This document shows, piece after piece, positions 1 to 64,000 of a stretch of DNA of 64,000 bases (positions are counted from its first letter, which is position 1; the number at the start of each line of letters is the position of its first letter). This stretch comes from Chiloscyllium plagiosum. Its lineage: Eukaryota. The stretch covers positions 39,844,872-39,908,871 of the forward strand of contig NC_057719.1 of the NCBI RefSeq assembly GCF_004010195.1. Direction: 5' to 3'. A model generated the notes under the pieces. It saw only the letters and a list, made by a program, of their open reading frames with translations. It ran no database searches and was not told the origin of the DNA. The translations under genes were made by a program, and so were the position numbers.

Positions 1-623
1 GTGAAAGGGTTCAGAAAAGACTTACAAGGATGTTGCCAGGGTTGGAGGATCTGAGCTACAGGGAGAGGCTGAACAGGCTGGGGCTGTTTTCCCTTGAGCG
101 TCGGAGGCTAAGCGGTGACCTTATATAGGTTTACAAAATTGAGGGGCATGGATAGGGTAACTAGACAATGTCTTTCCCTGGAGTGGAGGATCTGAGCTAC
201 AGGGAGAGGCTGAACAGGCTGGGGCTGTTTTCCCTTGAGCGTCGGAGGCTAAGCGGTGACCTTATATAGGTTTACAAAATTGAGGGGCATGGATAGGGTA
301 ACTAGACAATGTCTTTTCCCTGGAGTCGGGGAGTCCAGAACTAGAGGGCATAGGTTTAGGGTGAGAAGGGAAAGATATAAAAGAGACCTAAGGGGCAACT
401 TTTTCATGCAGAGGGTGGTGCGTGCATGGAATGAGCTGCCAGAGGATGTGGTGGAGGCTGGTACAATTTAAGAGGCATTTGGATGGGTATATGAATAAGA
501 AGGGTTTGGAGGGATATGGGCCGGGTGCTGGCAGGTGGGACTAGATTGGGTTGGGATATCTGGTCGGCATGAACGGGTTGGACCGAAGGGACTGTTTCCA
601 TGCTGTACATCTCTATGACTCTA
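1..623 (+). mobile_element. CR1 LINE 3' end with an internal 141-bp tandem duplication
   Basis: ORF2 C-terminus (ESRTRGHRF...FFMQRVVRAWNELPEDVVEA) and ctctatgactcta tail. Unit 43-183 is repeated from 184. Confidence 0.9.
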
Positions 624-933
624 AATCGCGGATTTAAGTGAGAATGTTCTAGAGTTCATGCTTCTGTTAAATACTTAACCTAAAGTGATCATGCACATAT
701 TCTACATGATAGGATGTATTTTTAATTTCTTCATATCCGCTTGAACTCATATGTTCAAGTGTTTAATATAAAACGTCAAAGATCTGTTCATTTCCAGACA
801 AACATTCATGAAATGTGTATTGTGGCTACAATTGTTCACAAATATGGGCACACAGTTTGAACTGCTTTTACTCTGAAACTTTAAGAGAAATGCCAATTAT
901 TTATTATCTAAACTGAAATACTTTTTTTTTCAG

Positions 934-1131
934 ATTTCAAGTTTCCAAAGTCCTGCAGACTCACACCATGACTGGGTTGGCCCTCCAGATAGGCTTTCAA
1001 ACCTAAGACCTATGAAATATTATGCACCAAAGCTTGAATCCGAACTGGAGCAGGAACTGAGGAAGTTAAGGATGGCTACACAAGTCTGGAATCAGAACTT
1101 TTGGTTGAATCAGAATGTAACTTTCAACAAG
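934..1131 (+). CDS. COA8: COA8 (APOPT1, cytochrome c oxidase assembly factor 8) internal coding exon (probably exon 2)
   Basis: Acceptor ttttttttcag|ATT and donor AAG|gttagt. 198 nt encode [66 protein letters not shown], matching the remembered COA8 signature HDWIGPPD..SNLRP...WNQ.FW.NQN.TF.K. Confidence 0.95.
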
Positions 1132-2779
1132 GTTAGTGGTATGAATGATTTGAGGTACTCCGTGCTCTTAATGTTGGGAGTTTCTGATGTTTGTTTAAGC
1201 CACATGATGCAAACAGCCTTTTTAATATTGTTTACAAAGGATTTAGCTAACATAAAACATGACATTTGGCATAACCAACCCATTATGTGTTTATGCTTTG
1301 CCTGAGCCTTCTTCCATTTTTCCTCATTCCCACCCGACAAATGCTTGTTCAGCTTCCCTTTAAACATATCTATATTGTTGACTTCAACCATTGTATTATA
1401 CTCCTGATAGCTAGTCAGTGAAAGAAGAAATGAAAGCTAGTTTTTAGTACTTTACAATTTACTTTACAACTTACTTTTACTTTACAATTTACTAAATTGA
1501 TTTATTCACATAGTGAAACATCACAAAGTGTAACTTCTGACTCCACTCTACACCTATGTTAGTATATGTCTCTTCATTCACTCTTGAGCAAGTTGGGAAA
1601 AAAAACAAGCTAATTAACAAATTGACATCCAGTTCTGTAAAAAAGATACTTTGAAAATATCAGCACTTGAAAGGAAACTTTTAAAGTAATGATCCTGTGA
1701 CTGATAGTGCACCCAATCTCTCAAGTTTGTGATCTTTATGGATTTTCTTTTCAGGGTAGTCCATGTGGAAATCTGTAGAATCTTGGAAAATTAACACCAA
1801 TGCATTTATTATCTCAGCAGCTACTTGTTACTTTTTAGTTCTAGTAATTTTGTAAGTACCCTTTCCCTACTTTTAATATTTTAAGTTCCTCCTTCTCATT
1901 TTTGTCCTGATTTACAATTATTTCTGGGATGCTATTTGTACCTTCTACATCAAGACAGATGGAAAATATCTTTTTAATTGAGTTACCATTTACTTATTTG
2001 TCATTATGAACTCCGCAGACTTTTCTTCGAGGATAAAAGCTCACTGTATTTATTCTTTTCCTTTTCAAATAACTGTAAAGTGTGAGGTGAAAGAGGAATC
2101 AATAACCAGGGGAATCAATTTAAGTTAAAAGGGCAGAAGGTTCACCGGGTGTAACAAAAACTGTTTTTTAGATGGGAAACTCTCATAATATTTAAGAAGT
2201 ATTTAGATGTGCATTTGCAATGCCAAACCATATAAGGCTTATGGGCTAAGTGTTAAAAAATTGAGATAAGATGAATTAGATGGTTGTTCTGACCAGCACA
2301 GACCTGAAGGGGCAAAGGACCAATTTCTGTGTTGTAGAACTCTTAACTCTGAGTTCATCAGGATAATGTCCTAGACCCAAACACCTTCAGCTGCTTCTGA
2401 TCAATGGTTAGCTTCCAGGATGTTGATAGTGGACAATTCAGTGATGGTAATGTCATTGAATGTCTCAGGATGATGGTTAGATTCTCTTGTTAGAGATGTT
2501 AATTGCCTTGCATTTGTTCGATGTGAATATTACTTGCCACCTTTCAGCACAAACATGGATGTTGTCCAAGACTTGCTGTGTTCAGGCATGAACTGCTTCA
2601 GCATCTGAGGAGTTGCGAATGATGCTGGACATCATGCAATCATCAGTGAACATTGCTATCTCTGACCTTCTGACAGAGGGAAGGTCATTGATGAAGTAGC
2701 CACCATTAGATTAGTGCTTGCATTGCCTTTTGTAGGCACTGATGTAGTGGTATTGTCACTGGACTCATAATAGAGAGAC

Positions 2780-3908
2780 TCACTGGACTCATAATTTACC
2801 TGGACCATCTCTGACACCTGCCTCCCCTTCCTGGACCTCTCCATCTCCATCAGTGACGACCGACTTGACACTGACATCTTCTACAAACCCACCGACTCCC
2901 ACAGCTACCTGGATTACACCTCTTCCCACCCTACCTCTTGCAAAAATGCCATCCCGTATTCCCAATTCCTCCGCCTCCGCCGTATCTGCTCCCAGGAGGA
3001 GCGGTTCCACCATAGAACACACCAGATGGCCTCCTTCTTTAGAGACCGCAATTTCCCTTCCCACGTGGTCAAAGATGCCCTCCAACGCATCTCATCCACA
3101 TCCCGCACCTCCGCCCTCAGACCCAACCCCTCCAACCGCAACAAGGACAGAACGCCCCTGGTGCCCACCTTCCACCCTACCAACCTTCGCATAAACCAAA
3201 TCATCCGCCAAGTGACCAGTAATCTCTCTCACTCATACCACTTGGCGTTGGCAACTGTTGGAAAGATTTAGTGGTTGATCCTTCACCTGTTGGACCACAC
3301 AATGGACACACGTTCTTTGGATGTTAGACCCTTCTGTAGGACTTGAAGCCACAGCCTCTGGCTCAGGGGAAGGGACATGACCCACTGCTAATGGGAGGTG
3401 GGAAGACCCATAGAAGAGGTTTACTGAATATCCTGCAGAGTTTCCTGGTGAGGCTGCTTTGAGTGGGATTCCCAATGATAGACGACTAGATTGCCAGGAG
3501 TAGAAGGTCTGAAAGTGCAGATTCTGGACAGTTTTGGTGGTGGGGTGGTGAATGAGTCATGGCAATTTTTCATCCTGGGACCTAGATTGTGGGGGTTGTG
3601 CATACAATACGAAGAATATTAAAATGAAGCCATGCAGCCTCATTGTAATGTTGAAATGACCAACACTCACGTGACTGAATTTTCCGTCTGCCTCTTGTTC
3701 TGCCTGCCTTGAAGAAGTTTTCCTCCCCACCCCCACCCTCCTCTAGCTTATCTCTCCACGCTTCAGGCTCTCTGCCTTTATTCCTGATGAAGGGCTTTTG
3801 CCCGAAACGTCGATTTTGCCTGTCCTCGGATGCTGCCTGAATTGCTGTGCTCTTCCAGCACCACTGATCCAGAATCTGGTTTCCAGCATCTGCAGTCATT
3901 GTTTTTAC
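2780..3908 (+). mobile_element. Composite Penelope-like insertion: RT/thumb fragment, non-PLE DNA, then PLE 3' end
   Basis: 2795-3211 translates FTWTISDTCLPFLDLSI...DIFYKPTDSHSYLDYTSSHPTSCKNAIPYSQFLRLRRICS (PLE RT C-terminal motifs). 16-bp TSD ctcataatagagagac at 2764-2779 and 3909-3924. Confidence 0.85.
3784..3811 (+). ncRNA. Minimal hammerhead ribozyme motif (PLE-associated)
   Basis: CTGATGA-A-GGGC-TTTT-GCCC-GAAA-CGTC: both catalytic core boxes, a 4-bp stem II, a short palindromic stem III and a GUC triplet. Confidence 0.8.
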
Positions 3909-5507
3909 CTCATAATAGAGAGACCCAGGGAATGTTCTAGGGACGTAGGTTCAGTTTTAAATTTAATAAAAATCTTAAATTAAAAGTAAAATGACCACGA
4001 ATCCAATTTCAATTCGTGTAAATCCCAATCTTGTTCATTAATGTCCTTTAGGGAAAGAAAACTGTAGCTCCTACTGGTCTGGCCTACATGTAACTCCATT
4101 GCCAAAGCAATGTGTTTGACTCTTAATTAATCTCTTAAAAGGCCTACCAAGCCAGACAGTTGTATCAACTGCTAAAAAGTCTCAAAAGGAAATCAAACCA
4201 ATGGCATCAACCTAAGTGCTGGAAGCAACAACATCAAACTGAGCTCCATCAACCCTGTAAAGCTTTCCTTACCGACTTTTAGGAGTAAGTGGTAAAATTT
4301 GGAGAACTGCCTTGCAGACTAGTTGAACTACAGACTGGTATAGCCATGCTCAAGAGTCTTACCTTCCACAATGACCCAAACAACAATATCATCATCCATG
4401 GATATGTCCTGTTCCACTGGATTAACAAAAAACAGCAGTTGCAGTGGCACTGTGTTATACAGCAGGGAATGATTTGCCCAGGGACTCTTCAACATGGACT
4501 GTGAATCCTATGAAGTCTCATGACATTGGATCAGAAATGGGCAAGGTAATTGCCTGCTGTTTACCATGTACAGCCCGCCTCAACTGATGAACCAGTACTC
4601 CTCCACGTTGAACACCACATTGAGCAAGTATGGAGGGTGACAGTGGTACAGAATGTACTCTGGGTGGAAAATTTTGTGCACCATGAAGAGTAGCTCGGCA
4701 GCATCATTGCTGATTAATCTAGTCGAATCCTAAAGGACACAGCTACAAGATTAGATCTGCAGAAGATGGTGGAAAAGATGTACTTGACCTTACCCTCACC
4801 AGTCTGCCTGCTGCAAATGCATTTGTTCATGACAGTATAAGTAAGAGTGACAACTGCACATTCTTTGGTGAGACCAAGTCCCATCTTTTCATTGAAGGAC
4901 TCCTCCATCATGTTGTGTGGCATTATCACTGTACTAAATGAGATAAACAAACAACTTGAGGCTGGGCATGATTTGCTGTGAGCCATTAGTGGCAGCAAAA
5001 TTGTACTTAAACATAATCTGCAACCTGAAGGCCTGACCTTTCCCTCATGTACCTAAAAATGAGGTACCAACCTGGTGAAGCTACAAAATAGAACTGCCTC
5101 TGTGTTTTAAACAGCAGAAGCAGCAAATGTTAGGGCTAAACGATTCCACCATCAACGCATCAGGCCTAAGCTCTGCAGTCCTGCTGCATCCAGGAATGAA
5201 TTATGGCATACGGTTAAATCACTGGAGGAGGGGGTGCTCCTTGTCCTCAATGTTATATCAAAAAGATAAGGCTGAAACATTTGTGACAAGGATCAGCTGC
5301 AAATGTCAAGTGGATGATTCAACTCTGCCTCTCTTCCAGATGTCACCAGCATTGCTGATGCCAGTCTTCAGCCAAATCGATTTGCTCCATGCGTTGTTGT
5401 GAAACAGCTGGAACATTGGATGCTGCAAAGGGTATATGTTCTGACAATAGTACTGAGGATGTATGTCCAGCACTTGCCACACCTCAAACCAGACGGTGTT
5501 CTAGTGC

Positions 5508-5847
5508 CTTGAATGTAGATTTATCCAGCTTCCTCATTTCCCCTCCCTCCTTTTTGTACTTATCTCAGTCCCAACCCCCGGATTCAGCACAGCCCTCTTG
5601 ACCTGTAATCTTCTTCCCAACCTCTCCGTCCCCACCCCGTCTCCGGCCTATCACCCTCACCTCCTTCCACCAATCATATTCCCAGTGCCCCTCCCCCAAA
5701 TTCCCTCCCCCCCCCTACCCTTTATCTTAGCTCACTTGGCACATCCACCTCATTCCTGAAGAAGGGCTTATGCCCGAAAAGTTGATTCTCCTGCTCCTCG
5801 GATGCTGCCTGGCCTGCTGTGTTTTTCCAGCACCACATTTTTCAACT
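5508..5847 (+). mobile_element. PLE 3' fragment with hammerhead motif at 5756-5783
   Basis: 12-bp TSD gtgttctagtgc at 5496-5507 and 5848-5859. Motif CTGAAGA-A-GGGC-TTAT-GCCC-GAAA-AGTT. Confidence 0.8.
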
Positions 5848-8800
5848 GTGTTCTAGTGCACTTACATCATGCATTCACCTGACAATGCGAAGAGTTGCCC
5901 TGGTATTTCCTGCACACAAAGTAGGACAACTCCAACTCTATTAATAATCACCTTATCAGTCTACTCTCAATTGCAGAAAAATGTTATGTCATCAACAGTA
6001 CACTTCTACAGCAATAACCTGCTCATAACACTCAATTTGGGTTCCACCAGAGCCACTCCCCTCCTGACCACATTAAAGCCTTAATTCAAATAGGTCAAAA
6101 GAATTGAATTCCAGAGGTGAGGTGAGAATGACTGCCCTTCACATCAAGGCCACATTTGACTAAGTGTGGCATCAAAGAGCCCTTGCAAAACATGAGTCAA
6201 TGGAATGGAGGTAAAACTCTCAGCTGGTTGGAGTCAAACTTAGCACAATGATGATTGTATGAGGTCACAATATCTATGCAGGAGTTCCTCAGCGTTTAAA
6301 CCCAACTATCTTCAGTTGCTTCATCTGTAAAGTTCCCTCCATCGTAAGGCCAGAGGTGGGGATGTTTGCTGCTGATTGTGCAATGTTTCGCACTGTTCAT
6401 GACTTTTCACATACTGGAGAGATCCATATCCAAATGCAATAGTATCAACATTTGAGCTTACAAGTAACTTTCATGCCACACACTGTCAGGCAATGACCAT
6501 CTCAAAAAGAGAAAATCCAACCATCACCCCTTGATATTCAATTACCATTGCTGAATCCCAATGTCTACGTCTTGGGGGTTCCCATTGACTTGAAATTGAA
6601 TTGGACTAGCCATATAAATACTTCAGATACAAGACCAGATAAGATACTAGAAATCCTGCAGTAAGTTGCTCTCATAATAACTCCCTAAAGTACATCCACT
6701 TTCTACAAGGCACAGGTCAGGAATATTCAATTTACCTGGTTGAGTACAGCTCCAACAACACGCAAGAAGCTTAACAACATTCAGGAAAAAGCATCTGGCT
6801 TGATTGGCAATACATCCATAAACATGCACTTCTGTCATTACCAAAACTCAGCAGCCATACATATAAGATATACTAGGAGAATTTGCCAAGGCTATTTAAG
6901 ACAGGACCTTTCAAGTGCATGACCACTGCTATCTAGAAGAATATGGGCAGTAGATACATGAGAACACCATCATCTGTAAGTTGCTCTTCAAGCCACTTAT
7001 TATTCTAACTTGGAAGTGTGTCACTGTTCCATACTTGCAATGGGTTAAAAGCCTGGAACTCCATCCCTAACAGCATTGTGAGTCCACCTACAGCAAATGA
7101 ACTGCAGCTGATCAAGAAGGTGGTAATAGTAATGAACCAGTGACTCCCATATTCCATTAATGAGCAGTAAAAACAAAATGACAAAATAATGTTTACTGCT
7201 GGTTTCAGACCATCATTCTGATAGGATCCCACTGTGATCTTCAATGAAGTTGGAGAAGGGACCGTCTAGAGATCCTGTCCTATCAGAATGATATCAGAGA
7301 TGATATTGGAATTTTAAATGTCAACTGAAGTTGGGTAGTTTGTTATCTATAATGTTAAACAACTTCAGTTAAGTTTAGGTCTGTGTTATTGTTGCCCTCC
7401 AGAAAATTTACATTCTCTTCTAATTTTTCCTAACGTATTTTTTTAAAAAGCTTGTAGATTTTCCACTGTAAACTGCAAAATGCTCGGGACAGCTTAAGCT
7501 TTGTTCATTGCAGAACTACCTAATTATAATATTAAAGATCTTGTGACTGCAAACACATTCCTTTTTGTACTTATTCCATATCATTATTACTTCATAATGT
7601 GAAACTAATTCTTAATCATATTGCATGTGTATTACAATAAATCTCCTTTGCCGATTCATTCTTTCAACTCTAGGTGGCACTGCCAACATTTTTTTCACAT
7701 TACTTCTGTCACATTAACTTGAATTGCTTTCTCCTCTAGAACAAGTTTAAAGGTATTAAAATAAATACAGACTGATCTAAAAGAACAATTTACAAACTAC
7801 TTATGGTCAAATATTTTGTATCCTCATATTTTCAAGATTTCTGCTATTTCAGTACCATACACAATTAACTAGCATGCTGCTATCACAGTTGCTGCAGAAT
7901 ACAGATTGGGAAATACATTTTAAATCTTAGAACCTGCGTTGATAGTTTATTTTTATTCTGAGGAGAGTTTGTCTCATAATTTTGCACTGTTGCTAAGTAG
8001 TTATTGTTCAACTATTTAAACTGCTTGTCACTTACAGTCCATCAAGAAATGAAGATCGAACTTGAACCACTAAAGGCTAAAATTTTTTAGAGCTGATAAA
8101 AATTAAACAATATGTTTCCAAATATAGGTGCAGACACCACATAAAATAAAAAAATGTTTGAATCTGTAACTTATTCTTTACTTTGGGGTGGGATTTTTTT
8201 CCTGCTGCATTCCTCACTTGTGCCTTGTAGATGGTGGGTGTGCTTTGGGCATGTCAATACGAGAGTTATTCATTGCAGGATTACTAACCTCTGATCTGCT
8301 CTTGTACCCACAGTACCTTGTATCCTCCTATCATTCTCAGTATTCTCTTTCTGTATACAAGTAAATCATGAAATTCCACATACACGTGTATAAATTTAGA
8401 GACAACTGTGAAACCCCAATCCCGTAGTTACTGATTGCAGAGTAGATTTTTTTTAGAACTGGACTTGGGATGCTACGACCTCCCTTTTCTCTTACAGACA
8501 AAAAGGAATCCTCCAATGACCAAAATCTCCTCTTTGCTAACCACAGCAACTAACTATAGTGCCTGAAAATTCAAGGACTAACTCTAGCACAACTAATTCC
8601 ACTTCCCATGTGGCATCTAGTATTCCTCAGGACAAAATCCCAGCGAAGGCACGAGAACATACAACATTGGTGGAATATGCTTTGGCAGTTGAACTTTGGA
8701 GATTCTATAATTGTACTGTGCAAGTAACCGTGTTTGGACAGTTTTAGTTTTGGCCAATGAGCATTTCTTTTAGAGTTGGTCATTTGGATCATCTTTGCAA

Positions 8801-9750
8801 CTGATCCCAGAGGAAAAGAGAGAATTAGCAAGTTTGCAGTGTCGGTACCAATAGTTCAATGCCACTACATGATGAGATTATACTTGCATCACATTGACAG
8901 AAGTGGAGTCCACTTTATATATATTTTACTTTTTTCTTGTTGTTTTCAACTTTCCCTTGCCTGATCCCAACAAATGTCCTTCTGCATAGTCATCTCCTTA
9001 GTTTAATTAGAGAAGAGCTTTGATTCTGCTAGATCAGTTCTGACTACTGTATGCTTTTTTTCTGGCAGACCTTTCAATCAGTCTGCCAGTATGCATGAGC
9101 ACTGATGTCTTATGTGCTGGGAAAACTTGTATTTTTTTGTGTGATGTGCCTTTAAAAGAAAATAGATTTTGAAAAAGGGTTTGTTGGTTTCCATATTCTA
9201 CCATTGTTTGGATTCTGAGAAATGTCCATTATTATTTGAATGTGAGCAGCTAAGAAGCAAAGGATGTATAGAAAGATAACTACAGTGGGGCGGAGTTTCA
9301 GTCTTTTTTTCTGTGCAGCAGTTTACAACACTGAGAATATATGCAAACAGCAAACCAGTAAGCATTTTTGAGTGGAACAATTTTTTGTTTGGCAGTCTTT
9401 AAACAGTTCCTGAGCTGAAGCAGGTCTCTGAGAATGTTACAGTGTGCAGTTCGAAAGGACAAAACATTGAAGACAGGAAGACCAAGGGATTGTGGCTTGG
9501 ACAATATTGATTGCTGCTGCTGAAGTAGTGCCGGATCCCACTGTGATCTTCATTGAAGTTGGAGAAGGGACCGTCTAGAGATCCTGTCCTTTCAGAATGG
9601 TTATGACCTGAGTGAGAGAAGATTTGTAAACATGTGCCTCGCGGCTTATAACTGTGTCTCAGATGGATTATGTTTACCAATGAGTACAACTTGAGGGCTA
9701 AAATTGATGGTTGGCTGATGTGATATCCAACAAACAAAGGCTGGCTTGTA

Positions 9751-10575
9751 AAGACTGAGAGATTGCATGTGATGCTATATTTGTGTAGCAAGTAAGTGCT
9801 TTTAATTATGTAAGGCATAAGTCTGTATCAAGTATTCAAAGTGAAATTGACCCTTTTTTGAATTTTCCATCAGTTGTTAACTAAAGTTTAAAATTGTTTT
9901 TATTTTATTGGTTTGCAACAATAAAGCTTTTAAAGTGAAATCTTGCCCAGCAATTTTCTTTCTGTTGAAACTCTTCTCTCATTACATTTATTGCTCTCAA
10001 TAGGGATTATAACTTTAGGCTCTTGCTTGCATTTCTTTTGTTGATATTATCCAAGCTTTGTCAATTATGGTATAAAGATGTTCTTTCTACATTAATTACT
10101 TGATTTTTATATCTTACTATTTTGGACCATTTACATTTGTGAAGCACCAGGCACTGTTCAAATGTTTTAAATATTAATATCCAATTATTTCATTTTTAAA
10201 ACGTGGTACTGCATTTGAGCTCCAATACCTATTAAAATGTGGTGGGTTATTCGATTTTTGTAATTCACTCTAATTGCATTCACTCTTTTGTGGGTTGTGT
10301 GTATTGCTTGGAAAAAAAAGTAGAATGTATTCCCCATTCCTATGCCTTTGAGAAGGTTGTGCTGAGCTGCCTTCTTGAGCCACTGCAGTCATCTCGATGG
10401 GCATACACCTGCACTACTGTCCGGTTTTTTAACTTAGCAAATATTCATAAAGGGAGTGCAGTGTTTTCCACAGAAGCTAACTCTGATTTGATGGAATGCT
10501 AAACCTGGAGTGTAAATGAAATGCGAAGGTACAAACTTTCTCCCTAACGGTATTGTGCATTTCCTAAGATTGTGT
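9751..10575 (+). repeat. Left arm (source copy) of an 825-bp inverted duplication
   Basis: Reverse complement of 12784-13608 (mirror coordinates sum to 23359). Only about 2 substitutions noticed. Confidence 0.95.
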
Positions 10576-10759
10576 GGATTGCAGTGGTTTGAGAAGGCAG
10601 TTCATCACTATCTTCTTAAGAGCAATTAGGAACAGGGAATACATGCTGATTGGGCAATAAATGCCACATCTCATAAATAAATTTTAAGAAATGATTTTGG
10701 ACCTCAGCACAATTGCTGTAGCTACTTTGAGAGTGCTTCATTTGTATTATTTTGAGGTA

Positions 10760-11800
10760 CATTATAGGCCATTGTATAACAGAAACAGTAGCAAAATGAG
10801 TACAAAATTGGCTGAGTAGTAGGAAACAGATACTAAAGGTCAATGGATGTTTTTCGGAAGATTTGTAGTGGAGTTCCCCAGGGGCTGATATTGGGAGCCT
10901 TGCTTCTTCTAATAATATAATAATGATCTTGAATCTTGGTGTATAGGGCACAATTTCAAAGTTTGCAGATGAAACAAAACTTGAAACAATTGTAGGCTGT
11001 GAGGAAGACTATATGGAACTCCAAAAGGATATTGACAAGTTGGTGGAAAGGGTGTATAGGTGACAAATGAGGTTCAATGCAGAGAAATGTGAGGTGATGC
11101 AGTTTGATTGGAAGAACATTTGAAAGACAATATAAAGTAGAAGGTATCTGTCTAAAGTGGGTGCAGGAACAGAGGGTCCTGGGTGTATGTGTGCACAGAT
11201 CATTGAAGGTGGCATGACACATGGATAAAGCAAGTAATAAATTATGCAGTGTCATCTGCTTTATTTACAGGCATAGAGTACAAGAGCAAGGAGATAATGT
11301 ATAACTTGTACACAATACTTAACCAGCCACTTGTTAAATCTCAGTTGGAATATTGTGTACAGTTGTAAGTGCCACATTTTAAGAAATAAATGAATACTTT
11401 GGAGAGGGTGCAGAAGCAATTGGCAAGAATGGTTCCAGGAATGAGAAAATTTGAAAAGAAGAAGGCTGAGAAGAGATTTGATAGAGGTTTTCAAAATCAT
11501 GAGAGAGCTGGTATAGTAGATAGGGGGAAACTGTGCCTGCTCGTAAAATGAACAAGAAAGAGGGTATAGATTTCAAGTAATGTGCAAAAGGAGCAAGTAG
11601 TTAGAGTGTAGAATGACTGCCTGGAAATGTGGTAGAAGCAGGTTCAACTGAAACATTGAAAAGGTATTGGATAATTATTTGGTTAGAAATAGTATGCAAT
11701 AATAATAATAATAAAGGCAGGAGATTGTAATGATGTTACTTTGAAGAGTTGGTGCAGGTATGATGGACTGAGTGGCCTCCTCCTGCATTGTAACAATTCT
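10760..11800 (+). mobile_element. Old degenerate CR1 LINE 3' part
   Basis: Decayed ISKFAD(E)TK and W...FNAEKC motifs and a CR1-like 3' region. Confidence 0.75.
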
Positions 11801-11944
11801 GATTGTAAATTAATATTACATCTCAAGATTACAAACAGAACTTTGCATAAATAGTAAAGCAGTGTCTTCAGCGGAAACCTCTGGTGCAATTGCTTATAAG
11901 CAATGATCTACTCAACAGTTGTGAGTGAGAATTCTGTGCACAGG

Positions 11945-12685
11945 ATCTATATGGACTCCAGTAAGGTGTTCGACAGGATTCCCCATGGGAGGCTGGTTAG
12001 CAAGGTTAGATCCCACGGAATACAGGGAGAACTAGCCATGTGGATACAGAACTGGCTCAAAAGTAGAAGACAAGAGGGTGGTGGTGGTGGTGGTGGTGGT
12101 GGTGGAGGGTTGTTTTCAGACTGAAGGCCTGTGACCAGTGGAGTGCCACAAGGATCGGTGCTGGGTCCTCTACTTTTCGTCATTTACATAAATGATTTGG
12201 ATGCGAGCATAAGAGGTACGGTTAGTAAGTTTGTAGATGACACCAAAATTGGAGGTGTGGTGGACAGCGAAGAAGGTTACCTCAGACTACAACAGGATCT
12301 CGATCAGATGGCCCAGTGGGCTGAAAAGTGGCAGATGGAGTTTAATTCAGATAATTGCAAGGTGCTGCATTTTGGGAAAGCAAATCTTAGCAGGACTTAT
12401 ACACTTAATGGTAAGGTCCTAGGGAGTGTTGCTGAACAAAGAGACCTTGGAGTGCAGGTTCATAGCTCCTTGAAAGTGGAATCGCAGATAGATAGGATAG
12501 TGAAGAAGACGTTTGGTATGCTTTTGTTTATTGGTCAGAGTATTGAGTACAGGAGTTGGGAGGTCATGTTGTGGCTGTACAGGACATTGGTTAGGCCACT
12601 GTTGGAATATTGCGAGCAATTCTAGTCTCCTTCCTATCGGAAAGATATTGTGAAACTTGAAAGGGTTCAGAAAAGATTTACAGGG
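11945..12685 (+). mobile_element. CR1 LINE RT fragment
   Basis: [23 protein letters not shown]...SKFVDDTK. (GGT)9 expansion at 12077-12103. Confidence 0.92.
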
Positions 12686-12783
12686 ATCAACATAGTTCCA
12701 GGGGACCAAAGACTGTTCTCTGAGATGATTGAGGGTTATCATGTCTCAGCTGAAGAGCAAGGTTGAGAAGGCAGGACTTTTGG

Positions 12784-13608
12784 ACACAATCTTAGGAAAT
12801 GCACAATACCGTTAGGGAGAAAGTTTGTACCTTCGCATTTCATTTACACTCCAGGTTTAGCATTCCATCAAATCAGAGTTAGCTTCTGTGGAAAACACTG
12901 CACTCCCTTTATGAATATTTGCTAAGTTAAAAAACCGGACAGTAGTGCAGGTGTATGCCCATCGAGATGACTGCAATGGCTCAAGAAGGCAGCTCAGCAC
13001 AACCTTCTCAAAGGCATAGGAATGGGGAATACATTCTACTTTTTTTTCCAAGTAATACACACAACCCACAAAAGAGTGAATGCAATTAGAGTGAATTACA
13101 AAAATCGAATAACCCACCACATTTTAATAGGTATTGGAGCTCAAATGCAGTACCACGTTTTAAAAATGAAATAATTGGATATTAATATTTAAAACATTTG
13201 AACAGTGCCTGGTGCTTCACAAATGTAAATGGTCCAAAATAGTAAGATATAAAAATCAAGTAATTAATGTAGAAAGAACATCTTTATACCATAATTGACA
13301 AAGCTTGGATAATATCAACAAAAGAAATGCAAGCAAGAGCCTAAAGTTATAATCCCTATTGAGAGCAATAAATGTAATGAGAGAAGAGTTTCAACAGAAA
13401 GAAAATTGCTGGGCAAGATTTCACTTTAAAAGCTTTATTGTTGCAAACCAATAAAATAAAAACAATTTTAAACTTTAGTTAACAACTGATGGAAAATTCA
13501 AAAAAGGGTCAATTTCACTTTGAATACTTGATACAGACTTATGCCTTACATAATTAAAAGCACTTACTTGCTACACAAATATAGCATCACATGCAATCTC
13601 TCAGTCTT
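12784..13608 (-). repeat. Right arm (derived copy) of the 825-bp inverted duplication
   Basis: Reverse complement of 9751-10575. Confidence 0.95.
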
Positions 13609-13890
13609 AGAATTAGAGGGGGTCATTTCAGAACAGAAATGCGGAGACATTTCTTGAGCCAGAGAGTGGTGGGCCTGTGGAATTCATTGCCACGGAGTGC
13701 AGTGGAAGCCGGGACGCTAAATATCTTCAAGGCCGAGATTGATAGATTCTTGTTGTCTAGAGGAATTAAGGGCTACGGGGAGAACGCTGGTAAGTGGAGC
13801 TGAAATGCGCATCAGCCATGATTGAATGGCGGAGTGGACTCGATGGGCCGAATGGCCTTACTTCCACTCCTATGTCTTATGGTCTTATGG
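13602..13890 (+). mobile_element. 5'-truncated, young-looking CR1 3' end
   Basis: SLRIRGGHFRTEMRRHFLSQRVVGLWNSLP...KGYGENAGKWS, CpGs retained, (TCTTATGG)n tail. Confidence 0.9.
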
Positions 13891-14077
13891 TATGGAAATT
13901 GAAACTGCATTGTTGGTGTCACCCTGTATTGCAAACCAGCCATCAAGCCAACTAAGCTAACCAACCCCCTAACTTCTAAACATAAGGTTCATTTGGCTAA
14001 CTGTTTAAAATTAATGTACTAAATGTTCCTTCCAACTTTAAAATGTACACAGATTCGTTCTAAATCAGTTTTGGAAA

Positions 14078-14395
14078 TGACTTGGAGATGCCGCTGTTGG
14101 ACTGGGGTGTACAAAGTTAAAAATCACACAACACCAGGTTATAGTCCAACAGGTTTAATTGGAAGTACTAGCTTTCAGAAAATTGCTTCTTCATCAGGTG
14201 GTTGTGGAGTACACAATTATAAGACATAGAATTTATAGCAAAAGTTTACAATGTGATATAACTGAAATTATACATTGAAAAATACCTTGATTATTTGTTA
14301 AGTCTCTCATCTGTCAGAATGACCATGTTAGTTTCACTTCTTTCATATGTAAATCACAAAACTTTCTTAAAAGTTACATTCTCAGGTGAACTTAA
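14078..14395 (-). mobile_element. PLE 3' end (GAAAGCTA class) with hammerhead motif at 14169-14197
   Basis: Same family as 34593-34880. Minus strand reads CTGATGA-AGAA-GCAATT-TTCT-GAAA-GCTA. Confidence 0.75.
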
Positions 14396-14486
14396 ACTTG
14401 ATGAGGCAGATGATTCTAGGGGTTTGCCATTGATGTGGTGTATAGGCTTCAAAGAGTGGTTTCATTAAATATTTTGTCAAGGCTTA

Positions 14487-14856
14487 TTAGCTGGGTTGAA
14501 ACCCATGTAATAAAAGGGGTAACATGGATGCAGAATTGGTCAAGTGACAGGAAACAGAGTAAATGTGAGCATTTTTGAACTGGATGATGGCAAACAGCAG
14601 TATTGCTCAAAGGTAATTACTTGGGCCACAATCCCTTAGAATTTTTAAAATCTGATGAATACTGAGGTGTGTTAGCTGGGTTGAAACCCATGTAATAAAA
14701 GGGGTAACATGGATGCAGAATTGGTCAAGTGACAGGAAACAGAGTAAATGTGAGCATTTTGAACTGGATGATGGCAAACAGCAGTATTGCTCAAAGGTCA
14801 TTACTTGGGCCGCAATCCCTTAGAATTTTTAAAATCTGATGAATACTGAGGTGTGT
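14487..14856 (+). repeat. 185-bp tandem duplication within a decayed CR1
   Basis: Units 14487-14671 and 14672-14856, 2 mismatches seen. Confidence 0.9.
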
Positions 14857-15480
14857 GGTAAAGGACTTCAAGAGAACAGATTGCCTTTGGTCACCTATTC
14901 CACCAATGTTTAAATTCAGATCTTTAAGTAGTCCCTCAAGATCTAGGATGACTAGCCTTGCCCTGTGTTTTTTTTTGGACTTAACGGTCAGCTCAGAATC
15001 CAATGTGAAATCTGCAAACTCTACTACACGGGGAGCAGACTGTGCTTGAAGAGTTGAATAGATAAGTTGCCTGGAGGTTTGTATATTTTCTAACATCTTT
15101 GCGCAATCCTGAGAGTATTTTTGTATTAAAAAATTGGAACAGGAGTAGTCTATATGGCCCCCTGAACCTGCTCTGATCTAACTTTCCTGTGCTTTCCCCG
15201 TAAACCTTGATTTCCCTACTGATCAAGATTTGGTATCTTTCTGAATGCAACTTCTGTATTTTGGTCAATCATAAGCCAAGAACATCTGTGAGTTGGTGGA
15301 TATGTTTGACTGCAGAGAACATTGCTATTGGACTGCCTTTCTTGACACTGGTCATGAGAAGCTCATGCAAAGGCTTTCGCAGTGGTACTTCTCCAAAGAT
15401 AAAGTCTTCATACACGCAGAGGATCATAGGACTGCTCTCTCCTTAGAGAGAGATAATTAGTGGCAGTTTAACCTGAAAGT

Positions 15481-15710
15481 CGGAGATAGTAAGGACTGCA
15501 GATGATGGAAAGTCAGAGTTGATAAAACGTGGAGCCGGAAAAAGTACATCAGGTCAAGCAGCATCAGAAGAGCAGAAGAGTCGATATGTCAGGCAGGACA
15601 TTTCACCATGTCTTGCTGAAGGGCCCTGCTTGAAATGTTGACTCTCCTGCTCTTATGATGCTGTTTGACCTGCTGTGCTTTTTCTGGCTCCATGTTTATT
15701 TAACATTGAC
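15481..15710. mobile_element. Fold-back PLE-end insertion in a SINE
   Basis: Inverted arms. 14-bp TSD tttaac(c/t)tgaaagt at 15467-15480 and 15711-15724. Degenerate hammerhead near 15616-15640. Confidence 0.75.
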
Positions 15711-15984
15711 TTTAACTTGAAAGTTACTGCACTTCTGGCAAGGGAAGGGGTTGAGAAGGAGAATTCTTCATGGTAACCTCAGTTAGTGCGGGAATTGAAC
15801 TCGGTGGCATCACTCCGCATCAGTGCAATTTGTTGTGTACCATGGCAACGCACTCCAGCTATTTGTTTTGCAACCAAATGTTACATTTTTAAATTATTCA
15901 GCACACTCTGTGCTTTCAGTCAGTCCTTGCCAGCTTTCAGTCTCTCTTAAAGGTACAGTATACACTTACACCTTCATAACACTC

Positions 15985-17645
15985 TTGTCATCTTGTACAC
16001 CTCTGTCAAGTCACCTCTCATCCTTTTTTGCTCCAATGAGAAAAGCCCTAGCTCCCTCAACCTTTCTTCATAATGCATACCCTCCAGTCCAGGCAGCGTC
16101 CTGGTAAATCTCTGCACCTTCGCTAAAGCTTCCACATCCTTCCTATAATGAGGTGACCAGAACTGAACACACTATTCCAAGTGTGGTTTAAATAGGGTTC
16201 TACAGAGCTGTAGCTAACCTTGTAGTTCTTAAACTCAATCCCCCTGCAAATGAAAGCCACCCTCCAATCATCTGGCACTACTCCAGTGAGGACCCAAAGG
16301 TCATTGCCAAAGGTTCAGCAATCTCTTCCCTCGCTTTAAGTAGACACCTTGGGTATATCCTGTCTGGCCCAGGGGACTTATCTATCCTTGTCTTTTTCAA
16401 ACTTTTCAGCATATCCTCCTCCTTAACATAAATCTGTTCGAGCAAATCAGCCTGTTTCATGTTGTCCTCACAAACGTCAAGGTCCCTCTCAGTGGTGAAT
16501 ACTGAAGCAAAGTAATCATTAATGACCTCCCCTACCTCCTCGGACTCAAGATGCAAGTTCCCTGCAGTATACCTGATCGGCCCTAACCTCACTCTGGCCA
16601 TCCTCTTGTTCATCACATAAGTATAGAATGCCTTAGGGTTTTCCTTAATCCTACCCACTAAAGCTTTTTCATGTCCCCTTCTAGTTCTCCTAAGCCCACT
16701 GGCTATAGTAAAGGTCAGGGAGTTGTGATCACCGTCACCAAAATGTTCTCCCACAGAGATCTGACAGCTGGCTTGGTTCATTGCCAAGCACCAAATCCAA
16801 AATGGCTTATCTCTCCACCCTTGAGGCTTCCTGCCTCTATTCTTGATGAAGGGCTTTTGCTTGAAACGTTGATATTCCTGCTCCTCAGATGCTGCCTGAC
16901 CTGCTCTGCTTTTCCAGCACCACTCTGATCTAAACTTCTCTCCCCTGCAGAAAACTCCTAATAAAGTGACTGCTCCTTTCATGTTTGTGACTTCCACCCA
17001 TATTGATCCTGTAGGCAAACCCTCCATGATGACGTCCCTTTCTGCAGCTGTGATACTATCCCTGATTAGCAATGTCACTCCCCCACCTCTTTTACCTCCC
17101 TCCCTATTCCTTTTGAAACATCTACACTCTGGAACATCCAACAACCATTCCTGTTGTTCTGATATCCAAGTCTCCGTAATGGCCCCAACATCATAGAACA
17201 TGGGTAAGTACTTGGAACTAAGTTCATCACCCTTATTCCTGATACTTTTTGCATTAAATAGACACGCTTCAACCCATCACACTGACTGTAGCTTTGCCCT
17301 ACCAACTGTCTATCCTTCGTCACAGACTCTTTGCATGCTGTATCTGGCTGTTCAGTAGCTACTTCATCCTCAGATCCAGAGCTCTGGCCCCCACCCCCTG
17401 CCAAACTAGTTTAAACCCAGCCGAAGAGTTCTAACAAACCTCCCGCCCAGGATATTGGTGCCCTCCAGTTCAGGTGCAACCCATCCTTGTACAGGTCCTA
17501 CCTTCCTCAGATGATCCACATATCTGAAGCCGTCCCTCCTATACCAGCCCTGCAGCCACCTGTTCATTTGCACTTGCTCTCTGTTCCTAGTATCATTAGC
17601 CCATGGCACTGGCAGCAATCCTGAGATTACGACTCTGCTATTCAT
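15985..17645 (-). mobile_element. Internally deleted CR1 (ORF1 esterase end, endonuclease, RT pieces) containing a PLE 3' end at about 16805-16935
   Basis: SRVVISGLLPVP (ORF1), YDVGAITETW, GDHNSL and DKSPGPDRIYPR motifs. Confidence 0.88.
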
Positions 17646-18332
17646 ATCTTTCTATCAAAGACTTCACCTTCTGATCCATGACTTCCATTTCTGATTTCTT
17701 ACCAGCTCAAAAACTTTGTCACACATCTCTATATCATTTCTCTTTAGAACATAACAAACTCAATTACACAGGAAAAAACAGTACTTGCAGCTGAAAGGAA
17801 ATAGACTCATTTTTCCCCCCAGGTAGAGAGGTAGAAGAATTTTTTTAAAAATCAGAATAAATTGTCCAAATTTTCTGCTGCAGATGTCTCGTGGCAGTAG
17901 TCTGGATGAGATTGCCAATTTGCCTTTCTCAAAAAAGATCTGTCAGAATCTTTTGTTGAAGTCTGCTTCATTGTGACATTTCTTTCCCATGTTAGGAGCC
18001 AATAAGACAGACCCAGACTTGCCTCTAGCATAATCCTAGGATCAATCAACTCCTCTCTCAGGACATTATACGGTGTGCTATCCGAGGTTTGCAGTTTTTC
18101 TCAGAAGCAATAATTTTCAGATTCAGTATTTGACGAATACACATATTTGTTTTGAAATGCACACAAATTAAAGTAAATCGCAGGGGAAAGTTCTTCAGCT
18201 TTCAGCATGAAATATTTCACTTCCTATCTGCAAGTAATATTGTGACATCGCTTAAATTCAACATTGCATCGAATTGTAAAAGTGCTTACAGCTGTACCTG
18301 CTTTCGGTAAAATGTTGTTCATTACTTTCCAG

Positions 18333-18396
18333 GAGAAAGAGAAGTTCATACACTCCCGCCTAAAGGCAAAAGGAATAGGATTAAGAGATGAGGAAG
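18333..18396 (+). CDS. COA8: COA8 coding exon (probably exon 3)
   Basis: ttccag|GAG...GAAG|gtgagt. 64 nt, EKEKFIHSRLKAKGIGLRDEE+G. Phase 0 in, phase 1 out, consistent with both neighbours. Confidence 0.93.
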
Positions 18397-20572
18397 GTGA
18401 GTAAACCATAACCTTAATTTTTATTTCAATTAGGTACCTATACATATTTTTTAATTTCTTGCAATATCGTTGTAAAATATTGTCTCTAAGAAATATAAAT
18501 AAACAGGTTTGTGCAGTAATTCTACTTAGATTATTGTGAATATATATAAAATGTTGACATTGAGGAGTGTGCATCACTGAATATTCTTTAGAGTGTTTGA
18601 GTGTTCTTGGCCTTTAGTTTTAAAGATCCCTTGTTACCATGTTTTTAAAACTATTGAAGAAACTCCAACCTTATGTAGAACTTTCACTGTGAAGGGAGAT
18701 GATGTGCACAGAACTTAATATCACTGAAGGTAAAGTACTATACATGACTGATGGCAATGTCTTTCAACATTTACAAATTTTAGTATTTTTTCATCCACCT
18801 GCAGATTATTTAAATTGATGCCACTTGAATTACAAATCCTGCTCATAAATTCCTTATTTAAACATCAGAACTCAATTTGGCCAATAACAACTCTTATCTC
18901 ATAACACCTGTGATATTATGGCATTAGAGGTTGGACACTGACATCAAGTAATCTACTTTGCTAGTGTGTGTGTTTTTGGACTGAATTAACTCAATACCAA
19001 GAATCTGTTTTGCTCTCTGGCAACAGGTAGTAGCTTTGCGTGACATTGAAGCATTGGTCCTCCTTTTCAGCTTTTCAAATTTAGTATTATCTAGTTTTTT
19101 TTTTAGTGATCTCCACTAGCTTTCCAGCCACAAATCCTATTTTAAATGCTATTCTATAGCTGGCCACAAGGAGATGTGCAAGTGTTTTTTCGGCTGATCT
19201 GTGATCTTTTTCTGCACTTCCCCTCTGTGGAGCAATGTTGTGTGTCAATACCTGTGATATTAGTAATCCCAGTTGGGAATTCCAGGCATCAATGGCTTCA
19301 TATATTAAAGCTCCAGGGCACCAAGGAGTGAATGTTTATTATTAATAGTTCATGGAATGTGAGCGTTGCTGAATAGGCCAGCATTTAATGCCTATCCTTA
19401 ATTGTTCTTGAAGTTAGTGGTGAGCTGCTTGCTTGAATTGCTGCAGGTCATGAGTATCCACAGTGCCATTAAGAAGGTATTTAACCCAGTAGTAGCAAAA
19501 TAATTATATATTTCCAAGTTATGATGGAAGTTGGGAGAGGAACTTGCAATTAGTGGAGTTTTCATGCATTTGCTGCCCTTGTTGGAATGTGTACTGAAGC
19601 AGCCTTGATAGGTTGCTCCATAATCTTGTTGATGGTACATACTGTTGCCACTGTGCATCTGTGGTGAAGGAAGTAAAAGTTTTGCAACTGTGGTTGCACT
19701 GCTAGTGAAATGCTGTTTTGTGTTTGAACGTTGTTGAAGGCAAATGAAGAATATTCCATCATACTCCTGATATGTCTTTGAGGATGGTAGACCAACTCTG
19801 GTGTATCAGGAATTAAGTTGCTCGCTACAGAATTCCTAGTCTCTGACTTGGTCTTATGGCCACAGTATTTATATGGCTTATCCATTTTAGTTTCTTGTTA
19901 ATGGCAACCCACAGAATGTTGATAAGATAGGAGGAATTTTATAGAGGCTTTGGAAGGTAGGGTATAGCTTTTAAGTTGAATTGTATGAGCTAGGAATATT
20001 TTTCATTGAGCTGAAAATTTGAAATACTTTAGATTTATCAGTTGTGCCCTGGCCTTTTTTTTATTGTGATACTTCAGTTCAGTGGAAATTTTATGGAGCA
20101 AAAAACAGTTTACTTTTCTAGTAATATGCTGCATTTGTATTCAATTCTCTAATTTTATGTTGTATCACATTAGAACATGGAGTCAGAAATTTGCCATTAG
20201 ATATCATTTTGACTGATATCATGCCTGTGCAGCTGGAACCATCTACTCTTTTCTCATTTCTCTGACCTTTCCTTATGTCTATATATTATACATTATATTT
20301 ATATTTTAATTAAATACATGTGTTGCAGATTATTCCTGACTGAATTGTTTATGTTGAAGCATATTCTAATAAACCTCTTAAAACATTTCTTCTGATCTTT
20401 TGTTCTTTCTTTTTAATTGATGATCTTAGTTCTGGTTCATGTTTACAATTTTCCATTACGTGTGATGCAAAAATTCATATCTCTCAGTAAAGAAATTAGA
20501 ATGTGAGAAAGCTGACTAGGCTGCATTGACATACTTGTGGTTCTGCTTGCCGAGCTGGAAGTTTTTGTTGCA

Positions 20573-20606
20573 AACGTTTCGTCCCCTGGCTAGGCGACAT
20601 CATCAG
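20573..20606 (-). ncRNA. Minimal hammerhead ribozyme motif, left arm
   Basis: Reverse complement of the motif at 21365-21398. Confidence 0.75.
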
Positions 20607-21364
20607 TGCTTGGGAGCCTCCTGCGAAGCGCTTCTTTGATGTTTCCTCCGGTGTTTATAGTGGTCAGTCCCTGCAGCTTCCGGTTGTCAGTTTCAGCTGT
20701 CCGCTGTAGTGGTTGGTATATTGGGTCCAGGTCGATGTGTTTGTTGATGGAGTTTGTGGATGAATGCCATGCCTCTAGGAATTCCCTGGCTGTTCTCTGT
20801 CTGGCTTGCCCTATGATAGTAGTGTTGTCCCAGTCGAATTCATGTTGCTTGTTGTCTGCGTGTGTGGCTATTAAGGATAGCTGGTCGTGTCGTTTCGTAG
20901 CTAGTTGATGTTCATGTATGCGGATTGTTAGCTGTCTTCCTGTTTGTCCTATATAGTGTTTTGTGCAGTCCTTGCATGGTATTTTGTACACTACATTCGT
21001 ATATATAGGACAAACACTATATAGGACAAACAGGAAGACAGCTAACAATCCGCATACATGAACATCAACTAGCCACGAAATGACACGACCAGCTATCCTT
21101 AATAGCCACACACGCAGACAACAAGCAACATGAATTCGACTGGGACAACACTACTATCATAGGGCAAGCCAGACAGAACAGCCAGGGAATTCCTAGAGGC
21201 ATGGCATTCATCCACAAACTCCATCAACAAACACATCGACCTGGACCCAATATACCAACCACTACAGCGGACAGCTGAAACTGACAACCGGAAGCGGCAG
21301 GGACAGACCACTATAAACACCGGAGGAAACATCAAAGAAGCGCTTCGCAGGAGGCTCCCAAGCA

Positions 21365-21398
21365 CTGATGATGTCGCCTAGCCAGGGGACGAAACGTT
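21365..21398 (+). ncRNA. Minimal hammerhead ribozyme motif, right arm
   Basis: gca-CTGATGA-T-GTCGCCT-AGCC-AGGGGAC-GAAA-CGTT-tgc: core boxes, stem II with one G.G mismatch, AAACGTTT palindrome and a 3-bp stem I. Confidence 0.75.
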
Positions 21399-22118
21399 TG
21401 CAACAAAAACTTCCAGCTCGGCGAACAGAACCACAACAACGAGCACCCGAGCTACAAATCTTCGCACAAACTTTGAACAATTGACATACTTATTGTGTGG
21501 CATGAGGAAGTCTAGATCTTGGTTAGTTAACACCAATTTGGAACAGTGCATCTGAATGGGAAGGAGTTTTAAAATAATTTCAGTTGTTATACAAATGTAG
21601 TTTTTTTTACAAAAATCTAAATTTTTTTCAAAACTGTGATGCACTATTGAAAGGTTCAGCCTGAATACAAGGACCTCTGAATTTGGTCATCTCGGGGGGG
21701 AAAACTACCTTTTAACAACAGTGAGAACATGTTTATGTGTCTTTATAGTTAGCAATGTGTGAAGAAAATTGTAGGTATTCATCTGCATTGAAATGTGATT
21801 GCTGAGAATGATATTCATTGAATTGTATAATTAGACAAAAACTGTTATTTCTATTTGAAAACCAAACTTTTCCTGATACCAAAGAACAGACAAGTGTAAA
21901 ATGAATCAATTTCTTATGTTTTTTATATCTTTTTGCTTGTGTTCAGTAAAATACTCAGCTAAGAATAAATTATAACTGGAATGCCATTCTGCTTCTAGTT
22001 CTTAAATATCTACAAGATGCTTTTTACTCAAGGCAGCTTCATTTAATAGCAGCTGATCATATAAGTTTATATCTTAGACAGTGCTTATGATTTTAATTGG
22101 TGATATTATATTTTTCAG

Positions 22119-22209
22119 GGAGAAAAAATACTCTCAGTGCAGAAGAGATGGCTGAATTTTATAAGGATTTTCTTGATGTAAATTATAATAAACATGTGAA
22201 CTATAATAA
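22119..22209 (+). CDS. COA8: COA8 coding exon (probably exon 4)
   Basis: tttttcag|GG...AA|gtaagt. 91 nt, (G)[29 protein letters not shown]. Phase 1 in, phase 2 out. Confidence 0.93.
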
Positions 22210-23029
22210 GTAAGTCAACCTACTGATTAAATTTTAAATAGTGTAAGCAATGTTTAAATATTTGATTTTATTAAGAGGGCTACAAATTAATTGGCAGTGT
22301 GGTATGAAACAAAGAACTGCGGATGCTGGAGATCTGAAACAAAAGCAGAAATTGCTGGAAAAACTCAGCAGGTCTGGCAACATTTGTGGGAAGAAAACAG
22401 AGTTAATGTTTCAAGTCCGGTAACTCTATATCAGAACTTAGTGTAGTCTGCTGTGTTTGAGAAGTAATTTATTCTCAGACATAAAAAATAATGTTAGTGT
22501 GATTATTTCTGTAAGTTGTATACCACTATAGCTATGTACATATAGCAAATTAAAATAAATAATCTCTTGCTTTACAATGTATAAACTTCCCTACCAATAT
22601 TGAGATCTGATCAATAAATCTGATGGTTTTAGGTAGAACATATATGTAGTATTGCAACATTACATTCATAAGTGAAGGAGAAAACTGACCAGAAATTTTA
22701 AAGATGCCCTGTTCACTTTTTTCCCCTAAAGTACATTGTAGTGAGGTGAATAATAGCTAAATGAAAATGGAGAGGCTAATAAAAACAGATTTAAAGTTTG
22801 AGATTCTGATCAAAGTTCTTCATTTTATCCTCACCTTTATCAAGGTATTATTATTGTCAACAGGTTGAAATCAAACCATTTATATATTGCTGGACAGAAA
22901 GGAAATTGCTGAAATACATTGCTCAACATTGTAATACTCTGAAGTTTCATGCCTAAATTAGGTATAACTTTATAACCTAGTGAATGTTGTCAAATGAATA
23001 AGTCACTTTTTCCATGTTTCTTCAATTAG

Positions 23030-23132
23030 GGAATGGTACAAGCGTAATTTTACTATCACATGGTTAATGGGTCGAGTTGTGCTGCAGAATGCCTGGAGGA
23101 AACTGAGAAAGAGGAAGGAAGTCGAACAATGA
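23030..23132 (+). CDS. COA8: COA8 last coding exon
   Basis: ttcaattag|G then (K)EWYKRNFTITWLMGRVVLQNAWRKLRKRKEVEQ and TGA at 23130-23132. Matches the COA8 WYKRNF C-terminal motif. Confidence 0.93.
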
Positions 23133-23302
23133 AGATCCTGTTCTATGAAAAGTTTAATTGGATTTAAATGCTTGGAGTTGAAACTTAATTTTGTCATGAG
23201 GATATTAAGATCTGGTTATAAATTTAGCATCTTGAATTAAAGGTATCCTAAGACATACACAATTGTAATCAAATTATGATGTATATTCTGTGTTTAAAGT
23301 TA

Positions 23303-23308
23303 AATAAA
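23303..23308 (+). terminator. Probable COA8 polyadenylation signal
   Basis: AATAAA about 170 nt after the stop codon, followed by GT-rich sequence (ttgtgtgtttt...tgtgtttgtgtag). A second AATAAA is at 23422-23427. Confidence 0.6.
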
Positions 23309-26300
23309 GACATTGTGTGTTTTCAACCCATGTGTTTGTGTAGTAGTGTCGGGTTCATATTCCACCTGCTCCCCAGAGGTGTGTAATAGCATCTCTGAAC
23401 AGATCAGTTAAAAAGAACTCCAATAAAACAATAACTGATCACAAAGTTTATAAGAGCCCATTAATTGCACAGCAATCAAAAATTCTTCTTTAATGAGAAA
23501 TGGAAGAATACCAGTTTTTTGCTATTTTATTATCTCAGTCGAAACCAGTAACTTTGTTTAAGCCACTAGATTCCACGGTTTTAAACATGAGTTTTCACTA
23601 TTCAATATACTATTGAACAATTTTAAAATCATAACCAATTCCAATCTTCATATCCATACGCATCCATTTTCTGGCAATTGTCACTGCATAATGATTGGAA
23701 GTTGGAGGCCGTTTCCCTCCTTTCTCCTAACCCCAAGTCTGAGGCACTGAATCAATTTGTTGAGAAGATAAATCTTCTAGTCTGAATCACTCATTAACAC
23801 ACATCATGTAATTTTCTCCCAAACCATCTGAGGAGCTAGATTTTATTTTATTATCAACCACTCAAATAAAGTTAGAGTTTTATTGATGGTATTGTGTATG
23901 TATTGTATTAGATATTATTGGATTTGGAAACTGGTGAATCTCAGAAAATTCTTCATCTTTGTAGTATTTTCTCCACTTACTTTATTAGGAGCGAAGATAA
24001 GAAAATTGAGAAATTGAAATATTTGCTCGATTGGCTTTGCTATCAATTACAAGAGATACAATCTGACAATTTGAACAGAGAGATTGAATTATGGTTTCAT
24101 TATTTCTGAAACATGCATTTTATTACTTCTAAAATAAATGTGCACATTGCAGGGTGCCAAATCTCTGTTCTGCTTTTAAAGCTTTAGAGGTTTTAATTTC
24201 TTTTGTCCAGTTCGATTACTGGTCCATGGTGATTTCAAGACTAAGTGATGATGGTCCTCTAGGAGGTTGAGAGGTTACTGGGCATCTTCTTGTTTATTTG
24301 TGATCATTACCAAACCTTTATGTTGTGCAACTGTCTCCTACTACATTTTAGCTGATGACTAGATTTATGATGTAAATTAGCATGGGGTATTTCAGTATCT
24401 TTTGAGTTGCTTCTTTGCATATCATTGTGTAGACTGCTTGACAAATTTTAACTGTACTATCCGGCATTTCAATTTAAAGCCTATGTTAGCCCACGTTGGC
24501 TCTTCCTGGTTTCCTTGCCTCAAACTTTTCTGATTTTAACATAAGCCTCCTAACTGTATACATGCAAATCTTCACCACATTCATTATTACTCCGTTCTGC
24601 TAAACTGCAAGCTACTGCAAAGAGACATGAATTGAAATTTAAGTGAGAAAAAAATTACTACATAGTTAATATATAACTTCTTGTAGAGATTGTTAAATAT
24701 TGGGTAACCAACCAGGGATGTTATGTATGCAAAACTGTATTAGCTTTTTAATTGACAAGATTATTAAAGTGTAAAAAGTCTACAATCTTTTACTATGCCT
24801 CATAGAAAGTAGAAGACTCTGGGCCCTGACAACATGTTAAGCATTCAGCACTATAGCTAAGACCATAAGACACAGGAGCAGATGTAGGCCATTCAGCCCA
24901 TTGAATCTGTTCTGCTATGCATTGAGATCATGGCTGATCTGATAATTCTCAAATCCATTTTCCTGCCTTTTTCCCATAACGTGACTCTCTTCCTTATTAA
25001 AAACCCATCATGGCCTTGAATATATTTGACTCTACAGCCCTCTGTGATGGTGAATGCCATAGCTTCATTACTCTCTGAAAAAAGAAATTCCTTTACTCTG
25101 AGATTATGCCCTCTGGTCCTAGACTCTCCCACAACACCTGTGCTCTTGAACTAATAGTGGCTGTAACCAAGCTATTCCAGCAAAGCTACAACATGGTATC
25201 TATCTGACAAAATGGAAAATTGTCTAAATATATCCTGGACAAAGCCAATTACTGCCCTGAATCTATTCTCAGCCATCAACGATGAAAGATATCATCAAGA
25301 TATCAAGTAGCACTTGGATTTTGCCAGGACAAATCAGCTCCAAACCTCATTACAGACTTGATTCAAACTTGGATAAAGGAACCAAGTTCCAGGGTAAGGT
25401 GAAAATTATCGCCTTTAATATCAAGGCAGCATTTGATCAACTGTCACATTAGGGAGTCCAAGAAGAATTGAAATCAATGAGTATTGAATGCTCTCCACTG
25501 GTTGGAGTTATACGGAGCGCAAAGGAAAATAGTTGTAATTATTTGAGGTCTGCTATCTCTACCCAAGGACATTGATGGTAGAAGTGCTTCAGGGCAATGT
25601 CCTCAGAACAACTATCTACTTCATCAATGCTCTTCCTTTCATGTTAAGAACACAAGAAACATGTTGAGAATGCGATTAAAGATACATTTGTGATCTTTAA
25701 TTGTATAAATAGAGACATTGAGTAATAAAGAAAGGAAACCATTCTAAACACGTGAAAAGGATGCTCAGTAATACACAAATCTCTTCCATTCTGTTGATAC
25801 TTGCATGCCAAGTAGAATCGAATAAAGAAATGCTCCAGGTTTATTTTTTTGAAAAGTGCCCCTTTTGCCTTGCCACACATTCCTGTGGTTTCACAGCAAA
25901 TGAAGGTAGAATTATTTTTCACCACAAAGATACTTGGGACCTGAAAATTACTGCCTGAAAGAGTAGTAGATGCAAAAATCCTCAACATATTTATAAGGTC
26001 TCTGAATTTGCACCTAAAGTGCCGTAACCTGTAGGGATATGAACCAGATGCAGCAAACTGGGGTTAGGTTGAATATTTTGAAGAAGAGTCATTGGATTTG
26101 AAGTATTAACTTTGCTTTCTTCTCTCCACAGATGCTGCTAGACCTGCTGTGTTTCTCCAGCACTTTCCATTTTTTATTTCAGGCTCCTAGCGCAGTACTT
26201 GCTTTTATTAGGTTAGATAGCTTGTTGTTTTGGCTAGTGCAGACGTAGAGTCATAGAGTTGTACAGCACGGAAACAGACCGTTTTGTCCACACACCAGCC

Positions 26301-27374
26301 AGATATCCTAAATTAATCTCGTCCTATTTGCCGGCGTTTGGCCCAAATCCCTATAAATTTATCCTATTCAAGTACCCATCTAGATGCTTTTTAAATGCTG
26401 TAATCAGCCTCCACCATCTCCTCTGGCAGCTCACTCCATTCATGCACCACCCTCTGCATGAAAAGGTTCCCCTTAAGTCCCTTCTAAATCGTCCCCTCTT
26501 AATTTAAACCTATGCCCTCTAATTTTGGATTCCTCTACCCCGGGAAAAAGACCTTGACTGTTCAATCTATCCATGCCCTTCACGATTTATCACCTCTCTA
26601 AGGTAACCCCTCAGCCTCTGATGCTCCAGGAAAAATAGCCCTAATATCGTCAGCCTCTCCCTATAGGTCAAAGCCTCCAAACCTGGAAAAGTCCTTGTCG
26701 ATATTTTCTGCACCCTATCAAGTTTAATATCTTTCCTATAGGATAGAGACCAGAATTGAAGGCACTTTTCCAAAGTGGGTTAACCAATGTCCTGTACAGC
26801 CGCAACATGACATCCCAACTTCTATACTTAAAGCACTGACCAATAAAGGCAAGCATACCAAACGACTCCTCTATCAGGAATTATGAACCTGCGCTCCAAG
26901 ATCTCTTTGTTCAACAACACTCCCCAGAACTTTGCCATGAAGTGTATAAGTTCTGTCCTAATTTGTCTTACCAAAATGCAGGAACTCACATTTATTTAAA
27001 TTAAACTCCATCTGCCACTCTTCAGCTCATCTGATCGTGGTCCCATGTTCTCGGAGATAACCTCTTCACTGTCCACTACATCACCAATTTTGGTGTCATC
27101 TCCAGACTTACTAATCATTCCTCCTATATTCACACCCAAATCATGTATATACATGCCAAAAAGCATTGGACCCAGAACTAATCCTTGTAGCACGTTGCTG
27201 GTCATAGCCCTCCAGTCTGAGAAACCACCTTCTGTTTCCAACCCTCAAACCAATTTTGTATCCAAATGGCTTGTTCTCCCTGGATCTATGTGATTTAATC
27301 TTGCTACCAGTCTACCATGCAGAACCTTGTTGAACAGCTTGCTGAGGTCCATGTAGACAACATCCACTGTTCTT

Positions 27375-27698
27375 TTAGATTAGATTACATTAGATTACAT
27401 TACAGTGTGGAAACAGGCCCTTCGGCCCAACAAGTCCACACCGACCCGCCGAAGCGAAACCCACCCATACCCCTACATTTACCCCTTACCTAACACTACG
27501 GGCAATTTAGCATGGCCAATTCACCTGACCCTGCACATCTTTGGACTGTGGGAGGAAACCGGAGCACCCAGAGGAAACCCACGCAGACACGGGGAGAATG
27601 TGCAAACTCCACACAGTCAGTCGCCTGAGGCGGGAATTGAACCCGGGTCTCAGGCGCTGTGAGGCAGCAGTGCTAACCACTGTGTCACCGTGCAGCCC
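27375..27698 (-). mobile_element. HE1-type (V-SINE) tRNA-derived SINE
   Basis: Head GGGCTGCACGGTGACACAGTGGTTAGCACTGCTGCCTCACAGC with B-box GGTTCAATTCC, V-domain TGTGGAGTTTGCACATTCTCCCCGTGTCTGCGTGGGTTTCCTC, and (AATGTAATCT)n tail. Confidence 0.9.
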
Positions 27699-27803
27699 AC
27701 TCCTTCTGCCTTCATCAATCTTCTTTGTCACTGGAAAAAATTCAATCAAGTTAGTGACACACAATTTCCCAAGCACAAAGCCATGTGGACAATTCCTAAT
27801 GAG

Positions 27804-27944
27804 GTAAAAACGATGACTGCGGATGCTGAAAACCAGATTCTGGATCAGTGGTGATGGAAGAGCACAGCAATTCAGGCAGCATCCGACGAGCTGCTCATCG
27901 GATGCTGCCTGAATTGCTGTGCTCTTCCAGCACCACTGATCCAG
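27804..27944. mobile_element. Miniature fold-back PLE-end insertion
   Basis: 13-bp TSD aattcctaatgag at 27791-27803 and 27945-27957. Near-perfect hairpin 27837-27947; sequence matches the PLE end at 3826-3910. Confidence 0.88.
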
Positions 27945-28999
27945 AATTCCTAATGAGTCCTTGCCTTTCCAAATATTTGTAAATCCTGTCCCTCAGAATG
28001 CCCTACAACAATTTATTCACCGCTGATGTCAGATTCACTCGTCTATAGTTCCCTAGCTTTTCCTTCACACCTTTCTTAAATAATGGCACCTTGTTAGCTA
28101 GCCTCCAATCCTTCAGGACTTCACCCATGGCTATTGATGATACAAATTTCTCAACAAGGGGGCCTAGCAATCACTTTAGCTATGATGGTGGAACAAGTGG
28201 CTTCTTTCTGTGCAATTAATCATTATTGTGCTATTCATACCTTCTAGATACATCCTTTGTTCTTAGTTTACCCCATTACCATTCTCTTTGACATTGATCA
28301 ACATTAATCTGTTGCTGAGATGGGCCTCCTGGTTGTGGGCCCAGTGGCAAAAAGTTGGCACCTAAAGTGTGGCGACTCCTACGTTGGTGGGTATGGCACA
28401 GGCAGTGGTGAAGCTGTGGAGGTCTCTCAGTTACTGGAGGCTAGGTGATGGCATGGACTGACTTGGAAAGACTGTTATTCAGAGTTTCTTAAAATTATTT
28501 TTCTAATTTAGTCCTATGATTTGTAATGCTGGACGTTTTATTTCTCTTTTTTTCTCCTAAGAGTATATTATTTAAAAATCTGTACCTAGGTACCTTTGTA
28601 CTTAAGATGTGCTGTATTGGGGCGACTTGTAAACTTTTCATTGTATTCATTTGAATACATGTGACAATAAAGCTAATTCAATTCAACATTGCTTACTCCC
28701 TGTCCACATAGTATGAACATAGTTTTAACATACATATTTAAATCAACCTTTCATGGCATATCTACATGGCAGGTGGGACTTGGACATGGCCCTCCTGAGC
28801 AAGAGGTACTCAAGATGCAACCACTGCACCACATGAACCCCCTTCCCCCTCCAAAAAAAGTTTTAATCAGCATGTTCAAAAATATGACACCTTTTGGGCA
28901 GGTGAGACTTGCGCTTCTAAGAGATGGTCTAGAGCTAAGAACACACTATGCGCCTCAAGATCCCTAATTTTCTGTTTCCATGTTAACACAAACTCCCCC

Positions 29000-29178
29000 A
29001 TAGATGCTGGAAATCAGAAACAAAAACAGAAATTGCTGGAAAAAAATCAGCAGGTCTGGCAACGTCTGTTCTTGCGTTCGGAAGAAGGGTCACCGGACCC
29101 GAAACGTTAACTGTTTTCTTTCTACCGATGCTACCAGACCTGCTGAGTTTTTTCCAGCAATTTCTATTTTTGTTTCCA
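29000..29178. mobile_element. Fold-back PLE-end element with hammerhead-like motif at 29079-29108
   Basis: Inverted arms gaaacaaaaacagaaattgctgg / ccagcaatttctatttttgtttc. Motif CGGAAGA-A-GGGTC-ACCG-GACCC-GAAA-CGTT. Related single ends at about 22305-22435, 26078-26205 and 39185-39285. Confidence 0.75.
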
Positions 29179-29399
29179 GACCTTTCATTCCCCTTGAACA
29201 TGACAAAAAGGAACAAGTAGTCGGTTGAGTTGAAAGATCACTGACTGCACACTTAGGTAAACAAATTAAGTACAGTATTGACAGCATCCTATCCTAAAGG
29301 GCAATGCATTTTTGTGTGAGTTCAGCAAACATAGAAATATGCTGAGTCGAACATGCTTTACCGGGAAAACGAGCCAAAGCACATTCCAGCCTGTGACCT

Positions 29400-30090
29400 C
29401 ATAATCGTCAGTGCCTGGCTAAGGGCGGGACCAGGGACGCGCGCCCAGTCCAAGAGCCGTGGTGGAGTGCACGAGCACCGTTAGTCCAGGAGCGGCGCGC
29501 GTGCGCGGCAGGCGGGGAGGTGTGACCGTGCGTTCTTCGAGGGGAGAAACATGGATGCGCGTGCACCGCCTGCGTGTGGTGCATGTCCGCGTAGTTCCGG
29601 AGACGGGGCAGGGCTGCTCGTGCACAGAGGTTTAGGGACGAGGACGGGTCTGGTGGCAGGCAAACACTGACGTGAGGAGTTGCCGGTTAGGGAGGAGCCG
29701 CCATCTTTTGCTGTGAATCCGCGGGGGGCTGGGGGCAGAGTGAGGGGCGAATACGGTTCAGAAATAAAATCTGGAACAATTCATTATAGGGTTACATTGG
29801 CATGATAATATTGGCGAACGTCTGTAACAGTAATATTAAAAGCCCTGCTCGGAGTGAAGTGACATCGTGATATTCTCACACTTAGTGAGGTTCTGGGTGT
29901 AGCAGACTCCCTTTTTTAAAAAAAAGAACCGGATCGGAAAAAGACGTCGCTGCCGGTGAAAACGAAACCGCGTTTATTCACTGACGCCCGTTTCATTTCC
30001 CCATCTCACTTTCCCGGCCTGACAGGAAACGCTGCTGACTGTACATCCTCGCACTGAGATCGGACCATCAATTTGAAGCAAACGGTAACT
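29400..30090 (+). promoter_or_regulatory. CpG island, probable KLC1 promoter and non-coding first exon
   Basis: The only strongly CpG-rich non-repeat segment in the window. GC box GGGCGG 29423-29428, CGCGCG/TGCGCG tracts, CRE-like TGACGTGA 29668-29675, YY1-like GCCGCCATCTT 29697-29707. Candidate donor AACG|gtaact at 30084/30085. Confidence 0.7.
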
Positions 30091-32175
30091 AGGTTTTCAG
30101 GGTGGTCGAGGGTGTGCATGTGTAATTCTGTCACTTTCAGGTGTGGCCAGTGAGCTGTCGATCTGCTTGATTTCTGAAAGTGGTAGCGAGAACTAATTCC
30201 ATGTAAAGAGTCCGCCGAGTGCGTTCTTGTATTTAATTCTTGTTCAGTGATTTAGTGAGGAACAAGCGAAGCTGCTGTCTTACTTTCGGATTAGGGTACT
30301 GTTGATGCCACGTGTTTATGGAACTGATTCTGGATGTTTTGATATTTGATACGTTGATGGAAATTTATGTTAATACATCTTTTGAGTTGAATAACGTTAA
30401 TAGTTCTTGGAATTGCAAATCGCAGGATTGGAGACCTAATCCAGTCATATTTTGCGGCCTGAACAAGGTTTTGGCGGTGGTGTAATGTGACTCATTTCCT
30501 TGTAAAATGAGGAAATATCAGTGTTGTTGTACGGACTGGTGGGATTAGTTCTACTGAATTGCTGCTGTTAACATTTTACAACATGATAAACAAATCTGCT
30601 CGACAATTAGTAGAAACTATGGTTGGAAATGATTTTGTTCAGTTTTTGTCGGACCTTGGGATTACTATTACGTGAGCTGCAGGCAAACTGGTATAGGATA
30701 AATAAAGTCAAGGAATTAAATGCGTGATTCAGATTGACATGGGAGGAATGGACATGGGGCAGACCCGGTGGGATAGGTTTCACTTGGAAGTGTTCTTGGA
30801 AGTGCATGATTATGGTTGTAGAAGGGCTTTCTACTAGATGGGAGTAGGGTGATGGTAGGTGGTGTGTTCTGGAGGGCGATAGATAGATAACCCTACAAAC
30901 AAAACAAGAGGATGTGGCAGCAATGTAACAGCAACTTGCATAACGATATACGGTGGGTCAAGAAGGGGGGAAAAAAGAGTAGACCAAAAATAAGCAATAG
31001 GGTCAAATGGATAAAGATATTAGTGACTTGTTAATGACTTTAATATTCACAGCAAAATAAATGAATTAATAGCACAAATAGAATGAATGAGTATGATATT
31101 CTAGCCATTGGAAAGATATGGTTACTAGGAGTTCAAACTAGGAGCATCAGAGGCAGTGGGATGACCTGACAGAAGTATATAAAATTTTGAGGCACGAATA
31201 ATTGGAGTCTTTTTTTTTCCCCCACAGTGGGAAAACTAGAGGACTTAGGCTTAAGATGAGAGGAGGTCAATTTAAAGGAAATGTGGGAGGCAGGTTTTTT
31301 TGTACAGAGGCTAGTAGGTGCCAGATACACACTGCCATAGGTGGTAGTTGAAGCAGATATGGTGACAACATTTTAGAGGTATTTAGACACGCAAACAGGC
31401 AGGGACTAGTGGGATATGGACCTGTGTTAAACTGTTCTCTGTTCTATTTTCCACATTAACAAACTATTTAAAGGTATATGACTTTTCAAAAGGGCAGGCA
31501 GGAAGGGAAGAGTGGTTGCTAGTTTTGAGAGTATGAAATAGATAAATGCAAATGCAAGAAATAATCTTGAATTGAATGATGTAGAATCTATATTGGTACA
31601 AGTAAGAAATAACAAGAGGAGGAAGGCACTGGTGGGAATAGCCTATTGCAACCACAATCTTTCTCAAAAAAAAGTCTTGGCTATTACACCAAGACAGATT
31701 AAATCCGGAGATAATGAGGGCATGTAAAAAGTAATCATGGATGATTATGCAGACTGGGGAAAATCAAATTGCCAAGTGGCTATTAGAAAGAATTCATAGT
31801 GTATTCAAGACAGTTTCCTCAAACAATATATTTTGGATCCAACCAGGGATCAAGTTATTTTGTATCTTGAAAACAGTGATCATAATATAGTAAAATTTTG
31901 CATTCAGTTTGAGCTTGAAAAACTTCAGTTGGGTCCTCTGGAATTCATGGATTGCATCCTAGCATATTCACTGGGATGTTGCCTGGGATGAAAAGTCTGT
32001 TATGAATAGAGACTGGATAGACTGGGTTTTTTCCCCCATGGAGTGGTGAAGGCTGAGCTGAGGATATGATATGATTGAGGTATACAGAATTGTGAGAAGA
32101 CATAGTGATTCATGAGCATCCCCCCCCCCCCCCCCCCCCCCGATGGCACATACCTCTAATACAAGATGTAAGTTT

Positions 32176-34369
32176 GTTTTTGTAAATATATTTATTAGCA
32201 AACTTTTTTTAACTTTACAAACATATAAAATCATTGAAAAATACAATCAATAACAAATATCAGTATAATAAAAAGAAAAAAAAATGCAAATTAGAATACA
32301 ACTACTGTCTACTAACTATTAACCTACCCTATAATACAAGACAAGCCCTAACACTGTGTAAAGCAGCACCAACAAAAAAAAGAAAAGCAAAAAACAACAT
32401 GAAATACAGAACAGCTATGCCGGCGCAAAGCTCCCAAACAAAGGAACGGGAGCATTGTATGTATACTCGTATTAACTCAGGAGACACCCTCCAGGGCCCA
32501 AAGCTTGACAAATCTAACCATCCTGGTTAAACAAACACCCTAGTTAAGATAATTGACAAATCTATATCGAAATAACTCAAGTAGGGCTGCCATGTCTTAT
32601 AAAAATGGTCTGTTGTGTGGTGCACCATGTTTGTAAAAATAAAAGTCCAAGGGAATGTGCTTCATAACTAATTTTAGATTACATTACAGTGTGGAAACAG
32701 GCCCTTCGACCCAACAAGTCCACACCGACCCGCCGAAGCATAACCCACCTATACCCCTACATTTACCCCTTACCTAACACTACGGGCAATTTAGCATGGC
32801 CAATTCACCTGACCTGCACATCTTTGGACTGTGGGAGGAAACCCACACAGACACGGGGAGAACGTGCAAACTCCACACAGTCAGTCGCCTGAGGCGGGTC
32901 TCTGGCGCTGCGAGGCAGCAGTGCTAACCACTGTGCCACCGTGCTGCCCATTTCTGCCATCCCAGCAAACCCGGCGGGTTCTCAGACACCCAATTCATCA
33001 GAATATTCTTCTGTGCACAGTATGCAAGAACATCAAATAGTTTCTTCCCATGCCTGTCTAAAGATGGTAAATTTGGTAGACCTAAGAGGAGACATATCGG
33101 GTCTACTTTGATTTCAGTCCTCCATACCCTCCCTATCTCTCCTGCCACATCACTTCAGTAAACACGGAGCCTGTGGCATGTCCAGAAGCAATGGGTAAGA
33201 GTACCTGCACTTATTTTACCTTTGGGGCACACTGAAGATGTCCCTTTTTTAAACTTCACCAGACGGTCTGGTGCCAGATGAGCCCTGTGAAGAACTTGTA
33301 ACTGCGTAGCGCATGTCCTATTACAGATTGAGATCTTTCTAGTGTTCTCCCATGTTTCAGAAGAGATCTCCACTCCTAGCTTTTGCTCCCAGACCTCTCA
33401 TAACCGGTTAATATCCTGCCAGGCCCTGCCACCCAGCAGGCGATAGAGGGCACTAACCGAAAGGGTGCTTGTGGAACGTAGCAACTACCTCTCTGTAGTG
33501 GGCTTGTAGGACTTAGTGAGCAGCAAAGTTGCCTTCTGGATGAAATCCCTAATCTGAAAAAAAAATGGAAAGGATCTCTGCTGGGTAACCCGTATTTGCA
33601 GCTCAGTTGCTTAAAAGACATCATAACCTCCCCCTCAAAAAAAGTCTCCCAAACTAGAAACTCCTCTCACTGCCCATAGTTTGAACACTGAGTCCATCAT
33701 CCCTGGTTGGAACCCTGACATGCCAACTATAGGTGTAAGTAGCGAAGTCTTGGATAAACAACCCTCACTCTGCATCGTCCTCCATGCCTTGACTGTACTA
33801 ATGACAATGGGGTTCTGGCAGTGGTCCATAACTGTCCTCATCTTATCTATGAACGACAGATTAATAAGAGGGCACTTTGCTTGGGAGGCCTCAATATCCA
33901 GCCATATTGAGTTTGGATCATTACCTACCCAGTCGCAGACAAAGGACAGCAGGGAACTCAATTGATACCTTTTGATGTCTGGGAAATCAACTCCTCTTCC
34001 TCCTTGAGGCAATTGCAATTTAGTAAGTTTGATGAGGGACTGCCCACGATGCCAAAGGAACCAAACCACCCCATAAGCTTCTGCAGCGTTGACCTGGGAA
34101 ACATTATAGGGAACATACGCATAGGATAAAGCAAACGAGGAAGAACGTTCATCTTAATGAGAGATATTCGGCCTAGCTATGAAATTGGAAGAGCCTCCCA
34201 TCTCTGGAGATCTTGCCTAATATTGTTGAGCAAGTGAGCAAAGTTAGTCCGAAATTACAGGGCAAACTTGGGGGTAATAAAAATGCCTAGGTATCGGAAT
34301 CCTGCCAGTGACTACTTGAAAAGGAACTTAGGGCCACCTTCAACTTCTGGCACCTTTTAAGGTTCCAAG
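32176..34369 (-). mobile_element. 5'-truncated L1-clade LINE (ORF2 C-terminal half and 3' UTR)
   Basis: MNVLPRLLY, KLQLP..GG..FPD and CPK....GTLTHCFWTC motifs. AATAAA and A-rich end near 32180-32195. 13-bp TSD aagatgtaagttt at 32163-32175 and 34370-34382, inside a CR1. Confidence 0.88.
32674..32949 (-). mobile_element. HE1-type SINE with small internal deletions, inserted in the L1
   Basis: Near-identical to 27375-27698. Confidence 0.9.
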
Positions 34370-34592
34370 AAGATGTAAGTTTAAGATGAGTATTTAGCTT
34401 AGAGGTGATCTAAGAGAAGATGTTTTCATCCAGAGGGTTATAAAAATATGGAACCTCCTGTCTACCAGGGTGGTAGAGGCAGGTACTTTTACAACATTTT
34501 AAAGCATCTGGATAAGCACTTAAAATGTCGGAACGGAGTAGGTTACGGACCGAGTGCAGGTAAATGGGATTACTGTGGTTTGGTGTTTGTTG

Positions 34593-35740
34593 TACAAAGT
34601 TAAAAATCACACAACGCCAAGTTATCGTCCAACAGGTATAATTGGAAGCACACTAGCTTTCGGAGTGTTGCTCCTTCATCAGGTGGTAGTGGAGGGCTCA
34701 ATCCTAACACACAGAATTTATAGCAAAAATTTACAGTGTGATGTAACTGAAATTATACATTGAAAAATTGATTGTCTGTGAAGCCTTTCATCTGTTAGAA
34801 TACCGTGATCATTTCACTTCTTCCATGTGTAAATCACAAAACCTTTTTTTAAAAAGTTGCATTCTCGGGTTAGCTGTTAACAATGGTGCTAGCTAGACAA
34901 TATGTTGAAGGTGTTGGCCTCCTGTGTTCTCTGTCTATGCCATGATGTTTAGATTGATCCTAATCTAATAAGTCAGATAACGGAGTTCTACATGAATGCA
35001 TGCAGTTTTTGAGCAAAGTACAATGTAACCCTGCAAGTACAAATTCACCCCACAAAATATATGTGCTTGTGGGTCTTTGTGTGTGTGTGTGTCTGTCTGT
35101 CTGGGTTGGGGGTTGTGAGTGTAAGAAAGTGTATGTATGTGTGTGTAGTGAGTGCAGAGTGTCTTAAGTCTATGAGGGGGTGCGTGTGGGAGTGTGTGTT
35201 TCTGTAAGTATGTGTGTAGGTGTCTGTATGCACGTCTGTGTATATGCGTGTTCGTGTGTATAGGAGTGCCTGTGTGTGTGTGTAGGAGTATCTGTGTGTA
35301 TGTGTATTGTGCAATGGTGGTCACCTGTAATGTGACATGAACCCAAGGTCCCGGTTGAGGCCATTCCTATGGGTACTGAACTTGGCTATCAGCCTCTGCT
35401 AGGCCACTTTTCTCTGCTGCCTGTCCCGAAGTCCACCTTGGAGGATGGTCACCCAAAGGTCCGAGGTGAGTGTCCTGGACCATTGAAGTGTTCCCCAACT
35501 GGGAGGGAACACAACTGTCTGTTTGTTGTGCAGTGCCCATTCATCCGTTGTCGTTGCCTTTGCTCGGTTTCCCCAATGTACCATGCCTCTGGGCATCCTT
35601 GCCTGCAATGTATAAGATAGACAATGTAGGCTGAGTCACATGAGTACCTGCAATGTACAAGGTGGGCAGTGTCCCCGCGCGTAATGGTGATATCTATGTC
35701 CACACTTTGACACGTCTTGCAGTGCCTACTGTGACAGGGT
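34593..35740 (-). mobile_element. Neptune-like PLE 3' part: Cys-rich linker, GIY-YIG, (CA)-rich 3' UTR and hammerhead
   Basis: PCHSRHCKTC...SCDSAYIVYLIHC...WYIGETEQ...RMNGH...VGEHFN. TG-rich tract at about 35075-35310. 9-bp TSD tgtttgttg at 34584-34592 and 35741-35749. Confidence 0.88.
34654..34682 (-). ncRNA. Minimal hammerhead ribozyme motif
   Basis: cac-CTGATGA-A-GGAG-CAACA-CTCC-GAAA-GCTA-gtg: intact core, stem II, AGCT palindrome and a 3-bp stem I. Confidence 0.8.
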
Positions 35741-36621
35741 TGTTTGTTGGTTGGTATAGACATGGGCTGAAGGGCCCTTTCCTATCCTCTACTGTATGAC
35801 TGCAAAGGAAACAGCAGAGATAATGGGTGCACTGGTAATAATTTTCCAATAATCCTTATGTTGTGGAAAAGCCCCTAAACAATTACTGCTACTGCTAATA
35901 TAATTCTGTTATTCAGAAGGGATGGAGACAAAAAAAGGTAACTGTAGGCCAGTGAGCTTAATATATGCATTGGGAAAATGTCTTTTGTAAATGATGTAAA
36001 ACATTCAGAAATATGCAGTACAATGTAGGAGAGTCAATGTGGTTTCAAGAAGAAGAATTTATGATTGACAAATTTATTACAATTCTTTGAGGAAGTAACA
36101 AGATAAATTAAGTGGGAACAGTAGATACAATATATTTGGATTTCCAAAATACATTGAATAAAGTACTGCACGTAAGGCTACTTAATTAGTTAGGTGCCAT
36201 GTTGAGATTAGTATATTAGCATGGATAGAAGATTGACTAATTAATAGAAGAGGGATAAGGGAGGTATTTTCAGGATGGCAACCTGTAACTAGTGGAGGAA
36301 TCAGTGTTGGATTGCATTTATTTATAATCTACATTAATAAACTTGGATGAAGGATGTGAATACACTATCGTGAAGTTTGTGGATGACACAAAATTGATGG
36401 GAGGGCAGGTGAGAATGGCACAGTCTGCAGAGGGATATTGACAGATTGAAGGTGGTTAAAAACTTGGCAGCTGAATATAATGTGGGAAATGGGAGATCAT
36501 GGCAGGAAGAATAGAAGAACGAATATTATTTAAATAGAAACATAAAGCTATAGAATAAAAGGATTTTGGCGTCCACATGCATGTCACAAAAACTGACTCC
36601 AAGTTGAATGGCACCAAAGAA

Positions 36622-37644
36622 GTTGGAGAGTGTGGCACTAGAAAAGCACAGCAGGTCAGGCAGCATCCGAGGAGCAGGAGAGTCAACATTTTGGACATAA
36701 GCCCTTCGTCAGAAATGTGGGGATAGGGGAAGGGGCCTGAGAGATTAGGAGGGTGGCGGGGGGGGGGGGGAGAGAGAGAAGATACCTGGGAAGGCATCGG
36801 TAGATGCAAGTGGGGGTGATAGTGATAGGTTAGTGGGGAGGATGGAGTGGATAGGTGGGAAGGAAGATGGAGAGGTAGGACAGGTAGGACAGTTCAAGAG
36901 GGTGGTGCCAAGTTGGAGGGTTGGATCTGGGATGAGGTGGGGATAAGAGAAATGAGGAAACTCAACATGAAGTTGATGATGATGCTATATGGTTGGAGGG
37001 ACCCAAGGCGGAATATGAGGCGTTCTTCCTCCAAGCTTGGATTTGGCAATGGAGGAGGCCCAGGACTTGCATGTCCTTGGCGGAGTGGGAGGGCGAATTA
37101 AAGTGGTCAGCTGCAAGGCAGTGGGGTTGTTTGATGTGTATGTCCCAGAGATGTCCCCTGAAACCTTCCGTGAATTGGTGCCCTGTCTCCCCAAGGTAGA
37201 GGAGACCATAAAGAGAGTAACGGACACAATAGATGAGGTGTTTGGATTTGTAGAAAAATCTCTGCTGGATGTGGAAGGATCCTTGGGGGCTTTGGATGAA
37301 GATGAAGGGGGAGGGGTGGGTGCCTGTAACTCAGCACAGCCCTCTTGAACTGTCCATCTTCCTTCCCACCTATCCAGTCCATCCTCCCCTCTGACCTATC
37401 ACCATCATCCCCACTTGTATCTACCTATCACCTTCCTAGCTACCTTTCCACCACCCCCACCCTCCTATTTATCTCTCATCATCTCCGCCCCTCCCATCCC
37501 CCAGGTGCATACACATTCCTGATGAAGGACTTACTCCCAAAAAATGACTCTCCTGCTCCTTGGATGCTGACTGACATGCTGTGCTTATTCAGCACCACAC
37601 CTTTTGACTCTGACCTCCAGGATCTGCAGTTCTCATTTTCTCTC
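36622..37644. mobile_element. Fold-back PLE insertion with GIY-YIG remnant
   Basis: Minus arm about 36622-37320 (HFNSPSHS..DM.VLGLLH remnant) and plus arm about 37325-37644. Decayed hammerheads at 36685-36712 (-) and 37519-37546 (+). Confidence 0.8.
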
Positions 37645-37739
37645 TGGGTATTAAAGAAAGCAAATGAAATGTTGACTTTTATTTCAAATGCAGTGGAGTA
37701 TAAAATATCTTGCTAAAACTGGACTAGACCATATGTAAT

Positions 37740-38303
37740 ATCACTTAAAAATGTGTTGCTGGAAAAACGCAGCAGGTCAGGCAGCATCAAAGGAGAATGA
37801 GAATTGATGTTTCGGGCATAAGCCCTTCTTCAGGAATGAGGAGGGTGTGCCAAGCAGGCTAAGAGACGGAAGATGAGTCGCTCTTCCTCCAGGCGTCGTG
37901 TTGCCATGGTCTGGCGATGGAGGAGGCCAAGGACCTGCATATCCTTGGCAGAGTGGGAGGGGGAGTTAAAATGTTCAGTCACCGGGTGGGTCTCAGTCTC
38001 AGTCCCAACCCTCAGACTCAGCACCGCCTTCTTGACCTTCAATCTTCTTCCTGATCTCTCCGCCCCCACCCCGTTCTCCGGCCTATCACCCTCACCTTAA
38101 CCTCCTTCCACCTATCGCATTCCCAACGTCCCTCCTCCCTACCTTTTATCTTAGCCTGCTCGGCACACCCTCCTCATTCCTGAAGAAGGGCTTATGCCCG
38201 CAACGTCGATTCTCCTTCTCCTTTGATGCTGCCTGACCAGCTGCGCTTTTCTAGCAACACATTTTTAAGCTCTGATCCCCAGCATCAGTAGTCCTCCCTT
38301 TCT
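37740..38303. mobile_element. Fold-back PLE insertion with two hammerhead motifs
   Basis: 11-bp TSD ccatatgtaat at 37729-37739 and 38304-38314. Arms 37744-37864 and 38149-38269. Motifs at 37806-37833 (-) and 38180-38207 (+). EHFNSPSHSAKDMQVLGLLH...RRLEEERLIFRL. Confidence 0.9.
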
Positions 38304-41300
38304 CCATATGTAATGTCGTATTAGCAATTTTGGAAGCCTTTACTGGAGAGGGTAGTGGAGACTGGATGATTAAATAAATGCAAGACTCTGACAGATTTTT
38401 AATCAGTGAAGGAACTAAGTGTTATGAGGAAAAGGCAGAAAAGTGGGATTGAGAATTATTAGATCAGCCATGATCTTGCTGAATGATGGAGGAAATGGAG
38501 CCAAACTTGAAAAAGCTTTTTTTTATCTCCTAATATGCACTATACTGTTAGGTCCTGATCAGAAATAAGTTAACTATATGAGTATGCAACAAATATTGAG
38601 GTTCAAGAATGCATTTTGTTCATTTTAAGTATTTAGGCAATCTGTGTAACTCTCAGAATATTGAAATAAACATATTCCTTTCTAGAATGTTTTATTATCT
38701 AATTAAATGGAAATCATGCTGTCAGATTTGAGTTGATTCAAACTCTTCACCTGTAAAAAAATCAATGGCAGTATTCATAAAATCATTATCCCAGTGGTCT
38801 AATTTTCCAACTTTTTGCAGTGGTTAATTTACTAAGGTCTGCTAAGAATTTGGAGCAAATTACTTAATTTCAGCTACTAAATAATAGTCTTCCAAGCGAA
38901 TGAATCAGACATTACAATAAATTAAAACCATTTGACAAGATGCCCAAACTCCAACTTAAGATGTGGGCTGTGATCGTATATTTTTGTAAATACATGTCGT
39001 TAGAGATGCCTATAGAATTGGTCAAGTGAATATGGGCAGATTTTTGCTGTTTAGTTATACATGTTGGTGACCCAAGGTTATCTTCCTCGCTACTAAAATT
39101 AGATTGGAACTTCATAAAGGTTATCTGAAATGAATGTGTGAAATGCATTCAAGAAGTGCCTCCAGGAATTTCTTTAATGCATTAACAAACACAGAAAATG
39201 CTGGAGAAACGCAGCAGGTCTGGCAATATCTGTTCTAAGAGGAACAAAGTTAACGTTTTGAGTCCATTATGTCTGTTCTTCAGCTCTGAAAGAATTTTTT
39301 TTTAATGCATCATGCACAAATCAAATATAGGAGCATGTGGTTTACCTATATTTTGTCGTCATTTCACAAGAGGGGCGACAATTTGAGAATACACCTTGGA
39401 TCTTTGAATATTTACAGATGCTTTTGACATTTCTTCCTTGGATGCTTTTATTGTCATTTTTCTTGGTAGGAAAGAGCACGAGTACAGACAGCTCAGGGCT
39501 GGAGAGAAACCTGAAGCGGGAGGATTTAGTCATTGTAGTTTATGAAGATATCAACAACGTAGATATGACAAATGAGGTTCTGAATAGTCAATATGAGGAG
39601 CTAGATGTCAAATTAAGAAGCAGAATCTAAAACAACTTAATCTACATTATCATTACCTGAGCCATGTGCAAATGACCATGGGGCAAGTCAGATTAGAATG
39701 ATGAACACGTAGCTTGAAGGTTGGTGTGGGAGAACTTATTTTTATTCTTGGCGCATTGGGATCTTACTGATTTGATAGTCTTTACTTAGATTGTGCTAGG
39801 GCTGGTATTCTTGCCAACCCCACAACCAAGGAAGTAGAGAGCATTTTAGAGTAGAGGGGGCAAGAGATCACATTGGGGAAGATGTGGTAAATCAAAGAGT
39901 ACAGTCAAGGCTAAAGATATTTATTTATCATAAATAATAAACAGAATCTGACAGAAAGGAAAAGAGAATATGAATCAGTCAACCAACAGATCTAGAATTT
40001 GCAAAGTGAGTCGAAGGACCATTTCTCACAAAACAGCCCCATAAACCTTAATGCAATTGATAAAAATTCATCAACCTCTATTTTAAAAGTTTTCAAAGAA
40101 TGAGGTTCTGCAGCCCGAGGAGGTGGGGAATTCTGAGTAAAACAAACTCTTCTTATCTCTGTCCTATGTGATACTTCCTTTATTTTTAAGTTGTGCCCCC
40201 AGTTCTGGATTCCCCAACCAGGAGAAACATTATATTGGCATCTACTATGCATATCCTTTTGAGTATTTTGTAGGTTTCGATGTGTTCACCTCATGCTTTG
40301 AAACTTTGGAGAATACAAGTCCAGTTTGCCCAATCTCTCTTCATAGAACAGTCCTGCCACCTTGGAAACCAATCAGATGAATCTTTGTTGCATTCTCTCT
40401 ATGCCAATAACTTATTTTCATTGCATCATAGAATCCCCAAAAAATGGAAGCAGGCCATTCAGCCTATTGAGTCCACATTGACCCTTCAAAAAGCATCCTA
40501 TCCAGACCTCCACCCTGTCTCATTTCCCATGGGTAATCTATCCAGCCTGCGTACCTCTGGACACTGAGCAATTTAGCATGGCCAGTCCACCTAATCAGCA
40601 CATCTTTGTACTGTGGGAGGAAATCCATGCACTGGATTTAATTTTGTAAAACATTCTTGATTCGCAACAGTCCCATTAGATTGAAAAAATAGTAAATTTA
40701 ACTCTTTCGATCAAGAAGAGATGGTGACAGAAAGCAGGAACTACAGGCCAGTTAGCTTATTGAAGGGGAAATATTAGAAGTCATTGTTGAAGACATTAAA
40801 ACAGGACACAGTTAAGTTCAAGGTGATCAGGCAGAGTCAATATGGTTTTGTGAAAGGGATATCATGTTTGATCAGTCTTGTAGAGTACTTTGAGGAGGTA
40901 ACACATTGTGGGTACAGGAAAGTTAATGGATGCATTGTGCTTATTTCCAGCAGGCATTCAATAAGGTGCTACATCCAAAGTTATTGGGAAAAGTAAAAGC
41001 TCTTTGTGTAGGGGCTAGCATATTGGCATAAATAGTTTGGCTGGCTAATTGGAAGCAGTGAGCATGGGAAAATCGGTCATCTTCAAACTAGCAAAATGTA
41101 AGGGGATCTCAGCTTAAATGCATTTAACAGAGTTCAAGTTTGATTTGGTAACAGAGAAGGAATAGTGATGTTGTTCCCATCTAGGACAATGTATGAGTTG
41201 AAGGGAACTTGCAGGTGTTGGTGCTCCATGCATTTTCTGCCTTTGTCTTTTGCAGGTTTGGAAAGTGCTATCGAAAGAGCCTGGGTGAGTTAGTACTGTA

Positions 41301-41774
41301 CATCTTGCAAATGTGTCACTGGTGAAGGGAATAAATGTTGGATGAAGTACCTGTTAAGTGAGCTACTTTGTGCTGGATAGTGTTGAGCTTCCTGAGCTGC
41401 AGTCGCCCATGCAAGAGTTGACTTCTCCATCATATTTCCAAACCTCCACCTCGTATTCAGGCACTAGGAAAAAAGGAGTTGAGTTACGCACTGCACAATT
41501 CCCAACCTCTGACCTGCTTTTGTAGCTACAGTATTTATATTGCTGGTCCAATTCAGTTTCTGATCATTATAACTCTCAGGGGAAAGTGTAGGTGTAAACT
41601 TTACGCTGAGTATGCAGTGTCCTGTTATGGTTTTGGGAGCAACATTAATTAAGTGCATCGCAGCACCCAGTAAACATCTATAATCTTTTTATTGTAAATA
41701 TTTATGTTTTGTCTGTGAGCTTTTGTTTCTTATATAATGACATGCTTTGCTCAGTATCTCACAAACAAACATGG

Positions 41775-44465
41775 CTATCAGCTATCTGTAAGAATAATAG
41801 GGTGGTTATGGTAGGGGATTTTAACTTTCCAAACATAGACTGGGACTGCCGCAGTGTTAGGGGGTTAGATGGAGAGGAATTGAAGTGTGTACAAGAAAAT
41901 TTTCTGATGCAGTATGTGGATGTACCTATTAGAGAAGGTGCAAAACTTTACCTACTCTTGGGAAATAAGGCAGGGCAGGTGACTGAGGTGTCAGTGGGGA
42001 GCACTTTGGGGCCAGCGACCATAATACTATTAGATTTAAAATAGTGATGGAAAAGGATAAACCACATCTAAAAGTTGAATTTCTAAATTGGAGAAAGGTC
42101 AATTTTGATGGTATTAGGCAAGAACTTTTGAAAACTGCTTGGTGCCAGATGTTTGCAGGTAAAGGGACAGCTAGAAAATGGGAAGCCTTCAGAAATGAGA
42201 TAACGAGCATCCAGAGAAAGTATATTCCTGTTAGGGTGAAAGGGATAGGGAATGCTGGATGACTAAAGAAATTGAGGGTTTGGTTAAGAAAAAGAAGGAA
42301 GCATATGTAAGGTATAGACAGGATAGATCGAGTGAATCCTTAGAAGAATATAAAGGAAGAATGAGTATACTTAAGAGGGAAATCAGGAGGGCAAAACAGG
42401 GACATGAGATAGCTTTGGCAAATAGAATTAAGGAGAATCCAAAGGGTTTTTACAAATATATTAAGGAGAAAAGGGTAACTAGGGAGAGAATAGGGCCACT
42501 CAAAGATCAACTAGGAGAAAGTGAGGACTGCAGACGCTGGAGTACCAGAGTTGAAAAGAAGGGCTTATGCCCGAAATGTCGATTCTCACACCCTTCAAAG
42601 AACAGCAAGGCGGCCTTTGTGTGGAGCCGCAGAAAATGGCAGAATACTAAACGAGTATTTTGCATCAGCATTTACTGTGGAAAAGGATATGGAAGATATA
42701 GAAAGTAGCAAAATAAATGGTGATGCCTTGCAAAATGTCCATATGACAGAGGAGGAAGTGTTGGATGTCTTGAAATGCATAAAGGTGGAAAAATCCCCAG
42801 GACCTGATCAGGTGTACCCTAGAACTCTGGGAAGCTAGAGAAGTGATTGCTGAGATATTTGTATCATCGATAGTCACAGGTGAGGTGCCAGAAGACTGGA
42901 GGTTGGCTAACGTGGTGCCACTCTTTAAGGGTGGTAAGGACAAGCCAGCGAACTATAGACCAGCGAGCCTGATGTCGATGGTGGGCAAGTTGTTGGAGGG
43001 AATCCTGAGGGACAGGATATACATGTCTTTGGAAAGGCAAAGTCTGATTAGGGATAGTCAACATGGCTTTGTGCATGGGAAATCATGTCTCTCAAACTTG
43101 ATTGAGTTTTTTGAAGAAGTAACAAAGAGGATTAATGAGGGCAGAGCGGTAGATGTGATCTATATGGACTTCAGTAAGGTGTTCGACTAGGTTCCCCATG
43201 GGAGACTGATTAGTAAGGTTAGATCTCACAATACAGGGAGGACTAGCTATTAGGATACAGAACTGGCTCAAAGGTAGAAGACAGAGGGTGGTGGTGGAGG
43301 ATTGTTTTTCAGACTGGAGGCCTGTGACCAATGTAGTGCCACAAGGGTCGGTTCTGGGTCCTCTATTTTTTTGTCATTTACATAAATGATTCGGATGCGA
43401 GCATAAGAGGTATGGTTAGTAAGTTTGCAGATGACACCAAAACTAGAGGTGTAGTGGACAGTGAAGAAGGTTACCTCAGATTACAACAGGATCTGAGAAT
43501 GGGCAGAGGAGTGGCAGATGGAGTTTAATTCAGATAACTGTGAGTTGCTGCATTTTGGGAAAGCAAATTTTAGCAGGACTTATACGCTGAATGGTAAGGT
43601 CCTAGAGAGTGTTGCTGAACAAAAAGACCTTGGAGTGCAGGTTCATAGCTCCTTGAAAGTGGAGTCGCAGGTCGATAGAATGGTGAAGAAGGCATTTCGC
43701 ATGCATTCTTTTATTGGTCAGAGTATTGAGTACAGGAGTTGGGACGTCATGTTGCGGCTTTACAGGACATTGGTTAGGCCACTGTTGGAATATTGCATGC
43801 AATTCTGGTCTCTTTCCTGTCGGAAAGATGTTGTGAAACTTGAAAGGGTTCAGAAAAGATTGACAAGGACATTGCAAGTGTTGGAGGATTTGAGCTATAA
43901 GGAGAAGCTGAACAGGCTGGGGCTGTTTCCCTGGAGCATCGGAGACTGAGGGGTGACCTTATAGAGATTTACAAAATTGAGGGGCATGGATAGGGTAAAT
44001 AGACAAAGTCTTTTCCCTGGGGTGGAGGAGTGCAGACAGGGAGAGGCTGAACAGGCTGGGGCTGTTTTCCATGAAGCGTTGGAGGCTGAGGGGTGACCTT
44101 ATAGAGATTTACAAAATTGAGGGGCATGGATAGGGTAAATAGACAAAGTCTTTTCCCTGGGGTGGAGGAGTGCAGAACTAGAGGGCATAAGATTAGGGTG
44201 AGAGGGGAAAGATATAAAAGGGACCTAAGGGGCAACCTTTTCACACAGGATGGTACGTGTATGGAATGAGCTGCCAGAGGAAGTGGAGGAGGCTGGTACA
44301 ATTGCAACATTTAAGAGGCATTTGGATGGGTATATGAATAGGAGGTTTGGAGGGATATGGGCCAGGTGCTGGCAGGTGGGACTAGATTGGGTTTGGATAT
44401 CTGGTTGGCATGGACGGGTTGGACCGAAGGGTCTGTTTCCATGCTGTAATCTCTATGACTCTCTC
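41775..44465 (+). mobile_element. CR1 LINE ORF2 (part of endonuclease, RT, 3' UTR), disrupted
   Basis: VVMVGDFNFPNIDW, KSPGPD, VPEDWRLANVVPLFK, SQHGF..GKSCL.NL, FADDTK and ctctatgactct tail. 139-bp tandem duplication at about 43897-44176. Confidence 0.95.
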
Positions 44466-44749
44466 TGAATGAAGATAAAATTCAACAGTACACAATTCAG
44501 TTTCAGAAAATGCAGATCATCTCAGCATTGACCATTTTCAAATTTAATGTGATTTTATTTTATTTCTTAGGCTAGTAAATTAGTGGTATTTCAGAAAATT
44601 TGAAAAAGTACTGTGCATGTTCTATCCATTGAGTTTTGATCAACCATGATTACTCGAAACACAAGCTTAAGTTGCTTTTTTTTTTACCAGTAGCAACACC
44701 TTATTTAGTGCATGTTAAGGTGCAACTTAGATTAATCTTACCATATTAT

Positions 44750-45270
44750 AGTCATAGTCAAAGAGCTTTACAGCATGGAAATAGACCCTTCGGTCCAACT
44801 TGTTCATGCCGACCAGCTGCCCTAAGTAAATCGAGTTCCACTTGCCAACATTCGGCCCATATCCCTCTAAAACCTTCCTATTCATATTCCCTTCCAGATG
44901 CCTTTTAAATGTTGTAACTGTACCAGTTTCCACCACTTCCTCTTGTGCTGTTTCCATACATGCACCACTGTCTGCATGAAAAAGTTGCCCCTCAAGTCCC
45001 TTTTAAATCTTTTCCCCTGTTGCCTTAAACCTATGCCCTCTAGTTTTGTACTGCCCCACTCCAGGGAAAAGACCTTGTCTATTGACCCTATCCATGTCCT
45101 TCATGATTTTAGAAATCTCCATAAGGTCACTCCTTGACCTCTGAATTTCTAGGGAAAATAGCCACAGCCTATTTAACCTCCCGGTATAGCTCAATTCTCA
45201 ACTCTGGAATTATCCTTGTAGATCTTTTCAGCAAGATTCCAAGTTTCATAACATCGTTCCTATTGCAGGG
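44750..45270 (-). mobile_element. CR1 3' fragment
   Basis: KTRGHRFK and TFKRHLEG motifs. Confidence 0.85.
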
Positions 45271-45354
45271 AAACTATTGGATATCATCCTTGAAAAGAAC
45301 AATACTGCTAAACAACCCTGTAGTTTATTCAAACTGGTGTAACACGATTAAAAC

Positions 45355-48300
45355 AGACAATAGGTGCAGGAGTAGGCCATTCTGCCCTTCGAGCCTGCAC
45401 CACCATTCAATATGATCATGCTGATCATCCTTAATCAGTATCCTGTTCCTGCCTTATCTCCATAACCCTTGATTCCACTATCCTTGAGAGCTCTATCCAA
45501 CTCTTAAATTAATCCAGAGACTGGGCCTCCATTGCCCTCTGGGGCAGAGCATTCCACAACAACCACCACTCTCTGGGTGAAGAAGTTTCTCCTCATCTCT
45601 GTTCTAAATGGTCTACCCCGTATTTTTAAGCTGTGTTCCCTGGTTTGGCACTCGCCCATCAGCGGAAACATGTTTCCTGCCTCCAGACTGTCCAATCCTT
45701 TAATAATCTTATGTCTCAATCAGATCCCCTCTCAGCCTTCTAAACTCAAGGGTATACAAGCCCAGTCGCTCTGGTCTTTCAGCATAAGGTAGTCCCACCA
45801 TTCCAGGAATTAACCTCGTGAACCTACGCTGCACTCNNNNNNNNNNNNNNNNNNNNNNNNNNNNNNNNNNNNNNNNNNNNNNNNNNNNNNNNNNNNNNNN
45901 NNNNNNNNNNNNNNNNNNNNNNNNNNNNNNNNNNNNNNNNNNNNNNNNNNNNNNNNNNNNNNNNNNNNNNNNNNNNNNNNNNNNNNNNNNNNNNNNNNNN
46001 NNNNNNNNNNNNNNNNNNNNNNNNNNNNNNNNNNNNNNNNNNNNNNNNNNNNNNNNNNNNNNNNNNNNNNNNNNNNNNNNNNNNNNNNNNNNNNNNNNNN
46101 NNNNNNNNNNNNNNNNNNNNNNNNNNNNNNNNNNNNNNNNNNNNNNNNNNNNNNNNNNNNNNNNNNNNNNNNNNNNNNNNNNNNNNNNNNNNNNNNNNNN
46201 NNNNNNNNNNNNNNNNNNNNNNNNNNNNNNNNNNNNNNNNNNNNNNNNNNNNNNNNNNNNNNNNNNNNNNNNNNNNNNNNNNCCAGGTACACTACATCCA
46301 CTGGATCTCCCTTGTCCATCTTCAGAGTTACATCCTCAAAACATTCCAGAAGATTAGTCAACATGATTCCCTCTTCATAAATCCATGCTGACTCTGACCT
46401 ATCCTGTTACTACTATCCAGATGTGTCGTAATTTCATCCTTTATAATAGACTCCAGCATCTCCACTGAGGCTGAGGTCAGACTAACTGGTCTATAATTTC
46501 CTGCTTTCTCTTTCCCACCTTTCTTAAAAAGTGGTACAACATTAGCCACCCTCCAATCAGCAGGAACTGATCCCGAATCTATCGAACTCTGGAAAATAAT
46601 CACCAATGCATCCACGATTTCTCGAGCCACCTTGTTCAGTACCCTGGGATGTAGATCATCAGGCCCCGGGGACTTATAAACCTTCAGACCTAACAGTCTC
46701 TCCAACACCAATTCCTGGCAAATATAAATTCCCTTCAGCCACTGTTACCTCAGGGAGATTGCTTGTGTCTTCCCCAGTGAACACAGATCTGAAGTACCAA
46801 TTCAATTCTTCTGCCATTTGTTTGTTCCCTGTAATATATTCCCCTGTTTCTGTCTTCAAGGGCCCAATTTTAGTCTTAACAATTTTTTTGCCTTTCACAT
46901 ACCTAAGAAAGCTTTTACTATCGTCCTTTATATTTTTGGCCAGTTTACCTTCGTACCTCATTTTTCTCTGCGTATTTCCTTCTTAGTAATCCTCTGTTCT
47001 TTAAAAGCTTCCCAGTCCTCCGTTTTCCCACTTATCTTTGCTATGTTATACTTTTTCTCTTTTAACTTTATATGTTCATTAACTTCCCTCATCAGCCACG
47101 TCCACCCATGCCTCTTCCTAGGGTTTTTCTTCCTTTGTGGAATGAACTGAGTCTGCATCTTCTGCATTATACACAGAAATATCCACCATTGTTCCTCCAC
47201 TGTCATCCCTGCTAAGGTATTGCACCATTGACCTTTGGCCAGCTCCTCCCTCATAGCTCCATAGTTCCCTTTATTCAACAGAAATATTGTCACTTCCGAT
47301 TGTACCCTCTCCCTCTCAAATTGCAGGTTGAAGCTTATTGTATTATGGTCACTATGTCTCAATGGCTCTTTCATTTCGAGATCCCTGATCAATTCTGGTT
47401 CGTTGCACAATACCAGATCCAGAATTGCCTTCTCCCTGGTAGGCTCCAACACCAGTTGCTCTAAGAATCCATTTCGGAGGCACTCCACAAAGTCTCTTTC
47501 TTGATTCCAATACTATCCTGATTCTCCCAGTCTACCGGCATGTTGAAATCCCCCATAATAACTGTAGTAACACCTTTGTGACAGGCCAATTTCAGCTTCT
47601 GATTCAACTTACATCCGACATCCAGACTACTGTTTGGGGGCCTGTAGATAACTCCCAAGAGGGTCTTTTTACCCTTAGTATTTCTCAGCTCTATCCACAC
47701 TGACTCTACATCCCCTGATTCTAGGTCCCCCCGCGCAAGGGACTGAATATTCATCCCTTACCAACATGGCCACCCCACCCCCTCTGCCCATCAGTCTGTC
47801 CTTACTACACAGACCTACAGAGAGAGAGTGACTGAAGGTGAGATGTGTAGTGATTGTAACAAGGTCAGCCATGTGTTATTTCACTCAACCTTACAGCATG
47901 ATGCCTTTCCGAGTTTTCTGCCTCATTAATACAGTTGTCTTTCTTGACTTCTCTTGTTCTAACTTTCCTTTCAATTTCCTTTTTTTGTCTCCTCCCCCCC
48001 CCCCCCCCCCCCCCCACCCCGCTACTTATTTTAAATGTAGCTGTGTTGCAGTAGCAAACCTGCCAGCCAGAATGCTGGTCCCTAACTTAAGGTGCAAACC
48101 GTCTCTCTTGTATAATTTATGCTTACCACAAAACATATCCCAGTGATCCAAGAACTTAAATCCTTGCTTCCTGCACCAGTTCCCCAGCCACACGTTCAAG
48201 TCCATTATCTCCCTGTTTCTGGCCTCACCAGCTCAAGGAACTGGAAGCAAACCGGAGATAACCACCCTGGACGTCCTGCTTTTCAGCCTTCTCCAAAGTC

Positions 48301-49230
48301 CCGCTGTAGTATGTTCCTCCTCTTCTTCCCGACATCATTTGTGCTGACATGTGCCACCACCTCTGGCTCTTCACCTTCGTCCTTGAGGATTTACTGCACT
48401 CTGTCTGTGATGTCTTTAACCCTGGCAACAGGAAGGCAACACATCATCCTTAAGTCCCCCTGCTGCCACAAAAACCCTGATCAGTTCCTCTCACTATAGA
48501 GTCCCTTATTACCACGGCTCTGTGCGATGTCCGACTCTTCTGCTCTGCCTCCACGCCAACTTTTGATTGACAGACCTGGCCGCCTCGCGGACTGGCAGTG
48601 TCATCTGTCTACTGTTTCCAAAAGATTCAACTTGTTCCTGACAGGTACTTCCCCCGGGGTCTCTTGAACCTGTCTCCTCTCTGCCTTCCTTATCGTCTGC
48701 TCTCTTCTGCTCTTTTCTGGTATGGTCGGTGTAATAACCTCGCTGAAGGTCTTGTCCAGAAAGATCTCGTTCTCTCGGATGAACCTAAGGTCCTCGAGTT
48801 CTTTCATCAGTGCTGCAATATGCTCTATCAGTATCTGAATGTGCACACACTTTCCACACTTATACGAGCCAGACACACCAGAGTCGTTGACCTCCCACAT
48901 CAAGCATGTAGCACACTGAACCAGCTTGGCAGTCATGCCTTCACCCTCTTCAACTGTGGCGTAATCACTTCACTCAACCTCCTTGTCAAAGACTTCTGAG
49001 CTAAAGCCTCACTCTTCAATCCACAGGAACTTCCTTGGACCCTCTTTTTGGGGCAAGTCTGTGGACTTTTAATTTAGGTTAGAGGAGGAGGGAGTGTGGG
49101 AGGGAGGCCCTACTTTGTAGGACCTAGGGTCTAGAACACACCCTCTTAAATAACAATCACTTACCTTCCCGACCGGCTTTGCACTCCGACTTCACTTCCG
49201 CCCAGCTACCGCCGCTCTCTGCTGCAAAAA
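45355..49230 (-). mobile_element. Near-full-length CR1 LINE (5' UTR, ORF1, ORF2), frameshifted, spanning the gap
   Basis: ORF1 MTAKLVQCATCLMWE...CGKC...L..L..L (zinc finger/leucine zipper) followed by esterase remnants. ORF2 VESVWIEL...LGVIYRPPNS, MGDFN, ILDLVLCN, SDHN, SVPADWRVANVVPLFKKG. Confidence 0.93.
45837..46282. other. Assembly gap (446 N)
   Basis: Run of N inside the CR1 RT domain. Confidence 1.
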
Positions 49231-51059
49231 ATTCAAGTTGTGTCCAAAGGATTCTAAACAATGAAATTTCATGTTGAATTTAGTTCGGCATATATTTTTC
49301 ACATACCTTGCATTCAGATTGTTGGATCATTTTTAAAAGTACTCAATGCATATTGCAGTAATTGACTGCAGTTACCAAGGCCCTAAGGTCTGGAATTACC
49401 TTACTAAATACATTTCTGCTTCTCTCCCTCTTTTAAACCTCTCCCTAAAAGCTGCCTTCATCTATACTAATTTTTTTAATATGTGGCTCAATGTCCAATT
49501 TTGCCTTATTTTATTCCTGTGGTGTACCTTGGAGTCAAGCAAGTGCAGGTTAGGCTTGGTTGTGAAAGTCCCTAATAACATCCCTGTTGATCAAAACTGA
49601 TGCACAGGATGTGTAGTTCTAAAATGGTGTGCTCTTTTTGAACATCTTTGTAATAATTCATGATATTTGGGGAAGCTGAGACAGCTTCTGCTTTGAATAA
49701 CATTATTTGAAGAGTCATATTAGAAGTGAATATAGAATAACATTCCACAAATAATAGATAATCAAGGGCCCTAAGGGGGCCCAGTAACTATTGCTAGAGA
49801 AAATGTGCAACAGTTTTTGTCAGGAATTTGATATTAGGAAGATTGAGAATAGTTAGAATATCTAGAAATAGCATGAGGTTTGGGGTCCAGGACCTAGGTC
49901 TAGAATTGATTCAGCAATCTCTTTCCTTAAAATACTTTATAGATTATGGTGTAGTATTGGAAGATTAATGGAACTTTTTCTTCTGACCATTTAGCTAAAC
50001 TTAGTACTTGAATATGAAACTAAATAGTGCCAGTAAAATGACTGGATTACCAGATCATTTTAAATAACTTCTTTAAAAGATGGAAATGAATAACTGTGAA
50101 TATTTTATAGGAAATCACTGTTTATTTAATCTAGTTAAGAGCTTGCTGATCACTTAGAAATCTTACTCATGCATGAGAGTTGTTACACATGAAACATTCT
50201 ATTGATAAATTAGACATCTTCTGAAATCAATAATATTATCTCAGGCCTTGGAGCCAAAATATTTCGCCAGTCACTGAATGGTAAGTAGGCTGATATATTA
50301 TTGTTAGCTGGTTCAGATTCCGAAGAGACCTTAGAGGCAGGAAGTAGTGTAGATAATGGTGCTGATTGTGGGTTATTTCCTCATTGATAGTTATCTGCAG
50401 TCCTCCAATGTTCAGCCTGTTAACACAACAGAATGTACTGTTCTGTTACCATGGAAAAGTGAATCTCTAGAGAGTACTTCTTTATAATTTGTGTGTTTTT
50501 GCATAATTCCCTTTATTTACCCCATTTTTTCCATTGGCATTTTCTGTTTCACCAGTGTATGAATTCTAGCACACTTGTCTTTGTTACTGGACTCTGCTCA
50601 CCACGTGCCAGCCATGGTTACTGTGCTCAATCCTCACTTAAAGTATATTGCTAATCCTTTGCTGTAGCTGGGGCAAAATGCTTAAACTCCCTCCCTACCA
50701 GCACAGTAGGCATATACACTTTTATTGTTGACTTCTCAATGACCATTAGAAAGGGCAGTAAGTACTAACCTTGGCAGTTATCTCTATAGCTCATGAATTT
50801 AAAAAAAAGTTTGAAATTGGGATCATTTGTGATATGAAAAGGAGCTTAGAAGTGGTGTTTCCATATGTGTGCTGCCAAATTTCTAAGTGGGCCCTGTAGG
50901 AGATCGCCTTGCTGTCGTCCCTGTGGTGGGATTAAGGCAGGATTGTTTCCAACCGGTGACTCCAGACCACCTCCCACCGTCTGGTGGAGGGGTTGGGAGT
51001 CGGAGGCGATGAACTGGAAGACACAATATTGTTGCCATAAAGACATGCATAGTCAAACG

Positions 51060-51460
51060 GCAGCAGAGAGGCACAGTGCAGGTTTCGTATCCTCTTGTTC
51101 CTCAGAGGACAGGAGTACACGGTGAGCCTCCTACAAGAAACCTACACTCCTCCAGGAGATAAAGCCACATGGCTCCTGCAGTGGCAGGGCATGACCTACA
51201 TCTGTTACCTGGACCCTCATTCTGGTGAGGTGGCTATCTTGTTGGCAGTCTCTTCACCTACAGATCTTCAGGTTCAAGCAGTATGTCCCAGGCTGTTTGC
51301 TCCAACTCTCGGTTTGGTTTTGGGTTGCAATGCTTCACTTTGTGAATGTAGTCACATATCAGCTGGGGCCTGAGCAGATGTGCTTCTTTGAACTCCTCTT
51401 AGCTCTTTTGATGAAGGTTAAATCATTCTCCTTAGGGGAGATTTTAATTGCCCTAAAGGG
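51060..51460 (+). mobile_element. Decayed L1/Tx1-type endonuclease fragment
   Basis: FLRGQEYTVSLLQETYT...W...WQG...SGEVAILL and a downstream LGGDFN-like motif. Confidence 0.6.
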
Positions 51461-51868
51461 ACCCTGAAGATGCCTAGATGAACTCTACATTGTTGGGGAA
51501 GTAGATCCTCCACAAGGAGTAACTGGAGTAAATGTTCAGGACTACTGGTCAATCTGTGACAGATGGCCCCCTGTCAGAGGAGCTCCAGTGCTCAGCTCCT
51601 CTACCTGGGAGTCTATCTTGCCAACTTACTAGCCAGAATTCCTTGGCATGGCAAAGATGGACTCCCAAGATGAAAAAATAGTTGTAATTCTTGCATTTGT
51701 GTTGCCCGTGTTTGATTTATTTTTGTGATTGTAAAACGGTCTTCAGATTTTTGCTAACAAAATACTAATTGTTTTAAATATGCATTTTGAACGCATTGTA
51801 TGTAAAGCCTTCATGTTTCTCTTTTCATGGTCGGATAACACTGTTTAAATGATGTGAATCTTGGTTTA

Positions 51869-52770
51869 TAAAGTTAAAAATCACAACACCAGGTTATTGT
51901 TCAGCAGGTTCATTTGGAAGTACAAGCCATTGGACCACTTCCTTTGACCAGTACCTAGTGGGGCAGGATCATAGGACACAATTTATAATAAAAAATCAAT
52001 ATACCTGTAATGCAAATTCACCCCATAGATGTGTATGTGTGTACTTGATAGTGTGTGTGAGAGTGTGACAGAGTGTATGTCTGAGAGAGAGTGTGTGTGT
52101 GAGAGTGAGTGTAGGCATGTGTCTCAGAGAGAGCGTGTGTATGAGGGTCTGCGTGAGCGTGTGAGAGAGATCATGTATAAGAGTATGTGTGAGAGTTGTG
52201 TATAGTGTGGTGGGGTTCATGTCACACTACAGGTGACTCAAGATCCTGGTTGAGGCCATTCTCGTGGGTACTGAACTTGGCTATTAGCATTTGCAGGTAC
52301 ATTTTATTTTGTTCAAAAAGCGCACAACCTGCAGGCAGTCAGTCCATGTGACATTTTATAAATTCCTACTTTGGAAATAGAACCAGTCTGACTCATGGTT
52401 GGAATACAGACAGACTCTAACCTCATTGTTTGAGCTGAGATGTCACCTTTTTTTAATAAAACCTTAGGTTATCTCAAGAATGTGACTTGAAAGAAGTTCT
52501 GGAATTTACATATTAATGAATCGAAACCTGCAACCCATTCTATGTGATTAAAACTTAACAGCAATCTAGGTTTGTTCAACACATTGCATCAATTAATGAC
52601 ACTTTGATTTTTTTACTATAAATTCTGTCTTCTATGATCCTGCTCCACTCGCTACCTGACGAAGGAGCACTGCCCCGAAATTTGTACTTCCAAATAAACC
52701 TGTTGGACCATAATCTGTTGTTGTGTGATTTTTAATTTTGCCCATCCCAGTCCAACACTGACTCCTCCAC
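51869..52770. mobile_element. Fold-back PLE insertion (family of 34593-35740) with hammerhead motif at 52656-52684
   Basis: 11-bp TSD atcttggttta at 51858-51868 and 52771-52781. Inverted ends aaagttaaaaatcaca / tgtgatttttaatttt. TG-rich tract at 52030-52210. Confidence 0.82.
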
Positions 52771-52920
52771 ATCTTGGTTTACAAAAAAAAAGTGCCAATG
52801 TTACATGTTGTATGGTGGCCAGGATAACTAAATAATTTCAGTGATTCAATCTGATGAGTCAATTTTCAGTACATAAACTACATAAAATTTGCAAGTCAAA
52901 CCCAAGTACTGATTACATTT

Positions 52921-53817
52921 AGGAGAAAGTGAAGACTGCAGATGCTGGAGATGATGTGGTGCTGGTCAGGTAGCATCTGAAGATTGAGGCTTGTGAAACA
53001 AGGGGTGGGGCAATAAATGGGAGGGTGGTGGGGCTGGGAGGAAGGTAGCTGAGATTGCAATGGGTAGATGAAGGTGGGAGTAATGGTGGATAGATCGGAG
53101 AGGAGGGTGGAGCAGCTTGGTGGGAAGGAAGATGGACATATCATGAGGGCGGTGCTGGTTTGGAAGGTTGGATCTGGGATAAGATGGCGGGGGAGGGGAA
53201 ATGAAGAAACTGGTGAAATCCACATTGATGCAGTGTTGTTGGAGGGTCCCAAGGCGGAAGATGAGGTGGTTAAGGTGTGGTGACGGAGGAGACCCAGGAC
53301 GTGAGTGTCTGTGAAGTGGGAGGGGGAGTTGAAGTGTTTGGCCACTGGGCAGTAACCAACCCCACTGTCCCGTGGCCAACCACTTCAACTCCCCCTCCCA
53401 TTCCGCAGACATGCACATCCTGGGCCTCCTCCATGGACACTTGGAGGAAGAACGCCTCATCTTCCGCCTGGGAACCCTCCAACCACACTGTATCAATGTG
53501 GATTTCACCAGGTTCCTCATTTTCCCCCTCACTACCCCACCTTATCCCAGATCCAACTTTACAACCTCGCACTACCCTCATGACCTGTCCTACCTGTCCA
53601 TCTTCCTTAACAACTGTCTGCTCTGACCTATCACTATTAATCCCAGCTTCATCTACCTATCGAGCTCCTAGCTACCATCCCCCCCACCCCCCTCCCATTA
53701 TCTCTCCACCCACTCTCAAGCCCATTTCTGATGAAGGGCTTTTGCCCGAAACGTTGATTCTCCTGCTCTTCGGTTGCTGCCTGACCTGCTGTGCTTTTCC
53801 AGCACCACATTCTCAAC
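52921..53817. mobile_element. Fold-back PLE insertion
   Basis: 14-bp TSD tactgattacattt at 52907-52920 and 53818-53831. Divergent HFNSPSH remnants on both strands meet at about 53350. Confidence 0.88.
53728..53755 (+). ncRNA. Minimal hammerhead ribozyme motif
   Basis: CTGATGA-A-GGGC-TTTT-GCCC-GAAA-CGTT. Confidence 0.78.
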
Positions 53818-54289
53818 TACTGATTACATTTGCCAGGTTGCAGATCAAGCATTTTTTAAAAAACGATTTTTTTCTATTCCTTCAGTTCAGAGATATCGTT
53901 GCACATGTCTGGAGCAGATGGGACTTGAACCCAGCTCTCTCAGGACTAGGGATGCTACCAATGCACCACAATAGGGCCCCTATTTTTGGTGGACCTTAGC
54001 ACTGAACCCTCTCAGACAATTTATGCTTAAATGAGGTAAAGGAGCTTCACTCCTATGTGCTAAAAATTGCTGAGTTTTTCCAAGCACTAGCATTATCTTA
54101 TTTCCAGTTGATGCACTCTTCAAAGCTTTAACTAATCTAATAGTCTGTCAAAGTATCGATTTCTATTTTTAACTTAAATTTCTTTGTTGCTGTCGTATAT
54201 TTTTGTCTCTCTAGCTCTGTCTTGTGGTAATATTAATTATTTATTTTACTTGATAGGAATATTGGCAAACATACCCTCTAAGTACATGG

Positions 54290-54915
54290 CCTCTCAACTC
54301 CTATACTTGGTGTTTTAACCAAAAGAGGAAAGATACCAAATGCCACCTTCATTATCCTATTTACTTGTGACTTTACTTTCAAGGAGCTATCAACCTGCAC
54401 TCCACGGTCTCTTTGTTCAGCAACACTCCACAGGACCTTACCATTAAGTTTATAAATCCTGCCCTAATTTGCCTTTCCAAAATGCAGCACCTCACATTGA
54501 TCTAAATTAAACTCCATCTGCCGCTCCTCGGCCTATTGGCCCATCTGATCAAGATCCCATTGTACTCTGTGGTAACCTTCTTCACTGTCCACTACACCTC
54601 TATTATTGGTGTCATCTGCAAACTTACTAACTATAACTCTTACGTTCACATCTAAATCATTTATATAATTGACAAAAAGCAGTGAACCCGGCATCGATCC
54701 TCGTGATATGCCACTGGTCACAGGCCTCCAGTCTGAAAGGTAATCTTTCACCACCACCACTCTCTGTCTTCTACCTTTGAGACTGCTCTGTATCCAAATG
54801 GCTAGTTCTCCCTGTATTCTAATCTTGCTTACCAGTCTACCATGAGAAACCTTGTTAAACGCCTTACTGAAGTCCATATTGATCACATCCATTGCTTTGC
54901 CCTCATCAATCCTCT
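54290..54915 (-). mobile_element. CR1 RT fragment
   Basis: DVINMDFSKAFNKVSH...SKFADDT. Confidence 0.88.
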
Positions 54916-55129
54916 ACTCAGCAATAAAAATGGAAGCAAAGCAAGTTTGTCTGTGGCAATCATTGTGATACTTCACTAATTTCCACAACAAGTTTTAAAA
55001 AAAAAATGTAGGTATTTTTAAAATGGGATTGTCACTTATCTTTCATACTTGGTGTATTTGCAATTAATATGACTTTCATGTTGAAGTAATTATGGCAGCA
55101 TGTTGAATTCAAGAAAAGCCCCACACATC

Positions 55130-55880
55130 TTTATTTACATCTTGTCCCACAAATCTAAAGCCTTCTCTCCCGTGCCATTTTCCTGGCCAGGCATTCATCT
55201 GCCTTATCCTTCTATTTCTGTAGTTGCTTGCTTGTGATACTGGAAGTAATCCAGAGATTACTACATTTTTGAGGCTTTTCTTGCTAATTTTCTATGTAGC
55301 TCCCTATATTCTGATTGCAGGATCACATTCCCTTCCCACCTATATTATTGATACCAACATTGCTAATGACTGTGGTTGTTATCCCTCCCCAGAAAAATGT
55401 CTTGTAGCTGCTCTGTGAGATCCTTGACCCTGTCAACAGGAAGGCAACATGCAATGCTAAAGTCACAATTACAAACACTGAAATGTCAGCTTGTTCCCTT
55501 AAGTAATGAATCCTCCACTTCTCCTTTGTTCTTCTTCCCCTGCTGTACAGATGAGCTTGCTAGCAGTGCTACAAACATGGCTCTAAAGGCATTCCCCTGA
55601 GGATCCCGTGCTCTAATCAGTTTCTGAAATGGAAAATCAGTTTGTGAGTGGGATGTCAGTGGATCCCTGCATCTTCCTATTTCTCTTGAACTGCCTTCAG
55701 TTGCCTTCTTTCCTCTAAACTCCAAAGCTGCAGTGTGACCACCTCTCTAAACATGCTATCTACTTAACTCTTAGCCTTGCAGATGTGCCACAGTGTTTTT
55801 AATCAATTGAGATTTTGAACTTGTATTTCTTCAGCTGCAAGCACTTGTACTTCCCACATATTACAAGTCACACATTTCTC
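55130..55880 (-). mobile_element. Decayed CR1 ORF1 fragment
   Basis: Resembles 48150-48900 (aggaaggcaacat, ccagagattactac blocks). Confidence 0.6.
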
Positions 55881-56999
55881 TTAAACTGTGCTGCCATGTT
55901 TTGAGTTTAAACTTGATTTTTCTTAATCAGTTTTAAACTTCCTTTATGCTAACTTTAATTCCTTGCCTTACTTTACTTTATTATATTACTTTATTAGATT
56001 GGCCTTGACTTTCACTTGTTCCTGTTGTTTCTCAATTAATCTGCTTTTCCAAAAAACGTTTTTGAAATCACAAACAAATCAATCCGCTACTTCCCTGTGA
56101 TTTCACAACTTGATTTTCTCCCCATAATTATCAGTTCCCTAAAGCTGCAGGTATAAAACCATGCCTCCTGTCTTGCTGCTGGGTTGAAGCTGAAAGATTG
56201 GGTCCCTGATTCTTGGCCTTATATCCTCTCCCTGCTTCCTTTCTTGTTGCTGTGTTTAAGTTAACTAGTTGCCTGGAAGAACAAAATAATAGAAATGCAA
56301 AAGGGTTAAAAAGAGAAGTTTGTATTGGGTGAGAGGTTATGTTCTGTTTTGAGCACATTTAAAAAAAATATAAATTAAGCAAGCTGGTTGCAAAACAATA
56401 TAACTACTTCCAATAATGTTTAGAACCCCTCTAAAATGGCCTCATAAGGTACTCATTTTTATTACAGAAATGTCAAATGAATGAAATTGCCACCACTTTG
56501 AATTAGCCTAGGCTCTGGAAGTGCCAGAGGCAGCCATGTTGATCCTGCAACGTTATCCTTGTTGTCTTTTGGGGCTTAGGCAAAATTGGGACAGCAGATG
56601 GACGACTAGTTGAACAACAGCTTAGCTTAATCGTATTCCTGTTTCCGCACTGTTTAAATGGCCAGAATCTTGGATGTGCCTTAATATTAACACTATGTAT
56701 CTACCTACACAATATGGACTACAGAGGTTCGACAAGGCAGTTCACAGCACCATCTAAAGAACAATTAGTAGTGAGCAATAAATACTCGACTTGGTAAACT
56801 AGGTACTTTGTGTAATTTTTTTAAAAAGATTACATTTGGTTTGCTGGCTAAAAGAGTTTAAACCTCTTGTTAACTGAAAGATCCTTAATGTTGAGTTATG
56901 CTTTTGCGAGAGCGCAACTAAGAAGAGTTCCAAGTTCAAGACTCCAGAATAAAAGCATCATAGAACCATTACAATTCTGAGCAAAGATGTCTACGTCCA

Positions 57000-58350
57000 T
57001 GATGCTGACATTAATTTTCAAATCCTTTCTAGCCACAGGAGAGGTACCAGAGAACTAGAGGACAGCTAATGTGATATCATTAATCATGAAGGATCGTAGG
57101 ATAGACTAGGGAGCTATAATTTCAGCAGTAGAAAATCTTTTGGAAAATTTTCTTAGGGATAGAATTCATCTCTATCTGGAGAGACGAGGATTAATCCATA
57201 ATGGTAAGCATGTCATATTCGATGGTGATAATTTCTGCCAGGTTTGATGGAGTTGTGAGGAGGTAACAAATTGTGTAGATGAAGGTAGTATAATTGATTT
57301 CACATGGACTTTTGATGTGTTTCATGAGAGATTGGTCAAGAAGACATGAGCCCATGGTATCCAGTGCAATTTAGCAAATTGGATGCAAATTGATTTAGTG
57401 GCAAGAGGCAGAGGATGACATATGAAGGTTGTGCTTGTGACTGAAAATCTGTGACCAGTGGCATGCTGCAGGGAATAATGCTGTTTGTGGTGTATATTAA
57501 TAATCTAGAAATGAATGTAGGAGACTTGATCAGTAAATTTGCAGTTTGCATGAAAACTAATGTAGTAACTAGCAAGGAGGAAAGCCTTAGAATACAGAAT
57601 GATATAGGTTGGCTGGTCAAATGGGCAGAATGGTGGCAAATGGAAATTAATCCATAAAAATGGAGATGATGCACTTGAGAGGTCTGATAAGATCCGGAGT
57701 ACATAAGGAATGGTAGGATCCAACGAAGTAGAGAGGATCAGAAGAATCTTGGTGTGCATCTTAATAGATCCTTGATGGCAATGGGATACATGAGTAATGT
57801 GAATGAAGACAAATGGTATACTTGCCTTTATTAAATGAGGGATTGAATACAAAAATTGGGAGATTATGATGGATAAGACATTAGTTAGGCCACATGTGGA
57901 GTGCTATATGCAGTTCTGGTCACCACTCGTTAGGAAAGATGTGAATGCAGTAGAGAGGGTACAGAGAAGATTCACCAGGATGTTACCTCGGTTAGAATGT
58001 TGCATTGAAAGAGGCTGGGGTTGTTCTCTTTTGTGCAGAGAAGGCTGACAGGGGCCTGATTTGAGATGTACACAAGTAAGGGACATAGGCAGGGTAGATA
58101 TAAATAAAATTTTCACTTAATAGAGGAGTAAGTGACCAGGGTGTGTAGATTTAAGGAAAAATGTTTTTGTCCAGAGAGTGGAGGATATAAGGTTGGTAGA
58201 AGGAGGAATTATCACAACATTCAAAAGTATTTAAGTGAACACCTGAAATGCTCTAGCATACAAGGCTACAGAACATATGCTGGAAATTGGGGCTAGAGTG
58301 GACAGGTATTCAATGACTAGCATGAACATGATGCATTGAAGGGCCTCACT
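57000..58350 (+). mobile_element. Old CR1 RT/3' fragment
   Basis: YINNLE...ISKFA and LVRPHVECYMQFWSP...RVQRRFTRMLP. Confidence 0.85.
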
Positions 58351-59139
58351 TGTTGGATTGAGCACAGTTGGGAGAACTTTGAGAAGAGAACCTTGCCAAA
58401 TATAAGTGGAAGGCCCAAAAACAGCTCAACCTTTATACAAACCCTTTGTACAGACCTTGGACAAAGTGGTCAATCCTTTTTTTCGTATTGAGGATGGAAG
58501 TCAGATGAGAAAACAGTTAGGAAGTTTGGTTTAGAAAATAAGTACTTCTTTACTGTACTTTTAATGTAACTGAACAGTTAGTTGTGATGCATTGATTTTT
58601 GTTCAGTAAAGTTATTTTGATTTAAAGTGTTTCACAATACTGGTTCTTTTTATGAGGTTACTATGCCCTTAAGCTTTTTTCAGAGAAGTTCTAATGACCC
58701 AAGATTCCAACTAGGTTGGGTTTGAAAGTTTTATCTGGGGCCCTTTGGTTTACTCTAACAGATAACACCTCCAAACTAAGACTTTCATGTCTTAAAAGAA
58801 ACTAGTATAATCAAAGGGGAGTGGACAGCTAGCTGTGTAGCTGGCTTTCATTTAGATGGAGTTTTTAAATTCAGTTTAGAACTTTAGTGAGTTCAGTTGC
58901 AGCAGGAGATGTGTGATAAATGCTGCTGAGCACTCTCTCTCTCTGACTTCACAAGCTGTAAGCTGTCTGTTTTTACTGTTTGTGCTAAGGGATGAGTGTT
59001 TTGGGACTCTTGCAAGTATTTTTGGAACAGCATCATTAAGTCGTGTTTGGATAGGATAAGTTATCCGGTATTTGGTTTCCTGTTTTTGTGTTTCATTCCG
59101 TAATTTTGTAAATAAATTTTGTTTGTTTAGAACTTGGCA

Positions 59140-59740
59140 GTAGGTAGGATTGTGAAGAGGGCAATTGGTCTGCTTTCCTTTTATTGGTCAGTGCTTTGAG
59201 TATAGGAATTGGGAGGTCATGATGCAGCTGTACAGGACATACTGCATGCAATCCTGGTCTCTCTCTTATAGGAAGAATGTTGTGAAACTTGAAAGGGTTC
59301 AGAAAAGATTTACAAGGATGTTGTCAGGGTTGGAGGGTTTGAGCTGGGAGAGGCTGAATAGGCTGCGGCTGTTTCCCTGGAGTGTTGGAGCCTGAATGGT
59401 TTATAAAATCATGAGGGGCATGGATAGGGTATGCAGACAGTCTTTTCCCTGGGGCTGGGGAGTCCAGAACTAGGTTTAAGATGGGAGGGGAAAGATTTAA
59501 AAGGGATCTGAGGGACAGCTGTTTCTCACAGAGGGCGGTGCATGTGTGGAATGAGCTACCAGGAAGGTGGTGGATGCTGGTACAATTACAGCATTTAAAA
59601 GGTATCTGGATGGGTGCATGAATAGGAAGGGTTTCGAGGGATATGGGCCAAATGGGGCTACATTAATTTAAGATATCTGGTTAGCGTGGGCGAGTTGGGT
59701 CAAAAAGTCTCTTCCTGTGCTGTACAAGTCTATGACTGTA
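59140..59740 (+). mobile_element. CR1 3' fragment
   Basis: FIGQCFEYRNWEVM...LERVQKRFTRML and ctatgact tail. Confidence 0.88.
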
Positions 59741-62273
59741 TGAATTTATCACGAAACAAATGGCATGCACCCAGATAGTGGAGAAATTGCTCTCCTTCCT
59801 AAACACTCTTCATTCAAATGAAGAACCCATTGGTGATTATTAACATCATTTGTTTTCTGATCTTGTTCTACATTTGCCATTTATATCACGTGTGAAACTA
59901 CTTGCAATGTTTATGATAATTGCCAGCAATCACCAAGCTATCACATCGAGCCTTTTAGCTTCTTATGTATCCAGGATGCTATGCGTGATGAAAGTTAAGG
60001 GTAAATAAACCCTGCCGAATTAATCTGTGGTACAGTTTTTAGAGAATCTGGCATTGATTGGAATGCTGATTTAGAATGTGACAATTTATGGATTTCTTGT
60101 GATTGAATTATTTTAACATCATCTCTACAAATGAACTGTTGTTATCTTCCCTTCGGAAAATGAATGAAACCAATCCTGAATATTCAGCTCACTCTCTAGT
60201 CCTGATAATTATTTTCCCTATAGTTATGCATCTATTTCATATCTATACTGTACAATATAGATATGTTCTGATGGTATTATAGGAAGCAATGAAAATCACT
60301 TTTTATATGTAGTCCAGTTCATCTGTTTTAGTTTCTTCAAGAGTGCAGCTGTTACAAAATGAACTTTTACTACATTCTGATGTGCGTGTTATACAATCAA
60401 TCCACATTTCAATGGCCTAATCAAGTGCCACGTTTCCTGCTCTAATAATGAAGCAATTTGAGTTCCCTGTGATATCTGAGGCTTGTTTAGGCTTGGACTT
60501 AGTACTTGTTAAAATACAGATTTGAGACGGCCCTGAGAATCCCTTGTGGACTCAGATCTGTAAAGCCTCTCTCTTGGTTTATCTCAGAAAGTCTGGAATA
60601 AAAGCCTCTTACAAATAGTTTAGTTTAATTTTAGTCATCCCTTTTATTCACTAATAGCAGCACTGTTACAACATTACACTGATAGCTAAACTAACTAGGT
60701 TCTAATAACCGAGGAGAGTAGGGTACCAGCTTTTCAGGTGCCCCAGCAGGCTATTCCAATGTACTGATACAAAAGTTTACAAAACATAGCATGTTCTTAA
60801 TTAGACAGATAACAGTGAAAGACAATAATTCGTAAGGAAGAGAAGTTAATTGACAGATCTGTGTGTGCTTGACTGATCACTTCTACTGGCATTGAGACCA
60901 TCAGGTGGGAAAAACAAATCCAGCTGAGTTGGCATCTGGTGGCGAGATAAGTTCCTATAAAGAAGTACCAGTCTAAATTAAGTGGGAGATGTCATAAGGT
61001 AACCTTGCTCAGCTCGCATGTCTGATATAGTTGTTTTACGAAATGGCTTCTTAGCAAGGAGGGCAAACCTTTGACCATAAAATGGCTTCCCAACCGATTG
61101 TGTCAGAATCTCTTCAATGTTAGGTTTACAAGAATTTTAAGCTGGGAGCAGGTTCCTGCTTTTTATCTTAAGCACAGAATCATTCTGTACCTGAGGCTAA
61201 AATGTTACTGCAAGGTTGTATTTAAAATAATTTATTCGTTTCGAATTAAACATGCCTTCTTTTCAAGTTTCTGATTCAAATTCAAATAAAACATAAGGCC
61301 TGATTGGTTAGAATTGACAGTGGGGCAATCTGTAAGATCTGTAAAAACAGCAAGTAAGTTAAAGCTTTATTAATATTTCCTTTTACAGAGTTTGCATTTC
61401 ATAACCTGTAATGGCTACTCAAAATCATCAAAAAGTCTCAAAATGCAATTAAATTCAATCCAAAGCAGATAAGCGCCGAGTTCATTTTCTACTGGATTCA
61501 ACAGCCTCGGCACTAAAATGGCCTCTCTCTCTTTCTCGGGTCCTTTTGAACTCTCAAGTCAGGGTTTTGTAACAGCATAGATTTCTTTTCTCCCTGTGAC
61601 TGCCCCACTTCCAAGGGGTAATAAGAAACTATTATAATTGGCAGCATTTAACCATTAATTACAAAGTTTTTGATAGTACCGAGTTTCGTTTCAGGGTCAG
61701 AATCAAACACTCATTAATTTCACAAGGGAATGGCTGTGAATGTTATCACCTGGTGTCCTGTTCACACATTCACAGATGCTAAGGCAAATGTTTTTAATTG
61801 TCTTACAGCATCCTATTATCACTTGGTGAGCCCAGGTGTCCCTATCTTTTGCATTTTTTAAGTTCTCTTCCCCCCCCCCCCCCCCCTTTTCTGAGCCTTC
61901 CTGCCTGTCTATTTTATAGTGCAATAAATGTGTTCTATAATTCAGCATTATGTTGTAGTCTAAATGTTTAAAGACAAGTTTTAAGACTATAGACTTTCTC
62001 TCACTCTTCACATTTATTTCGATCCCATAATCCTTTACATTTCATTTTAAATTGTGAAATGACTCTATATGACTGAGAGACCTCCATGGTATTTCAGCAA
62101 TTGCTATGGATTAATTATCGCAAATCGATAATGTCTCCTCCCTGTTATAAAACTTGCATGTCACAAATTTTAGTCACATTCTTCAAATTTATCATTGCAG
62201 ATTGCAAGGTTAATGCGTTAGTTGTTCAGACCATTTTAACATGTTTATTTCTACTTAATCTGTTTTTTTTAGG

Positions 62274-62534
62274 ATGTATGACACCATGTCCACAATGGTG
62301 TATTTAAAGGAAGATAAACTGGAAAAGCTGTCACAAGAAGAGATTATTGGCAAGACAAAGCAAGTGATCCAAGGACTTGAAGCCTTAAAAAATGAGCACA
62401 ACTCTATTTTGCATAGCCTGCTGGAAACCCTGAAATGTCTTAAGAAAGATGATGAGATGAACTTGGTTGAAGAGAAATCCAACATGATCCGCAAGTCTCT
62501 GGAAATGTTAGAACTTGGTCTCAGTGAGGCACAG
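62274..62534 (+). CDS. KLC1: Kinesin light chain 1, first coding exon (gene continues beyond the window)
   Basis: Acceptor ttttttttag|G at 62273, ATG at 62274, donor CAG|gtaaac. 87 aa MYDTMSTMVYLKEDKLEKLSQEEIIGKTKQVIQGLEALKNEHNSIL...LELGLSEAQ, near-identical to the remembered vertebrate KLC1 N-terminus. Syntenic with COA8. Confidence 0.96.
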
Positions 62535-62814
62535 GTAAACACTTCCAAACTTGTACATCAAGCTTTGTTTTGGTAAGGTACTTTGTACTACTCATGTTCT
62601 TGCCAATTTACCTCAACATTAAATGTTTCCATTGGCACTGTGGAGAGGCAACAATGCCTTTGAGAAGACATAATGCTTTACTACTGGTGAAGTACTAAAT
62701 TCCTTCTCTATGCTTAAATGATATTTTTGGAAGTAAGCCAGTTATCTCAAGTGGAAACTAAATCTCAGGTTATTTAATATAATTTTCATTAATTTCCAGC
62801 ATGTTTTAAACCCA

Positions 62815-63490
62815 TGTAAGAAAGTGGAGTCGCAGTTAGGTAGGATAGTGAAGAAGGTGTTTGGTATGCTTTCCTTTATTAGCCAGAGTATTGAGTACCG
62901 GAGTTGGGAGGTCATGTTGTGACTGTACAGGACATTGGTTCGGCCACTGTTGGAATATTGCTTGCAATTCTGGTCTCCTTCCTATTAGAATGATGTTGTG
63001 AAACTCGAAAGGATTCAGAAAAGATTTACAAGGATGTTGCCAGAGTTGGAGGATTTGAACTATAGGGAGAGGTTGACTAGGCTGTTTCCCTTGAGCGTCG
63101 GAGGCTGAGGGGTGACCTTATAGAGGTGTATAAAATCATGAGGGGCATGGATAGGATAAAGAGACAAAGTCTTTTCCCTGATGTGGCAGAGTCCAGAACT
63201 AGAGGGCATAGGTTTAGGGTGAGAGGGAAAAGATATAAAAGAGACCGAAGGGGCAACGTTTTCATGCTGAGGGTAGTATGTGTATAGAATGAGCTGCCAG
63301 AGGAAGTGGTGGAAGCTTGTACAATTGCAACATTTAAAAGGCATTTGGATGGATATATGAAGAGGAAGGGATTGGAGAGAAATGGGGGCCACATGCTGGC
63401 AGGTGGGACTAGATTGGATTGGGATATTTGGTCGGCATGGATGAGTTGGACCGAAGTGTCTATTTCCATGCTGTACATCTCTATGATTCT
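62815..63490 (+). mobile_element. CR1 3' fragment in a KLC1 intron
   Basis: Same family as 1-623 and 43640-44465. Confidence 0.9.
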
Positions 63491-63594
63491 TTTGCTGTTA
63501 AAACTCACCATGGCATGCTACTGAAACACAAGAATCATGAAAACCTTAAAACTGATTCACTCAGCATACAGCTTAACGAGGTGCAAGAGAAACA

Positions 63595-63730
63595 TACTCC
63601 TGATGAAGAGCTTATGCTCAAATCGTTGATTCTCCTGCTCCTCGGATGCTGTTTGACCAGCTGTGCTTTTCCAGCACCATACTTTTTTTTTTGACTCTGA
63701 TCATGCATCTGTAGTCCTTTTACTTCCTCT
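63595..63730 (+). mobile_element. PLE 3' end with decayed hammerhead at 63600-63627
   Basis: CTGATGA-A-GAGC-TTAT-GCTC-AAAT-CGTT followed by the common ctcctgctcctcggatgctg block. Confidence 0.75.
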
Positions 63731-64000
63731 CACAAGACAAACATATGAGTCATGACCTTCAGGAGAGGAGAGGGAACAAGGAAGAAACTAGGTTTGGAAA
63801 AACATGAATTTAGATCTTCCTAACCACCTTTATCAGATCATCCATGTTACATGTAAGCTGCATAGAATTGTAGAATCCCTATAGTATGGAAGTAGGTGAC
63901 CCTGCCTATTGAGTCCACACTGACCATCTGAAGAATATCCTACTCACCCTACTCTATCCCTGTAATCATGCATTTCCCGTATCTAATCCACCTAGTCTGC

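Follow-up and report, generated by a model that had tools for sequence, protein, structure and literature searches.

Minimal hammerhead ribozymes have been described in Penelope-like elements (PLEs) of metazoans, and in the available text of that study monomers showed no self-cleavage and dimers weak self-cleavage (PMC4209133). For the Poseidon element PAc of the green anole, the accessible part of the report states that the motif needs the element's own protein and that RNA-seq data contain no ends at the site (PMC11167929). In frogs, dimers were inactive in eight out of nine cases according to the available portion of a preprint, which also reports non-LTR retrozyme hammerheads to be scarcer in introns (bioRxiv 10.64898/2026.07.22.740005). 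In-vitro work leaves it unclear whether such motifs cut in the cell, and the pilot strand test presented below leans to yes without settling the matter.

The stretch of DNA studied here, called the window throughout, comprises 64,000 nucleotides of the genome of the shark Chiloscyllium plagiosum. All 19 hammerhead sites cited in the original prediction are minimal type I motifs on the pLTR ends of 5'-truncated PLEs, and they come from at least three PLE lineages with GIY-YIG remnants; the proposal of at least three PLE families carrying minimal type I hammerheads was thus borne out, families A, B and C each being tied to GIY-YIG frames. This kind of element is already known, and the copies described here are new members of it. 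We consider it very probable that the motifs are terminal-repeat hammerheads of at least three shark PLE lineages, truncated or head-to-head, decaying and most likely inert, a reading that draws on the observed anatomy, the link between reverse transcriptase (RT) and GIY-YIG frames, covariation, copy number, target-site duplications (TSDs) and CpG-led decay.

The lineage is clearest for family A, in which a telomerase-like RT shares one frame upstream of the pLTR with a C-terminal GIY-YIG domain, whereas families B and C have GIY-YIG remnants only. At loci of subfamily A1, frames with RT-YIDD, a CxxC linker and GIY-YIG stop 200-600 nt upstream of the A1 motif. The window itself holds a C-terminal RT fragment of the family A lineage (2795..3210, +), separate from the stub at 3784; genome-wide it gave 65,191 first-look candidates, 150 of which were scored, and at loci found with it one frame runs from the YIDD RT motif to the GIY-YIG domain and is followed by an A1 hammerhead. 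Relatives of family A combine RVT_1 and GIY-YIG, the nearest named ones being from Chiloscyllium punctatum (91-93%). The GIY-YIG remnant of family B matches a shark PLE protein at 38% (E=5e-12), and that of family C scores E=0.029 for the domain and matches a shark PLE protein at 43%. Unlike these three, families D and E have no ORF tied to the motif. The CxxC linker occurs in families A and B, and for family C its examination covered one short frame; the labels Poseidon-like and Neptune-like denote absence and presence of this linker rather than positions in an RT tree. All 11 candidate long frames are broken by N gaps or do not represent full elements, and tandem pLTRs were not seen directly because assembly gaps left no gap-free full-length element.

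The nine cores listed as intact in the original prediction were confirmed by direct reading in letters, coordinates and strand, but only five of them (3784, 20573, 21365, 34654 and 53728) pass a strict test that demands a full core, a stem II of at least 3 bp, a palindromic stem III and an N17 other than G. The stem III palindrome is lost at 5756 (AAGU) and at 37806 (ACAU), where the first stem I pair is also broken; in 52656 stem II is broken and the cut site carries a G; and stem II of 14169 pairs only in a shifted register. The core CUGANGA ... GAAA ... UH is present in type I order in the window motifs. A core descriptor with a stem II of at least 3 bp found eight sites in the window against a mean of 0.79 (maximum 3) in 100 dinucleotide shuffles of the window, and six against 0.30 when at least 4 bp were demanded, so that the comparison with shuffled sequence, proposed as a check at the outset, came out in favour of the motifs. 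Family profiles gave 25 matches, i.e., 21 with a ribozyme region and four tail-only arms; they recovered all 19 cited sites and two additional motif-bearing copies, at 26075(+) and 51853(-). An Rfam scan of the window at E up to 10 returned no hammerhead family among its 23 matches; minimal motifs of this kind are not covered by the curated models. Rfam microRNA matches at 20862-21112 were rejected, as they arise from the inverted insertion there. None of the 12 rows of a tandem-repeat scan of the window crosses a motif, whereas a non-LTR retrozyme would have a hammerhead in every repeat unit.

Eight of the cited sites lie within introns of COA8, whose exons were placed at 934..1131 (+; Pfam COA8 PF10231, E=1e-20; AG/GT ends), 18333..18396 (+), 22119..22209 (+) and 23030..23131 (+; the last coding exon, stop included). 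The small exon at 18333..18396, a frame-compatible AG..GT exon reading EKEKFIHSRLKAKG, probably belongs to COA8, judging by the exon layout of that gene. The first intronic copy is a solo A1 stub in sense orientation (3774..3923, +) with a strict-intact core at 3784-3811. Cleavage of that core is predicted after 3811. An A2 stub follows (5748..5884, +; core 5756-5783) whose insertion is flanked by a 12-bp TSD at 5496 and 5848, and then a family B stub antisense to COA8 (14070..14208, -), in which the core at 14169-14197 is intact and stem II decayed. A decayed head-to-head family A pair (15471..15709) combines a broken motif near 15616(+) with a tail-only arm on the minus strand, and a family A stub at 16834..16931 (+) has C3 and stem II mutated. 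Next comes a head-to-head insertion of the Poseidon-like family C (20525..21491) with two GIY-YIG C-termini, inverted arms of 262+166 nt at 98-99% identity, strict-intact hammerheads at 20573-20606(-) and 21365-21398(+), and a 12-bp TSD beginning ATT at 20525 and 21480. A family D stub with a broken core (22311..22444, -) is the last of the COA8 copies. Between the genes lie the additional family D stub, also broken (26075..26174, +), head-to-head family A tails without ribozyme and with a 13-bp TSD (27792..27957), and a head-to-head family D pair (28985..29179) bordering a CpG island, its 29079(+) motif carrying U4 -> G.

This CpG island (29001..30500, +; CpG o/e 0.80-1.12) probably represents the KLC1 promoter and non-coding exon 1, although RNA reads of four runs did not make exon 1 clear, one run yielding contigs at 29755-29947. 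If exon 1 is inside the island, the nine sites from 34654 to 53728 would be in KLC1 intron 1. The placement of most motifs in COA8 and KLC1 introns, as originally claimed, therefore stands for the eight COA8 sites and is conditional for these nine. They comprise a family B element end antisense to KLC1 (34560..35781, -), with a strict-intact hammerhead at 34654-34682, a GIY-YIG remnant with CxxC linker at 35452-35781 and a CA-rich 3' region; outward-facing family A copies, both broken, at 36685(-) and 37519(+) (36621..37651); a head-to-head A2 insertion with an 11-bp TSD (37729..38314), in which 38180(+) has A13 changed and 37806 is on the minus strand; a family D stub with a broken core (39185..39291, -); a family A fragment that lost its 5' core, within a CR1-type LINE remnant (42556..42587, +); outward-facing family B copies (51853..52788), of which 52656(+) had been cited; and a family A stub in sense orientation (53721..53828, +) with a strict-intact core at 53728-53755. 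The pairs 20573/21365 and 37806/38180 are each a single head-to-head insertion with a TSD and not independent copies. The last site, 63600, belongs to a family A stub that lost G12 (63595..63720, +), sense in a KLC1 intron after the first coding exon (62274..62534, +); an exon downstream of the latter best matches human KLC1 structures (E=6e-52).

That structure rather than sequence is conserved, as the original prediction held, is supported by covariation of stems I-III: the modal letters of nine (sub)families pair at 73/81 positions against 44.2 in shuffles, and none of 20,000 shuffles reached that value, which is no true probability since the families are mutually related, while the result is partly circular for stem II, whose pairing belonged to the recruiting patterns. 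For the three deep lineages alone, 23/27 pairs form against 14.0 in shuffles. Pairs were counted by structural position, since a MAFFT alignment across families displaced family B by one column. In each of the nine (sub)families stem II begins with G10.1-Y11.1 after one extra base and the first two helix I pairs are formed, pair 2.1-1.1 being C-G, A-U or U-A and pair 2.2-1.2 U-A, A-U or C-G depending on the family. The modal stem III palindrome is ACGU or AGCU in eight of the nine, that of the old family D being CpG-decayed. Alignment folding within families gave no common distal helix I beyond 2-4 proximal pairs. Folds of single family C copies suggest a possible distal helix.

Three exact family patterns match 91,539 times genome-wide (57,385 for A, 20,827 for B and 13,327 for C), reversed-pattern controls giving none, and the window is therefore an ordinary sample. 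With 21 copies where other introns would lead one to expect 14, its motif density is raised about 1.5-fold, and therefore the locus is not special; the motifs are expected PLE cargo, so it says little about COA8 or KLC1. 5' truncation, an inverted copy, an optional tail and a TSD were all found among the copies, and arms of outward-facing pairs make up 194 of the 340 matches in the main intronic sample. After insertion, decay is CpG-led: G12 -> A occurs in 62 of 325 intronic copies, the two single transitions of the stem III CpG are equally frequent (60 and 60 of 287), and 7,113 otherwise perfect copies carry this G12 change. Non-CpG change amounts to 2-3% in the core and 5-6% in the tail. We reject this difference as evidence that the core is conserved after insertion, because the tail value includes subfamily differences and copies were retained only if the core aligned.

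By analogy with described PLEs, the 4-base palindrome (ACGU or AGCU) would let two copies in the element's tandem transcript pair and so form stem III, and published work on other PLEs suggests that the dimer would cut after N17, an activity for which the element's protein is probably required. Reverse transcription is likely to start some 60 or 100 bases downstream from the cut and may often halt on reaching the motif's 5' edge; this would explain why many stubs consist of little beyond ribozyme and tail. Selection on the structure would then act on replicating master elements and not on inserted copies. It is quite unlikely, in our judgement, that the fold is instead kept for a non-catalytic role such as protein binding or a reverse-transcription stop, with cutting incidental. 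In line with such a role, 5' ends of family A pile up at the motif's 5' edge (27/136 at -36 to -29) rather than at the cut site (4/136 at 0 to +4), but some of these apparent ends may stem from missing upstream reference. From the available parts of two reports, insertion in vitro by the anole element is unaffected in core mutants (PMC11167929) and PLEs of the Naiad type do well although they lack the motif (PMC8557442), but the same anole report describes a motif that cuts with the protein and core mutants that are inactive. Furthermore, while the stems of the nine (sub)families change, all of them retain the letters of the catalytic core, an N17 that can be cleaved and the palindrome for dimer formation.

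Three strict-intact copies (3784, 21365 and 53728) are on the sense strand of COA8 or KLC1, and sense copies had been suggested to pair in cis and cleave. This is not supported. In the predicted fold, all 34 core bases of 21365 are paired to its inverted twin in a long hairpin, and such predicted hairpins in the window bury 34/34 and 28/29 core bases; 53728 has no compatible partner close by, its nearest sense neighbour, 52656, being broken and of another family; and the sole same-intron partner of matching type for 3784 is the mutated 5756, 1,972 nt away, with three of four stem III pairs. All computed active-site folds are less stable than two separate monomers by at least 16 kcal/mol, in dimer folding that covered one of the two sites and left out tertiary contacts. 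Of two single-cell poly(A) runs over 3600-5950, one gave 1,814 reads and the other none, with no pile-up of ends, but fragmented 3' libraries like these, which may derive from a related species and of which 2% was read, are unsuited to a test of cleavage. The copies in COA8 and KLC1 are most likely inert. That the host co-opted motif pairs in these introns as cis-acting dimeric ribozymes tuning expression is highly improbable: the three strict-intact sense copies and the shared intron and stem I type of 3784 and 5756 would suit it, but no same-intron sense pair combines a full stem III with a stem I, 21365 is buried in its predicted hairpin, density and decay in the window are like those in other introns, and nothing distinguishes these copies from the more than 90,000 others in the genome.

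A separate matter is whether intact copies elsewhere cut weakly when transcribed in sense, in trans with other copies or aided by the element's protein, so that selection thins them genome-wide. This is compatible with a PLE origin but not with inert copies, and we hold it to be rather unlikely. Across 1.50 Mb of intragenic DNA of assigned strand, taken from other introns, intact motifs numbered 27 sense to 48 antisense against 171:164 for all other copies (Fisher p=0.021; 27/75 alone, p=0.02), solo intact copies 6:21 against 74:77 for other solos (p=0.011; 6/27 alone, p=0.006), and copies with stem I also demanded 21:43 (p=0.008, or 0.002 by unit sign-flip), the stricter definitions having been picked after the data were seen. 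Such a sense-strand scarcity is unexpected for fully inert copies. The lean is antisense in 13 genes and sense in two, strand remains significant in a logistic model with tail age (p=0.013), and controls are even (CR1-type LINE ends 76:66, LINE RT 49:46, SINE 69:67), all of which favours weak cutting, as does a hammerhead engineered into a fish intron, which can cut mRNA up to 20-fold (PMC11856399). The sense depletion proposed as a check is therefore seen overall, but not in the second sample alone (344 kb; seven intact copies, 4:3), and young non-intact solos lean antisense too (6:11), with full-length point-mutated solos balanced (26:26). If removal occurred at insertion, the bias should persist in old copies as well. 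Moreover, non-CpG core changes are equal across strands (2.2% vs 2.7%), the sense excess of G12 loss over all families (35/149 vs 27/165) is not significant (p=0.12), and splice-acceptor-like and AATAAA-like words in the tails could alone give a strand bias. Transcription-linked A>G mutation was rejected as its cause, core A changes being equal (5/390 vs 8/460). We therefore regard the scarcity as a weak hint that some copies may still cut, and as a lead only. A genome with some 100,000 or more catalytically intact hammerheads, of which sense intronic ones cut and selection removes about half, and up to three quarters of solo sense copies, seems to us rather unlikely; if true, it would show at the population level that the minimal hammerheads of PLEs work in vivo beyond their element, a question left open since 2014. 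Tens of thousands of near-identical copies give the power to address in vivo cutting by counting alone. Our search of openly accessible papers, their supplements aside, brought up none that treats hammerheads of shark PLEs or the strand bias of these motifs in introns.

Compared with described systems, and as far as their available texts go, the copies studied here share with the motifs of Cervera and De la Pena 2014 (PMC4209133) the type I layout, the extra base between A9 and 10.1, G10.1-Y11.1, a short helix I, the palindromic 15.2-16.2, several families per genome, and mostly solo truncated copies with some close opposite-strand pairs. They differ in helix I, which has a length of just 2-4 bp and lacks a firm distal helix, and in their host, sharks not being named in the available text, and the 91,539 exact matches to three patterns are at least 10 times the approximately 4,000 and 9,000 of coelacanth and Xenopus, although methods differ. 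The non-LTR retrozymes (bioRxiv 10.64898/2026.07.22.740005) likewise have PLE-derived type I hammerheads, with one chondrichthyan reported, but the window is without tandem arrays of motif units, and the accessible part of that study does not split intronic copies by strand, unlike here. PAc (PMC11167929) shares the C-terminal GIY-YIG, the pLTR hammerhead and two 3' ends defining the tail, and has ATT at its target, where the family C TSD also begins ATT; activity, protein dependence and start sites were measured for PAc and are inferred here. Closest in insertion anatomy are the complex insertions of EN+ PLEs (PMC8557442), with an inverted 5'-truncated copy and a 30-40 bp tail: from the available text nothing material differs, the arms here often being ribozyme and tail only, and both have head-to-head arms, one of them longer-tailed, 5' truncation and assembly gaps at full elements.

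The nine hammerhead cores cited in the original prediction were all found at their positions when the sequence was re-read, and the motif observation is confirmed, with corrections. A descriptor search for CUGANGA, stem II and GAAA returned 8 sites in the window with at least three stem II pairs; the mean over 100 dinucleotide-shuffled versions was 0.79. Profiles of six families, seeded with natural copies, matched all 19 cited sites and six more places, of which two hold decayed motifs and four are arms with the tail alone, detection being slightly favored by the inclusion of window copies among the seeds. Among the 21 window copies with a ribozyme region, 5 are strictly intact (full core, stem II of at least 3 bp, palindromic stem III, N17 not G), 2 have the core but a lost stem III palindrome, and the remaining 14 are broken; an Rfam scan of the window gave no hammerhead match.

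The exons of COA8 lie at 934-1131, 18333-18396, 22119-22209 and 23030-23131 and the first coding exon of KLC1 starts at 62274, all on the plus strand, with a putative KLC1 promoter in the CpG island at 29001-30500, for which RNA reads gave thin support. Introns of COA8 contain eight of the cited sites and the inferred first intron of KLC1 nine; of the other two, one is at the edge of the island and one in the KLC1 intron that follows. A COA8 intron also holds an 825-nt inverted repeat (9751-10575 vs. 12784-13608, 100% identity, enclosing ca. 2.2 kb) that contains a CR1-type LINE fragment and either arose by inverted duplication very recently or is an artefact of assembly. An assembly gap (446 N) occurs within a LINE remnant at 45837-46282, and a tRNA-type SINE at 27510-27760 has 136 matches in the intron sample with no strand bias.

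The paired structure (stems I, II and III) is, as had been claimed, kept across families: for the commonest letters of nine (sub)families, 73 of 81 pairs form against 44.2 when the 3′ partners are shuffled among families, a result partly circular through the recruiting patterns. For the three deep lineages alone this is 23 of 27 against 14.0. Stem I, to which the original prediction did not refer, covaries too (A: C-G/U-A; B: C-G/A-U/C-G; C: A-U/C-G/G-C), and this is less circular because stem II formed part of the recruiting patterns. By eye, the stem II loop AGCC of the family C copy at 21345-21398 could pair with GGCU ca. 10 nt before the core and so might form a tertiary brace; pairing of GGCU with AGAC, the other common variant of this loop, has one mismatch.

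A Penelope-like element (PLE) origin of the hammerheads is supported by the carrier sequences. In family A, at loci found by searching with the window's own RT fragment, frames with a YIDD RT motif, a CxxC linker and a GIY-YIG domain stop 200-600 nt upstream of the motifs of subfamily A1. Many of its 108 relatives carry RVT_1 and GIY-YIG, and Chiloscyllium punctatum is the source of the named ones closest to the element protein (91-93% identity). In family B the motif at 34654 is preceded, at a distance of 770 nt, by a GIY-YIG remnant that shares 38% identity with a shark PLE protein, and in family C the GIY-YIG frame (20590-21150) extends into the hammerhead motif itself. Such links were obtained for families A, B and C and for neither D nor E, and no gap-free full-length element was recovered. 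Arms of outward-facing pairs comprise 194 of the 340 matches in the main intron sample, and TSDs in the window are 11-13 bp at four sites, shorter and at chance level at three, and lacking at two. Of 136 family A 5′ ends, 27 cluster shortly before the core, at -36 to -29 relative to the cut site, and just 4 fall at that site; the 3′ ends of this family lie near +55-66 or +92-100, the latter range being partly limited by reference length.

Exact patterns matched 57,385 (A), 20,827 (B) and 13,327 (C) times in the 3.56 Gb genome, together one per 39 kb, and control patterns 0 times. Other intragenic DNA (1.50 Mb) held 410 copies, of which 334 include the ribozyme region and 75 are intact; the window holds 25 copies (17 predicted), 21 with the ribozyme region (14 predicted) and 5 intact (3 predicted). 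Hammerhead numbering, the catalytic role of G12 and the NUH rule are textbook knowledge. Decay occurs chiefly at CpGs, including that on the catalytic G12, a position changed in 7,113 family A copies that are perfect elsewhere. Selection therefore maintains the structure in the masters that replicate, and the inserted copies drift.

The original prediction further held that sense copies might pair in cis and cleave COA8 and KLC1 pre-mRNA. A dimer requires an identical stem III palindrome and a compatible stem I. The strictly intact sense copies are 3784, 21365 and 53728. Neither 3784 with 21365 nor 21365 with 53728 forms a stem I; 53728 with 52656 forms none or two pairs, on a broken core; 3784 and 53728 are compatible but lie in separate genes; and 3784 with 5756, 1,972 nt apart, forms three of four stem III pairs. 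No suitable same-intron partner was thus found, and 21365 is placed in a hairpin by a fold prediction that pairs all 34 of its core bases with an inverted twin. The modelled active folds, for one site and without tertiary terms, were all much less stable than the monomers. Cis-cleavage at the COA8/KLC1 locus is not supported. Published assays agree: minimal PLE hammerheads showed no monomer and low dimer cleavage (PMC4209133), cleavage of an anole element was protein-dependent (PMC11167929) and one of nine frog dimers was active (bioRxiv 10.64898/2026.07.22.740005).

Cutting would predict fewer intact motifs on the sense strand of introns, and this proposed test gave a mixed outcome. In both sample sets the gene strand was assigned from domain matches and not annotation. 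The main set comprised 35 intervals (1.22 Mb) of DNA lying between same-strand exon matches of WD40 and EGF genes and had 23 sense and 45 antisense intact copies against 141 and 131 others (Fisher p = 0.010; sign-flip by gene, p = 0.007). The deficit held in both sets combined (27 vs. 48; intact solos, i.e., lone stubs, 6 vs. 21) but not in the second set alone (4 vs. 3). That set comprised 65 stretches (0.34 Mb) surrounding WD40, Sushi and LDL-A exons and may hold some non-genic or duplicated sequence. Although the combined ratio, with LINE and SINE controls even between strands, is what intronic cutting would leave, we consider this explanation improbable and a lead only: young non-intact solos lean likewise (6 sense vs. 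11 antisense), older point-mutated solos are even (26 vs. 26), no site-specific excess is significant, and the strictly intact copies of the window itself are 3 sense and 2 antisense. The numbers are also small, several definitions were tried, and tail signals might produce a strand bias unaided. Long family A tails (3880-3912 in the window and two more stretches) terminate in a branch-point-like word followed by a pyrimidine run, as at an intron 3′ end; such tails could add cryptic acceptors on the sense strand and so confound the test. Among the loci searched, a very long one-strand run of near-equal calcium-binding EGF exons (G000:C19:5671503-5988709), either an unusually expanded fibrillin-like gene or a tandem array, dominates the 150 best matches, and the top-scoring LDL-receptor class A locus (G000:C2:132065000-132317000) is a large exon cluster in repeated blocks.

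Our literature search found no publication on the PLE hammerheads of sharks or on a bias of these between strands, and supplements might list shark elements; a 2026 preprint reports retrozymes derived from PLEs in a single chondrichthyan and, for frogs, depletion in introns (bioRxiv 10.64898/2026.07.22.740005). The shark insertions show the published PLE pattern of 5′ truncation, outward-facing arms and TSDs (PMC8557442). By eye, an ATG at the start of stem II in the family C copy opens a frame across the tail (21373-21480), which resembles the anole PLE whose ORF begins within its hammerhead (PMC11167929). Finally, the shark motifs show every feature of minimal PLE hammerheads listed in PMC4209133.
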